Shown: positions 1 through 64,000 of the stretch, one piece after another
Layout: every line of letters starts with the position of its first letter
Position numbering within the stretch: position 1 is the first letter of the stretch
Assembly: GCA_002345205.1 (NCBI GenBank)
Contig: DDVI01000089.1
Coordinates: forward strand, 11,008 to 75,007
Reading direction: 5' to 3'
Length of the DNA: 64,000 nucleotides
Source: Bdellovibrionaceae bacterium UBA2316
GTDB taxonomy: Bacteria > Bdellovibrionota > Bdellovibrionia > Bdellovibrionales > Bdellovibrionaceae
Notes under the pieces: model-generated
Seen by the model: only the letters and a program-made list of their open reading frames with translations
Databases searched by the model: none
Told to the model about the DNA's origin: nothing
Translations under genes and position numbers: made by a program

Positions 1-586
1 GCGCCATAAGCGCTAGGAGGATAAAAAATAACACATCTCGTTTAAGACTGAATTTTTCAGAGAATACTGACCAACGCGAAAACATGCTAAATAAGATTAA
101 TAGCATCATTAATCCACTGACTATCTGCAAAGGATGAACAGACGACATGTAGTCATAATCCCAATAGCACACCTTGCAATCCAAAAAAAAGACACTGCGA
201 TAGTCTGGCCAATGCATCCAGTACGCTACATCGAACGGAACATTCTTATCAAGAAACGGAATATTGAAGTGAAACACTATAAATATTCCGATCAGCGCAA
301 CCGCTTTATAAAGCTGACCGAGCAAGTAACAATATCGCCTAAGTGTTTCAACGTAGGAAACAAGATATAAAACATAAATAGGTAAAAGCAAAAACCCTAA
401 CACGCATAAGTCAAAACGTAGGCCCCAAACCATCATTCTCAGGAAATCAAATATCATAAACTCATGGGACGAGAAAAAATAATTGAAGTAAAAATAGAGA
501 CGAATTACGGCAAACGGAATTAGAAAAAGCAGAAAGAAATACAAGGCGTTTAGAAAAAAATTAGCAGGGCTTAGCTTTGAGTGCAT
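1..586 (-). CDS. Polytopic membrane protein, N-terminal 195 aa only (gene runs off the window start); possibly the membrane anchor of an LTA-synthase/sulfatase-family protein
   Basis: I translated the minus strand by hand from ATG at 586..584. The frame stays open to position 1 (MHSKLSPANFFLNALYFFLLFLIPFAVIRLYFYFNYFF...LRFDLCVLGFLLLPIYVLYL...). It has several hydrophobic helices. It is missing from the ORF track because there is no stop inside the window. The family guess rests only on N-terminal topology and an RFD-type motif. Confidence 0.45.
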   Translation of the reverse strand, partial: MHSKLSPANFFLNALYFFLLFLIPFAVIRLYFYFNYFFSSHEFMIFDFLRMMVWGLRFDLCVLGFLLLPIYVLYLVSYVETLRRYCYLLGQLYKAVALIGIFIVFHFNIPFLDKNVPFDVAYWMHWPDYRSVFFLDCKVCYWDYDYMSSVHPLQIVSGLMMLLILFSMFSRWSVFSEKFSLKRDVLFFILLALMA

Positions 587-692
587 AATATTAATGTAAT
601 ATAAATTGGACTCTGGTGCTTTAGTACTGTCAATAACTTACTTGATTTATAAGGGCTATAAGTTCTATTCTTCGTCCTAAGGAGACTATACT

Positions 693-1358
693 ATGTCACA
701 AGTTACTCTTTACAATTACTTCCGCAGCTCTACTTCCTACCGTGTGCGTATTGCTCTAAATTTAAAAAATATCGAATATAAATATTCTCCCGTTCACTTA
801 CTGAATAACGGTGGCGAGCAGTTTAGTCCAACTTACAAAGCACTGAATCCTATGTCCGAAGTTCCAACATTAGAACATGATGGATTAATTATTGGCCAAT
901 CAGTGGCCATCATCGAATACCTTGAAGAGCAGTTTCCCAATCCAAATTTGTTTCCACGCGATTCACAAAAACGCGCCAAAATTCGCCAATTTTGCGAAAA
1001 CATAAATTCATTTTTACATCCGCTTTCAAATTTGAAAGTTTTAAAATATTTGGAAGATAACCATGGCTACGATCAAAGACAAAAAGAAGTTTGGATCAAT
1101 CATTGGTATCAAAAAGGTTTGAACGCACTCGAGGCGTGGTTACAAAAAAATATGGGAAAGTATTCATTTGCGGATCAAGTCACAGTCGCGGATTGTTTTC
1201 TAGTTCCAATGGTTTTCACAAGCGAGCGATTTAACGTAGACCTAAGTCCGTTTAAAAACATTATGAGCGTTAACTCTAGATGCTTGGAATTAGACGCGTT
1301 TAAGAACGCTCACCCATTTCGCCAAGTCGATACTCCAGCTGAACTTCGCATTTCTTAA
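693..1358 (+). CDS. maiA: Maleylacetoacetate isomerase / zeta-class glutathione S-transferase
   Basis: 221 aa. The N-terminal SSTSYRVRIALNLK matches the zeta-GST signature SSC(S/A)xRVRIAL. The length and GST N- and C-domain layout also fit. Confidence 0.85.
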   Translation: MSQVTLYNYFRSSTSYRVRIALNLKNIEYKYSPVHLLNNGGEQFSPTYKALNPMSEVPTLEHDGLIIGQSVAIIEYLEEQFPNPNLFPRDSQKRAKIRQFCENINSFLHPLSNLKVLKYLEDNHGYDQRQKEVWINHWYQKGLNALEAWLQKNMGKYSFADQVTVADCFLVPMVFTSERFNVDLSPFKNIMSVNSRCLELDAFKNAHPFRQVDTPAELRIS

Positions 1359-1416
1359 GAAAAATGTTTACCCATAAACATTCGGGCGTAAACTAGTAAA
1401 ATAAAAAGGAGCTCCT

Positions 1417-2430
1417 ATGAAAAGGAAACTATTAATTCTTACTACACTCACAGTCGCCCTTACTATTTCATGCAAAAACAAAACTGAAGACACAACCGAG
1501 GATACGGATGCTTCTGCCTATGTAATGACCGAAGCCGTATCTGAAGTTAGCGGTCACGCTTCAGCCACTGAAGGCGGTAGTGCCAGTGTTGCTTCCATTA
1601 ATCTAACCAGTGGTCAGCTTGATATCCTTGAAGAAGAAATTCAATTCGCAAAAAAGGAAATGCTAGCGGGCACAAATGATAGCCACGTAACTCAAGCGGC
1701 TAATGAATGTCGTTATTCTTCGGTCAGAACGTGTTCCGCAACTGCTGGAACTGTATCTTGGAATGGTTGTTCTATTTCTGGAACGCACGTGGCGGTAACT
1801 AAGACCGGCGGCTGGACAGAAACCTGGACAAATGGTGGCGATTGCTCTCGTGGCTATGTCACAGCTAGCGATAGTGTAAGCCGTTCCTCGACCGGTTCGA
1901 CGATGAGTTTCCCTGCTGGAGGCAATATTACAACCGACACAAAAGGTGGAACGGCCTACGACGGTACTGTTTTTGTAAATGGTTCCGTAATCACCCAACG
2001 CACAAATACAACCAACCGGTCAATTGCGATGACGCCGACAAATTCAGCGCTACACAAAGTCTACACTGGTCGCAGAGGCGCCACGATTTTTGATTACTAC
2101 GTACAACCGTCAATCACTGTGACGGGTGCCAAAACAAACGGAATGACTAGTGGTCTCGGTACCACATCCGCAAATCGTGCAATGTCTGGAACCGTTACTC
2201 TCTATCATAATTTAGCTAAGTACACCGCTGTGAATACTTTTAACTCAGTAACATGGTCGACCGCTACATGCTGCTTCCCCGTATCAGGAAACATTTCGAC
2301 CACATTCACAGGTTCGGGCGCACCGGCAGGTCCTTATGTACTTACATTCTCATCAAATTGTGGTTACGCAACGTTAACAACGCCATCGGATTCAGCCGGT
2401 AGCCAAGTTCAACTTTCAAGCTGCCAATAA
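1417..2430 (+). CDS. Probable lipoprotein, Thr/Ser/Gly-rich, unknown function
   Basis: It has a signal peptide with a lipobox-like LTISC (MKRKLLILTTLTVALTISCKNK) and an AAGGAG Shine-Dalgarno just upstream. I recognised no family. Confidence 0.6.
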   Translation: MKRKLLILTTLTVALTISCKNKTEDTTEDTDASAYVMTEAVSEVSGHASATEGGSASVASINLTSGQLDILEEEIQFAKKEMLAGTNDSHVTQAANECRYSSVRTCSATAGTVSWNGCSISGTHVAVTKTGGWTETWTNGGDCSRGYVTASDSVSRSSTGSTMSFPAGGNITTDTKGGTAYDGTVFVNGSVITQRTNTTNRSIAMTPTNSALHKVYTGRRGATIFDYYVQPSITVTGAKTNGMTSGLGTTSANRAMSGTVTLYHNLAKYTAVNTFNSVTWSTATCCFPVSGNISTTFTGSGAPAGPYVLTFSSNCGYATLTTPSDSAGSQVQLSSCQ

Positions 2431-2433
2431 TAT

Positions 2434-3309
2434 TTAGTTTGTGTCTGTGAAAAGAAAGTTCCACTTATCGAGCGCAGGCACAATCAGATAAATCAAAACG
2501 CTGACGTTGATCCACATGAAATATTTCAACCAGCCTTGCTGACCTTGAGACTTAATAAATTTATACGTTTCAAATAAAAGTTTTACCGAAGTAGGAATCA
2601 CTAACAAAGCGTAAAACCAAGACGCTTTGTAAAATGCCGGCGATAAAAACGCACAACCCACATAAGCAAATGTATACATACCCATTTGATATAATGTGCG
2701 CTCTAATCCCAATGCGACTGGCAACGTTGGAATACCACCCTCGCGATAATCATCTTTATACCGAATCGCTAAAGCCCAGAAGTGCGGCATCTGCCATAAG
2801 AATAAAATCAAAAAAAGATAGACGGAATCAGGTGAAAGAAAGTTTGAATTTATGGCCGTATAGCCAATCGTCACAGGTAATGCTCCCGGAATCGCCCCCG
2901 GAACTGCGGCATAAATCCATTTAGGCTTCCACCAATACGTGTAAACCACATTATATAGAACCACTGTCGCAATACCGAACACTAACGATAAAGGTGAAAC
3001 TAAATACAATAAATAAAAGCCGCCAAACAAGAAAGAACACGCTAAAACTAAGCCCGCCATCGGTGTGATTTTCCCTGCAGCTATTGGGCGCTTGGACGTT
3101 CTCGGCATTTGCGCATCTAATTTATATTCTTGGACTTGATTCAGGGCCAGACTGCCCGAGCTTAACAGAAATGTTCCGCCGATCATTTTTAGAAAGTGAA
3201 ACATATCAAAGATTCGCTCTGATTCAAAGCCGGTGGCGTAACCGGCAATAGCAGCTAGGACCACAAAAATCGTAATACCTAGCTTGGTTAAATCAGAAAA
3301 TAGTTTCAC
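2434..3309 (-). CDS. ctaB: Protoheme IX farnesyltransferase (heme O synthase)
   Basis: 291-aa polytopic UbiA-family protein (...NQVQEYKLDAQMPRTSKRPIAAG...WQMPHFWALAIRYKDDY...). It is the last gene of the oxidase operon. Confidence 0.9.
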   Translation of the reverse strand: MKLFSDLTKLGITIFVVLAAIAGYATGFESERIFDMFHFLKMIGGTFLLSSGSLALNQVQEYKLDAQMPRTSKRPIAAGKITPMAGLVLACSFLFGGFYLLYLVSPLSLVFGIATVVLYNVVYTYWWKPKWIYAAVPGAIPGALPVTIGYTAINSNFLSPDSVYLFLILFLWQMPHFWALAIRYKDDYREGGIPTLPVALGLERTLYQMGMYTFAYVGCAFLSPAFYKASWFYALLVIPTSVKLLFETYKFIKSQGQQGWLKYFMWINVSVLIYLIVPALDKWNFLFTDTN

Positions 3310-3318
3310 GTTTAGACT

Positions 3319-3663
3319 TTACAGAGTGCTGGTTTCAGCAATACGAGTGTAGATATCTAAAACACTGATGATAAACAAAAGAGCTAAAAAGAAAAAACCC
3401 GTCGCAAAAATTAAGCGATTGTCTGGCTTGTCGTATTTTAAACCCATGAAAAACATCAACACCAAAGCCGCTTTAAAAGCCGCGATGATAAATGCAACTG
3501 GAGCCGCTAAAACAGAACCGTGCATAACATTGTGAAACAAGTAGTGAAACCCAACTGTTAACAATGTGCACACGATAAGCGCCCACATGACCCTAGTATA
3601 GATTTCTTTCGGGATAATGTGATGCGAGTGATTGCCGCCTGAATGATTATTATGTGATCCCAT
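3319..3663 (-). CDS. Cytochrome c oxidase subunit IV (small prokaryotic caa3-type subunit)
   Basis: 114 aa with three predicted TM helices, lying directly after coxIII in the operon. Confidence 0.7.
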   Translation of the reverse strand: MGSHNNHSGGNHSHHIIPKEIYTRVMWALIVCTLLTVGFHYLFHNVMHGSVLAAPVAFIIAAFKAALVLMFFMGLKYDKPDNRLIFATGFFFLALLFIISVLDIYTRIAETSTL

Positions 3664-3678
3664 GCTTATGCTCCTAAA

Positions 3679-4350
3679 TTAGCCTACTAAATATAGTAAC
3701 GGGAAAAGGAAAATCCAAATTAAGTCGACGATATGCCAAAAGATACCCACGCCTTCAACGGGCGTAAAGTAATCAGCACCAAAGTCACCACGTTTAGCAC
3801 GAATCGCCAGCCAGATTATTAAACCCATACCGATCAAAACGTGTAAACCGTGAAGACCCGTCATACAGAAATAAAAACCGTAATACATACCTAAATTAGC
3901 ATGTACCGCGTGAGCATGTTCAACATTTAACAAATGCCCAGGTAATAAACCGTGGTCAAACTTCGCTTTGTATTCAAACGCCTTGATCACCATGAAGATA
4001 ACGCCGCAAAGAACAGTAATCCAAAGCTTAGTTACCGCCTGGTCTTTTTCGTTCTTTTGCAAGTGGTGAATCGACATCGCCATTGTGTACGAAGATGCGA
4101 TTAGAACCAATGTATTTACAAAACCTAATCTCCAGTCTAAGTGACTTGCGCCTTCAGAGAACATTTGCGGATAGATCGTGTGAAAAATCGCGTATCCAAC
4201 AAACAAGCCACCGAACATAAGGATCTCGGTAACCATGAACAACCAGATACCTTGTTTAGCGCTATCAAACTGATGTTCAGCATCGCGAAAGTGGTGAGCT
4301 ACATGAGCTCCACCGTGAGAGTGATTACTTGTACTCATAAGGCCCCGCAT
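3679..4350 (-). CDS. ctaE: Cytochrome c oxidase subunit III
   Basis: 223 aa. It shows typical subunit III helices and His-rich motifs ([32 protein letters not shown]...[18 protein letters not shown]). Its start overlaps the coxI stop; an alternative ATG lies at 4338. Confidence 0.9.
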
Positions 4351-5926
4351 TTACTGTTGGCTCCACATCAAAGTTGAAATGAGGTGGAGGTGAAGATGTT
4401 TGCCATTCTAATGTTTTAGCACCCCAAGGATTCTGAGAGGCCTTTGGACCCTTGCGAATACCTTGAACGAAAACATAAAGACCTAGGAAGAAACCGATAG
4501 CGATCAACCAAGAACCCATTGTTGAGATCGCATTCAACGAATGGTAGGCCGGAATGTAGTCAAAATATCTACGTGGCATACCCATCGCGCCCAAAATAAA
4601 TTGTGGGAAGAATGTTACGTTGAAACCGATGAAGATGAACAAGAAAGTGAGTCGTGCTAAACCTTCGTTGTACATTTTTCCGAACATTTTTGGGAACCAA
4701 TAGTACATACCACCCATGATCGCCATCAACGTTCCACCCACCATTACATAGTGGAAGTGAGCAACTACAAAATAAGTATCATGGAAATGAACGTCAGTCG
4801 CCATAACCGCCAGCATGATACCAGTCACGCCACCGATTGCGAATAGGAACAAAAATCCTAAAGCATACAACATCGGAGCTTCGAACGAAATATTACCTTT
4901 GTAAAGAGTCGCTAACCAGTTAAACATTTTGATCGCAGTTGGAACCCCAACCAACATCGTTAGGAACGAAAACACAACGCCCGCGATTTCTGATTGACCA
5001 GACACGAACATATGATGTCCCCAAACAAAGAACGACACCGCTGCGATACCCAATGATGAATAAGCAATTGCCGTATAACCGAAGATAGTTTTTCTAGAGA
5101 ACGCCGCGATTGTTTCTGAAACAATACCCATTGCAGGTAAGATCATGATGTAAACGGCCGGATGCGAATAGAACCAGAAGAAATGCTGGAACAACACCGG
5201 ATCGCCGCCTAGTTTCGGATCAAAGATACCGACACCTGTTGTACGTTCAACTGCCAACAGCAACAGAGTGATCGCAAGAACCGGAGTCGCCAATACTTGC
5301 AGAATCGCCGTTGAATACAGAGACCAAACAAATAGTGGAATACGATGCATCGTCATACCTGGCGCACGTAATTTGTGGGTTGTAACGATGAAATTCAATC
5401 CCGTCAAAATCGACGACATACCCATTACGAATGCCGCCAATACCATTACAGTCGCTGCCGTTCCCGTTTTAATCGAGTACGGAGTGTAGAATGTCCATCC
5501 GGTATCTACCTTACCCAAAAACAGAGTCGACATAGCAATCAGAGCTCCGGCCATGAATATGTACCAGCTCGCTAAGTTCAATCTAGGGAAGGCAACGTCT
5601 TTCGCACCGATTTGCAACGGCAAGAAGAAGTTACCTAAAATCGCCGGAATACCGGGAACGATAACCATGAAAACCATGATGGCCCCGTGATAGGTCATAA
5701 TCTGGTTGTATTGATCAGGAGTAAATAACTGAGCGCCCGGTTTAAATAACTCTAAACGAATTAATAGGGCGAAAATACCACCTAATAAGAAGAAAAAGAA
5801 AATCGAGCACATGTACAAGAGTCCGATTCTCTTGTGGTCAAGGCTGGTAAACCAAGAACCGATACCTTTAAACTCGTTAATGTAGTTCACTTCGGAGCCA
5901 GAACCATGTTGAGTTGATGAAGCCAT
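4325..5926 (-). CDS. ctaD: Cytochrome c oxidase subunit I
   Basis: 533 aa with hallmark heme-copper oxidase motifs (WFFGHPEVY-like [27 protein letters not shown]). Confidence 0.95.
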
Positions 5927-5939
5927 ATAAATTCCTTAC

Positions 5940-6896
5940 CTATTTAGTCGTTTTCAAATATTCGATGATTGCCGCTAGCTCGTCTTCGCTGAGCTGACCT
6001 TGGAACGTCGGCATAACACCACCAGCAAAGCCTTTTACGATTTTAGCATTCGGGTTCAAGATCGATTCACGCAGATACTCTTCATTTATTGTCAATTTTG
6101 AACCATCCACAAACTCTTCTTCAGTTCCAAATTTTTGATAAAGAGTTGGACCAGCTTTTACAGATTTATCAGCAACCGAATGGCAACCAGAACACGCCTT
6201 GATCTGGAATAATTTTTCGCCTTTTTGAGCTAAAGGCAACGTGCTGAACTTAGATTCTTCTTCTAACCACTGATCGTATTCTTCTTGAGATACAACATGG
6301 AGCTTACCCAACATACCCGAGTGCTGAGTTCCGCAATATTCCGTACAGAAAATATGATATTCACCAAATTTATTAGCGTTGAACCATAATGAAGTATAAC
6401 GGCCCGGAATTACGTCTTGTTTTATACGGAAACTGGGAACGTAAAAACTATGCAATACATCTGTAGATGTCATGATTAGTTTTACATCTTTGTTAATTGG
6501 AACTTTGATTAAGTTAGCCGTCTTAACACCGCTTTTGTATTCCGCTTCCCAAGCCCATTGTTTACCACGAACGTGAATTTCAAGAGCATCGGTAGGCATC
6601 TTACGCATATCGTGGAAAATCAACCATCCCCAAGCGAAAACTGCCAAGAAAATTACTAATGGAATAAATGACCATAGGAATTCTAGAAATACATTATGAG
6701 TGATGTACGCTGATTTCGCATGAACTGATCTTCTTTTATATTTCTGAGCAAAGAAAATCATTCCACCAATTAAAATAGCACACGCGATGAAGCTGGATAT
6801 AAGCAAGAAACTATACAAATTATCCACTTGGTGCGCAATATCAGTCGCTGCTGTAGGCATCAACTTTTCCGCATGGGCCGAACTGATCCAGAACAT
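5940..6896 (-). CDS. ctaC: Cytochrome c oxidase subunit II with fused C-terminal cytochrome c domain (caa3-type)
   Basis: It carries a CuA motif (HSFYVPSF...CTEYCGTQHSGM) and a C-terminal CSGCH heme-binding motif. Confidence 0.95.
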   Translation of the reverse strand: MFWISSAHAEKLMPTAATDIAHQVDNLYSFLLISSFIACAILIGGMIFFAQKYKRRSVHAKSAYITHNVFLEFLWSFIPLVIFLAVFAWGWLIFHDMRKMPTDALEIHVRGKQWAWEAEYKSGVKTANLIKVPINKDVKLIMTSTDVLHSFYVPSFRIKQDVIPGRYTSLWFNANKFGEYHIFCTEYCGTQHSGMLGKLHVVSQEEYDQWLEEESKFSTLPLAQKGEKLFQIKACSGCHSVADKSVKAGPTLYQKFGTEEEFVDGSKLTINEEYLRESILNPNAKIVKGFAGGVMPTFQGQLSEDELAAIIEYLKTTK

Positions 6897-6898
6897 GT

Positions 6899-7804
6899 CT
6901 ATCTCCCCGTTGTTCCTTCTCGCTTTCTATTTCGAAGCCAGAAGGGTAAAAGCAATAACATTAATATAACTACAATACCGACCCCACCAAGACGGACTAA
7001 ATTAAAGGCCGCCAGAGAGTATTTGTTTTCTTTTGGGTCGTAGTGAAAACAATAAAGAATCATTTTATCTACAAACGTTCCGATTTTACCTTCGGTCGCT
7101 TCATTTAGTGCTAATTTTACGTCTTTAGGATCGAACATGATGCCGCCCAAATAACGAGAGATAATTCCCTTAGGAGTCGTCACAATAGCGGCCGAAGAAT
7201 GAGCCCATTCTTTTTCTGTTTCGTTCCATTTAAATTTAAAACCAACGGATGACGTAATTTTATCGATAGTTGCTTGATCTGCCGTTAGAAAATGAAAACC
7301 TTTTTCTGCTTGGGGACGTTCGTAAACATCCATATAGGACTTCTTTTTGCCGGCGCCTAAATCAGGAGTCTCTTTCGCGTCAAAACTGATAGCTAAAACT
7401 TGAAACTTTTCACCCGGGCTCCAGTCAAGACCCTTTAGGCCCTCAACCAAACCGTTTAAATGAAAATTACATAAGCCAGGACATGAGTAATAAACGAGCG
7501 AGATAATTACGGGGTGTCTACCATCATAAAAACTACCCAAAGTGACATCTTCACCTTTTTCGTTTTTAAACTTTAGGTCCATATCCACAGTCGAACCCAG
7601 TTTTTCTTCAATCCCAACGCCGTCTAATTCCTTAGGACGTTCCGTAGAGATAGCGGCGGCTGGTTTGCCATCATAGCCACCATCGGTAGCACCTTGATGA
7701 GCCGAATACGATGCGACAGTAAATAAAAGTAAAAACAAAAATACGAAAACCATTTGGTTTTCGCACTTTGAAGATAGTTTTTTTACGCGATTCGCAGTTA
7801 ACAT
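6899..7804 (-). CDS. SCO1/SenC family copper chaperone
   Basis: It has an N-terminal TM anchor and a thioredoxin-like domain with the CPGLC (CxxxC) copper motif. It lies directly upstream of coxII. Confidence 0.85.
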   Translation of the reverse strand: MLTANRVKKLSSKCENQMVFVFLFLLLFTVASYSAHQGATDGGYDGKPAAAISTERPKELDGVGIEEKLGSTVDMDLKFKNEKGEDVTLGSFYDGRHPVIISLVYYSCPGLCNFHLNGLVEGLKGLDWSPGEKFQVLAISFDAKETPDLGAGKKKSYMDVYERPQAEKGFHFLTADQATIDKITSSVGFKFKWNETEKEWAHSSAAIVTTPKGIISRYLGGIMFDPKDVKLALNEATEGKIGTFVDKMILYCFHYDPKENKYSLAAFNLVRLGGVGIVVILMLLLLPFWLRNRKREGTTGR

Positions 7805-7818
7805 GATTTCCTTAAATG

Positions 7819-8355
7819 CTATTGAGCTGTTTTCGCAAATTCAGCGACTTTAGCTGGATCATCTTTAGATTTATTTTCAGTGATAGATTCAATAAAATGA
7901 AGAATAGCCCAACGATCAGCTACTTTTAAATGTTTAAACGCGGCCATCGAACTGTTAGGGATACCATTTGCCACCACGTTAAAGTGTGCAATCAGACTGT
8001 CGCCCTGAGTCCACTTACCTTCAACAAGGTTACGAGGTTTTGGAGTTAAGCCACCGCCTGCAGGGCCATCACCTTTACCAGCGTCGCCATGACAAGTAGC
8101 GCAATTCATTTTGTACTGTTTTTGACCGTACGTAATGATCTCAGGAGTTGATACCCAAGGTTCTTTGATATCAGCAATTTTGAAAACGGGGCCTGCTGCT
8201 TGCAGGGATGGTGCATTTGGATCGACAACATTTTCACCTAAATCCACTCCAGGATGTATAAATGAAATGTACGCAAAAAAAGCAAACACAAAGACCATCG
8301 CAAAGATGAAGGCAGCAAATCCGCCTCTGTTATGGACATCAGAGGATTCAGACAT
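7819..8355 (-). CDS. Membrane-anchored class I c-type cytochrome
   Basis: It has a TM anchor and a CATCHGDAGKGDG heme c motif. It is the first gene of the oxidase operon. Confidence 0.8.
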   Translation of the reverse strand: MSESSDVHNRGGFAAFIFAMVFVFAFFAYISFIHPGVDLGENVVDPNAPSLQAAGPVFKIADIKEPWVSTPEIITYGQKQYKMNCATCHGDAGKGDGPAGGGLTPKPRNLVEGKWTQGDSLIAHFNVVANGIPNSSMAAFKHLKVADRWAILHFIESITENKSKDDPAKVAEFAKTAQ

Positions 8356-8534
8356 AGATTCTCCAATTTATTTAAGGGAAAAGTTCACAGTATGCTTTGA
8401 TTAGTAGCGTAAAAGAAAAGCGTGAGCAATAAAAAGCTGTTATGAATGTTAAAATTTTTTGTGTTACGCCGCACGGACGAACCACCCAGCTTAAGAAATC
8501 TTGAGACGATTTATGCTTAAATTTAGAGCACGCA

Positions 8535-9389
8535 TCAAGAGCCCGATCTATTTTTCTGAAAAAAGAAGTCCATAACTTTTGACCAAAATAACGGCGGGTC
8601 TTCAAGGTTCGGGCAATGCCCCTTTCCAATCAACGTCTCGCAGTGAGCACCTGGAATTTGACGAGCCAGTTCCTGAGAATCTTTGAGCGGCAAAATTTGG
8701 TCTTCTTCACCATGCAAAATAAGCACAGAACTTTGAACCGAGCCCAGCTGACCTTCCATATTAAATTCGCCAAAGGCTTGGGCAATTTTGAAACCCACAT
8801 TTTGTGCAGCGCGAAACGCATCAGCCACCACCACCTTGGAAAAAAATCGCGGGTTTATATCAGGCGCATGAATCGTGGCTTTCATAACTTCGGCGACTAA
8901 ATCTTGATCGGTCTGCATTTTTTCAAATGCCTTCATAACCGCGGGTTCAAACCGGCGCCCTTTAGCGCCGACTGGATCTAAAAGAACAGCTTTATCAATT
9001 AGATCCTGCAGCTGAGTCAAAAGCACCATCGCAATACTACCGCCCGTAGAATGGCCAACAATATTCAAAGACTTCAAATTCAGCCCCTGAATAAACTCTT
9101 TGAACTCGGCTGCCAATGACGGAATTGTTATGTTCTCTAAAGCTTCGACTGCCGAGCTTTTTCCACAGCCGCGAATTTCCGCCAGGATCACATCGCCCGT
9201 TAGACTCGGGTGAGTTTTTAATTTTGCAAAATCTAAAGACGGATACCACCATCGATTCGACGACAAATTGCCATGGATAAATAGAGTGGTTTTTGGAATG
9301 ACGTTACGAAGAATTTCGTAATGAATATACTTTGTCTTATCAGCTGTGAGGTAAAATTTTTTCGACTCTAAAACTACAAGCCCGGACAT
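8535..9389 (-). CDS. Alpha/beta-fold hydrolase
   Basis: It has an HG oxyanion motif (LFIHGNLSS), a nucleophile elbow GHSTGG, and a late His in KGHCPNLEDP. Confidence 0.75.
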   Translation of the reverse strand: MSGLVVLESKKFYLTADKTKYIHYEILRNVIPKTTLFIHGNLSSNRWWYPSLDFAKLKTHPSLTGDVILAEIRGCGKSSAVEALENITIPSLAAEFKEFIQGLNLKSLNIVGHSTGGSIAMVLLTQLQDLIDKAVLLDPVGAKGRRFEPAVMKAFEKMQTDQDLVAEVMKATIHAPDINPRFFSKVVVADAFRAAQNVGFKIAQAFGEFNMEGQLGSVQSSVLILHGEEDQILPLKDSQELARQIPGAHCETLIGKGHCPNLEDPPLFWSKVMDFFFQKNRSGS

Positions 9390-9417
9390 TTTACCTCACA
9401 CCAATTAACAAATCAGA

Positions 9418-10179
9418 TTAAAGAACAATACCGCCGTCAACGCTGATAACTGTACCAGTGATGTATGAAGCTTGCTCAGAAGAAAGAAATAAACACGCGT
9501 TAGCAATGTCGTCTGTTTCCCCAAGACGCTGTAAAGGAACTTTCGCAGCCATACTCTCAAGAACTTCTTTAGGCATTGCATTCGTCATCGCAGTTTTGAT
9601 GAAACCAGGAGCGATTGCATTTACCGTGAAACCTTTACGACCTAATTCTTTAGCTAACGTTTTTGTGAAACCGATTACGCCCGCTTTAGTTGCCGCGTAG
9701 TTCGCTTGTCCAAAATTTCCATAAAGACCAACAACGCTAGAAATATTAACCACGCGTTTGTGCTGAGACGCCGGATTGAATTTTTCAAGAAGACCTTTTG
9801 TTACATTGTAGATACCCGTCAAATTAGTATTGATAACTGCATCCCAGTCAACGTCCGTCATTTTAGCAAATGATTTATCACGAGTGATACCTGCGTTGTT
9901 AACAAGGATATCAACAGGACCTGGCAAAGCTTTGACGGCCGCTTCTACTGACGGTCTTTGAGTTACATCAACTTGTTGAAAAGTAACTTGAGATGCAAAT
10001 TTAGATAATTCTTTTTGAGCATTGTTAAGTGCATCTTGAGAATAATCCCAAACTACGACTTTACCGCCAGCTTCTAAATAAGACGTTGTTAATTTAAAAC
10101 CGATACCTGCGGCACCGCCGGTTACGATCGCTAACTTACCCGCAAAATTAAAATTCAAGCCTGAGTTTGTGTTCGCCAT
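9418..10179 (-). CDS. fabG: Short-chain dehydrogenase/reductase, 3-oxoacyl-ACP reductase (FabG)-like
   Basis: It has a TGGAAGIG cofactor motif, NNAG, and a catalytic S...YAATK. I chose the start at ATG 10179 (MANTNSG...) because an AAGGAA Shine-Dalgarno sits 5 nt upstream; the track ORF extends to 10218. Confidence 0.85.
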   Translation of the reverse strand: MANTNSGLNFNFAGKLAIVTGGAAGIGFKLTTSYLEAGGKVVVWDYSQDALNNAQKELSKFASQVTFQQVDVTQRPSVEAAVKALPGPVDILVNNAGITRDKSFAKMTDVDWDAVINTNLTGIYNVTKGLLEKFNPASQHKRVVNISSVVGLYGNFGQANYAATKAGVIGFTKTLAKELGRKGFTVNAIAPGFIKTAMTNAMPKEVLESMAAKVPLQRLGETDDIANACLFLSSEQASYITGTVISVDGGIVL

Positions 10180-10409
10180 AAAATTCCTTTTCAAAAAAGT
10201 TTCCAATTTGTATTTCACATCGACTTAAAATTGACAATAACTCTTTATAGGGCTTTCGAAGCGAAAGTAGTCTTTTTGCTCTAGAAACTTTTGCTGGACA
10301 AAGAGGATTTCCCAGCGCTAGACCTTGAGAACTAGAGCGATTAGTTAAACGGAAAAGAATATACGATTTTGATAAAAAAATAAAATCAAGATTGCGAAAG
10401 GATTACCAG

Positions 10410-11411
10410 ATGAGAACGATCTCCATCACCGGCACTGGCATGTATGCCCCTGAACGCGTTATTAAGAATTCATATTTTGATGAACTCTATAAAAAAGATA
10501 TCGGCACATTTTTGCAAAAAAGCCGCAACATTTCTGAACGTCGATGGATGACCGAAGAGCAAACTACAAGTGATTTAATCCTTCCAGCCGCTGAAGAAGC
10601 GATGAAAAATGCGGGTATTTCTGCTAAAGATTTAGACTTAATTATCGTTGCCACGGACACGCCGGACTATCTGTCTCCTTCAACGGCATCCGTGGTTTCT
10701 CATAAACTACAGGCTTTAAAAGCCGGAACATTTGATATCAACACGGCATGTGCTGGTTTCGTGACCGCACTTGAAGTTGGTCAAAAAATGATGAAGACAG
10801 ACAACCAATTTAAATATGTTTTAGTCGTTGGCGCGTACGCGATGAGTAAATGGTTAAATTTTGACGATTATAAAATTGCTTCATTATTTGCAGACGGCGC
10901 AGGGGCCGCAATTTTGACGGATGCTCCAGCGGGAACACAAGGCTTCTTAGCCTCAACGTTCTACACAGATGCTCAATATCACGATTACATGGGGATTTAC
11001 GCTGGCGGCAGCTACAAACCCGTGACTCATGACGTGATTGAAAAGAAAGAACATCTATTATCTTTTCCTAAACGTATTCCACCGGAAACTAACGGTATAC
11101 ACTGGCCACGCTTAACAAATATTATTCTAGATAAGATTCAAAAACGTCCCGAAGATATCAAGCACTTTTTCATGACTCAGTTTAACGTTCAAAGTATTTA
11201 CGAAACAATGGACACACTAAAATTACCTCGTGAAAAAGCGCACTACATCATGGATCGCTTCGGGTACACAGGCTCCGCTTCAATTGGTATGTGTATGGCC
11301 GATGCGGCTCGCCAGCATAAAGTTAAAAAAGGTGATTTAGTTCTGATGTTAGGTTCTGGTGGTGGTATGTCTATGGTCGCCATCGCTATGGAATGGGGAT
11401 TTAATACGTAA
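10410..11411 (+). CDS. KAS III (FabH)-like thiolase-fold protein with a non-canonical catalytic triad
   Basis: It aligns colinearly by eye with E. coli FabH. The nucleophile Cys is kept in NTACAGF. PHQAN is replaced by MTQFN and HGNTSAAS by FGYTGSAS (see findings). I chose the start at ATG 10410; the track has TTG 10392. Confidence 0.8.
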   Translation: MRTISITGTGMYAPERVIKNSYFDELYKKDIGTFLQKSRNISERRWMTEEQTTSDLILPAAEEAMKNAGISAKDLDLIIVATDTPDYLSPSTASVVSHKLQALKAGTFDINTACAGFVTALEVGQKMMKTDNQFKYVLVVGAYAMSKWLNFDDYKIASLFADGAGAAILTDAPAGTQGFLASTFYTDAQYHDYMGIYAGGSYKPVTHDVIEKKEHLLSFPKRIPPETNGIHWPRLTNIILDKIQKRPEDIKHFFMTQFNVQSIYETMDTLKLPREKAHYIMDRFGYTGSASIGMCMADAARQHKVKKGDLVLMLGSGGGMSMVAIAMEWGFNT

Positions 11412-11432
11412 TTCGTCTTTTTAGGGGGGACA

Positions 11433-12956
11433 ATGATTGCGGAATTGGATTGGTTAAAAAAATGGAGCCTGTACGCACCAAAAACGACAGCTGTTGTTGA
11501 TGGCGACACCGGCCGAGAATTCACTTATCGCGAACTTTACGATATCTCCCAAAAAGGTGCGGACCTACTAAGCTCTAAATTCCAAGTCACGCGTGGTGAC
11601 CGCGTCGCTATTATTTCCACTAACGAACTTGAATATATTTTTCTACTCTTTGCATTGAAACGATTGGGCGCCATCCTTGTCCCAATTAATTTTCGCCTGA
11701 CTCAACGTGAAGTTGAGCACATTGTTGGCGATTGCGGTCCAAAGGTTATTATCTACCAAGATGCTTACGCGGATATCATTAATCAACTACCTAGCGCTAT
11801 TAAACCGAAACCCTACTCAATGGATCAGTGGACGTCTGATCTGGGAACTTTGAACGCGAAAACTCATTATGCCGAAGGCGTTAAAGAGCGCGAGTTCGTT
11901 AGCGACCCTGCCGATCCGGCCATGATTATCTACACTTCAGGTACTACCGGATCGCCTAAAGGCGCAATTCTTTCTCACGAAATGTTATTTTGGAATTCAA
12001 TCAATACCAGCTTGAGACTGAATATTTCCCAATCGGACACTACCGTTATCTTTCTTCCGTTCTTTCATACGGGCGGCTTGAATGTGTTAACAACGCCCTT
12101 TTTTCACCGTGGCGCCAAACTCATTTTCATCAAGAAATTTGACGGCGATCAAATTTTAAAGCTTTCTGAATCCCACAAAGCGACGCTGTTATTTGGTGTT
12201 CCCACGACTATGGATATGATGTCTCGATCAGATATTTTCAAAAATGTAGATCTGTCGACATTACGTTATGCCATTGTTGGTGGCGAGCCAATGCCGGTGG
12301 ACTTGATTCATAAATGGCATGATAAAGGGATTCCAATACGCCAGGGCTACGGCTTAACTGAATTTGGTCCCAATGTATTTTCACTCAATCAAGAAGACGC
12401 GATCAGAAAAATCGGCTCAATTGGTTTTGCAAATTTCTATTCTGAAGCAAAGATCGTCGACGACGATGGCAAAGAACTGGGCGCAGAACAAATTGGCGAG
12501 TTAGTCCTTAAGGGTCATATGTGCATGACCGGCTACTGGAAAAATGAAAAAGCCACTAAAGAAACGATCAAAGACGGTTGGCTGCATACCGGAGATTTAG
12601 TTAAAAAAGATAGCGAAGGCTACTTTTACGTCGTGGGTCGCAAAAAAGACATGTATAAATCGGGGGGTGAAAATGTTTATCCTACCGAACTAGAACAAGT
12701 TATGCGACACTTACCCGGAGTTCGGGAAGTTGCTGTTGTGGGCGTACCTGATCCAAAATGGGGGGAAGTTGGCAAAGCTTTCATCGTTAAGGAATCAGCC
12801 TCAACCGACCTAACGATTGAAAAAATTAACGACTACTGCGCTAAGAATTTAGCTAAGTTTAAGATCCCTAAGTACTTTGTTTTTGTTCACGACTTGCCCA
12901 AAGGGGATTCTGGCAAAATTTTGAAACGCAAACTTTTAGAATTATATCCTAGTTAA
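11433..12956 (+). CDS. AMP-dependent acyl-CoA synthetase/ligase (ANL superfamily)
   Basis: It carries the motifs IYTSGTTGSPKG, GYGLTE, TGD and GRKKDMYKSGGENV. An AGGGGGG Shine-Dalgarno lies upstream. Confidence 0.9.
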   Translation: MIAELDWLKKWSLYAPKTTAVVDGDTGREFTYRELYDISQKGADLLSSKFQVTRGDRVAIISTNELEYIFLLFALKRLGAILVPINFRLTQREVEHIVGDCGPKVIIYQDAYADIINQLPSAIKPKPYSMDQWTSDLGTLNAKTHYAEGVKEREFVSDPADPAMIIYTSGTTGSPKGAILSHEMLFWNSINTSLRLNISQSDTTVIFLPFFHTGGLNVLTTPFFHRGAKLIFIKKFDGDQILKLSESHKATLLFGVPTTMDMMSRSDIFKNVDLSTLRYAIVGGEPMPVDLIHKWHDKGIPIRQGYGLTEFGPNVFSLNQEDAIRKIGSIGFANFYSEAKIVDDDGKELGAEQIGELVLKGHMCMTGYWKNEKATKETIKDGWLHTGDLVKKDSEGYFYVVGRKKDMYKSGGENVYPTELEQVMRHLPGVREVAVVGVPDPKWGEVGKAFIVKESASTDLTIEKINDYCAKNLAKFKIPKYFVFVHDLPKGDSGKILKRKLLELYPS

Positions 12957-13016
12957 AACTCAGACGGCGCCGGCCTAAGATTAGCGACAACTAGGAAAAA
13001 TTCCGAGATGAGCTAA

Positions 13017-13445
13017 TTGAAGAACTTAAGTTTATCACAACGAATTTCTGTCTATTTGTTTTTGGTTGTCAGTATATCTACATTTATACTGAGCTCGGCC
13101 TTTTTCGTTGTTTTACGTAGCCAAAGTGAAGACGAATTCAAAGTTCAAACAGACGAAGTGCTCAGCAACATCAGCCGTTATTACCAAATGCCCATTTGGA
13201 ATCTGGATTTCAATGCTATTTCAGAAGTGACCGATACCTGGCTTCAGACTCGTTCTGGCGTTTTAGCTATTAATATTACTGACGAAGTCGGTGGACCGAT
13301 TATTCAGAAAACAAAAAACAATCAATCGCTAGAGAGCCTTACCAAGCTGCCCCATACGCTATTAAGAAAAGGCAAAATCATCCATGACGAAAAACAGCAT
13401 ATTGGCTACATTGAAGTGTTGTTCTCAAGAAAGTCTTTCCTATAA
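13017..13445 (+). CDS. Small membrane-anchored protein; possibly a truncated N-terminal sensor-domain remnant
   Basis: 142 aa with one N-terminal TM helix and then a periplasmic-type domain. It ends abruptly (…IGYIEVLFSRKSFL) where sensor proteins normally continue into a second TM and a transmitter. Its 3' end overlaps a convergent ORF by 68 nt. Confidence 0.35.
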   Translation: MKNLSLSQRISVYLFLVVSISTFILSSAFFVVLRSQSEDEFKVQTDEVLSNISRYYQMPIWNLDFNAISEVTDTWLQTRSGVLAINITDEVGGPIIQKTKNNQSLESLTKLPHTLLRKGKIIHDEKQHIGYIEVLFSRKSFL

Positions 13446-13935
13446 AGAAAGCCGCTAATAAAATAAGAACACCCACTACCCTGTTAATAAAGAGAATGTG
13501 ACCCAAAGTTATGCTTATTCCAAAAAAATACATAATGGGGTCAAGTAAAACTTTCTCAAAAGTTCTAAGGTCGATGTCTTTAAAATAATCTAGAACTGTT
13601 TCGTAAACTGAAAGATCGCTACTTATAATAACGGGAAGTAGGTCTATTCGGCCATTAACTATGCCTTTCATTAGAACAAAAATAAAATATATGGATGCGA
13701 AAATAACACCTGTGCTTATCCATTTCGTTCTTCGATCTAGTTCGGTCACAAAATTTTTATTGGAAAAAAGCAGCTTGAAAAAATAGAAAATTAATAGATA
13801 CAATGCGCAGCCGCTTAACAATTTAAACCATTCATTTTCAATATAATAAAATACCGTTTGTCCATTTTGATAAACCAAAATGACTAACACTGAATACATT
13901 AGAAAAAGAACTAACCCGCTTAATTTTTGAAGCAT
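13378..13935 (-). CDS. Hypothetical integral membrane protein
   Basis: 185 aa with several hydrophobic helices. No family recognised. Confidence 0.4.
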   Translation of the reverse strand: MLQKLSGLVLFLMYSVLVILVYQNGQTVFYYIENEWFKLLSGCALYLLIFYFFKLLFSNKNFVTELDRRTKWISTGVIFASIYFIFVLMKGIVNGRIDLLPVIISSDLSVYETVLDYFKDIDLRTFEKVLLDPIMYFFGISITLGHILFINRVVGVLILLAAFFIGKTFLRTTLQCSQYAVFRHG

Positions 13936-14048
13936 TATAATACTGGTTCGATCTTGGATTTAATTGTGAAAAAAAGGAATAGATGTTGCACCACTGACGC
14001 ATTAGGCCAACAGTTGTTGTCAGCACTTTCCTGGTTCACTATATTAAT

Positions 14049-14606
14049 GTGCAAACAGAAAATACTCTTGAGAAACCCATTACCGAGATAGAAGACTATA
14101 AAATTCTAGTCTATGACTTACATTCGTCTGCGCTCGCAACTGATGCTATGGGCCTTCTTTCTCAGGATGCGGTTTTCAATTACGACGATGCCGCAAATAT
14201 TTGGGGTGAACTAAACCCTGCATTATTTGACTTGCAACAAAAAATTATTTCTCTTAGTCAGGTCTACCAAAGTAAATTTGTACAAGATTCAGAACGCGAA
14301 ATAGAAAGTTTCGATGGATGGTATGTGAGTACCGCAACCTCTAATACGCATTTGCAAAAGCATCATCATCGCGGTCATTCGGACATAAATTGCCTTTATT
14401 ATGTTTACGCAGATATGCAGGATCCTGGTCCAATTGAAATTTATTTAGAAACTGACGAAAATAGCGCACCTCATGAGGAACATTATCTATTTAAACCTTT
14501 TCCAGGAGCCCTTATTTTTTTCCCTGGAGCTAGTCCTCACCGCGTTAGACCGTATGAACGCCTTCGTTTAACAGTGGCCACCAATATCAAATTGAAAAGC
14601 AAATAA
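14049..14606 (+). CDS. 2OG-Fe(II) oxygenase-like protein (PF13759/TIGR02466-like)
   Basis: The motif layout is HHHRGHSDINCLYYVYA ... GALIFFPGASPHRVRPY ... RLTVATNIK. This matches the H-x-H ... FP..H.V.P ... R.s.s.N pattern I recall for that family. It is a paralogue of 16090..16671. Confidence 0.55.
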   Translation: MQTENTLEKPITEIEDYKILVYDLHSSALATDAMGLLSQDAVFNYDDAANIWGELNPALFDLQQKIISLSQVYQSKFVQDSEREIESFDGWYVSTATSNTHLQKHHHRGHSDINCLYYVYADMQDPGPIEIYLETDENSAPHEEHYLFKPFPGALIFFPGASPHRVRPYERLRLTVATNIKLKSK

Positions 14607-14654
14607 TCCCTTAAAATTGCGGTTGAGTTTTTTAAAATAGCGGACGAATATAAA

Positions 14655-15395
14655 GTGATGACGGGAAAAAAAACAGTTTCAACTTTTATATTAGCTTTCC
14701 TTACTGCGAGTCTGGTTTTAGCCCAAACGAAACCAACGCCGCCCAAACCGGTACCGGCTCCTAAGGCACCTGCGCCTCCGCAGGCCGAAGTTAGCCCATT
14801 TGAAAAAAGAACGTTCGCAGAAGGCGAGATAGCTGAAATCAGCTCTATCGCTGGTGGCGGAAATTTAAGAGCTATCGGAATTGCCACTAAATCTATACAA
14901 ATGACCGTTTCCAAACCCAAAGCGGGGACTCGCTGCCAGCTGCAGATTTTTCAAACTCCAGAATCTGTTTTAATGGTTAAGTCTGCCAGCGCCAGTAATG
15001 AGCGATGTATAATGGATGGTGAAATTTCGGTTCCTGCCGATGTCAGCTATAAGGCATCTGCAGAAGAAGGTAATTTAAACATCACAGGCGTAAAATTAGT
15101 ATCTGAAGTCAGCATGGGTTCGGGAGATATTCTTTTAGATGGAATTGGCTCTAATGCAGAAGTTACTATCAGAAGAGGCTCGGTCGTATTAGATCGCGCA
15201 ACTGTCGGCGCTAAAATTACGGTTCAGGATAGCGCTAACGTACGATGCAATTTTTCGTCAACTCCGGCGACAGGGATATTAATGATTGAATCCCGCGGCG
15301 GATCGGTCGATATAAATCTTCCTAAGGCAACTGCTTCCAGTTTTGGCATTAATTTTAAAATAGAATCTGGCGATTTTTCCATTAAGCGATTTTAA
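14655..15395 (+). CDS. Secreted beta-rich protein (DUF4097/putative-adhesin-like), Pro-rich linker after the signal peptide
   Basis: It has a signal peptide (…SLVLAQT), then KPTPPKPVPAPKAPAPPQ, then repetitive G-x-(I/V)-x-(I/V) strands. Its C-terminal ...SGDFSIKRF resembles the ...NGEFKIKRN tail of 26840..27544. Confidence 0.6.
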   Translation: MMTGKKTVSTFILAFLTASLVLAQTKPTPPKPVPAPKAPAPPQAEVSPFEKRTFAEGEIAEISSIAGGGNLRAIGIATKSIQMTVSKPKAGTRCQLQIFQTPESVLMVKSASASNERCIMDGEISVPADVSYKASAEEGNLNITGVKLVSEVSMGSGDILLDGIGSNAEVTIRRGSVVLDRATVGAKITVQDSANVRCNFSSTPATGILMIESRGGSVDINLPKATASSFGINFKIESGDFSIKRF

Positions 15396-15400
15396 AAATT

Positions 15401-16090
15401 ATGATTTCAAATCGGGAATACTTTAGAAATATTAACCAAAGTATCCATCCTCTAGCAGAGGAAGTAACGATTTGTCGTGGCGGCGTCGAAGAGAATCTGT
15501 TTGATGCCCGTACGGCGCCAACCGAGCTTCTGGCTCGCTTCACAGAAGAACTAGGACTAAATTTTGGAATTGGCGTAGATATTAGCCGTCTACAGCAATT
15601 CAGTTTTCAAGCCGCGGACGGGATTAGTTATTTTGAAGATAAGCTCATGGCCGTCTATTCAGGTGGCACATCGGAATATTTAAATTATTCATTTAATATA
15701 AAGCAGCCTCACGATGACTACTGCGTGAATTTTTATTTAGATAGCAGAAAATCGGCCGCTAAGTTTTATGACCTAGATATCGATTCTTATGCAAAGCCTA
15801 CTCTTCCAGAAGGGTCCACATTTGCATCTCCGTTTGGACATGGGATCGCTCCAGACAGTAATCGGCAGGATGTTTACTTTTGCCATCCCGATTTACACTA
15901 TGTTGCGCGATTTTTTAGTTTACCGGCACCAACGGTTCCAGAATTAGCTACTATAGATCAAAACCTGTCCGTTATTAAAGTTTTTGGTCTTTCTTATGAT
16001 GCTAATTCTTTAAAACCATTAAAACTAAAAAGATATTTCTATCCACAAGATCCAAATATGACCTATATTTTGTTCGATGAGGTTCAATAA
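15401..16090 (+). CDS. Hypothetical protein (229 aa)
   Basis: A long ORF in the operon frame, 6 nt after the previous gene and sharing TAATG with the next. No family recognised. Confidence 0.6.
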   Translation: MISNREYFRNINQSIHPLAEEVTICRGGVEENLFDARTAPTELLARFTEELGLNFGIGVDISRLQQFSFQAADGISYFEDKLMAVYSGGTSEYLNYSFNIKQPHDDYCVNFYLDSRKSAAKFYDLDIDSYAKPTLPEGSTFASPFGHGIAPDSNRQDVYFCHPDLHYVARFFSLPAPTVPELATIDQNLSVIKVFGLSYDANSLKPLKLKRYFYPQDPNMTYILFDEVQ

Positions 16091-16671
16091 TGAGTGCCAC
16101 TTATTTTGAAGGATTTCCCGTAGTAGCCTATGACCTAGCGGCGTATGAAAGTATGCTAAAACCCTTTTGCGACTTTATGTTATCTGCCGAAGGCGAGAAA
16201 TTTACATTAGGAGATGATTACGAAACAGATCGAGTAAATATTTGGGATCTAGATATCGATGCCGTTCGTTTAATGTCGGCAGTCTTTGATACTCATTGTT
16301 TGCAGTACTTAGAAGAAATGCATCCTCAGTATAAAGGTAAAAAATTAAATTATGTTCTAGAAAAAGATGCTTGGCTGACTACCCCGGAAACAAAACAACA
16401 TGTACGTATTCATAATCATTTACCACCTTTTATTCGGGCCGAAGACGCCGGTGAGCTGGTCACTGTTTTTTACGTCCATCTGGATGAAACCATAAATATG
16501 AATAATGGCCCACTTGAACTTTTCCATTCACCCGATTTGAAACCGGCTCATATTTGGTTGCCAAAAACTTATAATTTGATTCTGATGACACCTCAGGTGT
16601 GGCATCGAGCGCGTCCTTTTACGGGTAAACGATACTCTTTAGCGACCGATATCAAAGTGCGAACAGCGTAA
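16090..16671 (+). CDS. 2OG-Fe(II) oxygenase-like protein (PF13759/TIGR02466-like)
   Basis: The motifs are IHNHLPP...VTVFYVHL ... LILMTPQVWHRARPF ... RYSLATDIK. The arrangement is the same as in 14049..14606. Confidence 0.6.
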   Translation: MSATYFEGFPVVAYDLAAYESMLKPFCDFMLSAEGEKFTLGDDYETDRVNIWDLDIDAVRLMSAVFDTHCLQYLEEMHPQYKGKKLNYVLEKDAWLTTPETKQHVRIHNHLPPFIRAEDAGELVTVFYVHLDETINMNNGPLELFHSPDLKPAHIWLPKTYNLILMTPQVWHRARPFTGKRYSLATDIKVRTA

Positions 16672-16683
16672 AGTAGGATTTAG

Positions 16684-17721
16684 ATGTTTCACGTTTTTGA
16701 AAGTATCTATTTTGATTTTCACCACGGGATTTCCGATCACGGTTATGATCGGATCGTCATCGGCAAATCAGAATTATTTTCCGCACAAGACTACGCATCG
16801 TTTACAGAATTTGTCGAAAAAGAACTTAATGGCAAACCTTCTGATTTTTGGCGATTTTTGCGTTCATATCCCCGAAAATCCTCGCGCCTGATAGTGTATT
16901 TAGAGGCGAATCAATTATTAGAATTGCAGCTAGAACTTTGGAAAAATATTTTGCCACATGCTTCAAATGATACTTTAGTTCAACTCCACAAAACCTACCT
17001 TGAAGACTGTAAATTTCGAAGGTTCCTATCGACAAATGTGGAAAGTGAGAAATCAAAGCAAGGCTACTCGATGCTCAAGCCTTTCGATACGGTCACTCTG
17101 GAACAAGTTATTCAGAAAATTTCACCTATACCTTTCCTTAAAGAGCTAAAAAAAGAAGAACTCAGTTTCGAGTACCAACTGAGCGAATTTTTACTGAATC
17201 CAAATTCACCGATAAAGGCTTGCGTTTTAGACAAGGTGCGGCATTTTACGTGGTCTAATTGGCTGGCCGAGCTTGAAATATTAAAAGGCGATATTCTGAA
17301 CGGAATTATAGACGTAAATCGCCTTCTTCCTGATGATTCGCATATTGATGTCAGCGACCCGACGCTGCTATTTCACCAAATTATTGGCCACCCTTATCTG
17401 AGCTGGGTCACGGATCTTGAATTTTACTCTAGCAATTATGATTTTATCGAGCGAAGCTACGATAAAAATATTTTTAAAAAGATCTACGAGCGATTTTATA
17501 GCTTATGGCAAGTAAATGGCGAGGATATGAGCGAGCTTATTGATCTGATATACTCCCATCAATATGAAAAATTACTTTATCGCGACATTCAAAGAAGCTT
17601 TGGTTGCGTGTATTCGGCCGGGCGATTTCGCAATCGTATGAATCAAATTTTAATTTCCTGGATTTACTCTATGAAACGAGCCAATAACACGGCCGCGTTA
17701 AAGTCGTTAAGTCTTAGTTAA
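16684..17721 (+). CDS. Hypothetical protein, 'MFHxF' family (paralogue of 30735..31832)
   Basis: It shares blocks with the 30735 product: MFHVF/MFHFF, RIVIGKS/RVIGSR, ELSFEYQLSEFLLNPNSP/TLSFEYHLANHFYNPNGP, QRSFGCVYS/QRFGSIFA and ISWIYSMKRANNT/ISYILEKVRANKT. Confidence 0.65.
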   Translation: MFHVFESIYFDFHHGISDHGYDRIVIGKSELFSAQDYASFTEFVEKELNGKPSDFWRFLRSYPRKSSRLIVYLEANQLLELQLELWKNILPHASNDTLVQLHKTYLEDCKFRRFLSTNVESEKSKQGYSMLKPFDTVTLEQVIQKISPIPFLKELKKEELSFEYQLSEFLLNPNSPIKACVLDKVRHFTWSNWLAELEILKGDILNGIIDVNRLLPDDSHIDVSDPTLLFHQIIGHPYLSWVTDLEFYSSNYDFIERSYDKNIFKKIYERFYSLWQVNGEDMSELIDLIYSHQYEKLLYRDIQRSFGCVYSAGRFRNRMNQILISWIYSMKRANNTAALKSLSLS

Positions 17722-17817
17722 TTTATTTAATCCTTTATATTTATGACCCAAAAAACAGATGTATTTGATTTCCAAATAGGTTAGCGTTTTCTTTGAATTG
17801 TGCCCAGGGGAGGGTTC

Positions 17818-18888
17818 TTGAGTAAGGATCTAATTGTATATTTGAAAACTACAGATACTTGCCAACTAAATTGCGATCATTGTTTTACTAATGGTCAAAA
17901 TGGAAAAAAAGGTTGGTTCGACGTACCCAAGACAATTGATTTCTTCCAAAGGCTGAAGAAATACCAGCCTCACTATGATCAAGGCCACTTTGCCTTGCAT
18001 GGTGGTGAACCCATGCTATGTCCGCCCGAACTTTTATTTGAAGCTTGGCATGGAATCAAAGATTTATGGCCAAAACTATGGTGGACAGTTCAGACTAACC
18101 TTACCTATTCTTTGACTGATGATAAATTAAAAGTCTTCGATCAAATTTGCAATAAAGTGATAGGCACGTCATGGGATTACGGAATTCGCTGGAAAAGTCC
18201 TAAACAAAAAGAACTTTGGGCAAAAAACGTAAAACAACTGACTAGCACTGGCCATAAAGTCACCGTGATGGTCAGTCTAAATAAAAAACTAATCCAAGAA
18301 AAAGAGCCAATCGATATTATTAACGAGTGTGCCGAGCTTGGCATTCAGTACATAAACTTCGAACGTATTACAAATGCGGGCAATGCGTCTCTTAATTCAA
18401 GCGTCTTTCCGTCGAATAAAGAACTCGATGCTTGGATAATGAAAATGTGGCATCAAACGCAAGAGCACCGAACGTGGGAATATATTTCCAATATGTTCTT
18501 AGACTCCATTTTTACATCTTTAGTATATAATACACATTCTGGCTGCCGCTCGCGACAATGCGAACAAAAAATTCTGACTATTAATGCAGACGGAACCGTT
18601 GGTGGATGCCCTAACGAAGCGACACATAAACATTATGGTCGTATCGATGATACCATAGAAAAACTAATGTATAGTCCGTGTCGCCTATGCAATATTCAAA
18701 GCGAAGCGGTACGCAACGATGTATGCAATACCTGCCCGGTCTACGATATTTGTAATGGCGATTGCCACCAGTTAGCTTGGCAAGATGATGTATGCGCGGC
18801 TCCTCGCAGCCTGATGGTCCATTTGCGCGAGCGCAATGACCAGACCCTTTACAAAGAAATTATGAATGGATTCATGGGGCAAGAATGA
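17818..18888 (+). CDS. Radical SAM enzyme with complete SPASM domain
   Basis: It has a CQLNCDHC (Cx3Cx2C) cluster, an LHGGEPML SAM motif, and a full SPASM signature: CEQKILTINADGTVGGC (Cx10Gx4C) plus CNTCPVYDICNGDC (Cx2Cx5Cx3C). I chose the start at TTG 17818, which follows a GGGGAGGG Shine-Dalgarno; the track has GTG 17800. Confidence 0.9.
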   Translation: MSKDLIVYLKTTDTCQLNCDHCFTNGQNGKKGWFDVPKTIDFFQRLKKYQPHYDQGHFALHGGEPMLCPPELLFEAWHGIKDLWPKLWWTVQTNLTYSLTDDKLKVFDQICNKVIGTSWDYGIRWKSPKQKELWAKNVKQLTSTGHKVTVMVSLNKKLIQEKEPIDIINECAELGIQYINFERITNAGNASLNSSVFPSNKELDAWIMKMWHQTQEHRTWEYISNMFLDSIFTSLVYNTHSGCRSRQCEQKILTINADGTVGGCPNEATHKHYGRIDDTIEKLMYSPCRLCNIQSEAVRNDVCNTCPVYDICNGDCHQLAWQDDVCAAPRSLMVHLRERNDQTLYKEIMNGFMGQE

Positions 18889-19898
18889 ATCTACCGGTAG
18901 AAAACTTATACGCAAAATTTGGAGACCCTTATCGCGTCGTCGAGTTTCGCGCATTTTCGTTTAATACGTGCCGGGCCGGTTGCAAGAATTGCTTCTACCA
19001 AAAGACAAATAACGAATTTTATGATTTCCAAAAATGTTATGACCTGGCCGTTGATTTTAAAAAGAATCATTACACCTTAGAAACGTTTTACATTCTTCCT
19101 ACTGACATTTTTGAAAATGATTTTAATTACCGCGTGTTTTACGACGAAAAGTTTAAAAGTGTCGCCAAGCTATTTAACTATATTGGTGTGGCTTCAACAT
19201 TAAGGCATGGTTTCGATGAAAAAATATTTGATTATTTCTTTCATGAATTTCCCGGCCTAAAGATTGAACTTCACGTTAATCTACTAGAAGAAGAAATTGG
19301 AAAACCAGACTACGTACAGTTTTTAAGCCAAACGCTAACGCAGATTAAAACTCAGTACGGCGACCAAATCCTGATAAATCTGGCATTAAACATTGGTTCC
19401 CAGTGGCAGACCGGTCAGTTAAATCAAGTAAAACACTTAGTAAGTGAGTACTCTCAGGATAAAATATTAGAGCTAAATTTTACGTTTATGTTTAACGATA
19501 AGATCAGCTACGCGGAAAAAGCACGCCTAATTGAGAGCAGCTATCCCGTTTTAGAATATTTTGGCAGGGAATTTCAAAAGACCGAGCGACGATTTAATAG
19601 TCGCACTTTGTTGCGTAAGCCATCGATCACATTTAAAAATGATCGCATTTACTTATCGCCAATTATTCCATTTGATGAGTACATCTTTATGGACGAGCCA
19701 GATTTTCAGCTGTCAGAAACTAATTTTGATTCGTTTTTGACGACGTATCAAAAAATTGAAGCTAAAAACATTCCCCAACGTCAGGAATGCCAAAGCTGTG
19801 AACATTTCGAGTATTGTTATGGAAAAGGATTTTTTTCAATTATGAATCATTATAATTTGCCTTGCCTAAAGGTGTGTGGAGGAAAGAATGGCAACTAA
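18885..19898 (+). CDS. Radical SAM-like enzyme, degenerate SPASM/twitch C-terminus ('PTD' subtype)
   Basis: It has a CRAGCKNC (Cx3Cx2C) cluster. The GGE motif is replaced by ILPTDIF. Only a partial C-terminal motif remains (CQSCEHFEYCYGKG), and there is no Cx9-15Gx4C. An ATGA overlap joins it to the upstream gene. Confidence 0.8.
   Translation: MNLPVENLYAKFGDPYRVVEFRAFSFNTCRAGCKNCFYQKTNNEFYDFQKCYDLAVDFKKNHYTLETFYILPTDIFENDFNYRVFYDEKFKSVAKLFNYIGVASTLRHGFDEKIFDYFFHEFPGLKIELHVNLLEEEIGKPDYVQFLSQTLTQIKTQYGDQILINLALNIGSQWQTGQLNQVKHLVSEYSQDKILELNFTFMFNDKISYAEKARLIESSYPVLEYFGREFQKTERRFNSRTLLRKPSITFKNDRIYLSPIIPFDEYIFMDEPDFQLSETNFDSFLTTYQKIEAKNIPQRQECQSCEHFEYCYGKGFFSIMNHYNLPCLKVCGGKNGN
19878..19883 (+). 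promoter_or_regulatory. Shine-Dalgarno (GGAGGA) for the 202-aa candidate substrate ORF
   Basis: GGAGGA lies 4 nt upstream of ATG 19888, inside the 3' end of the preceding rSAM gene. Confidence 0.6.
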
Positions 19899-20496
19899 TC
19901 AAGGTGACGAAGCACAAGCCGCCGATCGCGCCATATTTTTTAATAAGTTTATGAATATCGTGAGACAACCGATACTAGGGGTTGGGGCGGGAAATCCCAA
20001 TGTGGTTTGGTATAGCGGGAATCATCCGTATTCAGGGTATGCATCGGTAGCAAGTCAGCTTGGGCCTAGAACCATAAATCCTGCGCAAACAAACCCCGCA
20101 ACGTTCGTACGAGGCACTAGAATAACATCGGCGCAAATGATGAACGTATTAAATACGTTGCATGGTTTTGCAAATCAGATTACTCGGTTTAGAAATACTA
20201 CTTGGCGATATCGTCGAACTCCAGGGCCAGACAACATTGGCGGCCCCCAGTTTACTGCGCTTCGAAACACCTACCTTTCTACCATTCCAATGCCCTCGAC
20301 CGCAGCATTTCAGGTAGCTCAAGAAATTACGTTTGTTGGCCCAGTGCCGCCGACTGCGCCAAACAGCGCCATCGATGCGTTTATGAATGCGCTTAGAACC
20401 AGTTTAACAAATTTTATTGCCGCTAATCCGGTTCAATTAACAGCCTGCCATGCCTCTTGCCACTCTTCGTGTCATGGGGCCCGAGGAAGAAGGTAG
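19888..20496 (+). CDS. Candidate substrate/precursor protein of the rSAM cluster; 202 aa, Lys-poor, Arg/Ala/Pro/Thr/Asn-rich, C-terminal CHASCHSSCHGARGRR
   Basis: It is an ORF with a strong Shine-Dalgarno, embedded between rSAM genes with overlaps on both sides. It has one Lys in 202 aa against about 16 Arg. Its only Cys residues are the three in the C-terminal CHxS-CHxS-CH motif. The track start GTG 19876 adds 4 aa. Confidence 0.65.
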   Translation: MATNQGDEAQAADRAIFFNKFMNIVRQPILGVGAGNPNVVWYSGNHPYSGYASVASQLGPRTINPAQTNPATFVRGTRITSAQMMNVLNTLHGFANQITRFRNTTWRYRRTPGPDNIGGPQFTALRNTYLSTIPMPSTAAFQVAQEITFVGPVPPTAPNSAIDAFMNALRTSLTNFIAANPVQLTACHASCHSSCHGARGRR

Positions 20497-20498
20497 AT

Positions 20499-21614
20499 TT
20501 GAGTCATTTCAGTAGTGATTTTAACGTTGTTTATCTGCGCGTGGTTCAGGGATGTAATCTGAACTGCACGCACTGCTTTACGTTGGGCAATAAAGATAAG
20601 TACGAGCTAGCAAGCCTAGCGCAAATCACTGAATTCCTTACCAGCATTCGCAAGAATGTAAATCCAAAGGGTGCCGTATTTTATATCCATGGTGGAGAGC
20701 CCTTCTTAGCGCCTAAAGAACATCTTAGAGCCGTTAACGAAATCATTAGATCAACGTTTCCAGATATTAAAATAAATATAATCCCACAAACTAACTTAAT
20801 GTTTAAGGTCGACCAGGAATTTGTAGACTTCATCAACGAAGAATACGCAGGCCACATCGGCGTTTCTTGGGATCATGGTATCCGTTTTCAAACAACGACT
20901 CGGGCACTGGATGAAGACTTATTCTTAAAAAACTTCCGCTACCTAGTTGAAAAGGATATCGAAATGGCCGTCGCCATTACGGTACAGAAGCACCTTTTAA
21001 CCGAAGATCCTATTTCCATTGTTCAAAGACTCGAAGGTGCAAAATCAATTGATTTTGAATTCCTTACGATGTTCGACAAGAAAACGATGGATCTAAAAGT
21101 TAACAATACAGAATGGTCAAAGTTCTACCATCAGATCGTCACTTATTATTCAAATAATAAAACAACTTGGTCACTGCCTCAGGTGGATTTGCTAACAAAG
21201 AGTTACATCGAAAATAAGATTTACCAGTGCAAATGTAACTGCTGTCAGCACAGAACATTTACAATGAATTGCAACGGGACCGTGGGCCTGTGTCCAGATG
21301 AAACTTACGTAGCCCCTATCTCCACAGTAAAAGAAATGGCTAACGATTGGACAAGTTTTAGCACCAAAGCGGAAACTTTATATTTAAGACAACTGGGGCA
21401 AGAAATAAATTCGCTATGTACCCAGTGCGAATTCTTTGATGTATGCGGCGGAAATTGTGAACCGACGTTGTTTTCAGAGAACGACGAAGAATGTCCACTG
21501 TCCAAGCAATCCATCGCATACCAGTTTAATAACATTCAAATATTTCAAAATAAATTACAAGAAGCTAAAGAAAATTTAGTCGAGCTTAGAGAAAGAGGTC
21601 CTTCATGCCATTAA
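20499..21614 (+). CDS. Radical SAM enzyme with complete SPASM domain
   Basis: It has CNLNCTHC, IHGGEPFL, CQHRTFTMNCNGTVGLC (Cx10Gx4C) and CTQCEFFDVCGGNC. The likely start is TTG 20499, 5 nt after GGAAGAAGG; the track has TTG 20457, which overlaps the previous ORF. Confidence 0.9.
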   Translation: MSHFSSDFNVVYLRVVQGCNLNCTHCFTLGNKDKYELASLAQITEFLTSIRKNVNPKGAVFYIHGGEPFLAPKEHLRAVNEIIRSTFPDIKINIIPQTNLMFKVDQEFVDFINEEYAGHIGVSWDHGIRFQTTTRALDEDLFLKNFRYLVEKDIEMAVAITVQKHLLTEDPISIVQRLEGAKSIDFEFLTMFDKKTMDLKVNNTEWSKFYHQIVTYYSNNKTTWSLPQVDLLTKSYIENKIYQCKCNCCQHRTFTMNCNGTVGLCPDETYVAPISTVKEMANDWTSFSTKAETLYLRQLGQEINSLCTQCEFFDVCGGNCEPTLFSENDEECPLSKQSIAYQFNNIQIFQNKLQEAKENLVELRERGPSCH

Positions 21615-22366
21615 AAGCATTACACGAAATTGCACCTGAAAACATACGGAATGTAGGCGTTCCCCTGGCGATCGAACAGATTAAAGAGTTTTTCGAAAAT
21701 AAAAAACTTTTCTTCTTCGTTGATTATGCCCAAAGTAAAATCAAAGGAAATATGTTTCTAACATATCTTTCTAATCTAGATTTACCTTTTGAGATCGTCC
21801 TCAGCGGTGCTTCCAAGCAAGAAACGTTTGATTTAATCAAAATATTTATGGAAACCCGCAATCAAAGCTCGTCCGATATATTAAGACTTACGGTTGCCGA
21901 TATTATTTTAACCCATAAAGGCGTAAACACTGAAAACTGGCTAATGAACCCGGTTTTAAGCAAAGACGATATCAAAGAGTTTATAAGTCAAAATGGCGAA
22001 TTGGTTAAAAAGTGGGATACATTTTTAAGTTCATTAATGATATTTATTTTAAAGTCCTTCACTGCGTTTGAAGAGCAGATAAACACGAGTGAAACATTTC
22101 CTCATTTAAAAGATCCAAATTACATCGGCGGAAACGTCGTGCAATTGTTTGATATACCGTGCTTCTTGGAAATGTTCTTTTCGGTTCCTTATAGCGGCGA
22201 ACTTTTCTATTTCGATGCTCAGTTTGATGAACTTATGTTCAAAGGTAAAAATCTTTTCCATTATTTTTTCTGCCCGGAAAACACCCTAGTTGCTTTTATT
22301 CACGGAGCCGGTTCGGGATCAATTACTCCCGAATTAGCGGAGAAATTTTTTGAGGCTAAAGTCTAA
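21605..22366 (+). CDS. Hypothetical protein (253 aa) embedded in the rSAM operon
   Basis: Both gene junctions overlap (10 nt upstream, TAATG downstream). It has no Cys-cluster motifs. No family recognised. Confidence 0.65.
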   Translation: MPLKALHEIAPENIRNVGVPLAIEQIKEFFENKKLFFFVDYAQSKIKGNMFLTYLSNLDLPFEIVLSGASKQETFDLIKIFMETRNQSSSDILRLTVADIILTHKGVNTENWLMNPVLSKDDIKEFISQNGELVKKWDTFLSSLMIFILKSFTAFEEQINTSETFPHLKDPNYIGGNVVQLFDIPCFLEMFFSVPYSGELFYFDAQFDELMFKGKNLFHYFFCPENTLVAFIHGAGSGSITPELAEKFFEAKV

Positions 22367-23466
22367 TGGATGCCTACTTAGCGTCACGAGAGCTTGCAGA
22401 AGCCTCGCATTTTTATTTGAATATTAACTTTGAAATCCTAAATGGATGCAAATTTAAATGCCGTGGATGCCACGTTGAAAAGAACGCGCAGCAACCCATA
22501 AGCACAGACGAATTTAACGGCCTCTCTAAACTATTGCAAAACTTTGAGCAGAGTTTATATCGACCATTTATCGCTTTCGTGGGTCCGACTGATTTCTTGA
22601 GCGCAGATAATTTTGTCTCGACGTTTGAATCACCCGAAATTATTAAACTTTTCCATCACTTTAAACGCGTTTCATTGCAAACGACTTATTTAGATATCAG
22701 CAAAGCTGAACTAGCCGCAAAGATACTTAAAGAGCACTATTCTGAAATCGAACTAGAAATCAATATTGTCGTCGATCCGGCCCGTATAATGGATGCTAGT
22801 TACCTAAGTATTCTAGAAAAAAATAAAATGAAGTTTATGGAGCTGTTGGAACGTGATGAAGTGCGGACCTTTGGAATTATGAACGTCTATAACTATGATC
22901 AGACTAAAATTCCGGATCTGCTACGCGATTACGATTTTATGCATCAACGTGTTGAACATCTATTTGAAACAACGATTGATTACAATTTCTCTATGGGCCG
23001 CAACAAAGACTTGTCCAATGAGGAATTTTTAGACCTTACATTCCGTATTCGCGACCTCTTCAATAGCTCTATCGTTTCCGATGACAAAGCCGAATACCTG
23101 CGATTTAGCTTTGGCAAGCTCACGGACTCGCTAATCGAGCGCCAGTACAACTATCGCAATGGAAAGCTATACTATTCGCCTTTGCTCTACGAACGATTCG
23201 TTACATTTAAGGATGAATTTGAAGTTCCTGTTACCCAGCATACGGCCCGCGAGATTGAAGAGTACGAAATGAAGGTGCAACTGGAACAGTACGAAGTCGC
23301 CTCCTCTATGGATGAATGTGAATCGTGTACGTTCCTAGGTTCGTGCGTAGACCGAGGCATTTTGTTTCTGATGAACACGTATAAAACTAAAAAATGCCTA
23401 GTAGCAAAAAAGGCGCTATTCGCCGTTAATTCCATGGGGGCGTTGCCCATTAATAATCATGAGTGA
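22366..23466 (+). CDS. Radical SAM-like enzyme, degenerate SPASM C-terminus ('PTD' subtype)
   Basis: It has CKFKCRGC. FVGPTDFL replaces GGE, as ILPTDIF does in 18885..19898. The C-terminal CESCTFLGSCVDRG lacks the fourth Cys and there is no Cx9-15Gx4C. Confidence 0.8.
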   Translation: MDAYLASRELAEASHFYLNINFEILNGCKFKCRGCHVEKNAQQPISTDEFNGLSKLLQNFEQSLYRPFIAFVGPTDFLSADNFVSTFESPEIIKLFHHFKRVSLQTTYLDISKAELAAKILKEHYSEIELEINIVVDPARIMDASYLSILEKNKMKFMELLERDEVRTFGIMNVYNYDQTKIPDLLRDYDFMHQRVEHLFETTIDYNFSMGRNKDLSNEEFLDLTFRIRDLFNSSIVSDDKAEYLRFSFGKLTDSLIERQYNYRNGKLYYSPLLYERFVTFKDEFEVPVTQHTAREIEEYEMKVQLEQYEVASSMDECESCTFLGSCVDRGILFLMNTYKTKKCLVAKKALFAVNSMGALPINNHE

Positions 23467-24511
23467 AAATAGTTTTCTATACCACGTACTAAAAGATAAA
23501 TTACCGATCAGTTCCGAGATCGAGCTGCACCTATTTGATTTCTGCAACTTGCGTTGTACGTTCTGCGGCCAAGATCATGAAAGCAAAGAAGGAATGGAAG
23601 AAATTAGAAACAAAATTCTTCCCGTCCAAGAATTTATCTCTAAAAATACTATCGACAGCCATATTGTTAATATAATGGGCGGTGAAATATTCAATGATGA
23701 AGTTCCCGACCATTTATTTAAAGACTATGAAAATTTAGCCACATCTATTCATGAGCACGCCCAGAGTCTAGGACATCAGTGTACTTTCAATTGGGTTACG
23801 AACCTCGTTTTCAAGAAGTCCCATCGAGTAGAAAACTTATTAACGGCACTTAAATCAAAAGGTATTTCAACGAACCTTTCTACTTCGTATGATTTTTCAG
23901 GAAGAAAAACATCTCTTTGGAAAGAAGACTTATTTAAAGAAAATTTGGAAAAATTCAAAACTAATATTTATACCGTTGGTTTTGTTATGACCAAGCCGAC
24001 CATCCAATTTCTTTTGAATCAAAATGATCCCTATTTTGAATATCTTTACGGCCAATTCCCTATCTATTTTGATTTTTATGTACCAGAAAAAACGGCGCGG
24101 TTTTTAATGCCTTCTGATCAAGATATGCTAGACGCGTACTTATTTTTGGCAAAACGATATCCGAAAGTCAGCCCAGTTAAAGAACTGCTTACCCGCCGAG
24201 AGAATCGCATGACTTGCTACTCCCTGAACAAACTGACTTTGCTGCCATCTGGAAAAGAAGTTAAATGCCGTTATTTGAAATACGAAACTCACGAATTTAA
24301 TAATCCGATCGATTACTCATCAAATGAAAATATCGTTACGGCACATTTGGAAGAAAACGGCTGCCTCAGCTGCGAATGGTTCGAGCGTTGTAGTTTTCGT
24401 TGCTTTGTCCAAGCGGATTGGTCTACTCGCGTGAAGACTCCGGATTGCTTTTTTAAAACGTTTTTCGCAGAAGTGATTGGCGATAAGAATGAGGTCCAAA
24501 CTTGGAATTAA
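23459..24511 (+). CDS. Radical SAM enzyme with complete SPASM domain
   Basis: It has CNLRCTFC, IMGGEIFN, CYSLNKLTLLPSGKEVKC (Cx11Gx4C) and CLSCEWFERCSFRC. Confidence 0.9.
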   Translation: MSENSFLYHVLKDKLPISSEIELHLFDFCNLRCTFCGQDHESKEGMEEIRNKILPVQEFISKNTIDSHIVNIMGGEIFNDEVPDHLFKDYENLATSIHEHAQSLGHQCTFNWVTNLVFKKSHRVENLLTALKSKGISTNLSTSYDFSGRKTSLWKEDLFKENLEKFKTNIYTVGFVMTKPTIQFLLNQNDPYFEYLYGQFPIYFDFYVPEKTARFLMPSDQDMLDAYLFLAKRYPKVSPVKELLTRRENRMTCYSLNKLTLLPSGKEVKCRYLKYETHEFNNPIDYSSNENIVTAHLEENGCLSCEWFERCSFRCFVQADWSTRVKTPDCFFKTFFAEVIGDKNEVQTWN

Positions 24512-25509
24512 TTATTAAACCCACCGAGCTTTGCAATTTCAAATGCACTTTCTGCAGTTCAACTCATTTGGTAGACGATAAACGCACCCAACTGAGCCAT
24601 GAACTCATATTTTCCTTTTTAAAACGCTTTCCTAATACATCTACCATCATTGTAAATGGCGGCGACCCGTTGATGATGAAACCAGACTATTACTGGGAAA
24701 TAATTCGATATTTGGAAGAGCGAAATATGAATACGACTCTTTCCTTTACGACGAATCTTTGGGCATTTTATAAAAATCCAGAGCCTTGGGTAGAGCTTTT
24801 CAAACACCCGCTGGTGGGAATTAACACATCATTCAACTATGGCCAGACACGAAGAATTACCAAAGACCGCGTTTATACAGAGGAAGATTTTTGGAAGGTG
24901 TCTGATTTATTTTTGGAAAAAATCGGTTACCGCCCCTCTTTTATCTCGGTCATTACCGAAGAAAATTTTTCCACTGCGATCGATAATGTTTATTTAGCAA
25001 AAAAAATGAACGTAGAATGTAAACTTAATTATGCTCTAGCCTCTGGTGACCAAGGCTCCTCATTTTTGATGGGTAAAATCTATGAGGTTTACTTGCAAAT
25101 CATTCGGCTTGGACTGACCGAGTGGGAATACAACTCTAAGCAAATTATCAGAAAAAAAAATGCGATATCAACATCGTGCCCACTGAACCGTGCTTGTGAT
25201 GAAACAATCCGATGTCTTCAGCCAGAAGGCGATTATTACAGCTGCGGCGCTTTTGGGGACGATAAACAGTATCCGATCAGTTTCCAAGAGGAAGTCATTC
25301 AAGGGAAAAAGTTTCTTCCATTAAAAGATCAAGCCCCCCTAGCTTATTTAAAAGAAGACTGCCTGACGTGCCCTCTTTTTGAAATTTGCAATGGCTGTAA
25401 GAAAAATATCTCTGATATAAAAAAGTCTAATCGTGTTCAAGAACACTGTTCGGCGATGCAAAAAAATATGATCGAACTCGATGGGCTCGTTAATTATGGA
25501 ATCCATTAG
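24502..25509 (+). CDS. Radical SAM enzyme with SPASM domain
   Basis: It has CNFKCTFC, VNGGDPLM, CDETIRCLQPEGDYYSC (Cx10Gx4C) and CLTCPLFEICNGC (a Cx2Cx5Cx2C variant). The TTG start follows a GAGG. Confidence 0.9.
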   Translation: MELIIKPTELCNFKCTFCSSTHLVDDKRTQLSHELIFSFLKRFPNTSTIIVNGGDPLMMKPDYYWEIIRYLEERNMNTTLSFTTNLWAFYKNPEPWVELFKHPLVGINTSFNYGQTRRITKDRVYTEEDFWKVSDLFLEKIGYRPSFISVITEENFSTAIDNVYLAKKMNVECKLNYALASGDQGSSFLMGKIYEVYLQIIRLGLTEWEYNSKQIIRKKNAISTSCPLNRACDETIRCLQPEGDYYSCGAFGDDKQYPISFQEEVIQGKKFLPLKDQAPLAYLKEDCLTCPLFEICNGCKKNISDIKKSNRVQEHCSAMQKNMIELDGLVNYGIH

Positions 25510-26431
25510 TCTATCGATAAATCCGTCTTACTATTGCAACTTTCGTTGTGATTTTTGCTATCTCAGTGAAGCGCAGTTATCGTCTTCGCAAAGAATTACT
25601 CCGGATGAGTTATACTCACGTTTATTAGAAATTTCGATGCATAGAAAAATCTCGCATATTGATTTATATGGCGGAGAAATTGGAATTTTGCCCAGCAGTT
25701 ATCTGGACCAGATAAAAAAAATAATGCGTTATTTTTACCAAGGCCCAATTAGCGTCATTACCAATTTAAAAGTCATCAACCCTTTTTTTGCGTCCGCGGA
25801 CGTTGATTTATCAGTAAGCTGGGACTACCTTGCGCGCGAAAGCCATGCCGAAGTATATGAAAACATGAAGAAATTAGGTCGGCCTTTCCATGTATTGATG
25901 CTGGCCAGTCGCAAGCTGATCGATATAGACGATTCGTCTCTTAACGTATTGTGGGAAAAGCTAAACGGATTGCCTAATTTGCAGTCGTTAGAAATTAAAC
26001 CGTACTCTAAAAATCCTCATCATCCTCAAGAGGTTTCTTTTATTCAATTTGAAAACTGGGTTAAAAAATGGGTTTCGCAAGTCAATCAGTTTCCATTTGA
26101 ATTTATCAATTTGAAAAAAATAGAAAAGAGCTTATCCGGAAACGTCTCTGCGTGGTCGGATGATCATGTTTATATCACTCCCAGCGGAAAGCTAGCCGTG
26201 CTTGAGTTTGATGCCAATCATAACGAATTCTTTATGCCATTAAATAGTATGGACGAATACTTTGCTTGGACGGATTTAGAAAAACGGAAAATTAACTCGA
26301 ATCAGTATTGCTCTAAATGCGAGTACTTAGGCAGCTGCCTCAGTGAACACTTGCAGGAAGTAGTTACCTTATCTAATTCTTGCAATGGTTTTAAAAATCT
26401 ACTGGATTGGTACAAAAATGAAAGAGCATAA
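25481..26431 (+). CDS. Radical SAM enzyme, degenerate SPASM C-terminus
   Basis: It has CNFRCDFC and LYGGEIGI. The C-terminal CSKCEYLGSCLSEH has His in place of the fourth Cys, and there is no Cx9-15Gx4C element. Confidence 0.8.
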   Translation: MGSLIMESISLSINPSYYCNFRCDFCYLSEAQLSSSQRITPDELYSRLLEISMHRKISHIDLYGGEIGILPSSYLDQIKKIMRYFYQGPISVITNLKVINPFFASADVDLSVSWDYLARESHAEVYENMKKLGRPFHVLMLASRKLIDIDDSSLNVLWEKLNGLPNLQSLEIKPYSKNPHHPQEVSFIQFENWVKKWVSQVNQFPFEFINLKKIEKSLSGNVSAWSDDHVYITPSGKLAVLEFDANHNEFFMPLNSMDEYFAWTDLEKRKINSNQYCSKCEYLGSCLSEHLQEVVTLSNSCNGFKNLLDWYKNERA

Positions 26432-26843
26432 AGTTAAACAATTAGTTTTTAACCGACTTGGCACGTTCGATGATAACTTGAATTCACTAACCTATATTTT
26501 GGCAGAAGATCCAAAAGATATAATCCAGCATGCAGTTGATTACTTTCAGAAGCCTTGCTCTGAATTAATTTATCCTGCGAAATCTTACGCCGTCGCCATT
26601 ATCTACGCACATTTGCTGGAAAAAAACTTCGATGACGAATTCTCCAGTTCACTGGATGATGTCGATCTTTTTTGCGGGAACGACAAGTTTTTTGTTCCCT
26701 ATTCTTCGGACAAGAAGACTTATGATACAATTCTAGAGCGAATTGGATACTCAAATGCATTTGTTTTAAATACTGAATTACCGCAGATTTCAAAAACTGT
26801 ACGGTACTTTCAAAGCGAGTTTCAACTCGAGGTCCTTACCTAG
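26385..26843 (+). CDS. Hypothetical protein (about 141-152 aa), last gene of the rSAM operon
   Basis: The ORF overlaps the preceding rSAM gene. An alternative ATG lies at 26418 (MKEHKVKQ...). No family recognised. Confidence 0.55.
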   Translation: MVLKIYWIGTKMKEHKVKQLVFNRLGTFDDNLNSLTYILAEDPKDIIQHAVDYFQKPCSELIYPAKSYAVAIIYAHLLEKNFDDEFSSSLDDVDLFCGNDKFFVPYSSDKKTYDTILERIGYSNAFVLNTELPQISKTVRYFQSEFQLEVLT

Positions 26844-27544
26844 TTACGTTTAATTTTAAATTCACCATTATTTACTTTAGTAGAAAACGTAAAGCCGCTT
26901 GGAGTTCGGTAGTCACCTAGATAGGTTGCCTGATTATAGTTTCCCTCTAATGTAATTCCACGAGGGACAATAAACGTTACGTTACCTTTTCTTGAAACTA
27001 GATTGTTATCTCCGCGCCCTGACAAAGACGTGTAATCGATAACAACATCGCCATCGTCAATTTCGACTTGCATCGAAGGGGTCGCGCCTTTAAAATCAAT
27101 TTTTGTTTTTTTACCAATAATATCTAATGAACGTCCGTTACCAAAGACTTCGATGCTACCTTCATCCGTTTCTAAAATCGAATCATGAAAATCCCCAGAA
27201 GCCTTTAATTTCCCGCGAGTAATTACTACTTCTGTATCAACGCCAGACGGTAGAGAAATATTAAACTCAAATGGACAATTTAAAGAGTTCTGCGTCTGTG
27301 TAAAATCAATGGTTAGCTCGCGACTGTTCATTTTCGAATTGTATACACAATTGCTAGCCGCTTTTGTTTTATCTACCCTTACTGTCGTTTTACTTCCAGA
27401 CAGAGTATTAAAAGTAATATCGGCCTGGGTTCCAGTAATTTTTATCTTTGATAAATCATTATACTCTTCATCCGCAAAACTCATAAAGGACAAAAATAAC
27501 GTTAAAGAAAAAACAGCTGTATTTATATTTCGAGACAATTTCAT
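26840..27544 (-). CDS. Secreted beta-rich protein (DUF4097/putative-adhesin-like), paralogue of 14655..15395
   Basis: It has a signal peptide (…FMSFADE) and repetitive short beta-strand pattern. Its C-terminal NNGEFKIKRN matches the tail of 14655..15395. Its stop codon overlaps the stop of the convergent 26385..26843 ORF. Confidence 0.65.
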   Translation of the reverse strand: MKLSRNINTAVFSLTLFLSFMSFADEEYNDLSKIKITGTQADITFNTLSGSKTTVRVDKTKAASNCVYNSKMNSRELTIDFTQTQNSLNCPFEFNISLPSGVDTEVVITRGKLKASGDFHDSILETDEGSIEVFGNGRSLDIIGKKTKIDFKGATPSMQVEIDDGDVVIDYTSLSGRGDNNLVSRKGNVTFIVPRGITLEGNYNQATYLGDYRTPSGFTFSTKVNNGEFKIKRN

Positions 27545-27568
27545 AGTATAAACCTATCAGAGCCGAAG

Positions 27569-27982
27569 TTATTCGTAAATATCAATTCTAAATTCTTTTT
27601 CGACGTTAAAATCGGTTAGCTTATGCGAAAATGGTGGCTTTTTTCGGGGGTGATACACAATAGCCTTCATTCTCACTCGCCAATGTTCTTCTTTAATCAA
27701 AGAACTATTTAGAATTTTTTGTAATAAATCAAAAGAGGAAATTTGGTACTCTTCCAGTAAATACAGTAAATTGTTATTTATAGACCTGAACTCAAACCAA
27801 AGTGGTAAATAGTAACAGTTTTCAAAATAGAAAAACAAGAACAGTTCCGTGTCTTTTTGGTGACGTCGAAAGTTTTCGCAAAAAATTTCCAAATTTCCCT
27901 TATCATCGACGTCGATAATATTAGGAGTCGTGAATTCGTCCTTTTTATATCGAATAATTTCGTTAAGAAATAAGTCCGACAT
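27569..27982 (-). CDS. Hypothetical protein (137 aa)
   Basis: The ORF overlaps the upstream gene by 20 nt on the same strand. No family recognised. Confidence 0.5.
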   Translation of the reverse strand: MSDLFLNEIIRYKKDEFTTPNIIDVDDKGNLEIFCENFRRHQKDTELFLFFYFENCYYLPLWFEFRSINNNLLYLLEEYQISSFDLLQKILNSSLIKEEHWRVRMKAIVYHPRKKPPFSHKLTDFNVEKEFRIDIYE

Positions 27983-28730
27983 TGCTGACTCCTATTGGTT
28001 TAGCGTATTGAATCGGCAAATCATTTTTATATATAACCGATGCAAAAATATGACTTTGCGGATAAAAATTATTAAAGTTCTCATAGATAGACTCTTGATT
28101 CACATCAAGCCGCCCTAATCCACCAACATCAAAATTCAAATGCGCAACAACCTCGGCACGGAAGAATAGCTCACCTAAAGATTCGGGACTAAAAGTTTCT
28201 TTGATATAGGAACTGGCATAGTCCCAGGGTACATTTAACTGCTGATAAAATTTCGTATTTTGATTGTCGTAGGAAATTTTAACGGTTTCAGTACCAAATC
28301 TAATTAAACTACCCATCATATAGTAAGTAGTGTTCTCTTGAAGAGATTCGACTCGGTTTTGTGAATCAATAACCGCTAACCTAAAAGCGTCAGGTCTTTC
28401 GTACCAACTTTTGGCTTTAATTTTTAAAAGAATCTTTAACTCATCTTCTGGCCGCTGTTCATTTCTACTATCTTTACCATATGCTGAAAAAAAGAGATCA
28501 TCTTGGGCCGCAAACCATTCTTTTTTTTTCCATTTTTTTCCCTTTAAACTGAGATGCATGACTTCTATAAAATGAAGCCACTTCATATATTTCTGCTCGA
28601 TCAATGCGTCGGCCCAAGACGAGGACATCCTATACAGTCCGGGAAATTTATCGGCACTGGAAATTATAATTTTGAATACATCTTTATCTGATAAATAAGT
28701 AAGGTGCGATATTGGTACAGTGTACATCAA
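27963..28730 (-). CDS. Hypothetical protein (255 aa)
   Basis: A long ORF, divergent from the B12-rSAM gene. No family recognised. Confidence 0.55.
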   Translation of the reverse strand: MMYTVPISHLTYLSDKDVFKIIISSADKFPGLYRMSSSWADALIEQKYMKWLHFIEVMHLSLKGKKWKKKEWFAAQDDLFFSAYGKDSRNEQRPEDELKILLKIKAKSWYERPDAFRLAVIDSQNRVESLQENTTYYMMGSLIRFGTETVKISYDNQNTKFYQQLNVPWDYASSYIKETFSPESLGELFFRAEVVAHLNFDVGGLGRLDVNQESIYENFNNFYPQSHIFASVIYKNDLPIQYAKPIGVSNVGLIS

Positions 28731-28857
28731 ATAAAAGATACTTTAGGGTACATTAGCAAGCAAGCGGCCAGTCTAAAAATGGGATCAAAGTGTCAAAATA
28801 TTAGTTTGAAATCAAAGGCGATTGTGTTTACCCTATATAGATGGTGAGGATTTAAAA

Positions 28858-30735
28858 ATGAAGCAATCAATTTACATAGTTAACCCCATCATGACGTATC
28901 AAGATTTTCCTTTGCCCTATTTGTATTTGATTTTTAAATCTTATCACAAAGAATTTGGCAAACATCCCGATGCTTGGTCTTGGCCTCTGCCTGTAAATGG
29001 TGTCGAGGGACTTACCTTTGATGATATATTAGGAAATGTACTTGTTGAATCTCCCAAAGTGGTAGGATTTAGCAGCTATGTTTGGAATTACAAATTAAAT
29101 CTTGAACTGGGTAAGGCTATTAAAGAACTACTTCCTGATTGCATCTTGGTATACGGTGGGCCCGAAGTTCCTTATGACCAGCATCCAAATTGGCTAAAAG
29201 AAAATTATTTTGTCGACTTGATTGCCGATTCAAAAGGTACAGGCGAAGAGTTTATGATGACTCTTCTAGACCAGTTAGCAGAGGGCAGCTTTAATCCAGC
29301 AGAAATCCCATATTGCATTACACCTTCTGCCGACCGCACGACGGCAACAAAATCTGTTCCTACAACAAAACGCACAGATTTAAAATGGCCCCGATCCATG
29401 TTCTATGGAAATGAAACCGAAGTGCAGCTTCTTAAACATATCGCACAATCTAAAGACGCGCGCCTAACTACCCTTTGGGAAACCACGCGCGGGTGCCCTC
29501 ATGCGTGTGCATATTGTGATTGGGGCGGCAGTACTGGCGTAAAAGTTTTGAAGAAAAGCGAAGAGACTGTGTATGAAGAACTCAAATACATGGAAAGCTT
29601 AAATATTGAATACATTGATGTTTGCGATGCTAATTTCGGAATCTTTAAAGAACGCGATGTTAATATTATTCAATACATTATTGATCGAGCGAAACTGGGC
29701 TGGGATGTAGAAATTGGTTTAAATGGCAAAACCAAGAATGATATTACAACCGTTCAAAAAATTGATTTCATGACATTAGAATCGAAGATCGCAGTGAAGA
29801 GTGATTATCATTATTCGGTTAATTCTTCTGATTCCGTCGTATCCAAAGCGGTAAATCGCTGGTCTTATCCTACTCAGATGCACATAGATTTTGTTAAAAA
29901 GGTGAAAAGCCTGGGATACAAAACACGAATAGAATACATTTTAGGTCTTCCGGAAACTACCCTCGACATTTTCTATAATGAGTATAATGACATTGCCTAC
30001 GCCGATGCCTGGCTAAGCGAACGTTACGTATGGTCTTTATTAGCCAAATCTCCGGCGGCCAAACCTGCCTATCGTGAAAAATATAGAATTGAAACGGTTC
30101 CGGTCAGATACACCCACTATAATACCTTACGACAACTGACTAAATCAGAATATTATCTATTAGATGATCCAAAGTATCAGGGTTATTTTGATTTAGTGAT
30201 AGCGACCTCAACGTATACAAAGCAAGAATGGCTTCAGATGTACTTCATGGATAATTTTGTACGCGGCGTAGAATGCCTTTCCGTCACGACCTCACTACGT
30301 GAACATTGCGAAACATTGGGCGTTAGCGCCGGTCAATTCTTTAGATACTGCTGGGCCACTTTAGAAAAAATGAGAGCCTCGGGCAATGAAGGTCTCGCAG
30401 AGATTTTCTCAAGCATTGAGGATGCTCTTCAAGGTAAAATTACATTTGCGTACTATCAATACCAAGGACAAATTCTGGGTCTCCAAACTATTTCGTCTTT
30501 CTTCCTGACAAAATATGCTGACGAATTTGTTTCCATATTTCGTGAATTTCTTCCGCAAGACGCAGAAGTCGATCACCAAATTGGCAAGATGAAGTCTCGC
30601 CTAGAAACTTTAAAAAATAATGCAGATCCCGTTCGAAGGATTGTGGATGAGCATTCAAGTTATGTTTATGGATCACTATCGAAAAAAATAAATTCAACGT
30701 CTGCTCTGAAGGCTGTCGGCAACGGGATTGAATAG
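28858..30735 (+). CDS. B12-binding-domain radical SAM enzyme (class B-like)
   Basis: The N-terminal Rossmann-type cobalamin-binding region reads VVGFSSYVWNYKLNLELGKAIKELLPDCILVYGGPEVP. It is followed by TTRGCPHACAYCDWG (Cx3Cx2C). I chose the start at ATG 28858 after a GGTGAGGA Shine-Dalgarno; the track has TTG 28822. Confidence 0.85.
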   Translation: MKQSIYIVNPIMTYQDFPLPYLYLIFKSYHKEFGKHPDAWSWPLPVNGVEGLTFDDILGNVLVESPKVVGFSSYVWNYKLNLELGKAIKELLPDCILVYGGPEVPYDQHPNWLKENYFVDLIADSKGTGEEFMMTLLDQLAEGSFNPAEIPYCITPSADRTTATKSVPTTKRTDLKWPRSMFYGNETEVQLLKHIAQSKDARLTTLWETTRGCPHACAYCDWGGSTGVKVLKKSEETVYEELKYMESLNIEYIDVCDANFGIFKERDVNIIQYIIDRAKLGWDVEIGLNGKTKNDITTVQKIDFMTLESKIAVKSDYHYSVNSSDSVVSKAVNRWSYPTQMHIDFVKKVKSLGYKTRIEYILGLPETTLDIFYNEYNDIAYADAWLSERYVWSLLAKSPAAKPAYREKYRIETVPVRYTHYNTLRQLTKSEYYLLDDPKYQGYFDLVIATSTYTKQEWLQMYFMDNFVRGVECLSVTTSLREHCETLGVSAGQFFRYCWATLEKMRASGNEGLAEIFSSIEDALQGKITFAYYQYQGQILGLQTISSFFLTKYADEFVSIFREFLPQDAEVDHQIGKMKSRLETLKNNADPVRRIVDEHSSYVYGSLSKKINSTSALKAVGNGIE

Positions 30736-31832
30736 TGTTTCACTTTTTTAACAAAATCTATTTAGAAAATATAATTTACTATAACTCGGTTTACCCTTCT
30801 CGCGTTATTGGATCACGAACGATGCCTCACCCTTTGGCTCGATTTAATGAGGATATTTTCGGCCCTCTGCCTACTTTGGAAGAGTACTTAAATACAAATG
30901 CCGACGGTTCTATAGACAATCTGTGGAAAGATTTTTTTACCCAAAAAGATAGTAAAACGTTTCTAGTTTACGTCGATACACCCTTAGAACTAAAGCTTAA
31001 GATTATTTACTGGAAATCTATTTTTAAGAACCCCAATCCTGACATTTTATATTGGCTTCATAATTCATCTATTCTAGAGAGACGATTAAAATCCAGTGAT
31101 TTTCTTGAGAATAACGAACTTAAACGAGATATGATTTCTGAAAATCTAAACTTCACCAGTCGATCGGATTTTCAAAAGGTATTTGAAGAAAATAATCCTT
31201 CAGACTATCTATTAAGTATCGGGCGTGAAACTCTGTCTTTTGAGTACCATCTTGCCAACCATTTTTATAATCCGAATGGTCCAATGGAACAAATTTTCCA
31301 AGAAAAATTCAAAAAAATTGCTTGGAAAGCATGGTACAATGACGTTTCTGTGATGCGCGAAGATCTATTTAATTCTATTTACGATATTAAAAAAGTATTT
31401 CCAGATTTAGAGTTAGATGAAACTGATCCCCAAACTTTTGAAACCGCCATTTTATCATCGCCTAAAACTAGCTGGTTATTCGACGCTGACTTCAGTAGAG
31501 AAAATGTAGAACAAACACCGGCCCGCTATTCTAAAGAAGTGTTTACCGAAGCCCAGAAAAAAGCTTTAGATATGATCGCAAAAGAGCCTGAGTTCTACGA
31601 GAATTTTCAAAAAATGTTGATGTCTCCGATTGATAATCCGGTACGCAGGACAGAATTACTATTCGACGGAAATTACAGTCAGTTTTTAGACGATTGTGTT
31701 AAGCAAAGATTTGGTTCGATATTTGCGACGCATGCTCTCCCTGGTAAAGTCAGTACGAGCTTAATTTCCTATATTTTAGAAAAAGTACGAGCGAATAAAA
31801 CTAGCGATCTAGCCAGTTTTGAATTCAGATAA
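30735..31832 (+). CDS. Hypothetical protein, 'MFHxF' family (paralogue of 16684..17721)
   Basis: The GTG start overlaps the TAG stop of the B12-rSAM gene by 1 nt. The blocks shared with 16684..17721 are listed under that feature. Confidence 0.65.
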   Translation: MFHFFNKIYLENIIYYNSVYPSRVIGSRTMPHPLARFNEDIFGPLPTLEEYLNTNADGSIDNLWKDFFTQKDSKTFLVYVDTPLELKLKIIYWKSIFKNPNPDILYWLHNSSILERRLKSSDFLENNELKRDMISENLNFTSRSDFQKVFEENNPSDYLLSIGRETLSFEYHLANHFYNPNGPMEQIFQEKFKKIAWKAWYNDVSVMREDLFNSIYDIKKVFPDLELDETDPQTFETAILSSPKTSWLFDADFSRENVEQTPARYSKEVFTEAQKKALDMIAKEPEFYENFQKMLMSPIDNPVRRTELLFDGNYSQFLDDCVKQRFGSIFATHALPGKVSTSLISYILEKVRANKTSDLASFEFR

Positions 31833-31833
31833 C

Positions 31834-32988
31834 TTATAAAGAAAAGAACCATTTTCCACTATCACTGAGAACAAAATTTTCATTCCATAAAGATAGCGCA
31901 TTTAAATATTTAGCTTCCGGCATTTGAATTTTTATCAAAGGTGTAACCTGCCAAGACACACACTTGATAGCTTGGTTTGCAATTACATGCTGCAATATCA
32001 GTCCACGATTTTGCTCTCCCGATTCGTCGACTGGATAACCAAAATCTACAAGATACACGTCTTTTCTTTTCCAATAATTGTCTCTGATCGTCGTGTAGTA
32101 ATTCATTTCCGGAGTAGCACTTCTTTGCCCATCAAAGCCATATAACTGTTCCTCGAACTTCGAAAAATGAGCCCAACCCAAATGCAGTGGATGCGATGTA
32201 AACGCCATGAAATCTAAAGACTGAACTTCGTCCCGTCCCAGGGTGCTCCAGTAGTTGTAGTAATTTAAATGCTCAAAATTAAAAGCAGAAGAGAACTGAA
32301 TTTTTGGATGGTCTTTGCGAGCTTGGTCCAATACAGACCAGAAGGCCTGGGTTTCTTTAGTCCGCGTTTTAGTTCCTAAAATATTATAAAAGAAAAGATT
32401 TAATTCAGAACCAAATATTACCTTTTCAAAGTTCGCTAAATTAATTTTGTTTTTAAAATCTTCATATATTTTTTCCTTAAAAACCGGATTAGAGAAAACC
32501 ACTTTCGATTCAGGATGGTCTTCCTGCTGCTTGGGACTATACTTGGCCCCTACAACGTCTTTGAATTTATCAAACCGATATTTAAAATCATTTATATCTA
32601 GATCATAAATTAAAGCTAATGGAATAGATTCATTTTCAATTAATGAAATATATTTCGTTAAATCGGCTCCACTCTGACTACCTGTCTTTATCACGCAATT
32701 TTCACCTACAGGACCACAGCGAAATGAAACGCGGCTTCGCACGCGTAAAAAAATCCGGCTAAGAGACTTTGAGTTTTCAGATAGAATTGCCTTCAAATTT
32801 TCTAATGAAATCAGATCGGCTTCGCTTAACGTTATGGCTTTCTCGATTGGACCGTTTCTCTTTTCTACTTGCTCTTGAAAATCCGCAGAATCAGCGTTGA
32901 CGTTTGGGGTCGTGTTTTTATAAAGCAGGACCGTACCTAGCGCGACGATAGCGACACCCAATAAAATAACTTTTTTAAATAAATTCAA
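31834..32988 (-). CDS. Hypothetical membrane-anchored/secreted protein (384 aa)
   Basis: It has an N-terminal hydrophobic anchor (LLGVAIVALGTVLLY). No family recognised. Confidence 0.6.
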   Translation of the reverse strand: MNLFKKVILLGVAIVALGTVLLYKNTTPNVNADSADFQEQVEKRNGPIEKAITLSEADLISLENLKAILSENSKSLSRIFLRVRSRVSFRCGPVGENCVIKTGSQSGADLTKYISLIENESIPLALIYDLDINDFKYRFDKFKDVVGAKYSPKQQEDHPESKVVFSNPVFKEKIYEDFKNKINLANFEKVIFGSELNLFFYNILGTKTRTKETQAFWSVLDQARKDHPKIQFSSAFNFEHLNYYNYWSTLGRDEVQSLDFMAFTSHPLHLGWAHFSKFEEQLYGFDGQRSATPEMNYYTTIRDNYWKRKDVYLVDFGYPVDESGEQNRGLILQHVIANQAIKCVSWQVTPLIKIQMPEAKYLNALSLWNENFVLSDSGKWFFSL

Positions 32989-33029
32989 TTTTATGTCTCT
33001 CGAAGATGTAGGTTAGATTTTTGAAAAAG

Positions 33030-33440
33030 TTAAACGCTGACTAAGGTCCAGCCTTCTTTTTTGCCCATAAATTTAAAACCAAAACTCGCATTTTGATCTA
33101 CAAGGACAGGCTCATTTTTTCCCGCAAGAAGTAGGTTATTTGATTTAACAACGGGAGGATTCAAAGTCCAATCTTGCCCCTCATTAATGAAGACGAACGT
33201 TTTCAAATACTCTACTTTTTCCGGCAGAACGAAAACCTGACCTGGCTCTAAGTGGACTACGGTCTCTTTAGAGGCGTTAGTTCGATGACTCTTTGAGGAG
33301 TCGGCTCCTTCCGCCAAAGTGTCTCGATTTAGGTCGGACCATTTTAGAAACGAAGGGAAAACAAAAGATCCAGAGAATACGCTAAAGAAAAATCTTCTTT
33401 TCATACCTTTAGTATAAATGTAGAATATCCAAAAGGACAA
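33030..33440 (-). CDS. Hypothetical secreted protein
   Basis: An internal start at 33404 would give a signal-peptide-like N-terminus (MKRRFFFSVFSGSFVFPSF). No family recognised. Confidence 0.5.
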   Translation of the reverse strand: MSFWIFYIYTKGMKRRFFFSVFSGSFVFPSFLKWSDLNRDTLAEGADSSKSHRTNASKETVVHLEPGQVFVLPEKVEYLKTFVFINEGQDWTLNPPVVKSNNLLLAGKNEPVLVDQNASFGFKFMGKKEGWTLVSV

Positions 33441-34495
33441 TGAATTTCTATAAATCCAATATGTTAAAAAAACCTTATGCGAAAATCACAAAAATGAATC
33501 AAAATGGGATGTCACTGATCCTTGTTTTGATTTTGCTTGGCATTTTTTCCGTAATGTTTTTAGCGGTTAATCGATTGATTTTTTGGAATCGAAATATGTA
33601 TAACGAAATTATTTCGACTATCAATATTGATGATTTGAATTCGCAAATTTATTTACTCTTGCAAGACCGACGCGCTTGTCACAACACATTTGGCGGAATA
33701 AATAGAGGAGCACCGCCTGTTGCCGCAACTACCATCCGAGATGCCGCCAACGTTATCGCATTTCAAACTAATAATCTTTACGTTAAAAATGTGACTCCAA
33801 TCACCATGGCGATAACAAATTTTGTTAGCCCAGTGGTAGGTATTGAACCTTATAATGCAACGTTTGACTTAACCATAAATTATCGAATTCCATTTGGCGA
33901 AAACCAAAAAGACAAGCCACGAACATTCCAAATACGAACATTCGCACCCGCTGGCTGGCCCAATGGTACGCCTCTTTCGCGTACTTCAGCTCCTTTAGCT
34001 GCTATTACAGATGGCTGCGTGTCCGCAGGAGACTTGGCTGAAGTGGGCGTAGATTTAAGCGATCTCATTTCTAAAAATCTTCCCGACCAAAAACTATCTA
34101 ATTTAATTATGAATCCAATTAATGGAGTCACAAGTAGCATCCTGACAGTAAACGGAAACGCGACTTTAAATAACGTCCTTACTGTTTCCGATTCCCGCGC
34201 AAAAGACGATATTACTCCGTTTGAATTATCAGATGCCCAGTGGGAAAAAATCAGGGGCTATTCGTTTTCTTGGAAAGGCAGTGATGCCAAAGATATAGGT
34301 TTCATGGCCCAAGACGTAGAAAAGGTTATACCAGAACTTGTCGACGGGACTCAGGCCGATGGTTATAAGCGCATAAATTACACTGCATTTATACCTCTAC
34401 TTTTAGAATCAACAAAAAAACTAGATGCCGAAAATAAAGTATATGAGAAAAGAATTTTGGATTTAGAAACTAAACTTTCGAATATGAAGGAATAG
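33440..34495 (+). CDS. Prepilin-like N-terminus (no Glu5) + two-Cys pilin-like head + C-terminal peptidase S74-like intramolecular chaperone domain
   Basis: The motif ...MNQNG/MSLILVLILLGIFSVMFLAV resembles a prepilin leader plus hydrophobic alpha-1. Cys residues occur in RRACHNTF and TDGCVSAG. The C-terminus reads ...VNGNATLNNVLTV/SDSRAKDDITPF...GYSFSWK...GFMAQDVEKVIPELV...INYTAFIPLLLESTKKL followed by a coiled coil. The start is uncertain (33440, 33461 or 33494). Confidence 0.75.
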   Translation: MNFYKSNMLKKPYAKITKMNQNGMSLILVLILLGIFSVMFLAVNRLIFWNRNMYNEIISTINIDDLNSQIYLLLQDRRACHNTFGGINRGAPPVAATTIRDAANVIAFQTNNLYVKNVTPITMAITNFVSPVVGIEPYNATFDLTINYRIPFGENQKDKPRTFQIRTFAPAGWPNGTPLSRTSAPLAAITDGCVSAGDLAEVGVDLSDLISKNLPDQKLSNLIMNPINGVTSSILTVNGNATLNNVLTVSDSRAKDDITPFELSDAQWEKIRGYSFSWKGSDAKDIGFMAQDVEKVIPELVDGTQADGYKRINYTAFIPLLLESTKKLDAENKVYEKRILDLETKLSNMKE

Positions 34496-34497
34496 AA

Positions 34498-35535
34498 TTG
34501 AAATACAAACTTAAAAGTTTCCGAAATTCTAAAGGCTTTTCCCTACTCGAAGTCCTTGTGGCTACAGGCATCCTTGCTATCGTTTCTACGTTTGGCGCTG
34601 TCCTGGTTTCCAGTGTTCAGGATTTATTATTTCAAACAAGCCGGGAAACACGTGTGGATGAAGTTCATGCCAATGTGACAATGACACTTGCTGATCCCGT
34701 TTCATGCTTCAATACTTTTTCGGTAATAAACTATACGGGAGCCGCCGTTGCAGTACCCACAATTACTTCGGCTTTTGCGACGCCTAAATACGTCGTTGGC
34801 GGTAACTATTACCAGACTGTAACCATTCAGGGTATGCTGGCTCAAAATTTCGTTTTTGGTGGCGGTTCAGATGTTCCCGCTCCGTTTACTGGCCGTTTTG
34901 ATCTTGTTATAAGTTACCAGTTTACTACTGGTGGTGGTGCGGTTCGCACAGTTAATCGCACCGTAACAGTTAAAACCGCGCCGACTGCTTGGGCGGCGGG
35001 AAACGCCCTAGCCGCAAATCCTATCAGGTGTTCTGGTGGAGCAGGCGTAGGTTTTGGTTTTGATATTCCTACTTATTTACATCGGCATATCGCGGCGGTC
35101 CCGCCGGATGAAATTAAAACAGGAAATTTAACTATGAATGGAGGCGGCGTCACTATGCCCGCCAATTTAGAAGTCATCGGCCTTACGACCATCAACACGG
35201 GGCTATTCCAAGTGTCCGATAAAAGACTAAAAACAAATCTAGCGCCGCTAGCACTTTCATTTGATCAGATCGACAGCATAAATGGCTATGCATTTACATG
35301 GAAAAAGTCCGATCGCCCCGATCATGGGTTTATCGCTCAAGAAATAGAGGCTCAATTTCCAGAACTAGTTGCTAACGATCCAAAAAGAAATACAAAAAAA
35401 ATGCGGTATCAAAACTTGGTTCCAATTTTGGCAGAATCCAATCGAACGTTAAGACATGGAAATCGAGATTTAGAAACCCGCATCGAAGCATTAGAAAAAA
35501 AAATAGAAAATAAAACAAAACACCTAAAGAGGTAA
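34498..35535 (+). CDS. Type IV prepilin-type N-terminus + pilin-like head + C-terminal peptidase S74-like intramolecular chaperone domain
   Basis: It has the canonical N-methylation/cleavage motif KG/FSLLEVLVATGILAIV. Cys residues occur in VSCFNTF and IRCSGG. The C-terminus reads ...LFQV/SDKRLKTNLAPL...GYAFTWK...GFIAQEIEAQFPELV...YQNLVPILAESNRTL. Confidence 0.85.
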   Translation: MKYKLKSFRNSKGFSLLEVLVATGILAIVSTFGAVLVSSVQDLLFQTSRETRVDEVHANVTMTLADPVSCFNTFSVINYTGAAVAVPTITSAFATPKYVVGGNYYQTVTIQGMLAQNFVFGGGSDVPAPFTGRFDLVISYQFTTGGGAVRTVNRTVTVKTAPTAWAAGNALAANPIRCSGGAGVGFGFDIPTYLHRHIAAVPPDEIKTGNLTMNGGGVTMPANLEVIGLTTINTGLFQVSDKRLKTNLAPLALSFDQIDSINGYAFTWKKSDRPDHGFIAQEIEAQFPELVANDPKRNTKKMRYQNLVPILAESNRTLRHGNRDLETRIEALEKKIENKTKHLKR

Positions 35536-35538
35536 GAT

Positions 35539-36141
35539 ATGCAAAAACTTTCATTTCTCACTAATTTGTTAACCCTTGGTAATAAGGCTTCAGCTGCGTC
35601 CACTCTACGCGCATGCAATATAGATGGCACAGGTGGAGTTACCGTAACTCCCGGCGGTGCTGACCTTTGCGTTAGTAATGGTGGTGGTGGCGCTGACGCC
35701 CAGTTTGCGGCTTCTAGAGTTTGGAACGCCGTTTGGAATGATGTAGTTGATTTTCAGTTAGTGTGCGATGAAGTCGTCTACGGAAAATGTTATTTTGATA
35801 CTTTTGACGGCGCAAAGATCTGCCAGTCACGCTGCCAAAAAAGCGTAATCGGTATTGCTTCTGATACGTTCGGTTTCGCCGTTGGCAGAGGCCGCTACTC
35901 AAACGAAGTTCCAATCGCTATCGGTGGCTGGGTCCTAGCATTTGTAGATAAAATTTATGAACCTGGAACTGTACTGACGTGCGATACCAAAGGTGATTTA
36001 ACGGAAATGACTTTAGAAGAGAAACAAATGTACCCGGAACGCATCGTAGGTATTTACAAAAAACCAGAATATGATGAATTCTTTGGTCCCGAAAAAACGA
36101 AAGTGAAGGTCAATGGGCGACACTGGGTTAAAGTTAAATAA
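35539..36141 (+). CDS. Hypothetical Cys-containing protein (200 aa) inserted between the pilin-S74 paralogues
   Basis: The ORF starts 4 nt after the previous gene and overlaps the next by 29 nt. It has a hydrophobic N-terminus, a Gly-rich stretch and 6 Cys. It vaguely recalls phage appendage autoproteolytic (peptidase G2-like) domains, but I cannot support that call. Confidence 0.55.
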   Translation: MQKLSFLTNLLTLGNKASAASTLRACNIDGTGGVTVTPGGADLCVSNGGGGADAQFAASRVWNAVWNDVVDFQLVCDEVVYGKCYFDTFDGAKICQSRCQKSVIGIASDTFGFAVGRGRYSNEVPIAIGGWVLAFVDKIYEPGTVLTCDTKGDLTEMTLEEKQMYPERIVGIYKKPEYDEFFGPEKTKVKVNGRHWVKVK

Positions 36142-37108
36142 GCGAAGAAGCCGAAACGGTTTCACCATAGTTGAAGTTTTAGTCACCGTGGCACTACTGG
36201 GCTTGTTTGTGTCCGCGCTAAACTTTTTTACGCTATCGACTTTCGCTAGCATCAAGATGATGCGCATTGAAAGTTTTGTACGCCTATTTAACGTCAACAT
36301 AGATCAGCTACTTAATTCAAGAGCCGCGTGTATAAACACGTTTGGACCGATGAGTCCCCTTACTAACGGTGCAAATATTACCGCCCTTCGCAATGCCGCA
36401 AACGTCACTGTTTTAACTAATGCGACGGCTGGACTAAATAATAATACTGTCGATATCGTGGGTGCGACGATTGAAAATGTCCAAAATGTATTCCCTAACA
36501 CTCGTTTTAACATCCAAATTACCTACCAATACAATACGTTCTCGCCCGCGCAGCAAATGGTAAAAACGATACCAATGGTAGGTACTATCGATGGCGGCGG
36601 CGGTTTGACTTCATGTGAATCCGCCCGGGGTTTTACTCCGAATGATTTATTCATTCGCTCTGATATCGATGACACGAAAATTGGTGCTTTCACAATCAAC
36701 GGAAATCTAACATTTAATTTTGGGGGGTTTGGTGGTGAAGCACTCAACAAACTCGTAGTAGTCCCGCAAGCGGCGGCACCGGGACCGAACGGAGTGTTCA
36801 TTCCCTCCGATAGAAGCTTAAAAAAAGATATTGTTCCTATCGATATTGGTAAATCAGATTTCAACCAACTTCACTCCTATCGTTACAAGTACAAAGGCAG
36901 TGAGCACTACTCTGTTGGTTTCCTTTCCCAAGAAGTCCAAACCTTTTCTCCCGAGTCCGTGAATGCTCCCAAAAATCAGTATATGGCCGTTAACTACGAT
37001 GCCGTATTACCGTATATATGGGAGTACCATAAACAGGTCTACCATAAAAATATCGAACTATCTAATCGCTTAAAGGCTTTAGAAGCCAAATTTGATAATA
37101 TTAAATAA
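36113..37108 (+). CDS. Type IV prepilin-type N-terminus + pilin-like head + C-terminal peptidase S74-like intramolecular chaperone domain
   Basis: It has NG/FTIVEVLVTVALLGLF. Cys residues occur in RAACINTF and LTSCESA. The C-terminus reads ...GVFIP/SDRSLKKDIVPI...SYRYKYK...GFLSQEVQTFSPESV...VNYDAVLPYIWEYHKQV followed by a coiled coil. Confidence 0.85.
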   Translation: MGDTGLKLNKRRSRNGFTIVEVLVTVALLGLFVSALNFFTLSTFASIKMMRIESFVRLFNVNIDQLLNSRAACINTFGPMSPLTNGANITALRNAANVTVLTNATAGLNNNTVDIVGATIENVQNVFPNTRFNIQITYQYNTFSPAQQMVKTIPMVGTIDGGGGLTSCESARGFTPNDLFIRSDIDDTKIGAFTINGNLTFNFGGFGGEALNKLVVVPQAAAPGPNGVFIPSDRSLKKDIVPIDIGKSDFNQLHSYRYKYKGSEHYSVGFLSQEVQTFSPESVNAPKNQYMAVNYDAVLPYIWEYHKQVYHKNIELSNRLKALEAKFDNIK

Positions 37109-37188
37109 ATATCATATCAATTTGATACGCTTTAAAATTTATTTTTCCTTTGCCTCAGGGAAGCCGATACAATTTAAGTGAGGGATCA

Positions 37189-37632
37189 ATGAAATTACTA
37201 TTATTTTTTTCTCTGAGCTTATTTTTGATTTCCTGCCAAACTAATATGGCAAAGCAATTCGAAAGAATTGCTCCAGGCACGGATAAAGACGCCGTGTTGG
37301 ATCGTTTAGGTTCCCCAAGAAATATTACACGTATGAATGGTGAAGACCGCTGGTACTACATGTACTATCAAGATGAAATTCGTCAGCAAAAAGAAATTCA
37401 TTTTCGTGATGGCTTAGTAGTGTATGTGGGTGAACGCAAAAAGCCAACACCTGAAATTGATCCGATCGCAATTGACTCCAAGAACGCCGCCGTAAACAAA
37501 CAAATGGACGATGAAGCTGATCGAAAAAAAGAAGAATCTAAGAATGCATACACAAACTATATAAAGTATCAAAAGAAACTAAAGAAAGAAGACGAAGTTC
37601 AATATCTTCCTGACTTCGAACCTATTGAGTAG
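37189..37632 (+). CDS. BamE/SmpA-OmlA-like outer-membrane lipoprotein with a Lys/Glu-rich tail
   Basis: It has a signal peptide with lipobox LISC and then ...GTDKDAVLDRLGSPRNITRMNGEDRWYYMY, which is typical of SmpA/OmlA. A GAGGGA Shine-Dalgarno precedes ATG 37189; the track has TTG 37150. Confidence 0.6.
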   Translation: MKLLLFFSLSLFLISCQTNMAKQFERIAPGTDKDAVLDRLGSPRNITRMNGEDRWYYMYYQDEIRQQKEIHFRDGLVVYVGERKKPTPEIDPIAIDSKNAAVNKQMDDEADRKKEESKNAYTNYIKYQKKLKKEDEVQYLPDFEPIE

Positions 37633-37633
37633 C

Positions 37634-38227
37634 TTATTTTTTCAAAATTTTAGGTTGCGCCAAGTTGTTGTTATCTAAGCTTGGTTTCTTGGCGGCGTCC
37701 ACCTCTGCCTTTTTCTCGTCTTTAACCCCGTAATGAGTTTTCACCTTAGAAACCGTTCTTTTAATTTGGCCTTCAATTGTTTGCGAGTCTTCGTATTCGT
37801 CAATCGTCTTAAGATCCATCTTTTGGTATTTACGTTTTTCAGTAATACCGACATCGGGATAACGATACTTTAATAATTGTGCGCTTTGATTATAGTCCTC
37901 TAAAAGTTTCGTAAGCTCTTTATGTTCGCGCAACAATTCACCCACTAGGGCTTCAGCTTCTGCCTTAGTTTTCGCACTATTTTTGTGATGAATGATCTCT
38001 TTAATTGTATCTTCTTTAGATTTAATTTTCGCTTTAAGTGTACTCAGAGACGAAACAACATCCATCCATTCTTTTGTCCGCTCTTGCTGTTGACGTTCTT
38101 CAATCGGAACCTTCTCTGGAGTTGCTGCAGGAGCACTGCCTTGCTCACCACCACCACCTTCGTTCGCTAACGCGGCGAAACTGAATGCAAAAAAAACTAT
38201 CAAAATAATCTTACTGAGTAGAAACAT
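37634..38227 (-). CDS. Secreted coiled-coil protein, unknown function
   Basis: It has a signal peptide (…SFAALANE) and charged heptad-like sequence. It overlaps the upstream gene by 17 nt and lies downstream of secA on the same strand. Confidence 0.55.
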   Translation of the reverse strand: MFLLSKIILIVFFAFSFAALANEGGGGEQGSAPAATPEKVPIEERQQQERTKEWMDVVSSLSTLKAKIKSKEDTIKEIIHHKNSAKTKAEAEALVGELLREHKELTKLLEDYNQSAQLLKYRYPDVGITEKRKYQKMDLKTIDEYEDSQTIEGQIKRTVSKVKTHYGVKDEKKAEVDAAKKPSLDNNNLAQPKILKK

Positions 38228-38918
38228 GATGCCTCCAATTCAAACTCAATCCAATCGGAGTGATTCGCTTAACCAGAACGATAATTTTAGGCGCCGATAC
38301 GTTGGTTAAAGTTAACTTACCATCTTTGATACTTTCTGTAACCTCATCTAGGTTCCAACCAAATCGTTTGTCGTCTAAAGCTTCGATCAGATCCCGTTTC
38401 GTTTCCCCTAAATCAATTCCCGAAATTTCAATATCAAAAGATAAAATGCCCGCTTCAGAAATTCCATTTCCAAAATTTTGAACATCATCCGTAAAATCTT
38501 TAAATGCATTGGATACTGGGCGTTCTGGCGGAATTTCAACGATGGGCTCAGCACTCGGCTGAGATGGCTCGTACTGCTGTTCCGGTTGTTCATATGAAGG
38601 CGTTTGAATATTAAACAAATCAGACATCGGTTGATTCTGATTTCCTTGATCATCCGGTGCTCCGAGCATATCTGAAAGCGACACGGCCGGAGCATTGTCT
38701 GGCGGAGTCACATTTAGATCCAACGAGTTTGTCGATGAGACCAATGGTTCTGCGGGTTCTTCCACCACCAGATCTGACGGCAGTGGTTCTTTAGAATTCT
38801 CTGGAGCACCGTCAAAACCAATAAAGAATTCAGTCTTGCAGTGCTCACAGCGATAGAGCGTCCCGAAATGATCTTCGGTCACAGCGATAGGTTTTGAACA
38901 ATTCGGACATTGAGCCAT
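38211..38918 (-). CDS. Zinc-ribbon (MJ0042-type CxxC...CxxC) domain protein with a Pro/Glu/Gln-rich linker
   Basis: The N-terminus is MAQCPNCSKPIAVTEDHFGTLYRCEHCKTEFFIG. It is followed by a low-complexity linker and a C-terminal globular domain. Confidence 0.6.
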   Translation of the reverse strand: MAQCPNCSKPIAVTEDHFGTLYRCEHCKTEFFIGFDGAPENSKEPLPSDLVVEEPAEPLVSSTNSLDLNVTPPDNAPAVSLSDMLGAPDDQGNQNQPMSDLFNIQTPSYEQPEQQYEPSQPSAEPIVEIPPERPVSNAFKDFTDDVQNFGNGISEAGILSFDIEISGIDLGETKRDLIEALDDKRFGWNLDEVTESIKDGKLTLTNVSAPKIIVLVKRITPIGLSLNWRHHVSTQ

Positions 38919-38926
38919 TAGCTCAA

Positions 38927-41587
38927 TTATCTTCTTTTATTATCCTTTTGTAAACGGCGACGCTGTTCACGGTTCATTTTACCGTCATCAGCTGGGCCAC
39001 TACTATAGCTCATTTTGTTCCTAGGCTTAGTTTCTGGAGCTTCTAAACCACGACCAATGTCTTGCTCTTGCGGTGCTTGATAATTTAGTTCACTTAAATC
39101 TTGTTCTTCTGGCATGAAAGACTCAAGAGCCTCTTGAGCCTGCTGAGCAACAATTTTCACTTTCATCAATTTTTCGGCTACTTCCTGACGAATGGATGTA
39201 TTCAATTGTTCAAATGCCATGAAGGCTTCTTTTTTGTATTCAATCAAAGGATCTTTCTGAGCATAGCTGCGTAACCCGATACCTTCTTTTAATTTATCAA
39301 TAACAAGTAAGTGCTCTTTCCATTTTGAATCGATACTTTGAAGCAAAATCATTTTCTGAACTTGATCAAAGTAAGGGCCCATATCTGTTTTCTGAGCTTC
39401 GTAAACATGTTTAATGGCAGCTTTGATCGCGTCGATAATACTATCGGCCGTTCCCGCATAAATCGTTGGATCTAAGCGGATACCAAAAACTTGCGACATT
39501 GAAACGGTTAAACCTTCAATATTCCATTGGTCACGTGGTGCACCTTCCGGCAAGTTCATGTCGATAATATTTGAAGTCACTTCACCCAGCATTTCCAAAA
39601 TAGTCGCGCTGATTTCGTTCCCTTCAAGGACATTACGTCTCATTTGGTAGATGGCATTTCTTTGGATATTCATTACGTTGTCGTAATCGAAAAGATTCTT
39701 ACGAACATCAAAGTGATGTCCTTCAACTTTTCTTTGAGCACCTTCGATTTGTGACGTCACCATTTTAGCTTCAATGGGTTCATTTTCATCGATCTTTAAG
39801 AACGTCATGGCTTTTTGAATTTTTTCACCATTGAAAATTCTTAGTAAATTATCTTCTAAAGATAAATAGAAGCGTGATTCACCGGGATCACCTTGACGAC
39901 CCGAACGGCCTCGCAACTGATTATCAATACGACGCGATTCATGGCGTTCCGTACCTATGATGTATAAACCACCGGCCGAAATAACTTCCTTTTTTTCAGC
40001 ATCACATTGTTCTTTGAATTTCTTTAACGCCGCTTCGAACTCGGGTCCTTCTTCAGCATTTACTTCACGACGTGCTAAACCTTCCGCATTACCACCCAAA
40101 ACGATATCCGTTCCACGACCCGCCATATTGGTGGCGATAGTCACTGAGCCCTTACGGCCGGCTTGGGCTACGATTTCTGCCTCTCTCTCGTGATGTTTAG
40201 CATTTAGGACCTGGTGGCGAATGCCTTCTTTTTTCAAGAACTGGCTCAATAATTCAGAGCGCTCGATACTGATTGTACCCACTAGAATCGGCTGACCATT
40301 ATGCTGACGAGATTTGATGTCTTGAACGATCGCATTGAATTTTGCGCGCTCTGTTTTATAGATCACGTCGTTTTTATCTACGCGGGCAATCGGTCTATGA
40401 GTTGGGATAACAGAAACCTCAAGATCGTAGATTTTTTTGAATTCCACGGCTTCCGTATCCGCCGTGCCTGTCATACCTGCTAATTTAGAGTACATTTTAA
40501 AATAATTCTGGAACGTAATTGAAGCTAGCGTTTGATTTTCATTTTTGATTTCAACGCCTTCTTTTGCTTCGATCGCTTGATGGATACCATCGCTCCATCG
40601 ACGACCTGGCATTAAACGGCCGGTGAACTCATCAACGATAACGATTTCACCATTTTGAATCATGTATTCAACATCTAAGCGGTACATGTGGTGAGCTTTT
40701 AATGCTTGAATTACGTGATGAAGAATTTCAATGTTTTCAGCATCGTATAAGTTACCAAGGCCCAATAGCTCTTCAACTTTTTTATTACCTTCATCCGTTA
40801 GCGAAACCGACTTTGATTTTTCTTCTGTTGTGAAGTGTTCTTTTTCTTTTAAGTGAGGAATAATTTTATTAATAATTACGTACTTGTCCGTAGACGCTTC
40901 CGCAGGACCAGAAATAATCAGCGGCGTGCGGGCTTCATCGACTAAGATGGAATCGCACTCATCTACAATTGCAAAATTATGACCCTTTTGGACGTAGTCA
41001 TTTAAATCAAATTTCATATTGTCGCGAAGATAATCGAACCCTAACTCATTATTAGTCGCATACGTAATATCACTAGCGTAAGATTGCTTTCTTTCTTCAT
41101 CCGTTAAGCCATGAACGATAATACCTGTAGTTAAACCTAACCAGCCATATAGACGACCCATCCATTCCGCGTCCCGTTTTACAAGGTAGTCATTCACCGA
41201 AACTACATGCACCCCTTTACCGCTAAGTGCATTTAAATAAACAGGAAGTGTCGCAACTAATGTTTTACCTTCACCCGTTCTCATCTCTGAAATACGGCCT
41301 TTGTGAAGTGAGTAACCACCGATCAACTGAACATCGTAGTGGCGCATACCTAAACAACGTAAAGAAGCTTCACGACAAACTGCAAACGCTTCTGGCAAAA
41401 TATCATCTAAGGTTTCACCCTTCGCTAGGCGTTCTTTAAACTCAGGCGTCTTCGCTTTCAGCTGATCATCCGTCAGAGCTTTCAACTTAGGTTCCCATGA
41501 ATTGATTTTATCAACGATGGGCTGGATAGTTTTCATTTCGCGATCGTGTTTGGTACCAAAAATGGATTTTAATAAGTTTGCAATCAT
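38927..41587 (-). CDS. secA: Preprotein translocase ATPase SecA
   Basis: 886 aa with Walker [13 protein letters not shown]-like [20 protein letters not shown] and [10 protein letters not shown], colinear with SecA throughout. Confidence 0.97.
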
Positions 41588-41635
41588 GTGGACTAGGATA
41601 GACTCCTAAAGTGAAAACAGCAACTTAGAACTGGT

Positions 41636-42016
41636 TTACGTCTTAGAGTATCTAATTTGACGAAGGGCCTCATAGACTGAAACCGCTACGGCTGTGGCCA
41701 TATTTAGACTTCTGACTAGCCCCGGAGTTGGAATGAAAACACTTGTCTCTTCGTTATCACGGATTAGCTCGGGACTGAGTCCTTTGGACTCTTTGCCAAA
41801 CACTAAAAAATCACCCTCTTTAAACTGAAAATCATAGATTGAATGTTTTGCGTGCGCAGAGAAATACACCTTACGACCCGCGGGTAATTCTTGGATAGAA
41901 TCCAGTGTCGACCACTGCAAATGTTGCCAGTAATCTAAACCCGCGCGTTTAAGCTTAGCATCGGTGATTTCAAACCCCATGGGTTTGATTAAAGTTAATG
42001 AGGTTTCCGTGGCCAC
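41636..42016 (-). CDS. trmL: tRNA (cytidine/uridine-2'-O)-methyltransferase TrmL (SpoU/TrmH family); the true start is probably upstream of the track start
   Basis: The C-terminal SPOUT knot motifs are present (LVFGKESKGL..., SLNMATAVAVSVYEALRQ). The conserved N-terminal motif LHIVLVEPEIPNNTGNVGRTC is encoded in frame at 42017..42079, but no ATG, GTG or TTG lies upstream of it (see findings). Confidence 0.8.
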   Translation of the reverse strand: MATETSLTLIKPMGFEITDAKLKRAGLDYWQHLQWSTLDSIQELPAGRKVYFSAHAKHSIYDFQFKEGDFLVFGKESKGLSPELIRDNEETSVFIPTPGLVRSLNMATAVAVSVYEALRQIRYSKT

Positions 42017-42086
42017 ACATGTGCGGCCTACATTGCCGGTATTATTAGGTATTTCCGGTTCGACAAGAACAATATGAAGACGAGGA

Positions 42087-42680
42087 TTATAAGTAACGGT
42101 ATACTTCCTGACCCAGTTTGGTAAGGGCGATTCGACGACCTTTATCTATAACAAGCTCTAGATTCATTAGTTCGCGGTAAAGGGCCAAATCAAGAGGCAC
42201 TGTATCACGACCGGAACTTTTGCCTAATTTTTGGATATAATTCCTTTGTCTTTCGTTTAATTTTTTTGGAATCGGTGGTTTTTCCGTTAGCGCTTTTTGC
42301 CAGTCGCCATTTTCGATGTATTTAACGTCTGAATTTACTTTTTCTGGATTTAAAAAATAAACATAGGCTGTCGTCTCGCCACTCTCCGTCTTAACTGATA
42401 TCAATTCTTTATGAGTTAGACCCTGAGCTGGGTTTTGAGGAAAAAAGCCCATCATTTCATCAATAATATGTCCAGCCATATCTGATGAATTTAAGTGCAC
42501 CAAAGTACCTTGAACCATATCAGATCCCGCCTTTACAAGCACAGGAAAGCCTACTTTAGAACGATATACAGCAGCCTGGATACAGGCTGACTCTGCTGAA
42601 ACAATAAGATTCTGAACTCTACTTAAGAAGAAATCCCCATCTGCCAAAGAAGTGCACAGAAATATAGAATTTGTCGACAT
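42087..42680 (-). CDS. Hypothetical protein, possibly gamma-glutamylcyclotransferase/AIG2-like N-domain with a C-terminal helical domain
   Basis: It weakly resembles the AIG2-like pattern (…VQGTLVHLNS…IDEMMGF…TAYVYFL). The family call is tentative. Confidence 0.4.
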   Translation of the reverse strand: MSTNSIFLCTSLADGDFFLSRVQNLIVSAESACIQAAVYRSKVGFPVLVKAGSDMVQGTLVHLNSSDMAGHIIDEMMGFFPQNPAQGLTHKELISVKTESGETTAYVYFLNPEKVNSDVKYIENGDWQKALTEKPPIPKKLNERQRNYIQKLGKSSGRDTVPLDLALYRELMNLELVIDKGRRIALTKLGQEVYRYL

Positions 42681-42842
42681 AATTCCCCTCCAATTAAGAC
42701 TCCAAATTGCGAAGGCTGGTAGATATCAAAGACGCATCAGATGCGCAAGCAACCAGAATTACCGTTTTGCGTTATGTGAAATATTTCTTAGTCTAAGACA
42801 AAAATTGTTTGTTATTACAATACTCAAACTACGAGGGTGAAA

Positions 42843-43238
42843 ATGAGTGAAGATACAATAGATTTCATGGGTTATATGTGGATCCAAAAAGAAGACGGCG
42901 TAGTAACCGTTGGTATTAATGAAGAAGGACTTCAGGACTTCGACGAAATCACATCTATTGAACTGCCTTCAGAAAATGACAAAGTAGAGGCCGACACCGT
43001 AATAGGCACGATCGAAACTGATGATGGTCCTCTTGATATTTACTCTCCAGTTAACGGCACTGTTTTAGAAGTTAATCCACAAGTTCTTGAATCGCCGTCA
43101 TTAATCCAAGACGACCCATTTGAAGAAGGCTGGTTAATCCGAATCGAATCGTCTGATGATTTAGACGAAGATGAAGACGACATTGATGAAGATGATGAGG
43201 ACGACGAAGACGAGGATTCCGAAGAGGACGAAGAATAG
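42843..43238 (+). CDS. Glycine-cleavage H (GcvH)-like protein lacking the lipoyl-lysine, with a poly-acidic C-terminal tail
   Basis: It aligns by eye with E. coli GcvH (…VTVGINEEGLQDFDEITSIELP…DIYSPVNGTVLEVN…PFEEGWLIRIE). ESVKAASDIY is replaced by ETDDGPLDIY. The tail is DDLDEDEDDIDEDDEDDEDEDSEEDEE. A GAGGG Shine-Dalgarno lies 5 nt before ATG 42843. Confidence 0.75.
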   Translation: MSEDTIDFMGYMWIQKEDGVVTVGINEEGLQDFDEITSIELPSENDKVEADTVIGTIETDDGPLDIYSPVNGTVLEVNPQVLESPSLIQDDPFEEGWLIRIESSDDLDEDEDDIDEDDEDDEDEDSEEDEE

Positions 43239-43248
43239 TTAGTCTTCC

Positions 43249-44151
43249 GTGCTACCTCGTTCCCCGGCGGCCCAAAATATTTTTCTATTTTCCTTATGTT
43301 CACTGATTTGGGGATCTACTTATTTTGTAATTACAATACAAATTAGCCAGGCATCCCCATTAGTTACCGTTTTCTGGCGTTTCGTTATTTCTACGCTGAT
43401 CATGTTCGCCTATTTAAAGTTCACTAAACAGAATTTAAAATATAGTCTTCAAACTCACCTATGGTTTTTCCTCCAGGGCGTTTTTAATTTCTCTATTAAC
43501 TACATGCTGACTTACAAGGCTGAAACATTTATTAAATCCGGAGTTTTAGCGATCGCCTTCACTACGATGGTTTATTTTAATATTTTATTCTCATGGGTAT
43601 TTTTCAAAAGAACTATCGCTTCAAAAGTTATTTTTGGATCGCTATTAGGTGGCCTCGGCATATTACTTATTTTTAAAGACGATCTATTTATTAGGTCTTC
43701 AAACAATGAAGTATTTGGAATGCTGCTCGGTCTTGGGGCGGCATTGTCGGCTTCAACTGGAAATATGGTATCTGCGCGGAATATTCAAAAAGGTGTAGGC
43801 ATAGCTACGGCCAATTCGTTTAGTATGTTGTACGGGACTCTGTTCACGGGCGTTGTTGTTTTAATTTCCGAAGTATCATTTAGAATTCCGTTCAACCTGT
43901 CGTTTATTTCAAGTTTACTTTACCTAAGTATTTTTGGAACTGTGATAGCTTTTGCTGCTTACAATACAATGATCAAAACAATGGGTGCCGAAAAAGCGGC
44001 ATACACCACAATTATTTCTCCTATTTTAGCTATCCTACTTTCTTATGCTTTTGAAGGCTTGCAGCTTCATTTAGCTATGGTATTTGGAATCCTGCTGTGT
44101 TTAGCAGGAAATGTTTTAGTTCTTTATAAACCGAAACTAAGGCCTAATTAA
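43249..44151 (+). CDS. EamA/DMT-superfamily transporter
   Basis: 300 aa with about 10 TM helices in two EamA-like halves (…LIWGSTYFVI…). Confidence 0.8.
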   Translation: MLPRSPAAQNIFLFSLCSLIWGSTYFVITIQISQASPLVTVFWRFVISTLIMFAYLKFTKQNLKYSLQTHLWFFLQGVFNFSINYMLTYKAETFIKSGVLAIAFTTMVYFNILFSWVFFKRTIASKVIFGSLLGGLGILLIFKDDLFIRSSNNEVFGMLLGLGAALSASTGNMVSARNIQKGVGIATANSFSMLYGTLFTGVVVLISEVSFRIPFNLSFISSLLYLSIFGTVIAFAAYNTMIKTMGAEKAAYTTIISPILAILLSYAFEGLQLHLAMVFGILLCLAGNVLVLYKPKLRPN

Positions 44152-45991
44152 TTCCCATTCTCTGCGCATAGTTGTGACTAGGATCTGACGACATTTTTTC
44201 GATCATTGGTTTTTGAATATAAATTAAATCTTCCAGCGAGCAATAACCATAGAGACTGGATGGACAACCATATATCAAATGTTGAGAGTAAACAGAATTA
44301 ATTACCCGAGCTTGATCCGAATAGCTCATAGACTGATGAATGCTAAGCAATTGGCTGTGAGCAGCTTTCATTCCCGTATCAAATTCTAACGTCGAAAGTT
44401 TTTTAATTTCCGGCAAGTTAGGATCGCAGCTTAAATCACGTCCATTTGGGTAGCATACTCGAATGGCGTTAGCCACAAGGTCTTTCCTAAAATTGAAACT
44501 GTACATTAGGAAAGACACCTGCAGGAAACTCAGCTGCAAATTCGTTAAATTATTTAGTCCCCATCGCTGCGCATAGGTAACGCTAGGATCAGAGGACATC
44601 TTATCAGAAATTCCGTTTATATTGAAAATGTAATCAGAATACTTAACAGGGACCGTGTTTCGTCCAAAGAAAATATCGGTCTTGAATAAACTCATCAGAT
44701 CTATTTTTTCACGTTCGGGAAGCGTATCTACCAAACGCAGAAGCTGGTCTCGTTTTTCTCGGAATCGTTTATCTTTACTTGGTGTTGAATACTGATCAAA
44801 AGGCAATCCCAGTGGATCGCAATATTGATAGTGGCAAAAAACCGTTCCCTGTAATGTAGTGACCAGGCGATCGTTCAAATCATTGTATAAAGACCTAGCT
44901 AATGAATAGGCTTTTTTGTACGGAGCAATTTTAAATCCCAGCTTCTCATATATATGGGCATGAAATTCATCGAATGACATATCGGCATTTTCATATTGCT
45001 CCAGCGAATAGCCAGGCATTGATGATTTAGCAACTAATTTCCATTTACCGCTCTTAAGAATGGGCCAACGCCATTTTAGAAAGCCTCCTGAATTGGAAGC
45101 ATGATAGCGAATATCTGCTTGAGTCTTGTAAGCATATTCACTGGATGGCTCATTACCATAGAGCACCGAAATACACTCAGCACCACAATAGCTTTGGAAG
45201 CCAACATCATAGATCACTTGAGTGTGGCCCGTGTTACCCGATCGTAACGTTAGAATGACGGATCCGGGAGTCACAAATTCAGTATTTATTTTAATTGGAT
45301 AAAGATCATTGAATATACTATGAGTGTAGGTCGAATCAAAAAGGTAGCGCATAGCTGCCTTGAACCGTTCATCTTTTTTCCAATCCGCGTCTGTCGGCAA
45401 TGTACTCCATTTTTTTGATTCACTAAAATGTCCGAATAATTTTCCAGAACCAGCTAGTGAATTCAACATGGGTAGCTTGTTATCATGGGCGTATATCCAG
45501 CGACCTAACAAAGCGTAATCTGCACAATCAAATTCAAGGCCACTACCAACCGCCAAGTTAGTCGACGCATTTTTTTTAAACCAGTCTGCAAATTTTTTTT
45601 CATCCTCAATCGACCACTCATTTTTAATTGGCGACCACAGTGGCGAAGGCGCCTTGTTTAATTTACCAATTTCGTTATCCTTATAAAAGGAACTGGGTCT
45701 ATGAATTAGATCATTTAAGTGTATAAAATACTTTGCTCTATCTAAGACTTCGTTAAGCTTTTTTCCATTAAATTTTGAACGCTCGATGACCACTTGTGAT
45801 GTCTGTCTCTGATCCACTTTAATAGCAGGATCATCCACTACTAAGAGAAAAATGCCGCCCTCGTATTCATTTAAAATTACCCAACGATTCCACTTTGCGC
45901 CCTTAGGATCTGTATAACTATTTGTGAATTGCTTTGCCAAAACAGGGGCCGCAAATAAAAAAGAAGTAAGTAAAAAAACATAGGTGGTCAT
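44144..45991 (-). CDS. Secreted protein with a putative papain-fold (NlpC/P60- or transglutaminase-like) Cys/His core and a duplicated C-terminal domain
   Basis: It has a signal peptide (…APVLAKQ), a candidate nucleophile in EFDCADYALLGRWIYA, and a candidate His in SGNTGHTQVIYDV. Two copies of a module run from (Y/S)CDP to KMSSDPSxxYAQRxG(L/I)N. Confidence 0.65.
   Translation of the reverse strand: MTTYVFLLTSFLFAAPVLAKQFTNSYTDPKGAKWNRWVILNEYEGGIFLLVVDDPAIKVDQRQTSQVVIERSKFNGKKLNEVLDRAKYFIHLNDLIHRPSSFYKDNEIGKLNKAPSPLWSPIKNEWSIEDEKKFADWFKKNASTNLAVGSGLEFDCADYALLGRWIYAHDNKLPMLNSLAGSGKLFGHFSESKKWSTLPTDADWKKDERFKAAMRYLFDSTYTHSIFNDLYPIKINTEFVTPGSVILTLRSGNTGHTQVIYDVGFQSYCGAECISVLYGNEPSSEYAYKTQADIRYHASNSGGFLKWRWPILKSGKWKLVAKSSMPGYSLEQYENADMSFDEFHAHIYEKLGFKIAPYKKAYSLARSLYNDLNDRLVTTLQGTVFCHYQYCDPLGLPFDQYSTPSKDKRFREKRDQLLRLVDTLPEREKIDLMSLFKTDIFFGRNTVPVKYSDYIFNINGISDKMSSDPSVTYAQRWGLNNLTNLQLSFLQVSFLMYSFNFRKDLVANAIRVCYPNGRDLSCDPNLPEIKKLSTLEFDTGMKAAHSQLLSIHQSMSYSDQARVINSVYSQHLIYGCPSSLYGYCSLEDLIYIQKPMIEKMSSDPSHNYAQRMGIN
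44147..44830 (-). repeat. Intragenic tandem duplication of a roughly 110-120-aa module, each copy ending in MSSDPS-x-x-YAQR-x-G-(L/I)-N
   Basis: The repeat is also visible at the DNA level. CCCATTCTCTGCGCATAGTTGTGACTAGGATCTGACGACAT (about 44155-44195) resembles CCCATCGCTGCGCATAGGTAACGCTAGGATCAGAGGACAT (about 44560-44600). Confidence 0.6.
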
Positions 45992-46199
45992 ATTTACCTA
46001 CTTCGGTTGTCCATAACATTACTCGTGCCAATCACTACCTTTTTTAGACTTTTTTATAGAGGCAGTATGTTATTATTTTAACGCTAAGACACATGGACGA
46101 CTAGACCTTTGTCTTGTTTCAAGTAAATCTTAGTACCCGGCTAAAAATGACATTTTCACAGGTCACGAGTTGCCTATTTTTCGCCTGCGGGGTAAAAAA

Positions 46200-48749
46200 A
46201 TGTCTCATTTCCTTAGAAAAGGTTGGTGTCTTTTGGAAAGCACAGGCGATTTTCCTTTTTCAGCTACAGACAAAGTTCCCTCAGGAACAACCTATGCGCG
46301 CGAAAATTTTTTTGAACTTGCTGAATCGATTCCTAGTTTTGTCTGGACGACTGATGCGCAAGGAAATATCGAATATTTCAATCGAGAATATCAATCTTAT
46401 TTGGGAATGGCTGTCAGCCAGGACAGCCTGTTGTTTTGGTCCCAAGCTGTTCATGAAAATGATCGCGCAGAGTCCTACTCACGGTGGACGAAATGTTTAT
46501 CTACCGGAGATGCGTTCGAAAAGGAACACCGCCTACTCTCAAGCGATGGAACTTACAATTGGTTTTTAAGCCGAGCTATTCCCATTCGAAACAGCGAAAA
46601 CCAAGTTTATCGCTGGATCGGTACGGCCACTAATATTGAAAAACAAAAAAGTATTCTATTTAGTCTTCAAAGCTCAAAACACCGTTTAGAAATTATTCTT
46701 GAGGGCATAACAGATGGAGTTACCGCTTTTGATCGCGATGGAAATTTTGTCTATGCAAATCCTGCTGGTGCACACATGTGTGGATTTAAATCTGTTGCCG
46801 AGATGTTGTCGACTCCTACCGATCAGGTTATGGATAGATACCTTATCTTAGATGAACAAGGGCAAGCCTTTGCAAACGAAAAACTACCTGGACGACTGGC
46901 GCTTAAAGGTGTAAAAAATCCTCCCGAAACGGTCGTACAAATTGAAATGAAAGATACTGGCAAACGCAATTGGGTTCTGATAAGTGCCGCGCCTGTGTTT
47001 GATGAAACTGGTGAAGTTCTATACGCTGTATCTATTTTTCGTGATTTCACGATTCATAAAGAGAATGAAAATTCGCTTAAAAGCCGTGAGTCCGCATTTC
47101 GCTTGATAGCCGAAACGGGAATCATTCTTAATTCATCACTAGACTACTTGGCGACATTGCAAAAATTATGTGAACTGATTGTTCCCCTGCTTGCAGACTG
47201 GTGTACAATCGACGTCATTTCAGATCCCAAAGATCCTAAAACGATAAATTGGCATTGGAATCCCGCCAAGCGAAAGTGGGCCGAAGAGTATCAAAGAAAG
47301 TACCGTACTGATTGGCGATCGTCACCGGGAACAGCACGAGTCTTTAGTACCGGAAAATCCGAACTGTACGAAACTATTTCTATGGAGTTACTCGAGGCAA
47401 GTATTGCAAATCCAGATCAGCTAAAAGAGATTCGCAAAATTGGAATGAGTTCAATTATGTGTGTTCCGATTGTGGCAAATAATAAAGTTCTTGGAGCCAT
47501 CACCTTTGTAGCGTCTGAATCGAAACGAAAATTTTCTTCCTTTGATTTAACTCTAGCTGAAGACGTGGGCCGACGTGCTGGCTTAGCCATTGATCAATCT
47601 TTGCTTTATGAAAGTGAACGTCATGCGCGTGAACAAGCGGAGAATGCTAATAATTCAAAATCTACGTTTTTGGCCAATATGTCCCACGAAATCCGTACAC
47701 CGTTAAATGCGTTAATTGGCTTCAATGAACTTCTGCGCTCAGATGCCTTAAGTAAAGATGAACGCGCAGAATATCACAATATTATTCAACGTAATGGAGA
47801 ACTTCTATTACACCTTATAGATGATATTTTGGATTTATCTAAAGTTGAAGCAGGTCATTTGGCAGTAGAAACAGTTACCGTTTCACTTTCTGATCTGCTT
47901 GAGGAAATTAATTCTTTCAAAACAGCACGGGCATCCGCAAAAGGACTTAAATTCGTTATGGATGTTGCGCCCGATGTACCGCATGAATTCGTTACGGATC
48001 CTTTGCGATTGAAGCAGATTTTAAACAATATCATTGGAAATGCTATTAAATTTACGTCAAACGGATTTGTTAGAGTCACGGTAAGCTGCGATAGAATTCG
48101 CCGCAAACTTATCTTTAAAGTAATTGATAGTGGGATAGGCATCCTGCCAAAAGATCGAGAAAAGCTATTCCAACCGTTTAGTCAGGCGGATGCTTCTGTT
48201 ACCAGAAAATACGGTGGTACAGGCTTAGGACTAATTTTATCCAAACGATTGGCACAACGCTTAGGGGGAGACCTTGTTTTAGAGGATGCTAAAGACAATA
48301 AAGGTGCTACATTTAGAATTGAAATCGCTTCAGATTTAATAGCAAACTCTGTCGTTGAAAAAATCAACATATTGCCCGAAAAATCTGTTAAAGGTCTCAA
48401 AATTTTGGTGGTTGATGATTCTATCGACAACCAAGTTCTAATTGAACATATTCTGAAATCACGAGGCGCCGCAATCGAAACTGCTGACAATGGCCAAATT
48501 GGAGTGAACAAAGCCTTAGAAAAAGAATACGATGTTGTACTTATGGACGTACAAATGCCCGTTCTAGATGGACATTCCGCTACTCGCATTTTGCGCGAAA
48601 AAGGCTATTCACGCCCGATTATTGGCCTTACCGCCCATGCCATGCAAGATGATCGTCGCCGATGCCTAGAAGCAGGCTGTTCTGATTATCTAACTAAACC
48701 TATCCGCACAGATATGTTGATTCAGACTATCAGTCGTCATATTACTTAA
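46200..48749 (+). CDS. Hybrid sensor histidine kinase (PAS-PAS-GAF-HisKA-HATPase-REC)
   Basis: It has an H-box MSHEIRTPLN, an N-box NAIKFT, a G-box DSGIGI...GGTGLGL, and a receiver domain with VLMDVQMPVLDG and a conserved K in LTKP. I chose the start at ATG 46200; the track has TTG 46170. Confidence 0.9.
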   Translation: MSHFLRKGWCLLESTGDFPFSATDKVPSGTTYARENFFELAESIPSFVWTTDAQGNIEYFNREYQSYLGMAVSQDSLLFWSQAVHENDRAESYSRWTKCLSTGDAFEKEHRLLSSDGTYNWFLSRAIPIRNSENQVYRWIGTATNIEKQKSILFSLQSSKHRLEIILEGITDGVTAFDRDGNFVYANPAGAHMCGFKSVAEMLSTPTDQVMDRYLILDEQGQAFANEKLPGRLALKGVKNPPETVVQIEMKDTGKRNWVLISAAPVFDETGEVLYAVSIFRDFTIHKENENSLKSRESAFRLIAETGIILNSSLDYLATLQKLCELIVPLLADWCTIDVISDPKDPKTINWHWNPAKRKWAEEYQRKYRTDWRSSPGTARVFSTGKSELYETISMELLEASIANPDQLKEIRKIGMSSIMCVPIVANNKVLGAITFVASESKRKFSSFDLTLAEDVGRRAGLAIDQSLLYESERHAREQAENANNSKSTFLANMSHEIRTPLNALIGFNELLRSDALSKDERAEYHNIIQRNGELLLHLIDDILDLSKVEAGHLAVETVTVSLSDLLEEINSFKTARASAKGLKFVMDVAPDVPHEFVTDPLRLKQILNNIIGNAIKFTSNGFVRVTVSCDRIRRKLIFKVIDSGIGILPKDREKLFQPFSQADASVTRKYGGTGLGLILSKRLAQRLGGDLVLEDAKDNKGATFRIEIASDLIANSVVEKINILPEKSVKGLKILVVDDSIDNQVLIEHILKSRGAAIETADNGQIGVNKALEKEYDVVLMDVQMPVLDGHSATRILREKGYSRPIIGLTAHAMQDDRRRCLEAGCSDYLTKPIRTDMLIQTISRHIT

Positions 48750-48754
48750 TAGGT

Positions 48755-49660
48755 ATGGGTAAAAATCACTCGCACCATCATCGCGGACACTCGCATGGCT
48801 CAAGCTCATCTCGAATGGGCATCGCCTTTTTATTGAACCTTTTTTTCGCCATTATTGAACTAGTGGGTGGACTTTATACCAATAGTTTAGCGATACTTTC
48901 AGATGCCTTCCACGATCTAGGCGATGCTTTGGCCATCGCGCTGGCTTGGTTTTTAGAAAAAAAATCTAAAAAAGGTAGTACATTAGAATTTTCATACGGA
49001 TATCGCAGACTCAGCGTGCTGGGCGCACTCATAACAGGCTTAATTTTAATGACAGGGTCTGGACTCATTTTAGCAAAAGCCATTCCCCGACTATTTAATC
49101 CCGAAGAAACTAACGTTGAAGGTATGTTGCTGCTTTCAATTTTAGGTATTTCTGTTAATGGCTTTGCCGCCTTTCGTATGTCCAAAGGCACTTCGTTAAA
49201 TGAAAAAATGATCCTTTGGCATTTGTTAGAAGATGTTATGGGCTGGGTCGCTATTTTTGTGGGTTCAATCGTTATGATGTTCTACAAGCTACCTGTCCTT
49301 GATCCCATCATGGCGATCGGTATTGCAGTTTGGGTATTGTGGAATGTTTTTAAAAACATAAAGACGACTTTGAACGTATTCTTGCAAGCTACTCCTGACG
49401 GCATCACTATTTCAAGCGTAACTGAAAAGATTAAACAGGTACAATTGGTCAAAAGCGTTCATCATCTGCACCTATGGTCAATGGATGGAGATCACCATAT
49501 TTTAACGACACATTTGGTTGTAGACGACAGTGCCACCAAAGATGAAGTTCATAAAATGAAAATTAATTTGAAGAAGATTTTAATGGACGAGTTCCATATC
49601 ACCGAAGCGACTATAGAAGTCGAATGGCCGAATCAATCGTGTTCTGATCCTAAACACTAG
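48755..49660 (+). CDS. Cation diffusion facilitator (CzcD/ZitB-like) divalent metal efflux transporter
   Basis: It has a His-rich N-terminus (HSHHHRGHSHG), a TM2 LSDAFHDLGD motif, a TM5 HLLEDVMGW motif, and a C-terminal cytoplasmic domain. Confidence 0.9.
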   Translation: MGKNHSHHHRGHSHGSSSSRMGIAFLLNLFFAIIELVGGLYTNSLAILSDAFHDLGDALAIALAWFLEKKSKKGSTLEFSYGYRRLSVLGALITGLILMTGSGLILAKAIPRLFNPEETNVEGMLLLSILGISVNGFAAFRMSKGTSLNEKMILWHLLEDVMGWVAIFVGSIVMMFYKLPVLDPIMAIGIAVWVLWNVFKNIKTTLNVFLQATPDGITISSVTEKIKQVQLVKSVHHLHLWSMDGDHHILTTHLVVDDSATKDEVHKMKINLKKILMDEFHITEATIEVEWPNQSCSDPKH

Positions 49661-49664
49661 GATT

Positions 49665-49710
49665 AAAAAAAAAGCTCCAGACTGTTTCCAATCCGGAGCT
49701 TTCGAATTTA
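49665..49710. terminator. Bidirectional rho-independent terminator between convergent genes
   Basis: An A-run is followed by an 8-bp stem, AAAGCTCC (49671-49678) pairing with GGAGCTTT (49695-49702), which can extend inward with one mismatch. T-rich sequence follows, so U-tracts are available on both strands. Confidence 0.6.
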
Positions 49711-49725
49711 ATCTGTCCTAAATAA

Positions 49726-51741
49726 TTACCAAATTACGATGCGATCTTTATCAGAAAGAACCATCGGTTGGCCGGCTTTACAGTCAAAGGCTTCTTGGAA
49801 ACCAGGTTGATGTTTAACTTGTTCATTAATTCGCGCCCAACCCAAAGCATGTGGATCTGTCTTTAGCTGCTTTTCCTTGTAACCATCCCGCTTTACTTCA
49901 CACCAAGTGCGTGCATAAGAAACGAAGAACTTTTGCTTATTTTCTTTTGTTCCTTGGTTATCTTTAAACGCTGCTTTGTACGCAAAACTTAAACCCACAA
50001 GGTCAGCTACGTTTTCACCAAGAGTTAATTTTCCGTTATGACCTGCTTTATCAAACTGGGCGACCATACGTTGGCCACGCTTTTGGAACTCAGCTAGATC
50101 ATTCATAGTCATCCAAACACGCAAAGTACCTTTGTCGTCATAGCGTGACCCTTGATCGTCGATACCGTGACCAAGCTCGTGCCCCATGACAGCGCCCACC
50201 GCACCCAGATTTTCTTCCAATGTATTTTTGTCATCGAAGAAAGGGTATTGCAAAATACCCATAGGCATTACGAATTTATTTTCGCTTGGAGAGAAGTACG
50301 CATTAACCGTTAACGGCCCCATACCCCAAGCATCTTTGTTAACTGGTTCTTTCATTTCTTTAATCGTCTTCTTGATCAAAGCAACTCGTAGTCTTTGTGC
50401 ATTCTTGATTGGCTCTGTCGCAGAGTACTTTTGAATTGGGTTGAAATTCCACTCACGATCTGTTTGAGGAGCTACGACTTGCAAACGGCAGGTTGTGATT
50501 TTCTTTTTAGCTGTTTCTTTTGCTTCCGCAGATAACCACGTGCTTTTATTAATTCCATCTAAAATAGACCCACGAATTTTTTCAGAAATCTCTACTACTT
50601 TTTGCTTAGGGAAATTTGGAAATAGTCTTTGCATTAGAACTTCATCTACTTCTTTTTCGAATTCGTTCATCATTCGTAGAGTACAGCGTTCTTGGCGAAC
50701 GGGACGAGTTTCCGGACCACCTAAATGTTTTTTATTGAATGCAAATTTCTTTGCAAAAAATTCGGGGTAGCCATCATCCATTAAACCAGATGCGGTTCTA
50801 TATAAATAGATATCTTTAAGAGTCTCTAGGTTTTTTTCTGTTAAGTATTCATTGTAAAACTTAAATCCCTCAGGAATGTTTACGCGAACATTTAACTTCT
50901 TAGGAACATGTTTGAAGTACACTTCGGCGCCCACATTAGGAAAATCTTTTAAGAATTGCGCTTGCGGCATATCACGCTTTTCACCCCAACGCTGACGACG
51001 TTCTGCCGCCTTAGGATAACGCTGCACAAATTCAGTTTCTAAATTGTACATATTTTCAATTCGAACTTTCATTTCTTCAGCCGTCATAGTTGGATATACG
51101 GTTTTGAAAAACTCAGTCATAACTGCTTTGTAATCCGCAACTAGTTCTGGTTTTTCATAATAACCGTGATCTGGTAAACCCATGAAGCTTACTGCCATAT
51201 AGGCATCGTATACGTCCGAATTGTCAGAGTTTGCAGAGCTATCAAATACGATGAGGTTTGATTTTCCAGCAAAGAAGTTATCAGAGTCTAATTTTAGGAA
51301 GTCTTTTACCGTTTTAACTTTTGCAATCGCTTTAACTCGTTCCGCTATCGCCGACTTTTCTTCTTTTGCGCCAGCGCTTTCATTCATACAGGCCATGTAG
51401 AAATTTTTTATTTGCATTGCACGCGGAGTTAGCTTCTTTTCTTTGTCGATATTAGAAAAGAACTCTTTCTTTTTATTTAAGATTCTTTCAAATGAATCGC
51501 TAAATGAAAAAGTGTGAGAGCTGCGATCTGGACGAAGCTCAAATGAGTTTTCAACATCACTACAAACGTAATCATGAAAATTCTCACACGCAGATATCGT
51601 TGAGCTTAAAGGAAATGTCCTTCTTTCTGGAATCTCACTTGTTTTTTTGCTCATTGGTAACGCCTTAGTATCCGTATTTTGGTGTGCCTGTGTTGTGATA
51701 AACGCAAAAGCAGACAGACCCGCTAACAAAAATGCTTTCAT
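49726..51741 (-). CDS. pepO: M13-family zinc metalloendopeptidase (PepO/endothelin-converting-enzyme-like), secreted
   Basis: It has a signal peptide, the HELGHG zinc motif, ENVADLVG (ENxADxGG) and the C-terminal W typical of M13. Confidence 0.9.
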   Translation of the reverse strand: MKAFLLAGLSAFAFITTQAHQNTDTKALPMSKKTSEIPERRTFPLSSTISACENFHDYVCSDVENSFELRPDRSSHTFSFSDSFERILNKKKEFFSNIDKEKKLTPRAMQIKNFYMACMNESAGAKEEKSAIAERVKAIAKVKTVKDFLKLDSDNFFAGKSNLIVFDSSANSDNSDVYDAYMAVSFMGLPDHGYYEKPELVADYKAVMTEFFKTVYPTMTAEEMKVRIENMYNLETEFVQRYPKAAERRQRWGEKRDMPQAQFLKDFPNVGAEVYFKHVPKKLNVRVNIPEGFKFYNEYLTEKNLETLKDIYLYRTASGLMDDGYPEFFAKKFAFNKKHLGGPETRPVRQERCTLRMMNEFEKEVDEVLMQRLFPNFPKQKVVEISEKIRGSILDGINKSTWLSAEAKETAKKKITTCRLQVVAPQTDREWNFNPIQKYSATEPIKNAQRLRVALIKKTIKEMKEPVNKDAWGMGPLTVNAYFSPSENKFVMPMGILQYPFFDDKNTLEENLGAVGAVMGHELGHGIDDQGSRYDDKGTLRVWMTMNDLAEFQKRGQRMVAQFDKAGHNGKLTLGENVADLVGLSFAYKAAFKDNQGTKENKQKFFVSYARTWCEVKRDGYKEKQLKTDPHALGWARINEQVKHQPGFQEAFDCKAGQPMVLSDKDRIVIW

Positions 51742-51813
51742 ATATTTTTCCTTCTATTTAAAGATATTAGAAAATGATTGATATAATGCTAAGGTGGTCA
51801 GAATTTAATGTCA

Positions 51814-52695
51814 TTACTTTATATCAGTAATGATATCTCGCAAAAAATGATCGCGAAAATTATATGGTAACGAATAGTGTCCTTCACCATCGTATAGTTT
51901 AAAACGCACATCAGTAAGTTCTTCCTTCATGAATCGCGACCAGATCGGATGAACAACGTCGTCGGCGTTTCCGTGGTACAAATAGTAAGGAACTTTGATA
52001 TTTTTGATTTCAAATCCCCATGGTTGAAGATAGATACGCATATCAGACAAAAGTCCGTATGGCCCCTTCATAACCGAAAATTTAAATGTTTCGAACAAAA
52101 ATGGTCCCATTTCGGGATCATCCAAAACTTTTCGATCGTTAGGACTAACTCCTTCAAAATCTGAAGTTAGAATTTGATCAATACGATCAGCATTTCTATT
52201 ATACAGACGCTCGATAAAAAATTCCAACGCAGGCCGAGGCAGCATTTTGTTCAATAGATATATTTTCTTTTGAGCCTGATTTAAAAATGGAAACTTTTTT
52301 AACTCCATTGGCCCAATTCCGTTAATAGATAATGTCGCTTGCACTCGATGTCCTAAAAAGAAGGAAACAGCTGCGGCGTAGGGTCCACCGCCACTTACGC
52401 TAAGGACAACGAATTTTTCGTAACCTAATAAAGTCATGAGTTCATCGGTATTTTCCGCATATTTTTTTAGACTAAAATCGGGTTCATGTTCAGCTATTCC
52501 ATATCCGGGTCGATCCATCGCAATCATAAAAAAATCTTTTTCGTAAGGACTGCCTTTTAACAACATCTGGCCTTGTTTGCCCGTACCCGGAAAACCGTGA
52601 ACAAATAGAATCGGTTTTGCTAAGGGATTACCATACGTATAATAATGAACCTTTTTATTATATTTCGAAGTGAATGAATGAGCCTGCATTTCCAT
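51814..52695 (-). CDS. Alpha/beta-fold hydrolase
   Basis: It has an HG motif (FVHGFPGTG), a nucleophile region LSVSGGGPYA and a late His in GEGHYSLP. Confidence 0.75.
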   Translation of the reverse strand: MEMQAHSFTSKYNKKVHYYTYGNPLAKPILFVHGFPGTGKQGQMLLKGSPYEKDFFMIAMDRPGYGIAEHEPDFSLKKYAENTDELMTLLGYEKFVVLSVSGGGPYAAAVSFFLGHRVQATLSINGIGPMELKKFPFLNQAQKKIYLLNKMLPRPALEFFIERLYNRNADRIDQILTSDFEGVSPNDRKVLDDPEMGPFLFETFKFSVMKGPYGLLSDMRIYLQPWGFEIKNIKVPYYLYHGNADDVVHPIWSRFMKEELTDVRFKLYDGEGHYSLPYNFRDHFLRDIITDIK

Positions 52696-52774
52696 AAACG
52701 TGTGTTTGAATGTAGACCTATAACTTTAAAAGTTCAACTTGAACTCTGAAAAAATACCTCTAACCTTTATACTT

Positions 52775-55700
52775 ATGAATCTAATAGATATTTCAATTAA
52801 ACGTCCCGTATTTGCATGGATCTTGATGAGCGCGCTAATCATTTTTGGCGCAGTTGGTTTAAATCGAATGGGCGTCAGTCAACTGCCAGACGTTGATTTT
52901 CCCATTTTAAACATTTCAGTTAGTTACGAAGGGGCTGCGCCTGAGTTGATCGAAACGGAAATCCTAGATCCCATCGAACAACGTCTATTGAACGTTGAAG
53001 GAATTAACGAAATGAAATCCTCGGCCCGCCAAGGAACGGGAAGCGTTCGCCTTGAATTTGACATTAATCGAAATATTGACGTCGCCTTACAAGAAGTGCA
53101 ATCGAACCTTTCGCAGTTAGTTTTACCAAAAGAAATCGACCCGCCAGTTATTAGAAAATCGAACCCAGAAGAAGATCCTATTATGATACTTGGAATCTAC
53201 TCGGAAGATTCCAAGCTGAATATGATTAAATGGATTGATAACTATTTCTTGGATCAGATTCAATTTATACCAAAAATCGGTGAAGTTTCTATAGCCGGTT
53301 TCTCTACTAGAAATCTTCGTGTCTGGGTAGATCCCGTTAAATTGCGCAAACATGACTTAACTATTATTGATGTTCTGGAAGCCATTTCCACTCAGCATAT
53401 CGAATCGGCGGCAGGACAGTATGTTCATATGTCGCAAGAGTTACGCGTGAAATGGCAAGGTGAACTATTAAATGTTGAAGAATTTGGAAATATTCGAATC
53501 CTCCGTCGTGGCGGACAAATGGTTCAGCCGCAAACGGCTTTAAAAATTAAGGACGTCGCAAAAGTTGAAGAAGGGTTAAGCGATGTTCGACGTCTGGCCC
53601 GCATCAAAGGGAAAGACGCTATTTTTGTTAGCGTGAAAAAGCAACGCGGTACAAATGAAGTGACCCTTGCCGAAACTGTAAGAAAAAAAATTGAAGCCAT
53701 GAAACCAAATTTTCCCGAAGGCTATACGGCGCAGGTAAATATTGATTTCACCCTACCGACTAAAGCGACTGTTAATTCAACATTAGAAAAACTGGTTTTT
53801 GCGGGGGCAATCACTATCATTATCTGCTTTCTGTTCTTAGGAAGCATTCAATATGCCTTAAATATTCTTTTCTCTATTCCAACATCGATTTTGGGTGCAT
53901 TTATTATTTTATATTTTTCTAAAATGACTTTGAACCTGTTTACGCTACTTGCCCTAACGCTAGCAATCTCCATTGTTGTGGACGACGCCATAATGCTTTT
54001 GGAAAATATCGTTCGCCATTTCCGCATGGGAAAAAGCCCCGAGGTCGCCTCTTCAGAGGGATCAAAAGAAATATTACCTTCTGCTGTAGCGGCCTCATTG
54101 TCCGTGATCGCGATTTTTTTACCCGTAATTTTTATGGATGGTATTTGGGGTAAGTTTTTTTACCAATTTGGCGTGACAATGTCCGCAGCAATTTTACTCT
54201 CGCTACTGGAGGCCGTCACCATCACGCCGATGAGGGCCGCAGCATTCCTGTCATCAGATTCTAAACCCTCTAAGTTTGAACACTATGTAGATCGCGTTTC
54301 CGAAAGAGCCGCTCATGGATATCAAAAGATTTTAGTTTTATGCTTAAAATTTCCGAAGACCGTCGTCGTCGTATCACTTCTTATATTTATTATCTCGCTA
54401 AAATTAATTCCATCAGTTAAGAAAGAACTTTTACCACCGCAGGATCAAAACATCATTCTTTTGACTGCTATGACAACTCCCGGTAGTTCATTGGATTCCA
54501 CGTATAGAAAGTCTTTAGAAATTGAGGATGTAGTCAGTAAACGCGAAGAAATTGCAGGATACATTGTAAGTGTCGGCCTGGGCGGCATGAGTCCTACGGT
54601 TAACAATATTACTATTCCTATGTATTTAAAACCGAAAGAACAAAGAAAACTCTCTCATTTAAAAATCATGGATGAATTACGTGAAAAATTTAAATCCATT
54701 AAGGGAGTTCGAATTCAAATGCGTGATATTTCTTCACGCGGAATTACGTCTGGACGATCATTTCCGGTAGCTTTTAACTTACGCGGCCCCGATTTAATGG
54801 TTTTAAAGGAAAAAGCCGACGTCATAATGAAAAAACTGACGGAGTTTCAGTTGGCACAGGATCTAGATACCGATTTCAAACTGGGGTTACCAGAACTGAA
54901 AATCGCTCCTAAATCACAGGGTGAATTGTACAATATGGGTTTAACGAAAGAAACCATAAGTCGTACACTAGCGGCCTCCGTTGGGGGCGTTCGCCAAGGG
55001 CGCTACACTGCCGATGGAAAACGTTATGATATTCGCGTGAAAATTCCAGAGGCCATTATAAACTCTGAGGACGAAATTGGTTCCCTAGGTGTTAGAAATA
55101 TTTTTGGAAATATATTATCGCTATCTAGCGCCGTAAATATGGAAAAGATTGGTTCGATGCAGACAATCACTCGAATTAATCGCCAGCGTACGGTTTCAGT
55201 ATTTGGCTCGCTTCTGCCAGGCGCTTCGCAAAGTGACATTTTAAAGAAGGCCCAAGAGATTGCCGAAAAAGAACTTCCAGATGGTTATAGCTTTGCCCTT
55301 GAGGGAGCCGCTTCAGGATTAAACGAAGCGTTTTCGACTCTTACGTCAGCACTTTTCATCGGCATCCTTGTTGCGTATATGATTTTGGCGATTCAGTTTA
55401 ATTCGTTTATTCATCCCGTAGTGATATTGATTGCATTACCATTTAGTATCACCGGAGCCTTTCTAGCTCTATGGATGGCCGGAGTTTCTTTAAATTTATT
55501 TAGCTTTATCGGAATAATCGTTTTAATGGGAATCGCCAAAAAGAACTCGATCTTGTTGGTCGAATTTACAAATCAAATGCGCGATCGATTTGGATCTAAG
55601 GCAAATTACAACAACAGTAAAGATCGTGAACTAGTTAAAAAATCTCTTCTTGAAGCCTGCCCGATTCGCTTACGTCCAATCCTAATGACGTCCGTCGCGA

Positions 55701-55876
55701 CAGTAGCCGCGGCTATGCCCCTGGTCCTAGGGAATGCGATGGGTTCTGAGACGCGCTTACCAATGGGTTTAACCATTATAGGCGGAAGCATTATTTCAAC
55801 GATATTTACATTATTTGTAGTTCCGGCTCTATATTTGATGATGAGCCGTTTAGAAAAAGCCAAGCCACTTCATTAA
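52775..55876 (+). CDS. RND-family efflux transporter, inner-membrane subunit (AcrB/HAE-like)
   Basis: It is about 1030 aa with the typical N-terminus (MNLIDISIKRPVFAWILMSALIIFG), 12-TM topology and two large periplasmic loops. The track start is TTG 52739. Confidence 0.9.
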   Translation: MNLIDISIKRPVFAWILMSALIIFGAVGLNRMGVSQLPDVDFPILNISVSYEGAAPELIETEILDPIEQRLLNVEGINEMKSSARQGTGSVRLEFDINRNIDVALQEVQSNLSQLVLPKEIDPPVIRKSNPEEDPIMILGIYSEDSKLNMIKWIDNYFLDQIQFIPKIGEVSIAGFSTRNLRVWVDPVKLRKHDLTIIDVLEAISTQHIESAAGQYVHMSQELRVKWQGELLNVEEFGNIRILRRGGQMVQPQTALKIKDVAKVEEGLSDVRRLARIKGKDAIFVSVKKQRGTNEVTLAETVRKKIEAMKPNFPEGYTAQVNIDFTLPTKATVNSTLEKLVFAGAITIIICFLFLGSIQYALNILFSIPTSILGAFIILYFSKMTLNLFTLLALTLAISIVVDDAIMLLENIVRHFRMGKSPEVASSEGSKEILPSAVAASLSVIAIFLPVIFMDGIWGKFFYQFGVTMSAAILLSLLEAVTITPMRAAAFLSSDSKPSKFEHYVDRVSERAAHGYQKILVLCLKFPKTVVVVSLLIFIISLKLIPSVKKELLPPQDQNIILLTAMTTPGSSLDSTYRKSLEIEDVVSKREEIAGYIVSVGLGGMSPTVNNITIPMYLKPKEQRKLSHLKIMDELREKFKSIKGVRIQMRDISSRGITSGRSFPVAFNLRGPDLMVLKEKADVIMKKLTEFQLAQDLDTDFKLGLPELKIAPKSQGELYNMGLTKETISRTLAASVGGVRQGRYTADGKRYDIRVKIPEAIINSEDEIGSLGVRNIFGNILSLSSAVNMEKIGSMQTITRINRQRTVSVFGSLLPGASQSDILKKAQEIAEKELPDGYSFALEGAASGLNEAFSTLTSALFIGILVAYMILAIQFNSFIHPVVILIALPFSITGAFLALWMAGVSLNLFSFIGIIVLMGIAKKNSILLVEFTNQMRDRFGSKANYNNSKDRELVKKSLLEACPIRLRPILMTSVATVAAAMPLVLGNAMGSETRLPMGLTIIGGSIISTIFTLFVVPALYLMMSRLEKAKPLH

Positions 55877-55895
55877 GTGCTTGGCTTTTATTTCA
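55856..55895. terminator. Hairpin terminator overlapping the RND stop codon, between convergent genes
   Basis: AAAGCCAAGCCAC (55856-55868) pairs with GTGCTTGGCTTT (55877-55888) with a 1-nt bulge. The loop TTCATTAA contains the TAA stop. TATTTC follows. Confidence 0.5.
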
Positions 55896-55900
55896 GAAAT

Positions 55901-57559
55901 TTATCCTAACTCAACGATACGATTAAATACTAAAGCACCTGGTTTTGAATCGGCGCTATCTAAGCAAAAGTAACCCGTTCTTTCGAACTGGTACTTTTTG
56001 GCAACGTCAGCATCCTTTAAACTCTGTTCCAATTTAGCCGTTTTAATAACTGTCAAAGAATCAGGATTTAAGTTGATCTTAAAATCTTTTCCTTCTGGAA
56101 CGTTCTCTGGATCTGGGACTTTAAACAGACGGCCATACAAGCGAATTTCGGCATCTACGCTGTGTCGTGCTGACACCCAATGAATGATACCTTTGATTTT
56201 TTTACCCTCTGTCGTTGGTTTACCGCCTAAAGTTACCGGATCGTAAGTGCATTTCAATTCCGTGACTTTTCCAGAGGCGTCTTTAATCACCTCTTCACAC
56301 TTAATGACATAGGCATTTCTTAAACGCACTTGTTGCCCTGGTGCCATACGGAAAAAATCTGCATCTGGTTTTTCCATAAAGTCAGAACGGTCGATATAAA
56401 CTTCGTTAGAGAAGTACACCTTACGTTTTCCGTACGCTTCATTTTTTGGATGACTCGATACCATTAGCTCTTCAGTTTTATCTGCCGGGTAATTAGTGAT
56501 CGTCACTTTAATCGGGTCAAGTACAACCATGGCCCGGTAAGCCACTTTATCTAAATCATCTCGTACACAGTCCTCTAGAATCTCAACATCAATTAAGCTC
56601 TCGGCCTTAGCGACGCCGATACGTTTAGCAAAGTTTCGCATAGCTTCGGCCGTATACCCTCGACGACGAATTCCCGAGATTGTTGGCATACGTGGATCGT
56701 CCCAGCCGCTGACTAGTTTTTCTTTCACTAGTTGAAGCAGCTTACGTTTACTCATTACTAAGTAAGTCATATTTAGACGTGCGAATTCGTACTGACGAGG
56801 CTTTGCTGGCACAGGAACATTATCAATACACCAATCATAAAACGGTCGGTGATCTTGGAACTCTAACGTACATATTGAATGCGTGATTTTTTCGATCGCA
56901 TCACTTAGAGGATGAGCATAGTCATACATTGGGTAGATATTCCATTTGTTACCTGTATTATGGTGGTGTACCTTTTTAATTCGGTACAACAATGGATCCC
57001 GCATATTCATGTTCGGCGATTGCATATCGATTTTTGCACGCAACGTATGCGTACCGTCCGCAAACTCACCGTTCTTCATTCTTTCGAATAAATCCAAATT
57101 TTCGGCAATGGAACGATTTCTAAAGGGCGAATCTTTTCCTGGGCGATTAAAATCACCGCGTGATTCTTTAACTTGCTCTTCCGTTTGGCTATCGACGTAG
57201 GCTTTGTTTTCTTTGATTAAGTATACAGCCCAGTCGTATAACTGCTGAAAGTAATCAGACGCGTAGAATAAGTTTTCATTCCAATCAAAACCTAACCATT
57301 TAACGTCCGCTTTGATGGATTCTACGTACTCAACATCTTCCGTGACGGGGTTAGTATCGTCAAAACGTAAATGGCATCGGCCGTTATAATCTTTAGCTAA
57401 ACCGAAATTTAAACAAATCGACTTCGCATGACCAATATGAAGATATCCATTTGGCTCGGGAGGAAAACGAGTCACGACCTGCCCACCATGAGTGTTATTT
57501 TTAATATCTTTTTCTACTATTTGTTTTAAAAAATTTTGTGCTTCTATTTTTTGTTCCAT
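55901..57559 (-). CDS. glnS: Glutaminyl-tRNA synthetase
   Basis: 552 aa with the HIGH motif (PNGYLHIGHAKS) and a KMSKS-like VMSKR, colinear with GlnRS. Confidence 0.95.
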   Translation of the reverse strand: MEQKIEAQNFLKQIVEKDIKNNTHGGQVVTRFPPEPNGYLHIGHAKSICLNFGLAKDYNGRCHLRFDDTNPVTEDVEYVESIKADVKWLGFDWNENLFYASDYFQQLYDWAVYLIKENKAYVDSQTEEQVKESRGDFNRPGKDSPFRNRSIAENLDLFERMKNGEFADGTHTLRAKIDMQSPNMNMRDPLLYRIKKVHHHNTGNKWNIYPMYDYAHPLSDAIEKITHSICTLEFQDHRPFYDWCIDNVPVPAKPRQYEFARLNMTYLVMSKRKLLQLVKEKLVSGWDDPRMPTISGIRRRGYTAEAMRNFAKRIGVAKAESLIDVEILEDCVRDDLDKVAYRAMVVLDPIKVTITNYPADKTEELMVSSHPKNEAYGKRKVYFSNEVYIDRSDFMEKPDADFFRMAPGQQVRLRNAYVIKCEEVIKDASGKVTELKCTYDPVTLGGKPTTEGKKIKGIIHWVSARHSVDAEIRLYGRLFKVPDPENVPEGKDFKINLNPDSLTVIKTAKLEQSLKDADVAKKYQFERTGYFCLDSADSKPGALVFNRIVELG

Positions 57560-57616
57560 ATAAATCCTACTAAGTGCTTAACAAGTTTAACTTTTTATGT
57601 AATTAAACTCAACTAA

Positions 57617-58270
57617 ATGATTCAAACGCTTTTGCAACACTCTGATTTTACCATCGTCACTAAACCGGAAGGCATCAGCTGCCACAATGAAGACACTTCG
57701 TTACTACAGCTAATGGGAAAAGGTTGGCATTTAGTAAACCGTATTGATCGTGAAACCAGCGGCCTAGTCGTAATTACGCAGAAGCCAGAACTACAGAATG
57801 ATATTCAGATCGCATTAACTCAAGGTAAAAAGTTTTATGCCGCTGTCCTGAGGGGTAATATGCCACAAGAGACTGGCCCGTCGTCTGGCATGTGGCACGA
57901 ATGGTTTTTTCCTATTTCTGACCATGGAGAAGGACGCGACAACCCACAAGGACGCCTAGAAGACCAAAAGGAATCAAGAACTCTTTATCGCGTGATTCAA
58001 AGCAATGCTTATTTTTCGCTGGTTACCTGCCATATCTTAACAGGGCGCCAACACCAAATCCGTAAACATAGTCGATTGGCAGGCCGACCAGTGGTTGGAG
58101 ACACCCGCTATGGCAATGTCAAAGATATCGAGCGCATCGCTAAAATATACAATTTTCATCGAATGGCACTTCATTCCTGGCAGTTAGAATTTCTATGGAA
58201 AGGTGACACGATCAAATGTGAATCACCGATGCCAGAATCATTTCTAAAATTATTTGAATCAGCTAAGTAG
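57617..58270 (+). CDS. RluA-family pseudouridine synthase
   Basis: It has the catalytic motif NRIDRETSGLVV (the RLD..TSG equivalent) and GRQHQIRKH. Confidence 0.8.
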   Translation: MIQTLLQHSDFTIVTKPEGISCHNEDTSLLQLMGKGWHLVNRIDRETSGLVVITQKPELQNDIQIALTQGKKFYAAVLRGNMPQETGPSSGMWHEWFFPISDHGEGRDNPQGRLEDQKESRTLYRVIQSNAYFSLVTCHILTGRQHQIRKHSRLAGRPVVGDTRYGNVKDIERIAKIYNFHRMALHSWQLEFLWKGDTIKCESPMPESFLKLFESAK

Positions 58271-58906
58271 CTATAAAGGCGCTACGGGTGTCTGTGAACC
58301 CATCGCTGCTTTAGATGGTTCAGCATTTATGTCCATCTTTGTATACTCAATACGAGTGCGTTTTTTGCTTAAGTGATTTTCTGAAGTAATCACTTTTGCA
58401 CGCCACACTTTATCCTTAAATTTTATATAATCTAGATACTCTATCGTCGAAATCTTTTTACTGCCGCTATAGTAGGTCACCTTCACTGGGTAAAAATTCT
58501 TTTTGTCATAATAAACCAAGAAATGACTCAAGCTATTGTTGTGATTTTTTACCGCTGTGTAAGTGATGTGATATTTTTTATCGATTCCAAATGGAGTCGG
58601 AAATTCTGTATTGAAAAAAGAGTAGGCAAATATGTCCGCCCCTAAACCCATTTTTTGAAATTCCACGATTTCCACAGGCTTGTCCCCAGCCATATCTTGG
58701 AAACGTAGAGTTTCCGGGTTCAAATCACTCACCGAATACTTGAAAAGGTGAACTTTATCCGAGTCAGAATGGGTGATTTTAATCTCTGCAACTTCAGTCT
58801 TGGTCCTTAATGCATTAAGAACTTTTGAACGTAGTTCCGTGTTGGTTTGGGCTTTCGCTTCCAAAAACATAAGGTTAAACAGGAATAAAATCTTCTTCAT
58901 CAGCAT
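58271..58906 (-). CDS. Secreted protein, possibly LolA-fold outer-membrane lipoprotein-sorting-like
   Basis: It has a signal peptide (…FLEAKAQT). Its size and beta-rich pattern resemble LolA-like 'outer membrane lipoprotein-sorting' proteins. The call is tentative. Confidence 0.4.
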   Translation of the reverse strand: MLMKKILFLFNLMFLEAKAQTNTELRSKVLNALRTKTEVAEIKITHSDSDKVHLFKYSVSDLNPETLRFQDMAGDKPVEIVEFQKMGLGADIFAYSFFNTEFPTPFGIDKKYHITYTAVKNHNNSLSHFLVYYDKKNFYPVKVTYYSGSKKISTIEYLDYIKFKDKVWRAKVITSENHLSKKRTRIEYTKMDINAEPSKAAMGSQTPVAPL

Positions 58907-59126
58907 GCTTGGTTCCTTGTGACAACTCTGTTAAGACCTTTGTCGGTCAGTTTAAGGTCCTGCTTAACGGAAAAATCAGGTTTTTTAGCTAGACCAAAGC
59001 CCGTATGGGGACAACGCTATGTCGCATCTTTTGACAGTCGTGAATGGCTTTCGTGGAAAAAAAAACGACATCGCGCCAGTGCCTAATATATGAAATAAAC
59101 AACGGTTTAAACCACTAGGAGTTCAA

Positions 59127-61058
59127 ATGCGTATTTTAAAAATCGCTCCCTTTTTAACTTTGCTTTACTCTGCAACTACAATGGCCCAAGTTAGTCTTGA
59201 TGCCAGTCGAGGAACTCTTTATATAGAAGCGTCCGGGCACAATGGCTCTGATGGAAGAGATGGATCAAATTCGTATTATTCACGAGGCTCTTCCGGCGAG
59301 GATGGCAGCAGAGGCTCCGATGGTGGCGACGTTACTCTATCCATGAACTATACTAATGGTTCAAAAACTGCGATTGAAGTTCAAATACAAATTCCTAATA
59401 AAGGTGTAAATTATAAAAATGAATTCAGCCTTCAGCAGCTTAAGAATATCATGATTAGCGCTCGTGGCGGCAATGGCGGTGACGGCGGCGATGGCGGGAA
59501 TGGTGGCGATGGAAGTGATGGTAGAGACGGTTCAGATGGCTGCCTTCCTTCAAGTGGCTCAAACGGCAGCGACGGAGATAACGGTGGTGCCGGAGGTGAT
59601 GGCGGCAGTGGCGGTCGTGGTGGACAAATTAAAATTTATATTCCTGAATTTCAATCTGAACTCTTGATGTTGATTAAAGGCATGGACAATTCTCCTGGTC
59701 GCGGCGGAGATGCCGGCAATGGTGGTCGCGGTGGTGATGGCGGCGATGGCGGTGATGGTGGCCGCAACACCTGTGAACAAGGCGGAACGGATGGCTGGGA
59801 TGGCAGCGATGGGTCCGATGGACGAAATGGCAGCAGTGGATCCAGCGGAAGTACTGGTCTAAGTGGAACCCATGCGTTTATTTTATCAGGTAATAGTTAT
59901 ACTGAAAAATATCGTTTAGAAATTAAGAACCTTGAATACGAAGATGAAAACCTAGACGGACTCATCGAGTATGGCGAAAAAATCACTATTAGAAGATTAA
60001 CGTTAACCAATACATCGTCGATGCCGTCTCCTAAAGATATTCAGCTAAACGGCTTAGATGGCGTAGCCGGCGAATTTAGTTGGATTAATTCTGATGAAAT
60101 AGGTCCCATTAAATCGTTAGCTAAAAACGAAAGCATCGTTGTTCAAATCCCTTCTGGTGCGATGGAGTTACAGACGATGGATATGAAAAAATTTGAAGAT
60201 ACTCAAACTCGAATACCACTTGGTTTTTCTAAGGCCGCACTCATCGGAATATTCGATCAGCTACCAACGGCAACCATTAAACGTTTAGGTACCCTAGCTA
60301 TCACCAGATCTCAGGAAAAACTCTTCTGGGGGCAATCTCGTGATATCGAATTAACCATAATAAATCAATCCGCTCTCCCGATGGGAAAAGGTACTTCACG
60401 TAACGTTTGGCTAAAAGCGACGTTAAAATCAAAATTGGTCACTATAAAAGATATTAAATTGGCTTATGGCCAATCGGTTTTCAATTTTAATGAAAATGGT
60501 GAAGGCATTGTTGAGCTAGAAACACTAAATAAAGGGCCTAACTCTGTAAAATTGAAATTTACAATCGGTAATCGCTCTGAAATGTTTGCCGACGCAAATT
60601 TCGAGTTTAGTTTAGTTCGCTCAGCAGTACGTCCTACAAATCATGAATTTAGAGACGTTGTCGATGTTAAGTCTACAAAAGTTTCTTTTGCTAAGGACTT
60701 AATTGCCGAAGCACATACATTTATTCTACCTCTGAAAGAAAAGACCTATTGCACCTTCGGGCCAAAAAACAGTAAGCGTCGATTAAAGCAGATTTCTATT
60801 ACAAAACAGGCAAATACATCGACTGTTGAATTTGGCTTAACGCTGTCTCAACTTGTATTCTTTAAGAAACAGCTTCCAAAGGTCTATAACGGCCGTCATG
60901 AACTCGCTGTGTACTTAGAGGATTTAAAAGCTAAAACATTGACTGGTCCAAAACTCGTTTCATTTCTAAATGACTACGTAAAGCCAGGAACGATAACCAC
61001 AATGTCTTCAACTAAGCCAGAATGGGTTATTAACAATTGCTTTCAAAAGACTAAATAA
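59127..61058 (+). CDS. Secreted protein with four Gly-X-Y/Asp-rich low-complexity blocks and a roughly 400-aa C-terminal globular region
   Basis: It has a signal peptide (…ATTMAQV) and an AGGAG Shine-Dalgarno. Example blocks are GGNGGDGGDGGNGGDGSDGRDGSDG and GRGGDAGNGGRGGDGGDGGDGG. Confidence 0.7.
   Translation: MRILKIAPFLTLLYSATTMAQVSLDASRGTLYIEASGHNGSDGRDGSNSYYSRGSSGEDGSRGSDGGDVTLSMNYTNGSKTAIEVQIQIPNKGVNYKNEFSLQQLKNIMISARGGNGGDGGDGGNGGDGSDGRDGSDGCLPSSGSNGSDGDNGGAGGDGGSGGRGGQIKIYIPEFQSELLMLIKGMDNSPGRGGDAGNGGRGGDGGDGGDGGRNTCEQGGTDGWDGSDGSDGRNGSSGSSGSTGLSGTHAFILSGNSYTEKYRLEIKNLEYEDENLDGLIEYGEKITIRRLTLTNTSSMPSPKDIQLNGLDGVAGEFSWINSDEIGPIKSLAKNESIVVQIPSGAMELQTMDMKKFEDTQTRIPLGFSKAALIGIFDQLPTATIKRLGTLAITRSQEKLFWGQSRDIELTIINQSALPMGKGTSRNVWLKATLKSKLVTIKDIKLAYGQSVFNFNENGEGIVELETLNKGPNSVKLKFTIGNRSEMFADANFEFSLVRSAVRPTNHEFRDVVDVKSTKVSFAKDLIAEAHTFILPLKEKTYCTFGPKNSKRRLKQISITKQANTSTVEFGLTLSQLVFFKKQLPKVYNGRHELAVYLEDLKAKTLTGPKLVSFLNDYVKPGTITTMSSTKPEWVINNCFQKTK
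59238..59861 (+). repeat. Intragenic Gly-every-third-residue (G-G/S/R-D/N) triplet repeat blocks
   Basis: Four blocks lie at roughly aa 38-68, 113-166, 190-213 and 219-245. They generate the spurious overlapping ORFs 59464..59667(+) and 59559..59780(-). Confidence 0.7.
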
Positions 61059-61072
61059 GTTATAAAAAAGCG

Positions 61073-62176
61073 GTGTCTGGATCTGCATTTACCTCTATCC
61101 GCTTTATTTCTTCTGGCGATGAATATTACGACCTGATCATTGATGAAATCAATCAAGCTCAGGTCGAAATTCAAATCGAAAGCTATATCTTTGATTTTGA
61201 CTCCATAGGAAAACGAATTTTGCTGGCGCTTGCAGAAGCACGTCAGCGCAACGTCGGCGTTCGCTTAATGGTGGACGGTATCGGATCTTTGACGTCGATT
61301 TCTCAGATACGTGACTACTGTAAAGCACATGAAATTGAATTTCGCGTTTATCGAGCCATCCCTTACATCGGATCTATATTCAAACATTTCACACGATTTC
61401 TAAAAGCTACCAACCGTAGGAATCACCGAAAAATCGTTGTCATAGACAAATCCAAAGCATTTGTGGCGAGTTTCAACATTTCGCGCGTACATTCAGAAAA
61501 AGAAAGCGGACAAGCTGCTTGGAAAGATTTGGCCGTTTTAGTTCAAGGCCCAGAAGTTAAAAAGATCTCGAGCCTAACAGACGCCTATTGGTTGCGATTT
61601 CCATTTTCAGTAATGAATAGCCATAAGCGAATTACATTCCTTCGCGTTCGCTCAACGCATTCAATGGCATCTCGCCGTCTAGCTAAAAAGCAATTGATTG
61701 AACGTATAAAAACTTCGCAGGAACAAGTCAGAATCTTAACTCCCTATTTTGTACCATCCAGAAAAGTCATTCGGGCACTCATTATGGCTGCAAAAAAGCA
61801 CCGCCAAGTGGAAATTATTGTCCCCAACCGGAGTGATTTTTTCGTAGTAGATTTAGCGGGACGTTATGTAGTACGTAAATTGCTTAAATACAAAATTAAT
61901 GTCTACCAATACCAACCCAGCTTTATGCATGCAAAGTCCGTTATCGTAGATGATTGGGCCACCCTAGGAAGCCATAATTTAAATCATCGCAGTCTTATTC
62001 ATGATTTAGAAATGGATATTACATTAGAAGGCGAATATGAATTAAAACCACTTGAAAACTATTGGGACCAGTTAAAGTCAAAATCGCTTTTAATATCGAA
62101 AGAAGAATTAGACAAAGATTCCTTTTTCATTCGGTTATTGTGCCGTTTCTCTTTTTGGTTTAAAAATTGGTTATGA
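61073..62176 (+). CDS. clsB: Phospholipase D-family protein, cardiolipin synthase ClsB-like (two HKD motifs, no TM anchor)
   Basis: The first HKD motif is HRKIVVIDKSKAFVASFNIS. The second is HAKSVIVDDWATLGSHNLNHRS. Confidence 0.85.
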   Translation: MSGSAFTSIRFISSGDEYYDLIIDEINQAQVEIQIESYIFDFDSIGKRILLALAEARQRNVGVRLMVDGIGSLTSISQIRDYCKAHEIEFRVYRAIPYIGSIFKHFTRFLKATNRRNHRKIVVIDKSKAFVASFNISRVHSEKESGQAAWKDLAVLVQGPEVKKISSLTDAYWLRFPFSVMNSHKRITFLRVRSTHSMASRRLAKKQLIERIKTSQEQVRILTPYFVPSRKVIRALIMAAKKHRQVEIIVPNRSDFFVVDLAGRYVVRKLLKYKINVYQYQPSFMHAKSVIVDDWATLGSHNLNHRSLIHDLEMDITLEGEYELKPLENYWDQLKSKSLLISKEELDKDSFFIRLLCRFSFWFKNWL

Positions 62177-62913
62177 AGTATAAGTTTCTTACTTTTAATA
62201 TTCATAAAGCCCGGTCGACGTTCCTTTTAAATAATACTTTAATCAAAATTAAAGAAGCCACAAATTCACTACCTGTCGACTTTATGTTTATCCAAGAACT
62301 AGTCGGGAGTGGTGTCGATTTTATTCCCAAAGAATTGAGTACTAAGATCTCCTCACAAATAGAGTTACTTGCAGATTCAATTTGGACGGATCACTGTTAT
62401 GGCAAAAATGCCGTCTTTAAAAACAGGCACCATGGCAATGCAATTTTAAGCCGTTTCCCTATTGCAAAATGGGAAAACGAAAATATCTCTACCAATAAAT
62501 GGGAACAGCGTGGCCTTTTGCACTGTGAAATACCACTCGATGACGGTCAAATATTGCACTTATTTAATGTACACCTAAACCTGCTACATGACGATCGCGT
62601 GAAACAAGTCGAACGCGTAATTGCTCGCTATGTAAAACTCATTCCACCCGATGCGCCATTTATTCTGGCCGGCGACTTTAATGATTGGGGTAAAGAGTTA
62701 TCTCATTATTTGGAATCAAAATTAAAACTGTTTGAGTGCCATAAACATCTGCATAAGCATTATGCTAAAACTTTTCCGAGTTTTTTTCCAATGCTCAGTT
62801 TAGACCGCATTTACGCGCGAAATATAAATCCAATTCTCGTAGAAACTTTGTCTAAAACACCTTGGAATTTACTCTCTGATCATCTACCGATGTATTTAGA
62901 ATTCGAAATCTAA
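62167..62913 (+). CDS. Endonuclease/exonuclease/phosphatase (EEP) family protein, YbhP-like
   Basis: EEP motifs are present (FMFIQEL, GDFNDW, SDHLPMYLEF). It overlaps clsB by 10 nt. This pairing is known from the E. coli ybhP-clsB operon. Confidence 0.8.
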   Translation: MVMKYKFLTFNIHKARSTFLLNNTLIKIKEATNSLPVDFMFIQELVGSGVDFIPKELSTKISSQIELLADSIWTDHCYGKNAVFKNRHHGNAILSRFPIAKWENENISTNKWEQRGLLHCEIPLDDGQILHLFNVHLNLLHDDRVKQVERVIARYVKLIPPDAPFILAGDFNDWGKELSHYLESKLKLFECHKHLHKHYAKTFPSFFPMLSLDRIYARNINPILVETLSKTPWNLLSDHLPMYLEFEI

Positions 62914-63317
62914 ATGTTTAATTGTAATAGACGTAAATCTTCGACGCGTTTTTTTGACAAGGACAATAGGCATTGCTTTATAAATTCAGATCTATTGTCT
63001 TCGTCACTGATTTGAATAGTTTCCATATCACAATAAGAAAGACGATATTTATTCCATATCTGAGCCGAGTTCGCCAATTTTGCTTTGAGGACCTTCGCTC
63101 GATTTGGTTCTTTTTTAGAATACTTAATATTAATTCTTGCAAAGATTCGATTCTGAATTCGTTCTCTTAGCTGTTCGATATCTTTGATTTCGTCATCCAT
63201 GCAAAGAATAAGACTTACCTGCTCCAGCGTCATTTCACACCGTGCTGAACTTGCGTCTACTCCCGCATGGGATTTAAATATAAAAAAAAGTAGTAACACT
63301 GCAATACTTAAACGCAT
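62910..63317 (-). CDS. Secreted DUF1311/LprI-like protein
   Basis: It has a signal peptide and a helical domain with conserved Cys positions (…CEMT…, …WNKYRLSYCDMET…), as in lysozyme-inhibitor LprI-type proteins. The call is tentative. Confidence 0.45.
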   Translation of the reverse strand: MRLSIAVLLLFFIFKSHAGVDASSARCEMTLEQVSLILCMDDEIKDIEQLRERIQNRIFARINIKYSKKEPNRAKVLKAKLANSAQIWNKYRLSYCDMETIQISDEDNRSEFIKQCLLSLSKKRVEDLRLLQLNI

Positions 63318-64000
63318 TAGTTAACCTCGGGTACGTAGCGGAAGGCTTCCATATCTACGTCGCTTGGCGCTTCATCATGAGCATGTGGTAAATCGCCTTT
63401 CAGCATAACTTTTTCAACTGTTTTACTAATCTCAGGAATATATATTTGGCTTTGAATGCTGACTTTCTTTAACAAAGATAAATCTACTTTCAAACGTTCC
63501 CGAGGAACTTGTGAAATGTCTGTCTTATCAAACAAACCCTGATTTAACTTATTAAATATTGAGTACCCGTGAGTTCGATTCAGAGCGCCCATCCAGTCCA
63601 CAAGCTGGGCATGAGACACGCACCTAACTTCAGGTAACTGGCATACGTCACGGACAAAGCGTTGCAATGCTTTCCAATAAATACCTTTATTCCATAATGA
63701 AAAGTGATGACCAATACTCAATGGCATGCGATTGCCGTAATAATTTTTTAAGAAGGCTTGGATATAGGACATGTGGGTCTGCTTTTCGTAATAGTCTAAT
63801 AACGTCCCATCAATTTCTTTACATTCGCCTGAGTCTTTCGGATTAAAGACTCCATTGCATTGTCCGTAAAGAATATTATAGTCCATCGCCACCGTTTCAC
63901 GTTTCGTACCCGCTAGTGCAATTCTAGATAAACCAACATTCCATAAGTCTGGCGTGTGTTTATACGGCCACTTGCCTTTTAGAACTTGGCTGGCATCGTA
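63317..64000 (-). CDS. Hypothetical protein, C-terminal part (gene continues past the window end)
   Basis: The track ORF starts at GTG 63892. By hand translation the frame stays open upstream to position 64000 (…YDASQVLKGKWPYKHTPDLWNVGLSRIALAGTKRETVAMDYN…), so the gene is partial here. Confidence 0.55.
   Translation of the reverse strand, partial: YDASQVLKGKWPYKHTPDLWNVGLSRIALAGTKRETVAMDYNILYGQCNGVFNPKDSGECKEIDGTLLDYYEKQTHMSYIQAFLKNYYGNRMPLSIGHHFSLWNKGIYWKALQRFVRDVCQLPEVRCVSHAQLVDWMGALNRTHGYSIFNKLNQGLFDKTDISQVPRERLKVDLSLLKKVSIQSQIYIPEISKTVEKVMLKGDLPHAHDEAPSDVDMEAFRYVPEVN

Follow-up and report, generated by a model that had tools for sequence, protein, structure and literature searches.

A large radical-SAM locus of a predatory (Bdellovibrio-like) bacterium of the Bdellovibrionota probably encodes a dedicated post-translational maturation system for a protein that we call the CH-tail protein, the mature form of which would be used whole as a structural component. 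Homologous cassettes were found in other Bdellovibrionota and in cultured jumbo phages (RSF1/RSL2, FLC6/8, Atu_ph07, Phosso and pPa_SNUABM_DT01), and IMG/VR has at least 263 contigs that carry one; in none of them does the annotation go beyond hypothetical or radical SAM. Judged from sequence comparison, the cassette is widespread and common to Bdellovibrionota and jumbo phages, and not a one-off. A survey of gene neighbourhoods showed that synteny is kept across well over 100 independent loci, which excludes a chance origin.

In the window (the whole 64,000-nucleotide stretch of DNA analysed), we observed 15 co-directional ORFs on the + strand from 14049 to 26843. Of the 14 junctions between them 10 overlap, the extremes being an overlap of 47 nt and a gap of 78 nt; the preliminary description of this DNA had likewise given a mostly overlapping arrangement. 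Its count of seven ORFs with an N-terminal Cx3Cx2C motif was reproduced by a motif scan, in which exactly seven ORFs of the locus carried the motif inside the first 36 residues. Together with the B12-type enzyme that had been reported near the operon (28822..30735, + strand; CPHACAYC at residue 225), the locus has eight radical-SAM enzymes.

The CH-tail protein (202 aa; 19888..20496, + strand; phrog_35144) is the presumed substrate. A GGAGG Shine-Dalgarno sequence lies 5 nt before its ATG at 19888, and the aberrant composition that had drawn attention to this ORF was confirmed (K 0.5%, E 1%, A 12.4%; gene GC of 0.48 versus 0.39 for the locus). The family comprises 817 representative clusters, has no family name, and its members are 125–300 aa long. 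The protein ends with (C-H-x-S)x3-R-G-R-R-COOH, and the strict tail motif was present in 251 of its 263 relatives. This tail is unchanged, whereas the Lys-poor and fast-evolving body shows a mean column identity of 15%. Cys is confined to the tail in 100 of 145 CH-tail proteins, and the tail Ser residues (−12, −8, −4) and the terminal RGRR show the same invariance as the Cys and His. A few natural variants have lost the middle C-H-x-S unit or carry a replacement for it, so the three units are not all essential; one His is changed to Phe in locus L080, the CH repeats are multiplied in L037, and in some relatives, such as P0013, a Gly-rich domain is fused to the protein. The AF2 model (pLDDT 79, pTM 0.75) suggests a conserved novel fold for the body; the tail is of low confidence and is therefore likely to be flexible and accessible. 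No signal peptide was found in the bacterial protein, and Pfam and NCBIfam searches revealed no NHLP/Nif11 leader. Proteusin pathways are known to combine radical-SAM, B12-radical-SAM and Fe/2OG enzymes, but the analogy drawn earlier to these pathways fails on the precursor.

At its C-terminus, each of the seven Cx3Cx2C enzymes has an auxiliary-cluster motif, CX2CX5C(X2-3C), of the SPASM/twitch type; such motifs are typical of peptide and protein modifiers. Their earlier description as SPASM enzymes holds in part: the complete SPASM-type CX2CX5CX2-3C motif is present in four ORFs (17800, 20457, 23459 and 24502), but the other three have CX2CX5C only. PF04055 reached Pfam's own cut-off in only four of the eight radical-SAM ORFs; ORF 18885 gave no HMM match at all in Pfam or NCBIfam.

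The complete-motif enzymes, all on the + strand, include enzyme A (17800..18888; CQLNCDHC at residue 21, CNTCPVYDICNGDC at 309), a core radical-SAM/SPASM enzyme that scored 27.1 bits with the TIGR04085 SPASM model (cut-off 27), 46 bits with anSME and 42 bits with DynA. An orthologue was found in 68 of 80 viral loci anchored on the 24502 enzyme. Its paralogue, enzyme B (20457..21614; CNLNCTHC at 33, CTQCEFFDVCGGNC at 321; 26% identity to ORF 17800), scored 35.7 bits with PF04055, 66 bits with anSME and 60.7 bits with the YhhB cyclophane synthase, and may start at an ATG at ∼20499 instead of 20457. The core SPASM-like enzyme at 23459..24511 (350 aa; CNLRCTFC at 29, CLSCEWFERCSFRC at 302) is 49–50% identical to RSL2, RSF1 and FLC6 genes and present in 66 of the 80 viral loci. 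Best conserved of all cassette components is the core radical-SAM/SPASM enzyme at 24502..25509 (CNFKCTFC; PF04055 43 bits, TIGR04085 26.3 bits), with 50–54% identity to genes of 15 cultured jumbo-phage records and homologues in 263 IMG/VR loci.

Among the CX2CX5C-type enzymes, also on the + strand, the core enzyme at 25481..26431 (316 aa; CNFRCDFC at 19, CSKCEYLGSC at 277; PF04055 30.0 bits) has an orthologue in 65 of the 80 viral loci. The enzyme at 22366..23466 (366 aa; CKFKCRGC at 28, CESCTFLGSC at 318; PF04055 19 bits, below cut-off) varies elsewhere from 0 to 5 copies, with five paralogues in short-form phage loci. Motif and paralogy suggest that ORF 18885..19898 (337 aa; CRAGCKNC at 29, CQSCEHFEYC at 302) is a divergent radical-SAM enzyme; it is a distant paralogue of 22366 and has orthologues (41–56% identity) in L002, L003, L006, L007, L011, L012 and L043. 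The B12-binding-domain enzyme, which is class-B methyltransferase-like, scored 33.6 bits with PF04055, 109 bits with NF033712 (KedN5) and 55 bits with TIGR03975; a match to PF02310 was found, but at 22.8 bits it is below the cut-off of 32.1. The enzyme belongs to the same system, its orthologue being placed inside the cassette in L006 as well as in 31 of the 80 viral loci. The best NCBIfam matches of the seven Cx3Cx2C enzymes, all sub-threshold, were anSME, DynA/DarE and the cyclophane synthases YhhB, FxsB, AmcB and GrrM. NCBIfam equivalog matches, including NirJ, AhbD, PQQ-type and anSME, were all 5- to 30-fold under their cut-offs; this agrees with the earlier view that no characterised family matches the locus, and speaks against a known cofactor pathway.

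The two 2OG-Fe(II)-oxygenase-like ORFs described before are present on the + strand with HxH/D...H...R residues kept across homologues, but their assignment is tentative. The first (14049..14606, 185 aa) scored 22.6 bits with PF13759 (cut-off 27), matched phrog_81 '2OG-Fe(II) oxygenase' (E 1.8e-11) and shares HxH...H...R residues with phage homologues including RSF1 ORF080/082. The second (16090..16671, 193 aa) had no HMM match of its own and is linked to oxygenases only via paralogy (blastp to ORF 14049, E 7e-6); it is 51% identical to its L006 homologue, with the H...H...R columns conserved. Oxygenases need O2 and radical-SAM enzymes are O2-sensitive, a point that counts against the proposed maturation system.

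Other genes recur with the enzymes. The phrog_20767-family protein (21605..22366, + strand, 253 aa; E 4e-63) is a near-universal cassette partner whose gene comes after the tail-protein gene in phages; the family counts at least 122 clusters, many of them from large contigs of Bdellovibrionota. For its AF2 model (pLDDT 91.6), Foldseek found no PDB structure of matching fold (best E 0.31), and the PDB profile search was also empty. Two paralogous phrog_36207-family proteins (E 5e-31) are encoded on the + strand at 16684..17721 (345 aa; E 2.8e-16; no PDB match by profile search) and 30735..31832 (365 aa; E 2.2e-11). A gene of this family adjoins the tail-protein gene in L001, L002, L005–L007, L012, L043 and RSF1 (ORF072), and the 30735 orthologue directly follows tail-protein genes in L001, L005 and L006. 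The small core accessory protein of the phrog_20737 family (26385..26843, + strand, 141–152 aa; E 3e-30) is present in 58 of the 80 viral loci; Q8, P53, K55, V59, Y63 and other residues of it are invariant, and no PDB relative was found. A conserved accessory protein (15401..16090, + strand, 229 aa) has homologues in L005, L006 (56% identity) and the phage loci L018–L022 and L076–L083, and two conserved accessory genes on the − strand (27569..28730; 137 and 255 aa) have orthologues within the cassette in L012, L043, L053, L065 and L067; none of these matched Pfam, NCBIfam or PHROG families. Lineage-specific additions are a secreted DUF4097 'toastrack' protein (14655..15395, + strand; PF13349 28.3 bits), absent from phage cassettes, and its secreted DUF4097-like paralogue (26840..27544, − strand; blastp to 14655–15395, E 1.8e-6) with a signal-peptide-like N-terminus.

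In nearly all loci, the tail-protein gene is directly preceded by the 17800-type gene, irrespective of whether the loci were found via the tail motif or via an enzyme, and 60 of the 80 loci anchored on the 24502 enzyme have a tail-protein homologue within 10 kb. A phage sub-lineage with tails ending in CHGS[IL] and no RGRR is also without orthologues of 23459, 25481 and 26385; we counted this co-variation in favour of a probable link between enzymes and tail.

Consistent with a structural role, gp170 of phage Atu_ph07, a CH-tail orthologue (computed mass 31.89 kDa; ending CHSSCHASCHNSRSRR), was identified in purified virions by 8 peptides that cover 35% of it, while the neighbouring enzymes gp165, gp168, gp171 and gp169 are not in the virion list (PMC6102473 Table S5); this evidence comes from one proteome of one phage. 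In the same table, gp170 is most abundant in gel slice 1, at the running position of 87–127 kDa proteins, and many proteins smear across several slices; its anomalous position could be due to aggregation. The cassette lies within virion-structural modules in RSF1, Atu_ph07 and L043. The RSF1 annotation marks some virion structural proteins but not ORF071, which counts against a structural role. In the window, three tail-fibre-like genes and a gene for a 200-aa protein (35539–36141) lie downstream (33440..37108, + strand). The genes match tail-fibre PHROGs; all three fibre-like genes have a C-terminal Peptidase_S74 chaperone domain (PF13884), and two a pilin-like N_methyl N-terminus (PF07963). 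Their homologues flank the cassette in L001, L005, L006, L007 and L016 (200-aa protein, 49–57% identity), so that it adjoins fibre genes in six bacterial-type loci, the window included. The flanks had been taken for housekeeping genes and the locus for an accessory island; the island reading found no support, since no GC anomaly was observed and this downstream flank is a neighbour of the cassette in other loci too.

From the genes and motifs observed, their conservation and co-occurrence, and the virion finding for one phage, we infer, on a purely genomic basis as regards the substrate, that enzyme A and the core enzymes 23459, 24502 and 25481 would act on the tail, and that the lineage-specific 18885, 20457 and 22366 would modify it further. 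As to the chemistry, radical cross-linking would be most plausible, giving three-residue cyclophanes (His to C-beta) in the H-x-S units and/or thioethers at Cys, or else oxidation of Cys/Ser. SPASM-type enzymes of this kind are known to form His-x-x cyclophanes (PMC11499958). The B12-type enzyme may add C-methylations and the two Fe/2OG-like proteins hydroxylations, with a possible chaperone or scaffold role for 21605, 16684/30735, 26385 and 15401. The matured protein would not be cut and exported; it would be built into the virion in jumbo phages, and in the Bdellovibrionota genome the pilin-like/S74 fibre proteins encoded next to it would probably be its partners. That the bacterial protein has no signal peptide counts against this role, as its route to a surface fibre is hard to explain.

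Pfam and NCBIfam searches of the ORFs confirmed the reported absence of protease and transporter genes from the locus, consistent with a protein used whole. The preliminary description had proposed a RiPP-like or protein-maturation system with an embedded substrate; protein maturation is the better fit, since the candidate is a folded protein (125–300 aa) and a virion protein in Atu_ph07, unlike an exported, leader-cleaved RiPP. We consider it unlikely that the ∼185-aa body is a long leader from which a modified 16-residue tail is removed to yield a small molecule, such as a metallophore or redox cofactor. PqqA and MftA do combine a variable body with a short C-terminal motif that is invariant, and the many tailoring enzymes, their proteusin-like mix and the multi-core-like repeats of L037 point the same way. 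However, neither window nor conserved core has a peptidase or exporter, the body fold is conserved, confidently predicted and not a known leader domain, the Atu_ph07 virions contain the whole protein, and the models for PQQ, mycofactocin, NirJ and AhbD gave either no match or one far under the cut-off.

It is similarly improbable that the CH-tail protein is no substrate but uses its tail to hold a metal or Fe-S cluster, whether as a scaffold, an electron carrier or a metal-loaded spike tip, and that the radical-SAM enzymes act on other targets (DNA bases, lipid, glycan or further virion proteins). Cys/His repeats are classic metal ligands, here at the typical i/i+4 spacing, and the tail could bind metal instead of being modified; phage spike tips bind Fe or Zn via His/Cys (P2 gpV, phi92 gp138, PAAR), a cluster donor would benefit eight Fe-S enzymes, and the RSF1 cassette contains DHFR genes. 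Metal binding alone is nevertheless insufficient, as Ser and RGRR are equally invariant; moreover, L080 tolerates Phe for His, SPASM-type enzymes beside small-protein genes usually modify proteins, and the core is not accompanied in a conserved way by a gene for another substrate or by a nucleotide/sugar pathway.

It is very unlikely that the cassette serves in phage-host conflict, as anti-defence in phages and as defence in bacteria, or is decaying phage-derived cargo in this bacterium: the patchy spread over unrelated jumbo-phage lineages and predatory bacteria implies horizontal transfer, and radical-SAM enzymes are known in defence (viperins, with weak pVip matches here), but PADLOC showed generic radical-SAM similarity only, the CH-tail protein is packaged in Atu_ph07 virions, orthologues with 40–75% identity extend over many Bdellovibrionota contigs, and all 20 ORFs are intact and 98–100% identical to those of the window in the independent assembly L004.

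The 15 co-directional, mostly overlapping ORFs that had been described between 14049 and 26843 were recovered by ORF listing, translation and a junction script, with 10 of the 14 junctions overlapping by 1–47 nt and a widest gap of 78 nt. A promoter and terminator scan returned fewer sites than shuffled sequence and was uninformative on the operon boundaries. The seven N-terminal radical-SAM clusters reported earlier were also borne out; a motif script placed Cx3Cx2C within the first 36 residues of ORFs 17800, 18885, 20457, 22366, 23459, 24502 and 25481 (named by their start coordinates). Counting 28822, the motif is present in all eight radical-SAM ORFs. Near the C-terminus, all seven operon enzymes have CX2CX5C. 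This is extended to the full SPASM-type CX2CX5CX3C in 17800, 20457 and 23459 and to CX2CX5CX2C in 24502, and is unextended in 18885, 22366 and 25481.

From the profile searches, we observed weak HMM support overall, and of the radical-SAM/SPASM assignments suggested in the preliminary description, that to the radical-SAM model was above threshold for half of the enzymes. With the PF04055 gathering threshold at 29.5 bits, 20457 (35.7), 24502 (43.0), 25481 (30.0) and 28822 (33.6) exceeded it, while 17800 (24.2), 23459 (22.1) and 22366 (19.0) fell below and 18885 had no match in Pfam or NCBIfam. On the SPASM model TIGR04085, 17800 scored 27.1 against a cut-off of 27, and 24502 scored 26.3. The B12-domain radical-SAM gene noted before in the neighbouring unit corresponds to 28822–30735, which, besides PF04055, matched the KedN5 family (109 bits; cut-off 700), TIGR03975 (55 bits; cut-off 282) and PF02310 (22.8 bits; cut-off 32.1), scores on which its placement among the class B (B12-dependent) radical-SAM methyltransferases is tentative. 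All the NCBIfam equivalog matches, among them anSME, DynA, DarE, YhhB, FxsB, NirJ, AhbD, QhpD, HxsC and viperin, were 5–30-fold under their cut-offs, and so these enzymes are predicted to be new clades of the superfamily lying outside the named families. The absence of a recognizable characterized family was already suspected. The cofactor pathways then considered as the counter-explanation (heme d1/AhbD, PQQ-type) are excluded by scores far below the cut-offs (NirJ, 33 bits versus 515; AhbD, 25.5 versus 500; QhpD, 25.6 versus 453), by the absence of PqqE and MftC among the matches listed for the eight enzymes and by the absence of cofactor-pathway partner genes.

The presumed substrate, the 202-aa product of ORF 19888–20496 (hereafter the tail protein), is preceded by a GGAGG Shine–Dalgarno sequence. 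Lys makes up 0.5% of its residues and Glu 1%, and the GC content of the gene is 0.48 compared to 0.39 for the locus. As a single query against 5.8 billion proteins it found only four relatives, all with an identical C-terminus. Searches seeded with the C-terminal motif found 11 metagenome loci, 20 IMG/VR loci and, among the GTDB species representatives, 2 Bdellovibrionota MAGs, the tail pattern used in this genome scan being narrower than the relaxed C-H-x-[SN]-C-H-x-[SN]-C-H. A profile built from 29 sequences extended the family to at least 243 clusters, and an exhaustive HMMER search, clustered at 50% identity, to 817 representative clusters, of which 540 had E ≤ 1e-10. No named protein was among the relatives found, and the tail protein itself had no Pfam or NCBIfam match.

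Over 145 distinct sequences, the C-terminal 16 residues have the form C-H-x-S-C-H-x-[S/N]-C-H-x-S-R-G-R-R-COOH, with Cys, His and the three Arg invariant and Ser nearly so; the strict tail is retained in 251 of 263 family members. The body, on the other hand, shows a mean column identity of 15% and usually lacks other Cys (none outside the tail in 100 of the 145 proteins). Lys is strongly depleted in these 145 sequences (median 0.8%) and Arg stands at 8%; a Lys-poor body may, speculatively, avoid side-reactions with a reactive tail. AF2 modelling from 26 sequences gave a confident alpha/beta body (pLDDT 79, pTM 0.75) with a low-confidence tail that is likely accessible. Foldseek comparison of this model found no match in the PDB, and in BFVD only members of an uncharacterized phage family, one of them from the Agrobacterium phage Atu_ph07. 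Larger versions also occur. In five metagenomic relatives of 461 aa (P0013–P0017), a Gly-rich domain of ∼270 aa (PF21722 in the precomputed Pfam annotation) precedes the tail-protein domain, and proteins of 504–660 aa from Myoviridae sp. ctijX18 in BFVD hold the same fold. On a 240-kb IMG/VR contig (L037, 9368–10051), the tail motif is multiplied within the tail protein, which resembles a multi-core precursor.

Synteny tables, an IMG/VR scan and tblastn searches showed a more general picture than the preliminary description, in which the cassette (the radical-SAM gene set around the tail-protein gene) is widespread in jumbo phages and Bdellovibrionota. According to the blastp synteny tables, its core comprises the 17800-type enzyme, the tail protein, 21605, the 23459-, 24502- and 25481-type enzymes and 26385; the 17800-type gene lies directly upstream of the tail-protein gene, which is present in one or two copies. 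The 22366/18885 type (0–5 copies), 20457, the B12 enzyme, the 2OG-like proteins, 15401, 16684/30735 and 27569/27963 are variable. The window is one of the fullest versions, with nearly the same content in a Bdellovibrionota MAG (L006) and a 183-kb IMG/VR contig (L043). Among cultured phages, tblastn detected the 24502 and 23459 enzymes at 30–54% identity in 15 records, from phages of Ralstonia (RSF1, RSL2, FLC4-x, RsoM3USA), Burkholderia (FLC6, FLC8, SURPRISE13), Pseudomonas (pPa_SNUABM_DT01), Agrobacterium (Atu_ph07) and Sinorhizobium (Phosso). The tail protein of RSF1 is ORF071, of which the C-terminus was read (17 residues, not shown), and that of Atu_ph07 is gp170, ending in FCHSSCHASCHNSRSRR. 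An IMG/VR scan anchored on the 24502 enzyme gave at least 263 loci, and in 60 of the best 80 of these 263 a tail-protein homologue lay within 10 kb, which is an independent check of the enzyme–substrate association. These distributions indicate a conserved and largely phage-borne system.

A second architecture has two tandem short tail proteins (125–140 aa) and five tandem 22366-type paralogues with no 21605 homologue (L009, L027–L029, L031, L033–L036, L086, L096, L105, L112 and L113). The idea that such short-form phage loci are devoid of the 17800 and 24502 enzymes was discarded, as both are present in L096, L105, L112 and L113.

Two ORFs at the start of the operon had been called 2OG-Fe(II)-oxygenase-like. 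ORF 14049 scored 22.6 bits on PF13759 (2OG-FeII_Oxy_5), under the cut-off of 27, and matched phrog_81 (E = 1.8e-11); ORF 16090 had no HMM match and is tied to the group by its paralogy with 14049. The HxH/D...H...R columns (H105, H164, R173) are conserved in 12 homologues. The assignment of both as putative 2OG-Fe(II) oxygenases is tentative but coherent. The 21605 protein gave a very confident AF2 model (pLDDT 91.6) with no fold match in the PDB by Foldseek. Its family alignment showed no invariant catalytic-looking residues, and because of this we treated it as a putative chaperone or scaffold. When PDB sequences were searched with profiles of the 21605, 16684/30735 and 26385 families, nothing meaningful came up, and PHROGs yielded four families labelled 'unknown function'.

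The published virion proteome of Atu_ph07 includes gp170 (31.89 kDa, 8 unique peptides, 35% coverage), which was present in gel slices 1–9 with peak abundance in slice 1, the slice of 87–127 kDa species, whereas proteins of ∼30 kDa peak in slices 7–8; gp165, gp168 and gp171, the adjacent enzymes, and gp169 are absent from the virion list (PMC6102473, Table S5). The mass computed from the Atu_ph07 tail-protein ORF agrees exactly (31.89 kDa), and the neighbouring gp176 and gp177 match too, so the gp numbering is secure. The tail protein is, therefore, a virion component in at least one phage, where after treatment with SDS and heat it migrates much higher than expected of the monomer. Covalent cross-linking would be in keeping with the high gel position, as would a very stable oligomer; aggregation is also possible. 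No independent second virion proteome was found, and the S13 and FLC6 papers are without MS data. RSF1, Atu_ph07 and L043 have the cassette embedded in modules of structural genes. As stated earlier for this locus, no protease or transporter gene is present in the window. The virion location of gp170, the structural modules, the Gly-rich fusions and this lack of protease and transporter argue that the matured product is a protein put to use in full length and not a released RiPP; of the earlier 'RiPP-like or protein-maturation system', the second half is the better fit.

The window itself is chromosomal, encoding FabH, an acyl-CoA ligase, SecA and sensor kinases, and belongs to a member of the Bdellovibrionota. 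Its 21605 protein shares a 90%-identity cluster with MBL7557226.1 from a Bdellovibrionaceae/Pseudobdellovibrionaceae MAG, and many orthologues at 40–75% identity are on large bacterial contigs, some named Pseudobdellovibrio or Bacteriovoracaceae. The GC profile has no anomaly and no island signature across the locus, which speaks against the accessory island proposed in the preliminary description. Its view of the flanks as housekeeping genes is contradicted downstream, where 33440–37108 encodes three tail-fibre-like proteins that end in a Peptidase_S74 intramolecular-chaperone domain and in two cases have a pilin-type N-methylation N-terminus, together with a 200-aa protein without family (35539–36141). 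As homologues of these genes flank the cassette in five other loci (L001, L005, L006, L007 with a GC of 0.66, and L016), the region is part of a conserved bacterial neighbourhood and not a housekeeping flank.

The closest known systems include the triceptide and C-terminal-motif systems (XyeB, GrrM, FxsB with FXSXX-COOH, YhhB, HaaB, HtkB). In these, as in the cassette, the gene of a SPASM-type enzyme neighbours that of a substrate in which a three-residue aromatic-x-x motif is repeated, in some cases right at the C-terminal end. Triceptide-type enzymes also accept His-x-x motifs (PMC11499958), and in the 145 sequences the tail holds three H-x-S units that are candidates for such motifs. However, the cassette scores are ∼7-fold below the family cut-offs. 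The best, ORF 20457 on YhhB, is 60.7 bits against 445, with FxsB, AmcB, GrrM and XyeB weaker (20–40 bits for the synthase models other than YhhB), and on these equivalog scores membership of the triceptide synthases (3-CyFE) was rejected. The triceptide substrate is a short peptide served by one radical-SAM enzyme, whereas the cassette substrate is a folded protein of 125–300 aa served by seven or eight. The invariant Cys before each His, and the phage-borne, virion-associated setting, are also peculiar to the cassette.

The enzymes anSME, which makes the formylglycine of sulfatases, and QhpD, which makes thioether cross-links in the QhpC subunit, resemble the cassette in being radical-SAM/SPASM proteins whose target, modified at Cys or Ser, remains a whole, working protein. 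The model of anSME (TIGR03942) was the top match of 17800, 20457 and 24502, and by our own observation the last tail unit, C-H-x-S-R, is similar to the sulfatase C-x-P/A-x-R in its Cys-to-Arg spacing. The scores of 40–66 bits against a cut-off of 349 and the absence of a sulfatase at the locus rule out membership; neither is there an amine dehydrogenase partner, the paralogous enzymes are multiple, and position +2 is not Pro/Ala. Proteusin (polytheonamide-type) pathways share a hyper-modifying enzyme set, made up of radical-SAM, B12-radical-SAM C-methyltransferase-like and Fe/2OG hydroxylase-like members and directed at a single ribosomal product whose N-terminal part is long. In the cassette the pattern is reversed, the core being invariant and the 'leader' variable. 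The tail protein has no NHLP/Nif11 leader, and no PoyD-type epimerase, dehydratase, N-methyltransferase or protease was found; this origin was dismissed because 19888–20496 lacks a Pfam/NCBIfam match and its AF2 model a PDB fold match. The His-Xaa-Ser system (HxsA–D), to our knowledge functionally uncharacterized (TIGRFAMs), also has repeated His-x-Ser units in its target and more than one radical-SAM enzyme; it was excluded since the tail protein has no match to HxsA or to any other NCBIfam model and ORF 24502 scored 28.9 bits on HxsC against 267.9. No known anti-phage defence system was matched specifically, PADLOC returning only generic pVip or PDC-M51A radical-SAM similarity; the Ophion defence system is unrelated. 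The cassette would work like known SPASM-enzyme/substrate pairs, and it falls outside every named family against which it was compared.

The tail would be the modification site. On HAA, HNR and HTK motifs, radical-SAM cyclophane synthases join C2 of the His to the C-beta of the residue in third position (PMC11499958). As the H-x-S units fit these His motifs and YhhB is among the best matches of 20457, radical cross-linking of the three aromatic-x-x units is the probable chemistry; Cys thioethers or an anSME-like Cys/Ser oxidation would be equal alternatives to cross-linking. The B12 enzyme might add methyl groups and the oxygenase-like proteins hydroxyl groups. In one sub-lineage from IMG/VR (L042, L044, L046–L048, L050) the tail ends as YCHS[SN]CH[SG][SN]CHGS[IL] with no RGRR. 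Over a 10-kb range, the 17800, 21605, 24502 and B12 enzymes are retained there, but orthologues of 23459, 25481 and 26385 are missing. This co-variation suggests that 23459, 25481 and 26385 may act on, or need, the Arg-rich end. Alternatively, the tail may only bind metal. A His-to-Phe tail variant makes a weak argument against metal binding, as it is confined to one lineage and other variants lose the middle unit entirely.

Putting modification by the cassette together with the virion and fibre-gene settings gives a broader and rather doubtful proposal. The (C-H-x-S)3-RGRR tail would be hyper-modified and covalently cross-linked (or metal-loaded) by the radical-SAM enzymes, on a structural protein of jumbo-phage virions and, in Bdellovibrionota, of a pilin/S74-fibre apparatus. 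It would be a shared, horizontally exchanged device to attach to or breach prey envelopes, and the first radical-SAM post-translational chemistry on a virion structural protein.

In public annotation and genome papers the cassette genes appear as hypothetical, 'radical SAM', 'Fe-S oxidoreductase' or '2OG-Fe(II) oxygenase', and a role is not suggested for them. Our literature search found no paper describing the cassette; the jumbo-phage genome papers go no further than listing the genes, the tail motif as text had no relevant match, and the Iyer–Aravind jumbo-phage survey does not mention radical SAM. In one marine-virome paper, 12 radical-SAM genes are noted in a T4-like genome. The cassette is an uncharacterized and widespread multi-radical-SAM system, probably for protein maturation, common to jumbo phages and predatory bacteria. 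It opens new enzyme space, with up to eight radical-SAM enzymes in one unnamed system, 817 tail-protein clusters, at least 263 viral contigs and two partner families whose confident predicted folds have no PDB match. It would explain the strings of 'radical SAM' genes in many giant phages that genome papers leave without comment. If the tail is modified as proposed, virion structural proteins would join small peptides and cofactors as products of radical-SAM maturation. The sharing of the cassette by jumbo phages and obligate bacterial predators, beside fibre genes, points to a common host- or prey-interaction machinery. Cultured phages (Atu_ph07, RSF1/RSL2, FLC6) are available for tests, with a clear MS read-out.

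We also observed the following. In RSF1-like phages (L038, RSF1 80329–81618), an HNH endonuclease gene and two dihydrofolate-reductase genes lie between the cassette radical-SAM genes. The main operon of the window is bracketed by paralogous secreted DUF4097 'toastrack' proteins, at 14655–15395 (+) and 26840–27544 (−), that are absent from phage cassettes and weakly seen in one further locus (L003). Compared with a near-identical assembly (L004, 99.9% identity), the window lacks 1,228 bases (L004 2312–3539) at position 13426/13427, a short way upstream of the cassette. In the window, a 142-aa ORF is what is left of the upstream histidine kinase of 480 aa, and the minus-strand membrane-protein gene 13378–13935 has an altered 3' end; this is either a strain-level deletion or an assembly difference.

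What the first reader, a model, noticed from the sequence alone, without database searches (positions are those of the whole stretch)
19888..20496. Compositionally aberrant 202-aa ORF ending in (CHxS)2-CH-GARGRR: candidate rSAM substrate
**Seen in sequence**
- A GGAGGA Shine-Dalgarno lies 4 nt before ATG 19888. The ORF overlaps the preceding rSAM gene by 11 nt, and its last codons (cga gga aga agg) double as the Shine-Dalgarno for the next rSAM gene (TTG 20499).
- The protein has 1 Lys but about 16 Arg and is rich in Ala, Pro, Thr, Asn and Gly. The neighbouring proteins are Lys/Glu/Phe/Tyr-rich.
- My hand counts of 60-nt lines give roughly 42-58% G+C inside this ORF, against about 28-40% in the flanking rSAM genes.
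- Its only three Cys residues lie in the extreme C-terminal motif A-CHAS-CHSS-CH-GARGRR (20446-20475).

**Established knowledge and inference**
- rSAM/SPASM maturases commonly act on Cys-containing C-terminal cores of precursors encoded beside them.
- The H-x-S triplets separated by Cys loosely recall the His-Xaa-Ser (HxsA) repeat proteins that pair with the rSAM enzymes HxsB/HxsC. That is a family resemblance from memory, not a demonstrated homology.
- At about 185 aa, the part upstream of the motif is far longer than usual RiPP leaders. The whole protein may therefore be the modified product.
Basis: partly seen in the sequence, partly recalled or inferred. Interest (0 to 1): 0.85.

Follow-up and report, generated by a model that had tools for sequence, protein, structure and literature searches.

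The report
Hypervariable fibre-module protein with rSAM-linked tail
The ORF is a real gene from a large, unnamed protein family of phage host-recognition modules and predatory bacteria: its body varies freely, it always ends in the same 16 residues (CHxS-CHxS-CHxS-RGRR), it always sits among radical-SAM enzyme genes, and one member has been detected in phage particles.

Summary
The ORF at 19888-20496 (+) encodes 202 aa with 1 Lys, 15 Arg and 3 Cys, all three Cys in the terminal CHASCHSSCHGARGRR.

- **Composition.** G+C is 48% against 39% in the flanks. The excess lies only at codon positions 1 and 2, so it reflects amino-acid content, not foreign DNA.
- **Family.** There are 75 tail-bearing representatives at 50% identity and more than 150 viral contigs. 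Bodies share about 18% identity, yet C-H-x-[S/N/A] x3 followed by R-x-R-R-stop is invariant. Pfam and NCBIfam have no model, PHROG 35144 is "unknown function", and the predicted fold has no PDB match.
- **Context.** The gene is tightly coupled to rSAM genes and a 250-aa partner (J). In 37 of 39 J-seeded loci the tail ORF lies just upstream; the other two lack upstream sequence. In phages the cassette follows the baseplate and tail-fibre genes.
- **Cellular hosts.** In cellular genomes it is largely confined to Bdellovibrionota, next to pilin/S74 fibre genes.
- **Virion evidence.** The Atu_ph07 homologue gp170 is virion-associated and peaks in the top gel band.
- **Variation.** Between near-identical strains the gene changes 17 times faster than its neighbours, and 14 of 15 changes are nonsynonymous.

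Best reading: an exposed structural or recognition protein whose constant tail is matured by the rSAM set. That maturation is inferred, not shown. It is not an HxsA homologue.

The parts
19888..20496 (+). H: 202-aa ORF, member of the (CHxS)3-RGRR-tailed protein family. It has a folded, hypervariable alpha/beta body plus the constant tail.
20446..20493 (+). Invariant C-terminal tail CHASCHSSCHGARGRR (codons 187-202): three C-H-x-[S/N/A] units followed by R-x-R-R at the carboxy terminus.
   Evidence: 228 sequences: C, H and R positions fixed, partly by selection; the His+2 position is S/N/A and never Gly. The AF2 model has low confidence here (pLDDT about 55-57).
19878..19883 (+). GGAGGA Shine-Dalgarno sequence, 4 nt before ATG 19888.
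17800..18888 (+). F: radical SAM/SPASM enzyme. In most phage loci its orthologue is the gene immediately upstream of H.
   Evidence: Best named hits are anSME/DynA-type, far below cut-off.
18885..19898 (+). G: divergent rSAM (CxxxCxxC at residues 29-36), K-type paralogue, overlapping H by 11 nt.
   Evidence: same cluster as 22366-23466
20499..21614 (+). I: radical SAM/SPASM enzyme. It starts 2 nt after the H stop codon.
21605..22366 (+). J: 253-aa obligate partner of H (phrog_20767, unknown function). Its structure is confidently predicted but has no PDB match.
22366..23466 (+). K: rSAM. It is multiplied 3-6 times in the marine 'H H K ... K K K' architecture.
23459..24511 (+). L: rSAM, present in both cassette architectures.
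24502..25509 (+). M: rSAM/SPASM.
25481..26431 (+). N: rSAM.
26385..26843 (+). O: small conserved cassette protein (phrog_20737, unknown function).
16684..17721 (+). E: 345-aa conserved cassette protein of unknown function, found in 83 of the loci. A paralogue lies at 30735-31832.
14049..14606 (+). Probable 2OG-Fe(II) oxygenase-like protein at the left end of the cassette. Phage cassettes carry cupin and 2OG-oxygenase genes in the equivalent places.
   Evidence: PF13759, E 1.4e-4, below cut-off; for the phage counterparts
28822..30735 (+). B12-binding rSAM, a recurrent accessory gene of the cassette (18 loci).
33440..37108 (+). Three pilin-like (N_methyl) proteins with a C-terminal Peptidase_S74 fibre-chaperone domain, plus a 200-aa partner at 35539-36141. 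S74 + f24 genes lie within the fetched stretch beside the cassette in 5 other loci (4 titled Bdellovibrionota, 1 untitled metagenome contig).

Best explanation
H is a structural protein of a conserved "fibre plus maturation" module.

**Where the module is found**
- Jumbo phages and T4-like phages carry it in their host-recognition region.
- Bdellovibrionota carry it chromosomally, beside pilin/S74 fibre genes.

**What H looks like**
- The body is a small alpha/beta domain of previously undescribed fold. It is surface-exposed and free to vary, and in this species it is actively diversifying.
- The last 16 residues are a constant handle: (Cys-His-x-Ser)x3-Arg-Gly-Arg-Arg-COOH.

**Proposed mechanism (inferred)**
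1. H is made in the cytoplasm without a signal peptide.
2. The translationally coupled rSAM enzymes engage its flexible tail. These are F or K-type plus L, together with the obligate partner J.
3. They install intramolecular cross-links or oxidations on the Cys/His/Ser triplets. The H-x-S/N/A units fit the aromatic-X-X3 motif of His-C2-to-C-beta cyclophane (triceptide) chemistry. Cys thioether or Cys oxidation are alternatives. 2OG oxygenases, cupins and a B12-rSAM would add tailoring.
4. The matured tail acts as a rigid clasp, possibly metal-binding or covalently reactive, that locks H into a very stable fibre-associated assembly. The variable body would mediate contact with host or prey.

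**Shown:** gene reality, family, tail invariance, obligate linkage to the rSAM genes and J, fibre-module context, virion presence of one member, and hypervariation.

**Inferred:** that the tail is the enzymes' substrate, the chemistry, and the clasp and recognition roles.
For: **Family and tail**
- 76 representatives at 50% identity matched; 75 end in the tail.
- Across 228 sequences the His+2 position is S/N/A and never Gly, although the search pattern did not constrain it.

**Linkage**
- The order F-H-J-(E)-L-M-N-O, or f5-H-H-K-f11-J-K-K-K, recurs across more than 120 viral loci.
- The gap from the upstream rSAM gene to H has median 0 nt (95% are 30 nt or less). The gap from H to the next gene has median -1 nt.
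- An unbiased J-seeded scan gave 39 new loci. 37 have the tail ORF directly upstream of J, and the other 2 have no upstream sequence.

**Structural context**
- VrlC-like DUF4815 protein, a virion structural protein, a tail fibre and a cupin lie immediately upstream.
- rSAM cassettes have been reported inside the pelagimyophage "host recognition cluster" (PMC7029224).

**Composition**
- H has Lys 1.8% and Glu 2.4%, like the fibre protein f5 (2.6 and 3.2). The enzymes have about 7% of each.
- Some members are fused to Gly-rich or fibre-like N-termini.

**Virion evidence**
- Atu_ph07 gp170 is AUZ94952, confirmed by a 31.89 kDa mass match and by the RefSeq locus tag gp170.
- It was found in purified virions with 8 peptides and 35% coverage, most abundant in band 1. 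Proteins of about 30 kDa (gp55-62) peak in band 8.
- The adjacent F (gp171) and J (gp169) are absent from the virion list (PMC6102473 Table S5).

**Hypervariation**
- H has 15 changes in 609 bp (14 nonsynonymous). The other 12 cassette genes have 16 changes in 11.1 kb. Binomial P = 7e-12.
- There are 8 distinct H sequences. G, J and K are each one identical sequence on 8-11 contigs.
- Codon 116 has four alleles. Only one change touches the tail, at an x position.

**Other**
- The tail is low-confidence, hence probably flexible, in the AF2 model.
- F and I are full-length SPASM enzymes without an N-terminal RRE-like extension, as in protein-modifying anSME.
- His-specific triceptide synthases acting on H-x-x motifs exist (PMC11499958).
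Against: - No modification has been observed. Association does not identify the substrate.
- Five to eight rSAM enzymes for a 16-residue tail is a lot. Some or all may act on the fibres, on glycans or on a small molecule.
- The marine architecture lacks an F-type enzyme next to H, so no single rSAM type is a universal neighbour.
- None of the rSAM genes reaches the cut-off of any characterised maturase family.
- Invariant Cys3His3 is also what a pure metal site would look like.
- Band-1 migration of gp170 could reflect an SDS-resistant oligomer, aggregation or carry-over rather than cross-linking. It comes from one experiment on one phage.
- Hypervariation was seen in one Pseudobdellovibrionaceae population but not between phages RSL2 and RSF1.
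Confidence: 0.5

Rival explanations
1. The tail is a metal-binding motif only. It would be unmodified and would coordinate Fe, Zn or Cu, for example three Cys/His layers along the axis of a trimer, as the His-x-His iron sites do in the T4 gp37 fibre tip. That would give a very stable oligomer. The rSAM, 2OG and cupin enzymes would act on something else in the module (fibres, glycans or a small molecule), and H would simply be another structural gene of the operon.
For: - Three Cys and three His are invariant with a regular 4-residue spacing.
- H is in the virion and migrates far above its monomer size.
- Its composition is fibre-like and its context is a fibre module.
- No rSAM type is universally adjacent to H.
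- Comparison with the gp37 iron sites rests on my own knowledge and was not tested here.
Against: - It does not explain why H is never found without the rSAM genes and J.
- It does not explain the strong conservation of Ser/Asn/Ala, never Gly, two residues after each His.
- It does not explain the invariant R-x-R-R carboxy terminus.
- Metal binding and modification are not mutually exclusive.
Confidence: 0.2
2. H is a scaffold or precursor for a released product. As with PqqA/PQQ, MftA/mycofactocin or classical RiPPs, the C-terminal residues would be cross-linked and then cleaved off. The result would be a small peptide-derived cofactor, metallophore or toxin, and the body would serve as an unusually long leader.
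For: - rSAM-SPASM enzymes commonly act on the C-terminal cores of adjacent precursors. This is established knowledge of PqqE, MftC and sactipeptide/ranthipeptide synthases.
- Tandem H-H copies resemble duplicated precursors (29 pairs).
- The cassette contains many tailoring enzymes.
Against: - No protease or exporter is a conserved member of the cassette.
- The "leader" is a confidently folded 170-280-aa domain. It is hypervariable and under amino-acid-changing selection, the opposite of a recognition leader.
- The Atu_ph07 homologue is in the virion with 35% peptide coverage.
- The cassette sits in phage structural modules.
Confidence: 0.12
3. H is an accessory redox or Fe-S protein. The Cys/His tail would bind an Fe-S cluster, of mitoNEET or Rieske type, and H would deliver electrons or clusters to the many phage-encoded rSAM enzymes.
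For: - The tail has Cys3His3 ligands.
- H is obligately linked to the rSAM genes.
- Phages might need their own reductant for rSAM chemistry. This is an inference.
Against: - A housekeeping electron carrier should be conserved, not hypervariable.
- It should not be a virion component when the enzymes are not.
- The composition is that of a fibre protein.
- The fold shows no similarity to a ferredoxin, flavodoxin or Rieske protein.
- The basic RGRR terminus is unexplained.
Confidence: 0.05
4. The ORF is spurious, or a horizontally acquired piece of foreign DNA explains the G+C anomaly.
For: - G+C is 48% against 39% in the flanks.
Against: - Hundreds of homologues have an intact frame and the same terminus.
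- G+C at the third codon position equals that of the neighbours.
- The same G+C offset is seen in 175 of 176 loci.
- Peptides from a homologue were detected by MS.
Confidence: 0.01

Closest known systems
Triceptide (three-residue cyclophane) RiPPs with His-specific rSAM/SPASM synthases (HaaB on HAA, HtkB on HTK, YhhB on HNR)
   Same: - The tail carries repeated His-x-X3 units, with X3 = Ser/Asn/Ala and never Gly, next to rSAM/SPASM genes.
- This matches the aromatic-X-X3 motif on which these enzymes form a His-C2-to-C-beta bond (PMC11499958; tail logo).
- The best specific NCBIfam hit of gene I is YhhB.
   Different: - The hit is far below cut-off (61 bits against 445).
- Every His is preceded by an invariant Cys, and the tail ends in invariant RxRR. 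Neither feature belongs to the triceptide motif as that paper describes it.
- The substrate is a folded 126-300-aa virion protein, not a short leader-core peptide.
- The cassette holds 5-8 rSAM genes plus J and E of unknown fold.
- The setting is phage and predator fibre modules.
   Same: - Both have H-x-S triplets in a protein encoded beside paired rSAM genes.
   Different: - H has no hit to any NCBIfam model, so none to an HxsA model if that release holds one.
- Only a 28.9-bit N-terminal hit of gene M to HxsC was found, against a cut-off of 267.9.
- Here the triplets are interleaved with Cys, number exactly three, and sit at the extreme C-terminus.
rSAM/SPASM enzymes that modify whole proteins: anaerobic sulfatase-maturing enzyme (Cys/Ser to formylglycine in C/S-x-P/A-x-R) and QhpD (thioether cross-links in the QhpC subunit)
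   Same: - The substrate would be a full protein that stays intact.
- F and I align over nearly their full length to the anSME model and lack an RRE-type N-terminal extension.
- The last unit, C-H-G-S-R, has the Cys-to-Arg spacing of the sulfatase motif.
   Different: - Scores are 46-66 bits against a cut-off of 349.
- Position 3 of the unit is Gly/Ser/Thr, never Pro and rarely Ala.
- There is no sulfatase or amine-dehydrogenase context.
Phage receptor-binding and fibre-tip proteins, and the Bdellovibrio MAT fibres (Caulton et al. 2024, PMC10769870)
   Same: - H lies beside tail-fibre or S74-chaperone genes in both phages and Bdellovibrionota.
- Its composition is fibre-like.
- One member is in the virion.
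- It undergoes rapid amino-acid change.
- MAT fibres show that predators reuse phage fibre parts.
   Different: - H has no sequence or fold similarity to known fibres or tips.
- The constant part is the C-terminus, whereas fibres usually keep a constant N-terminus.
- No known fibre system comes with a dedicated rSAM set.
- The MAT paper does not mention these genes (0 occurrences of "radical SAM").

Membership tests
His-Xaa-Ser system (HxsA/B/C/D) | The precursor matches an HxsA His-Xaa-Ser repeat model. | tested here: not met
   H has 0 NCBIfam families at E <= 0.01. This assumes the release holds an HxsA model.
His-Xaa-Ser system (HxsA/B/C/D) | The paired rSAM enzymes HxsB and HxsC are present as equivalogs. 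| tested here: not met
   The only hit is gene M to TIGR03977 HxsC: 28.9 bits against a cut-off of 267.9, N-terminal 80 residues only. No HxsB hit is among the families listed (best 25 per protein shown).
Triceptide RiPPs (3-residue cyclophanes) | The precursor carries aromatic-X2-X3 motifs, with a C-beta available at X3. | tested here: met
   Three H-x-[S/N/A] units. Counts at the three X3 positions are S198/N19/A6, S182/N33/A10 and S192/A29/N7, plus a few Q, K, R or D and no Gly, in 228 sequences.
Triceptide RiPPs (3-residue cyclophanes) | The maturase belongs to a characterised 3-CyFE family (XyeB, GrrM/OscB, FxsB, YhhB, AmcB and others). | tested here: not met
   Best scores are 61 bits against 445 (YhhB), 40 against 370 (FxsB), 33 against 310 (GrrM) and 28 against 450 (XyeB), all for gene I.
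Triceptide RiPPs (3-residue cyclophanes) | A loss of 2 Da per motif, with an aromatic-to-C-beta bond shown by MS or NMR. | not testable with these tools
   Requires co-expression and MS/NMR.
anSME / sulfatase maturation | The substrate motif is (C/S)-x-(P/A)-x-R. | tested here: not met
   The third unit is C-H-[G129/S47/T23/N10/A6]-[S/A/N]-R. The spacing fits, but Pro is never at position 3 and Ala only rarely.
anSME / sulfatase maturation | The enzyme reaches the TIGR03942 equivalog cut-off. | tested here: not met
   F scores 46.2 bits and I 66.2 bits, against a cut-off of 349.45.
Classical RiPP precursor | A short precursor with a conserved leader and a variable core that is proteolytically released. 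| tested here: not met
   The arrangement is reversed: a variable folded body of 110-280 aa and an invariant C-terminal 16-mer. No conserved protease or exporter is present. The Atu_ph07 homologue is in the virion with 35% peptide coverage.
Prokaryotic viperin / anti-phage defence system | Proteins match PADLOC defence models as a system. | tested here: not met
   Only weak pVip hits to the generic rSAM core (17-45 bits) and one 16.6-bit hit to a candidate model. H, J, E, G and K have none. The cassette is mostly phage-borne.
Diversity-generating retroelement target | A template repeat is near the variable region, with a reverse transcriptase. | tested here: not met
   No second copy of any part of H was found in the 64-kb window; the best off-target match is 17 nt. 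A reverse transcriptase was not searched for systematically, and a remote DGR is not excluded.

The most novel reading that the evidence does not exclude
A previously unrecognised class of enzymatically matured recognition protein is shared by jumbo or T4-like phages and predatory bacteria.

- A dedicated multi-rSAM/2OG-oxygenase pathway converts the universal (CHxS)3-RGRR tail into a cross-linked clasp, possibly metal-binding or chemically reactive.
- The clasp fastens a rapidly diversifying adhesin domain onto tail fibres in phages, or onto pilin/S74 fibres in Bdellovibrionota.
- rSAM chemistry would then be a structural requirement for host or prey recognition.
Probability: 0.3. Interest if true: 0.9.

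Novelty: new variant of a known kind. Interest (0 to 1): 0.78.

Why it matters
**Function for orphan genes.** If the tail is matured by the adjacent enzymes, this would be rSAM post-translational chemistry applied to a phage virion structural protein, which the literature searches here did not turn up. It would also give a function to the unexplained rSAM, cupin and 2OG-oxygenase gene blocks. These are repeatedly listed, without interpretation, in jumbo-phage genomes (RSL2, RSF1, FLC6, S13, Atu_ph07) and in the host-recognition clusters of marine pelagimyophages.

**Phages and predators.** The same cassette is chromosomal in many Bdellovibrionota, beside pilin-like proteins that carry a phage-fibre chaperone domain. 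That extends the idea that predators borrow phage attachment machinery.

**A handle for mining and for experiments.** The tail is a simple, highly specific sequence signature. It makes the family easy to mine. Tractable hosts are available for testing it: Agrobacterium with Atu_ph07, and Ralstonia or Burkholderia with the RSL2/FLC phages.

Tried and rejected
**Annotation searches**
- Pfam and NCBIfam searches of H gave nothing. PHROGs gave only an unknown-function family that matches mainly the tail.
- The H model (pLDDT 83) had no PDB fold match with E below 0.7 and matched only uncharacterised phage proteins in BFVD. A profile search against PDB sequences gave nothing.
- J was modelled at pLDDT 92 in the hope of identifying an RRE, protease or methyltransferase. 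It has no PDB fold match with E <= 0.001 (best E 0.08) and no profile hit.

I used degenerate DNA patterns instead.

**Literature**
- A search for the motif string returned only irrelevant text.
- Searches for phage rSAM/RiPP or virion cross-linking papers found nothing on this cassette. One query was malformed.

**Ideas rejected**
- DGR. The changes in H include an Asn AAC codon with four alleles. However, there is no template repeat in the window, and changes in the flanks involve adenine about as often. I dropped it as a local explanation.
- General diversifying selection. It is not seen between RSL2 and RSF1, where H is 82.8% identical, within the range of its neighbours.
- Defence system. 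PADLOC gives only generic weak viperin-like hits.
- Foreign DNA. Rejected on G+C by codon position.
Full report
**1. The observation**

I read the sequence and listed the ORFs.
- ATG is at 19888. GGAGGA lies at 19878-19883, four bases upstream.
- The ORF overlaps the upstream rSAM ORF (18885-19898) by 11 nt.
- The stop codon is at 20494-20496, and TTG 20499 starts the next rSAM gene.
- The product is 202 aa with 1 Lys, 15 Arg, 25 Ala, 20 Thr, 18 Asn, 16 Pro and 15 Gly. Its pI is 10.8.
- Its three Cys are at residues 187, 191 and 195, within CHASCHSSCHGARGRR.

G+C is 0.483, against 0.39 on either side. The excess is confined to codon positions 1 and 2: 0.505/0.535/0.411, against 0.475/0.365/0.401 for the upstream rSAM gene. 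It recurs in 175 of 176 homologous loci, by 6.3 points on average. The compositional aberration is therefore real, but it is a property of the protein and not a sign of foreign DNA.

**2. A real and large family with an invariant terminus**

A word-indexed search found four relatives. An exhaustive phmmer search found 76 representatives at the 50% clustering level.
- Nearly all are 170-215 aa and align through to the last residue.
- 75 of the 76 carry the tail. The exception is a 1,275-aa protein that repeats the N-terminal part seven times.
- In a 66-sequence alignment the mean column identity is 18%, yet C187, H188, C191, H192, C195, H196, R201 and R202 are invariant.
- Over 228 tail-bearing sequences the logo is C-H-x-[S/N/A]-C-H-x-[S/N/A]-C-H-x-[S/A/N]-R-[G/S/N]-R-R-COOH.
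- The position two residues after each His was not part of any search pattern. It is Ser in 80-87% of sequences, Asn or Ala in nearly all the rest, and never Gly.

Known libraries do not describe the family.
- Pfam and NCBIfam have no model for it.
- PHROG 35144, of unknown function, matches mainly the tail.
- All named database entries are "hypothetical protein".
- AlphaFold2 gives a confident alpha/beta body (mean pLDDT 83) and a low-confidence tail.
- Foldseek finds nothing in the PDB and only uncharacterised phage proteins in BFVD. A profile search of PDB sequences is empty.

**3. Genomic context**

In 124 of the 126 loci then held, an ORF of at least 50 aa ends in the tail. The size classes are about 126, 140, 170-220 and 257 aa.

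*Cultured phages.* The cultured carriers are the jumbo phages RSL2, RSF1, FLC6, FLC8, S13 and RsoM3USA, Atu_ph07, pPa_SNUABM_DT01 and, more weakly, BcepSauron and BcepSaruman. Phosso was found only through J, and its H gene was not examined.

*Gene order.* I clustered all ORFs of 172 loci plus the window. Two recurrent architectures appear.
- (a) VrlC-like DUF4815 protein, small virion protein, tail fibre, cupin, F (rSAM/SPASM), H, J, E, then rSAM genes (L, M, N), 2OG oxygenases, sometimes a B12-rSAM, and O.
- (b) A marine form: tail fibre, H, H, K (rSAM), f11, J, then K three to five times, then L.
- Annotation of these neighbours comes from PHROGs and Pfam.

*Coupling.*
- The gap from the upstream rSAM gene to H has a median of 0 nt, and from H to the next gene a median of -1 nt. 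About 95% of these gaps are 30 nt or less.
- 81 of 86 H genes with two genes on each side have an rSAM within two genes.

*Unbiased test.* I seeded a scan with a J motif, independently of H. It gave 62 loci, 39 of them new. In 37 of the 39 a CHxxCHxxCHxxRxRR-stop ORF lies directly upstream of J. In the other two, J starts at the end of the fetched DNA.

*Literature.* Zaragoza-Solas et al. (PMC7029224) describe the region between VrlC and gp14 of pelagimyophages as a "host recognition cluster". They note rSAM cassettes in it, without assigning a function. The jumbo-phage papers merely list the cupin, Fe-S oxidoreductase, rSAM and 2OG genes.

**4. The window is a predator's chromosome**

- The window also encodes SecA, AcrB, GlnRS, cytochrome oxidase subunit I and a hybrid sensor kinase.
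- The exact protein occurs in Pseudobdellovibrionaceae MAGs (MBL7557224.1).
- In one genome per species of 185,579 species, the tail pattern gave 46 hits. About 38 are genuine, and roughly 26 of those are Bdellovibrionota (Bdellovibrio, Bacteriovoracaceae, Halobacteriovoraceae, Pseudobdellovibrio). Some lie on contigs of 1.3-2.8 Mb.
- Most of the other genuine hits have phage-type neighbours. A few hits are low-complexity artefacts.
- In the window and five other loci, the cassette is flanked by Peptidase_S74 genes plus a 200-aa partner. Four of these loci are titled Bdellovibrionota, and one is an untitled metagenome contig.
- In the window, two of the three S74 proteins match the type IV pilin N-terminal methylation motif, and the third has a hydrophobic N-terminal segment.
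- Caulton et al. (PMC10769870) showed that B. bacteriovorus uses phage-fibre-like S74 proteins to handle prey. They do not mention this cassette.

**5. Evidence on what H does**

*(i) It is a virion protein in one phage.*
- Atu_ph07 AUZ94952 (296 aa) has a calculated mass of 31.89 kDa. The neighbouring AUZ94958 and AUZ94959 give 66.07 and 21.66 kDa. These match gp170, gp176 and gp177 of Attai et al. (PMC6102473, Table S5) exactly. RefSeq tags the protein FDI40_gp170.
- gp170 was identified in purified virions with 8 unique peptides and 35% coverage, in bands 1-9, most abundantly in band 1.
- Band 1 otherwise holds mostly proteins of 75-139 kDa, whereas proteins of about 30 kDa (gp55-62) peak in band 8.
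- The adjacent F (gp171) and J (gp169) are not in the virion list.
- H is therefore packaged and the enzymes are not. H runs as if it were part of a heat- and SDS-resistant or covalent high-mass species. This rests on one experiment.

*(ii) Its composition is that of a fibre protein.* H has Lys 1.8% and Glu 2.4%. The co-encoded tail fibre has 2.6% and 3.2%, and the enzymes have about 7% of each. Some members are fused to Gly-rich or fibre-assembly-like N-termini.

*(iii) It is a hotspot of amino-acid change.*
- Four strain contigs are about 99.9% identical to the window across 12.2 kb.
- H has 15 changes in 609 bp, 14 of them nonsynonymous. The other twelve genes have 16 changes in 11.1 kb. 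That is 24.6 against 1.44 per kb (binomial P = 7e-12).
- Codon 116 has four alleles (N, V, G, D).
- Only one change touches the tail, at a variable x position.
- The protein collection holds 8 distinct H sequences at 97% identity or more. G, J and K are each one identical sequence on 8-11 contigs.
- No template repeat exists in the window, so a local DGR is unlikely. Positive selection or recombination is the simpler reading.
- The effect is not seen between RSL2 and RSF1.

**6. Mechanism**

The constant, flexible, C-terminal tail in an otherwise free-running protein, its obligate coupling to rSAM/SPASM genes, and the conserved Ser/Asn/Ala two residues after each His all point one way. The tail is best explained as the site on which the enzymes act.
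- F and I align over nearly their whole length to SPASM maturases and have no RRE-like N-terminal extension, as in anSME, which works on whole proteins.
- The H-x-S/N/A units fit the aromatic-X-X3 motif of triceptide synthases. HaaB, HtkB and YhhB are His-specific examples that form a His-C2-to-C-beta bond (PMC11499958).
- The invariant Cys could instead, or additionally, give thioethers or be oxidised.
- I propose that the matured tail is a rigid clasp, possibly metal-binding or reactive, that fixes H in a fibre-associated assembly, and that the variable body contacts the host or prey.
- None of this chemistry is shown.

The main rival is that the Cys3His3 tail is an unmodified metal site and the enzymes act elsewhere. 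Weaker rivals are a released peptide-derived product, which the folded hypervariable "leader", the virion presence and the absence of a protease or exporter all contradict, and an Fe-S or redox helper, which the hypervariation and packaging contradict.

**7. Comparison with known systems**

- It is not an Hxs system. H has no NCBIfam hit, and the best HxsC hit scores 28.9 bits against a cut-off of 267.9.
- It is not a member of any characterised cyclophane, sactipeptide, ranthipeptide or anSME family, since all scores are far below cut-off.
- It is not a defence system.
- It works most like rSAM maturation of a whole protein (anSME with sulfatases, QhpD with QhpC), with a triceptide-like motif.
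- Four things are new: the substrate type (a hypervariable virion and fibre-module protein with a constant C-terminus), the size of the enzyme set together with two conserved partners of unknown fold (J and E), and the distribution across phages and predatory bacteria.
- I rate it a new variant of a known kind.

**8. Verdict**

Interest is high, because a simple signature now links a widespread orphan phage gene block, a virion protein and predatory bacteria, and because the decisive experiments are straightforward.

Noticed in passing
window 33440-34495, 34498-35535, 36113-37108 (+), with 35539-36141 between them: Three paralogous proteins of about 340 aa carry a C-terminal Peptidase_S74 (phage endosialidase/tail-fibre intramolecular chaperone) domain. 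Two of them match the type IV pilin N-terminal methylation motif (e.g. KGFSLLEVLVATGILAIVS), and the third has a hydrophobic N-terminal segment. A pilin/phage-fibre chimera next to the rSAM cassette may be a distinct kind of predator surface fibre. S74 genes with the 200-aa partner lie beside the cassette in five other loci (L001, L131, L137, L139, L171).
   Followed up: partly
window 19888-20496 compared with L212, L214, L216, L218: Between near-identical strains, codon 116 (AAC) of H has four alleles (N, V, G, D) that differ at its first two bases. Most other changes in H also involve adenine. This resembles DGR mutagenesis. However, the window has no template repeat, and the changes in the flanks involve adenine about as often. 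A remote DGR was not excluded.
   Followed up: partly
window about 13426/13427 (ORF 13017-13445): Relative to the near-identical contig L212, the window lacks 1,228 bp. This truncates a 480-aa HAMP/HisKA/HATPase sensor kinase to a 142-aa ORF. In strains L216 and L218 the genes to the left of the cassette are different again (RCC1-repeat protein and others). The cassette's left border therefore lies in a variable region.
   Followed up: partly
window 28822-31832 (+): A B12-binding rSAM (637 aa) is followed directly by a second copy of the unknown 345-365-aa E family (phrog_36207). They are separated from the main cassette by three small reverse-strand ORFs with no database hits. B12-rSAM genes recur in 18 of the related loci.
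   Followed up: partly
P0035 (1,275 aa); BFVD A0A8S5USJ7/USJ8/USV2: The body domain of H also occurs without the tail. It appears as seven tandem repeats in a 1,275-aa protein and inside 500-660-aa proteins of an uncultured myovirus. This suggests the body is a reusable structural module and the tail an add-on tied to the rSAM cassette.
   Followed up: no
L005, L030, L039, L070, L091 and others (marine viral contigs): Small H proteins of about 126 aa occur as tandem pairs directly after the tail-fibre gene. There are 29 pairs with a median identity of 51%. They are followed by three to six paralogous K-type rSAM genes, and no F-type SPASM enzyme is adjacent. This architecture is distinct from the window's.
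   Followed up: partly
window 21605-22366 (J) and 16684-17721 (E): J is as tightly linked to H as any rSAM gene. Its structure is predicted with high confidence (pLDDT 92), yet it has no PDB fold match and no profile hit. E (83 loci) likewise has no Pfam hit. Both are conserved unknowns that probably hold part of the mechanism.
   Followed up: partly
L154 (Dysosmobacter segnis BX15, 4.3-kb contig), L159 (Bacilli MAG), L172 (Methanobacteriota MAG): Genuine tail-bearing H genes with rSAM neighbours also occur on contigs assigned to a Firmicutes isolate, a Bacilli MAG and an archaeal MAG. These are probably phage or prophage DNA, or binning errors, but I did not check them.
   Followed up: no

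What the first reader, a model, noticed from the sequence alone, without database searches (positions are those of the whole stretch)
33440..37108. Three tandem chimeras: type IV prepilin N-terminus and pilin head fused to a phage tail-fibre-type autocleaving chaperone (peptidase S74-like) domain
**Seen in sequence**
- Two paralogues (34498 and 36113) carry textbook prepilin peptidase/N-methylation motifs: G/FSLLEVLVA and G/FTIVEVLV.
- The third (33440) has a Glu5-less version, G/MSLILVL.
- All three then have a roughly 150-aa head with two conserved Cys (C-x-NTF ... C, a D-region-like pair).
- A Gly/Asn-rich strand region follows, and then the block S-D-x-R-x-K-x-(D/N)-I ... G-Y-x-F-x-(W/Y)-K ... 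GF-(M/I/L)-(A/S)-Q-(D/E)-(V/I) ... Y-x-x-(F/L/V)-(I/V/L)-P and a terminal coiled coil.
- The putative cleavage serines lie at 34187, 35215 and 36806.

**Established knowledge**
- That block is the signature of the intramolecular chaperone of endosialidase and tail-spike proteins. It drives trimerisation and then removes itself at the Ser.
- Type IV pilins, by contrast, polymerise helically through their N-terminal helix.

**Inference**
- A pilin-anchored, trimer-forming, self-processing fibre tip, or a minor-pilin complex assembled as an obligate trimer, would be an unusual architecture.
- It could be relevant to adhesion or prey recognition.
- The tandem triplication suggests diversification.
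Basis: partly seen in the sequence, partly recalled or inferred. Interest (0 to 1): 0.8.

Follow-up and report, generated by a model that had tools for sequence, protein, structure and literature searches.

The report
Pilin proteins with phage-fibre trimerising tails
A predatory Bdellovibrio-like bacterium has a four-gene operon: three type IV pilin-like proteins that each end in the self-removing trimerisation domain of phage tail fibres, plus a small phage-appendage-like protein. This probably builds a three-chain pilus tip, and the design is widespread in such predators and already listed in databases but has never been studied.

Summary
**Observation: confirmed.**
- The three ORFs (33440-34495, 34498-35535, 36113-37108) each carry a C-terminal Peptidase_S74 chaperone domain (Pfam E 1.8e-13 to 1.8e-9).
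- Each has a prepilin-type N-terminus. It passes the HMM cut-offs in genes 2 and 4. Gene 1 lacks Glu5.

- A fourth gene, C (35539-36141), lies between genes 2 and 3. It resembles the C-terminal barrel of phage phi29 gp12.
- C is the best-conserved gene of the operon. Its stand-alone form sits next to pilin-S74 genes in 19 of 22 loci.

**Not rare, but unstudied**
- A 2021 InterPro survey counted 29 proteins with this architecture.
- I found at least 122 clusters (50% identity) of such fusions. All keep S-D-x-x-x-K, and 116 have a Cys at mature position 57.
- No member has been studied experimentally.

**An old, ordered set**
- The order "no-Glu5, Glu5, C, Glu5" recurs in six related contigs.

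**Best explanation (inferred)**
- The S74 domains trimerise the three pilins in the periplasm and then cut themselves off.
- This leaves a pilus tip or priming complex like CofB/TcpB or GspI-J-K, possibly a heterotrimer, used for prey adhesion.

No pilus machinery or phage genes are in the window.

The parts
33440..34495 (+). Gene A. Pilin-like / S74 chimera, 351 aa. Leader aa 1-23 ends in Gly (33506-33508). Mature N-terminus is MSLIL with no Glu5 (Leu at 33521-33523). Cys80 at 33677, Cys193 at 34016. S74 chaperone domain runs from Ser250 (34187-34189) to the end; Lys255 at 34202.
   Evidence: ORF. PF13884 E 1.8e-13 and no PF07963 hit. Residues. The orthologous first gene also lacks Glu5 in L001, L005, L006, L015 and L017.
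34498..35535 (+). Gene B. Prepilin / S74 chimera, 345 aa. Leader aa 1-13, G|FSLLE with Glu5 at 34549-34551. Cys70 at 34705, Cys178 at 35029. S74 domain from Ser240 (35215-35217); Lys245 at 35230.
   Evidence: PF13884 2.8e-13 and PF07963 8.3e-7. TIGR02532 2.5e-5. Residues.
35539..36141 (+). Gene C. 200-aa protein with no signal peptide or pilin motif. It has a variable N-terminal part of about 65 aa, then invariant W66-N67-D68-x-A-D71-F-Q73 (35734-35757), then a conserved barrel of about 130 aa related to the C-terminal auto-chaperone barrel of phage phi29 pre-neck appendage gp12. It overlaps gene D by 29 nt.
   Evidence: No Pfam, NCBIfam or PHROG hit. 331 homologues, the 120 best listed 52-100% identical to the query. 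Profile hit to phi29 gp12 residues 657-743, E 0.04, aligned on the autocleavage motif. AF2 pLDDT 82.6. Foldseek hits to 'Preneck appendage protein' (4.9e-6) and 3gqh. Adjacent to pilin-S74 genes in 19 of 22 loci.
36113..37108 (+). Gene D. Prepilin / S74 chimera, 331 aa. Leader aa 1-16, G|FTIVE with Glu5 at 36173-36175. Cys73 at 36329, Cys168 at 36614. S74 domain from Ser232 (36806-36808); Lys237 at 36821. Forms a distinct orthologous group.
   Evidence: PF13884 1.8e-9 and PF07963 8.5e-6. TIGR02532 8e-5. Identity matrix. Residues.
33030..33440 (-). Divergently transcribed 136-aa protein with a hydrophobic N-terminus and no known family. Conserved next to the operon in the closest relatives.
   Evidence: ORF. 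No Pfam hit. Homologues in L001, L005, L006, L015 and L017 at the same position.
31834..32988 (-). Divergently transcribed 384-aa protein with an N-terminal membrane or signal segment and no known family. Conserved next to the operon in the closest relatives.
   Evidence: ORF. No Pfam hit. Only chance-level PDB hits. Homologues in L001, L005, L006 and L015.
17800..26843 (+). Possibly associated set, with weaker linkage than the items above: a row of radical-SAM / SPASM-type enzymes and unknown proteins. The same row is recurrently found beside pilin-S74 genes elsewhere, and in one genome it appears co-transcribed with one.
   Evidence: Radical_SAM hits. In L093 the same row ends directly in a pilin-S74 gene with overlapping stop and start. 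Homologues within 5-10 kb in 8 loci of 9 kb or more, against 19 such loci that carry pilin-S74 genes.

Best explanation
The locus is a four-gene operon (A-B-C-D) of a Bdellovibrio-like predator. It encodes three modular type IV pilin-like proteins whose C-terminal module is a phage-type intramolecular chaperone (Peptidase S74).

**Proposed mechanism**
1. Each precursor is inserted into the inner membrane through its class III signal / alpha1 segment and is cut after the Gly by the prepilin peptidase.
2. In the periplasm the head is oxidised (one disulfide). The three S74 domains associate and template the folding of the preceding 45-60-residue Gly/Asn-rich segment into a trimeric beta-structured stalk.
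3. The Ser-Lys dyad cleaves at Ser250, Ser240 and Ser232. This releases fragments of about 100 aa and leaves mature pilins of 215-226 aa joined at their C-terminal ends.
4. This three-chain unit, with three alpha1 helices pointing one way and a trimeric stalk the other, caps and primes a type IV filament. That could be a type IVa pilus or a type II-secretion-like pseudopilus. CofB/TcpB trimers and the GspI-J-K complex do the same job.
5. Exactly one of the three (gene A) lacks Glu5, in six related contigs. I therefore favour one A-B-D heterotrimer with A as the top subunit over three homotrimers.
6. The exposed stalk, possibly with protein C docked on it, would act as the adhesive tip for prey contact.

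**Shown by computation:** domain identities, invariance of the catalytic motif, Cys pattern, alpha1 homology, operon conservation, Glu5 pattern, fold of C.

**Inferred:** processing by the prepilin peptidase, trimerisation, autocleavage, hetero- versus homotrimer, tip location, adhesion role, any role of C.
For: **S74 domain**
- Present in all three proteins above the curated cut-off.
- The match spans about the last 100-120 residues of each protein in PHROG tail-fibre families. Solved S74 proteins are also hit: 6f45 at 1e-22, MyRF 7dc3 and GA-1 3gud.
- S-D-x-x-x-K is conserved in 122 of 122 family representatives. This argues for a working self-cleaving domain.
- In the Bdellovibrio fibre Bd3182 the same domain was shown to cleave at its Ser, and S782A blocks it (PMC10769870).

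**Pilin module**
- N_methyl and TIGR02532 pass in B and D.
- A deep family profile aligns to residues 1-53 of solved major pilins (TcpA, PAK, PilE1, M. xanthus PilA). The register starts exactly after the Gly.
- Cys counts are even in 121 of 122 representatives, and the first Cys is at mature position 57 in 116 of 122. This fits an exported, disulfide-bonded protein.

**Operon**
- Gaps are 2 and 3 nt, with a 29-nt overlap between C and D.
- The same order, with gene 1 lacking Glu5, occurs in L001, L005, L006, L015 and L017.
- D is a separate orthologous group.

**Precedent**
- The CofB homotrimer and TcpB trimer cap and prime type IVb pili. GspI-J-K forms a staggered heterotrimeric tip (PMC7248040; PMC8179133).
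- That GspK lacks Glu5 is from my own knowledge (Korotkov & Hol 2008).
Against: - No trimer was modelled or measured. No multimer prediction was available.
- The monomer model of B is poor (pLDDT 45) and its fold search was meaningless. The pilin fold of the head is therefore unproven.
- No pilus or type II secretion machinery genes lie in the 64-kb window or in any related locus I read. The cognate filament is unknown.
- Lineages with one or two copies, all with Glu5 (Peredibacter, Pseudobdellovibrio, Bacteriovorax), must work as homotrimers if they trimerise at all. A heterotrimer is therefore not required by the family.
- A and B are not cleanly separated as orthologous groups in the more distant contig. 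Loss of Glu5 may have happened more than once.
- S74 heterotrimers have not been described, to my knowledge.
- Protein C has no recognisable export signal, so contact with periplasmic pilins is uncertain.
Confidence: 0.5

Rival explanations
1. Three separate homotrimeric tips. Each paralogue forms its own S74-templated homotrimer, and each caps a different filament or is used at a different time. This would give the predator alternative pilus tips, as in the 'adaptable tips' idea for Myxococcus Kil pili.
For: - All characterised S74 domains are homotrimeric (endosialidase, T5 pb1, MyRF, Bd3182; PMC10769870).
- Single-copy lineages exist.
- CofB and TcpB are homotrimers.
- Alternative tip complexes are proposed for a predatory Tad pilus (PMC12075869).
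Against: - A homotrimer of the Glu5-less protein A would have no Glu5 in any of its three staggered subunits.
- The fixed order and the one-in-three Glu5 loss in six contigs, together with tight translational coupling, fit one stoichiometric complex better than alternatives.
Confidence: 0.25
2. Not filament subunits. The class III signal / hydrophobic helix serves only as an inner-membrane anchor or export signal. The proteins are periplasmic or membrane-tethered trimeric fibres, for example acting during prey entry or in envelope remodelling, that never enter a pilus.
For: - No pilus machinery genes are linked.
- A quarter of family representatives lack Glu5, which is needed for normal incorporation (31 of 122).
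- The recurrent neighbours are radical-SAM and 2OG oxygenase genes, not pilus genes.
Against: - Three quarters keep the full G|F-x-x-x-E signature.
- The alpha1 profile matches assembled major pilins over 53 residues in the correct register.
- Minor pilin genes are often unlinked to machinery genes (general knowledge).
Confidence: 0.15
3. The S74 module is an effector peptidase displayed on pili. This is the reading implied when the architecture was catalogued as a 'predicted peptidase' module. It would cleave prey or other substrates.
For: Raynaud et al. 2021 list IPR012902-IPR030392 under 'peptidase activity' (PMC8179133).
Against: - Every characterised S74 domain is a single-turnover, self-cleaving folding chaperone that is discarded (PMC10769870; PMC4690869 abstract).
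- Here it sits at the extreme C-terminus, directly after a Gly/Asn-rich stalk-like segment, with the scissile Ser at the domain boundary. That is the arrangement of tail fibres.
Confidence: 0.03
4. Prophage or tailocin remnant. The genes are ordinary phage tail-fibre genes, and the 'prepilin' N-termini are chance hydrophobic segments.
For: NCBI annotates them as 'tail fiber domain-containing protein'. Gene C also has a phage-appendage fold.
Against: - No phage genes are in the window. The flanks are housekeeping genes: SecA, BamE-like, cytochrome oxidase, GlnRS, AcrB.
- Synteny with SecA is kept in divergent relatives.
- The prepilin HMMs pass curated cut-offs.
- The G|F-x-x-x-E motif recurs in 90 of 150 top representatives.
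- GC content is not atypical.
Confidence: 0.02

Closest known systems
Catalogued 'modular type IV pilin' architecture IPR012902 (N_methyl) - IPR030392 (Peptidase S74), Raynaud et al. 2021 PNAS (PMC8179133)
   Same: Same two-domain architecture. It was counted as 29 InterPro proteins and was the sixth commonest modular-pilin architecture. The window proteins B and D are members by both HMMs.
   Different: That paper only lists the architecture and reads the module as a peptidase. It makes no link to trimerisation. It does not note the predatory-bacterium bias, the conserved operon, the Glu5-less partner or protein C. No member has been characterised.
CofB (ETEC CFA/III) and TcpB (V. cholerae TCP): trimeric type IVb minor pilins that cap and prime the pilus
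   Same: A pilin module is followed by C-terminal beta-rich domains that form a trimer at the pilus tip. The trimer initiates assembly and serves as a docking site for a partner protein, CofJ or TcpF (PMC7248040; PMC8179133; abstracts).
   Different: CofB and TcpB have no S74 domain and no self-cleavage, and there is one gene per system forming a homotrimer. No sequence similarity to them was detected beyond alpha1. Here trimerisation would be driven by a discarded phage-type chaperone, and three distinct paralogues are present.
GspK-GspI-GspJ (type II secretion) and the PilV/W/X-type core minor pilin tip complexes
   Same: Three different pilin-like proteins form a staggered tip that primes assembly. 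One of them, GspK, lacks Glu5 (my own knowledge). This matches the one-in-three Glu5 loss seen here.
   Different: There is no homology of the heads, and only weak below-cut-off NCBIfam hits to GspI/J/H. Those complexes associate through their pilin domains, not through a C-terminal trimerisation module. Nothing in them is cleaved off.
Bdellovibrio bacteriovorus MAT (mosaic adhesive trimeric) fibres of the S74 group, e.g. Bd3182 (Caulton et al. 2024, PMC10769870)
   Same: Same phylum and presumed purpose (prey handling). Same C-terminal S74 chaperone with the SDxxxK motif. In Bd3182, autocleavage and its block by Ser-to-Ala were shown experimentally.
   Different: MAT fibres are described with a signal peptide followed by a conserved beta-rich N-terminal domain of about 130 aa. 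The modelled Bd3182 fibre is about 550 Å long. Their surface anchor is unknown. The proteins here are 331-351 aa, with a prepilin N-terminus, a different head, and a stalk of only about 50 residues.
Phage tail-fibre / tailspike intramolecular chaperone domains: K1F endosialidase, T5 pb1, GA-1 neck appendage; also MyRF
   Same: The S74 domain is homologous to them by sequence profile: PDB 6f45, 8jov, 7dc3 and 3gud. It has the same position at the C-terminal end and the same Ser-Lys motif.
   Different: The passenger is a pilin-like protein rather than a long fibre or an enzyme.
Phage phi29 gp12 pre-neck appendage C-terminal auto-chaperone (MEROPS G2, PF11962), for protein C
   Same: The profile alignment is centred on the gp12 autocleavage motif, W-S|D-F-A-E-Y versus W-N-D-x-A-D-F (E 0.04). 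The fold matches 3gqh/3suc and viral 'preneck appendage barrel' models. In metagenomes the same domain ends long fibre-like proteins.
   Different: All matches are weak, and PF11962 is not reached (best 0.11 in 1 of 40 members). Ser is replaced by Asn at the would-be cleavage site and Glu by Asp. C is a stand-alone 200-aa protein with only about 65 residues ahead of the barrel.

Membership tests
Type IV pilin / prepilin (class III signal peptide) | Short basic leader ending in Gly(-1), followed by a hydrophobic segment of about 20 residues | tested here: met
   A...KMNQNG|MSLILVLILLGIFSVMF. B...RNSKG|FSLLEVLVATGILAIV. D...RSRNG|FTIVEVLVTVALLGLF.
Type IV pilin / prepilin (class III signal peptide) | Glu at mature position 5 | tested here: met
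   Met for B (34549-34551) and D (36173-36175). Not met for A, which has Leu at 33521-33523. The first gene also lacks Glu5 in five other contigs.
Type IV pilin / prepilin (class III signal peptide) | PF07963 / TIGR02532 above the curated cut-off | tested here: met
   B: 28.8 bits and 23.9 bits. D: 25.6 and 22.3 bits. Cut-offs are 21.2 and 16.3. A has no hit, so A fails this test.
Type IV pilin / prepilin (class III signal peptide) | Extended alpha1 helix of about 53 residues homologous to that of assembled pilins | tested here: met
   The family profile A6 aligns positions 12-66 to residues 1-53 of TcpA (4e-4), PAK pilin (8e-4), PilE1 and M. xanthus PilA, and to Geobacter PilA-N (7e-7). AF2 predicts a helix at 16-74 of B, at low confidence.
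Type IV pilin / prepilin (class III signal peptide) | Globular alpha-beta roll head packed on alpha1-C, with a stabilising disulfide | tested here: inconclusive
   Two Cys are conserved, the first at mature position 57 in 116 of 122 representatives. Three strands are predicted after the helix. But the model has pLDDT 45 and its fold search was meaningless.
Type IV pilin / prepilin (class III signal peptide) | Cleavage and N-methylation by a prepilin peptidase, and incorporation into a filament | not testable with these tools
   Needs mass spectrometry of the mature N-terminus and analysis of sheared filaments.
Type IV pilin / prepilin (class III signal peptide) | Genomic linkage to pilus or type II secretion machinery (supportive, not obligatory) | tested here: not met
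   No such genes among the window ORFs scanned or in related loci. No other prepilin-type ORF is in the window.
Peptidase S74 intramolecular chaperone (endosialidase CIMCD type) | PF13884 above the curated cut-off, located at the C-terminus | tested here: met
   51, 50.4 and 38.2 bits against a cut-off of 22. Domain starts are at aa 250, 240 and 232 of 351, 345 and 331. 81 of 81 family members hit.
Peptidase S74 intramolecular chaperone (endosialidase CIMCD type) | Catalytic Ser-Lys dyad in S-D-x-x-x-K at the domain start | tested here: met
   A: S250/K255. B: S240/K245. D: S232/K237. The motif is present in 122 of 122 representatives. It is the motif named in PMC10769870.
Peptidase S74 intramolecular chaperone (endosialidase CIMCD type) | Preceded by a segment that folds as a trimeric beta-helix or fibre | tested here: inconclusive
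   A 45-60-residue Gly/Asn-rich segment with conserved K...G-x-L-T-x-N-G precedes the Ser. No confident structure was obtained (pLDDT below 35 there).
Peptidase S74 intramolecular chaperone (endosialidase CIMCD type) | Trimerisation and autocatalytic release of the domain | not testable with these tools
   No multimer prediction was available. Needs SDS-PAGE or mass spectrometry with Ser-to-Ala controls.
Bdellovibrio MAT fibre family (Caulton et al. 2024) | Signal peptide followed by the conserved beta-rich N-terminal domain of about 130 aa | tested here: not met
   The N-termini here are prepilin-type with an alpha-helical alpha1. The paper states that all 21 MATs have the beta-rich domain after a signal peptide. 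No direct alignment to a MAT sequence was made.
Trimeric type IVb initiator minor pilins (CofB/TcpB) | Sequence or fold homology of the C-terminal beta-repeat / beta-sandwich domains | tested here: not met
   Profile searches of the PDB with A2 and A6 returned no CofB or TcpB chain. The resemblance is functional only.
Peptidase G2 / phi29 gp12 C-terminal auto-chaperone (for protein C) | PF11962 hit, or clear sequence or fold match to the gp12 C-terminal domain | tested here: inconclusive
   PF11962 is hit by only 1 of 40 members, at E 0.11. The PDB profile hit to gp12 has E 0.04. Foldseek gives 3gqh TM 0.41/0.50 at E 0.08, and BFVD 'Preneck appendage protein' at 4.9e-6 with TM 0.46/0.52.
Peptidase G2 / phi29 gp12 C-terminal auto-chaperone (for protein C) | Ser-Asp scissile bond and acidic catalytic residues (S691|D692, E695 in gp12; residue roles from my own knowledge) | tested here: inconclusive
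   The aligned residues are N67-D68 and D71. They are invariant in 40 homologues, but Ser is replaced by Asn and Glu by Asp.

The most novel reading that the evidence does not exclude
The three paralogues form one obligate A-B-D heterotrimer. Its assembly is templated by three different S74 chaperone domains that then excise themselves. This would be the first heterotrimeric S74 system. The result would be a pilus-priming tip with the Glu5-less subunit A on top. Onto its trimeric stalk docks protein C, a domesticated phi29-gp12-type fibre module. C or the pilins may be modified by the recurrently linked radical-SAM and 2OG enzymes. In other words, predatory bacteria would have rebuilt a phage receptor-binding tip on the end of a retractile pilus to recognise prey.
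Probability: 0.25. Interest if true: 0.85.

Novelty: new variant of a known kind. Interest (0 to 1): 0.6.

Why it matters
- How Bdellovibrio-like predators recognise and hold prey is an open question. So is what sits at the tip of the pili they need for invasion.
- The 2024 MAT-fibre paper left the fibre anchor unidentified and raised a possible interplay with type IV pili.
- A family in which the pilin anchor and the phage-fibre trimerisation module are one polypeptide offers a direct, testable link between the two.
- It would also show a new way of making a pilus tip. A disposable chaperone would lock three pilins together before assembly. CofB/TcpB and GspI-J-K reach the same result by other means.
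- The module is compact (about 220 aa when mature) and widespread in this group. It could be useful for engineering predator host range.
- Even if only the homotrimer version holds, the 'peptidase' label currently attached to this catalogued architecture would need correcting.

Tried and rejected
**Searches and models that gave little**
- AF2 of protein B with an 8-sequence alignment gave pLDDT 45. The fold search on it gave only chance hits. It is not used as evidence.
- Word-indexed homologue searches with B alone or with a 9-sequence profile found only 3-4 full-length relatives. This wrongly suggested a very rare family. The exhaustive representative search corrected it.
- The first genome scan with a 5-sequence alignment failed for lack of a conserved stretch.
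- Patescibacteria and Gracilibacteria hits (L002-L004) are ordinary S74 fibres with no pilin N-terminus visible in the ORF as listed. I dropped them.
- Look-ups of ten long family representatives returned no organism names. The taxonomic range beyond Bdellovibrionota is therefore not established here.
- The PDB sequence search of the 384-aa divergent neighbour gave only chance-level hits.
- The promoter/terminator scan of the operon found nothing above shuffled expectation.

**Hypotheses rejected**
- Prophage or tailocin origin of the locus. The context is housekeeping and syntenic.
- A Sec signal peptide on protein C. Its conserved N-terminal motif (M-x-K/R-L-S-x-x-L-x-x-I-x-F-G) carries charged residues in many homologues and is absent in others.

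**Literature**
- Searches for Peptidase_S74 with pilin, and for prepilin with tail fibre or intramolecular chaperone, found no study of these proteins. The one exception is the catalogue entry in PMC8179133.

Full report
**1. What is in the sequence**

The region 33440-37108 holds four co-directional ORFs, not three:
- A: 33440-34495, 351 aa
- B: 34498-35535, 345 aa
- C: 35539-36141, 200 aa
- D: 36113-37108, 331 aa

They are packed as an operon. The gaps are 2 and 3 nt, and C overlaps D by 29 nt.

**2. Test of the two domain calls**

*S74 domain.* Pfam Peptidase_S74 (PF13884, cut-off 22 bits) is found at the C-terminal end of A, B and D:

| Gene | Residues | E-value | Bits |
|---|---|---|---|
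| A | 250-301 | 1.8e-13 | 51 |
| B | 240-291 | 2.8e-13 | 50.4 |
| D | 232-283 | 1.8e-9 | 38.2 |

- PHROG tail-fibre families align with about the last 100-120 residues of each protein, E down to 1e-22.
- A family profile hits solved S74 proteins: the long tail-fibre tip 6f45 at 1e-22, 8jov, MyRF 7dc3 and the GA-1 neck appendage 3gud.

*Prepilin N-terminus.* The N_methyl motif (PF07963) and TIGR02532 pass their curated cut-offs in B and D but not in A.
- A has a leader ending in Gly and a hydrophobic stretch, but Leu at position +5.

*Key residues.*
Each is followed by Asp and by Lys at +5.
- Each protein has exactly two Cys. The first is at mature position 57 in all three.

- The pilin fold of the head is not demonstrated. 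The AF2 monomer model had pLDDT 45, and its fold search gave only chance matches.
- What is demonstrated is homology of the alpha1 helix. An 81-sequence profile aligns positions 12-66 with residues 1-53 of TcpA, PAK pilin, PilE1, M. xanthus PilA and Geobacter PilA-N. The register starts right after the Gly.

**3. Organism and context**

- The proteins are identical to MBL7557239, MBL7557240 and MBL7557242 of a Bdellovibrionaceae/Pseudobdellovibrionaceae metagenome-assembled genome.
- NCBI calls them 'tail fiber domain-containing protein'. IMG calls B and D 'prepilin-type N-terminal cleavage/methylation domain-containing protein'. Each pipeline saw one half.
- The window is ordinary chromosome: cytochrome oxidase, FabH-like, SecA, a BamE-like lipoprotein, GlnRS, AcrB, a sensor kinase.
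- It holds no phage structural or integration genes, no pilus or type II secretion machinery, and no other prepilin-type ORF.
- GC content is even across the window.

This rules out a prophage.

**4. The operon is conserved and ordered**

The order A-B-C-D recurs in several related contigs:
- an 'uncultured Bdellovibrio' MAG (L001)
- a Tara marine contig (L005)
- a set of metagenome contigs (L006-L009)
- L015 and L017

In L001, L005 and L006 the operon is again near SecA and the BamE-like gene.

In every one of these, gene 1 lacks Glu5 while genes 2 and 4 keep G|(F/I/L)-(S/T)-x-x-E:

| Contig | Gene 1 N-terminus |
|---|---|
| window | G\|MSLIL |
| L001 | G\|MSMIM |
| L005, L006 | G\|FSIIQ |
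| L015 | G\|SAMIQ |
| L017 | G\|STILQ |

- D-type proteins form a clean orthologous group: 38-41% identity to D of L005 against 19-30% to any A or B.
- A and B are less well separated in the distant contig.

The triplication is therefore old and the copies are kept distinct. That is not the picture of a diversifying tandem array. A divergently transcribed pair (384 aa and 136 aa, no known family) is also conserved beside the operon in the closest relatives.

**5. Protein C**

C is far better conserved than the pilins: 67% identity to its L005 counterpart, against 24-37% for A, B and D.

- It has 331 homologues in the protein collection. The 120 best listed are 52-100% identical to the query.
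- Named sources include Pseudobdellovibrio, Bacteriovorax, Peredibacter starrii and Bdellovibrionales.
- It matches no Pfam, NCBIfam or PHROG model.

Evidence that C resembles the phi29 gp12 C-terminal barrel:
- A 40-sequence profile gives a weak hit (E 0.04) to residues 657-743 of the phi29 pre-neck appendage gp12. The alignment sets C's invariant W66-N67-D68-x-A-D71-F-Q73 against gp12's W-S-D-F-A-E-Y. From my own knowledge, that is the gp12 autocleavage site.
- The AF2 model of C is good (pLDDT 82.6), with a low-confidence hinge at residues 61-67.
- Its best viral matches are 'Preneck appendage protein' and 'Preneck appendage protein barrel' models (4.9e-6 and 2.2e-5; 30 hits at E of 1e-3 or better).
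- In the PDB it matches phage decoration proteins and the gp12 C-terminal fragment 3gqh, all weakly.

Evidence from 79 metagenome loci fetched with the C profile:
- The stand-alone 200-aa form lies within 400 bp of a pilin-S74 gene in 19 of 22 loci with enough flank.
- The same domain also ends 43 long ORFs (272-1774 aa). These have no prepilin-type N-terminal motif (three loose pattern matches aside), look like phage fibres, and have no pilin-S74 neighbour.

I read C as a domesticated C-terminal module of phage fibres, specifically coupled to pilin-S74 genes in this bacterial group. It has no recognisable export signal, so where it acts is open.

**6. How common is the pilin-S74 fusion?**

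The word-indexed searches suggested rarity. The exhaustive HMMER search of 1.84 billion cluster representatives did not.

- 100 clusters score below 1e-30.
- Of the best 150 clusters (the 149 new ids plus P0161), 90 have a canonical G|x-x-x-x-E prepilin start plus a C-terminal S74 domain. Most of the rest are Glu5-less or N-terminally truncated versions.
- Lengths run from about 310 to 900 aa.

In 122 representatives with a recognisable prepilin-like start:

| Feature | Count |
|---|---|
| Phe at +1 | 74 |
| Glu at +5 | 91 |
| S-D-x-x-x-K present | 122 |
| Even number of Cys | 121 |
| First Cys at mature position 57 | 116 |

Carriers with one or two copies, all with Glu5 and all next to a C homologue:
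- Peredibacter starrii, a cultured predator (G|FSLLE)
- Pseudobdellovibrio (A|FSLME and G|FSILE)
- a marine Bacteriovorax (G|FSLAE)

In the literature, Raynaud et al. 2021 (PMC8179133) had already counted the architecture IPR012902-IPR030392.
- They found 29 proteins, making it the sixth commonest modular-pilin architecture. Variants with YadA-head repeats also occur.
- They mentioned it only as a 'predicted peptidase' module.
- I found no paper that studies any member.
- The Bdellovibrio MAT fibres of Caulton et al. 2024 share the S74 domain. They have a signal peptide and a different N-terminal domain, and their surface anchor is unknown.

**7. Mechanism proposed**

Steps supported by sequence evidence:
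- These are exported, disulfide-bonded proteins.
- They have a true pilin alpha1 and an intact self-cleaving S74 domain.
- They are made from one operon.

Steps inferred from what S74 domains and minor pilins do elsewhere:
- After membrane insertion and prepilin-peptidase cleavage, the three C-terminal S74 domains trimerise in the periplasm.
- They fold the short Gly/Asn-rich segment before the Ser into a trimeric stalk, cut at the Ser, and leave. In Bd3182 and phage proteins this cleavage is Ser-dependent.
- What remains is three pilin modules of 215-226 aa tied together at their distal ends.
- That is the geometry of a tip or priming complex, as proposed for the CofB homotrimer, the TcpB trimer and the staggered GspI-J-K complex.
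- The one-in-three absence of Glu5, fixed to gene 1 in six contigs, recalls GspK, the top subunit of the type II secretion tip (my own knowledge). This makes a single A-B-D heterotrimer attractive.
- Single-copy lineages show that homotrimers must also be viable. No S74 heterotrimer is known.

Confidence:

| Reading | Confidence |
|---|---|
| S74-templated trimeric pilus-tip model (headline score) | 0.5 |
| A-B-D heterotrimer sub-claim | about 0.25-0.3 |
| Three separate homotrimeric tips (scored as a rival) | 0.25 |
| Non-filament membrane-anchored fibres | 0.15 |
| Displayed effector peptidase | 0.03 |
| Prophage remnant | 0.02 |

The 0.5 is for the best explanation as worded, which favours the heterotrimer. 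Counted as any trimer state, the tip model holds most of the total.

**8. Verdict**

- Its interpretation needs correcting on three points: rarity, the supposed conflict with pilin biology, and 'diversification'. It also missed the fourth gene.
- The architecture is catalogued but uncharacterised.
- What is new here:
  - the link between the S74 module and pilin trimerisation
  - the conserved ordered triplet with one Glu5-less member
  - the obligate partner C with a phi29-gp12-like fold
  - the concentration in predatory Bdellovibrionota
  - a recurrent neighbourhood of radical-SAM and 2OG enzymes
- I rate it a new variant of known kinds (modular or trimeric tip pilins, and S74 fibres). It is of real interest to people working on type IV filaments and bacterial predation, but it is not categorically new.

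Noticed in passing
window 35539-36141: A 200-aa gene sits between the second and third chimeras and was not in the finding. It is the best-conserved gene of the operon (331 homologues; the 120 best listed are 52-100% identical). It matches no Pfam, NCBIfam or PHROG family, and its fold and motif resemble the self-cleaving C-terminal barrel of the phage phi29 gp12 pre-neck appendage.
   Followed up: yes
window 14049-31832 (radical-SAM genes at 17800, 20457, 22366, 23459, 24502, 25481, 28822; 2OG-Fe(II) oxygenase-like at 14049): There is an unusually dense row of about seven radical-SAM / SPASM-type enzymes with unknown proteins between them. Homologous rows lie within 5-10 kb of pilin-S74 genes in 8 other loci. 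In L093 (GCA_002343545) the row ends directly in a pilin-S74 gene with overlapping stop and start. JmjC and 2OG oxygenase genes flank the module in L006, L010 and L011. This suggests post-translational modification linked to the system.
   Followed up: partly
window 19876-20496; L005 12999-13646: A 206-aa protein just upstream of a radical-SAM gene ends in C-H-A-S-C-H-S-S-C-H-G-A-R-G-R-R. The counterpart in the Tara contig ends in C-H-S-S-C-H-G-S-C-H-G-A-R-G-R-R. A conserved Cys/His-repeat tail next to SPASM-type enzymes could be a modified substrate.
   Followed up: no
window 31834-32988 (-) and 33030-33440 (-): This divergently transcribed pair (384 aa with an N-terminal membrane segment; 136 aa with a hydrophobic N-terminus) has no Pfam match and is conserved at the same position in L001, L005, L006 and L015, with the 136-aa gene also in L017. 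The two genes probably belong to the same system, but their function is unknown.
   Followed up: partly
Loci L021, L024, L025, L044, L060, L073, L091 and others (metagenome contigs): The conserved core of protein C (residues about 53-200) also forms the C-terminal end of 43 long ORFs of 272-1774 aa. Their N-termini look like phage fibres, sometimes two in tandem. They have no pilin-S74 neighbour. This appears to be an undescribed family of C-terminal fibre modules distantly related to Peptidase G2.
   Followed up: partly
Proteins P0183, P0188, P0207, P0211, P0212, P0218, P0233, P0234, P0238, P0262, P0265, P0282, P0284, P0298 (representative search): Many non-pilin hits carry two S74 domains in one polypeptide, one internal and one terminal. 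One 5473-aa protein carries four. Internal self-cleaving chaperone domains would imply fibre polyproteins that cut themselves into several pieces.
   Followed up: no
Family representatives: About a quarter of pilin-S74 representatives (31 of 122) lack Glu5. They have Gly, Gln, Thr or Ser at +5, often in motifs such as G|FSLVGVLVA or G|FGLVQVLV. This is far more than the single tip subunit expected per system. It suggests a distinct Glu5-less subclass.
   Followed up: partly
window 34058-34075 (gene A, aa 207-212): Gene A contains a second S-D-L-I-S-K string 43 residues upstream of the real S74 start. It fits the S-D-x-x-x-K pattern by chance and lies outside the Pfam match. Pattern searches pick it up first.
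   Followed up: yes
L002 6045-6992 (Patescibacteria UBA5124); L003, L004 (Gracilibacteria): The S74 domains closest to those of the window outside Bdellovibrionota belong to short fibre-like proteins of candidate-phyla-radiation bacteria. No pilin N-terminus was visible with the standard code. Gracilibacteria use an alternative genetic code, so the ORF starts there may be misread.
   Followed up: no
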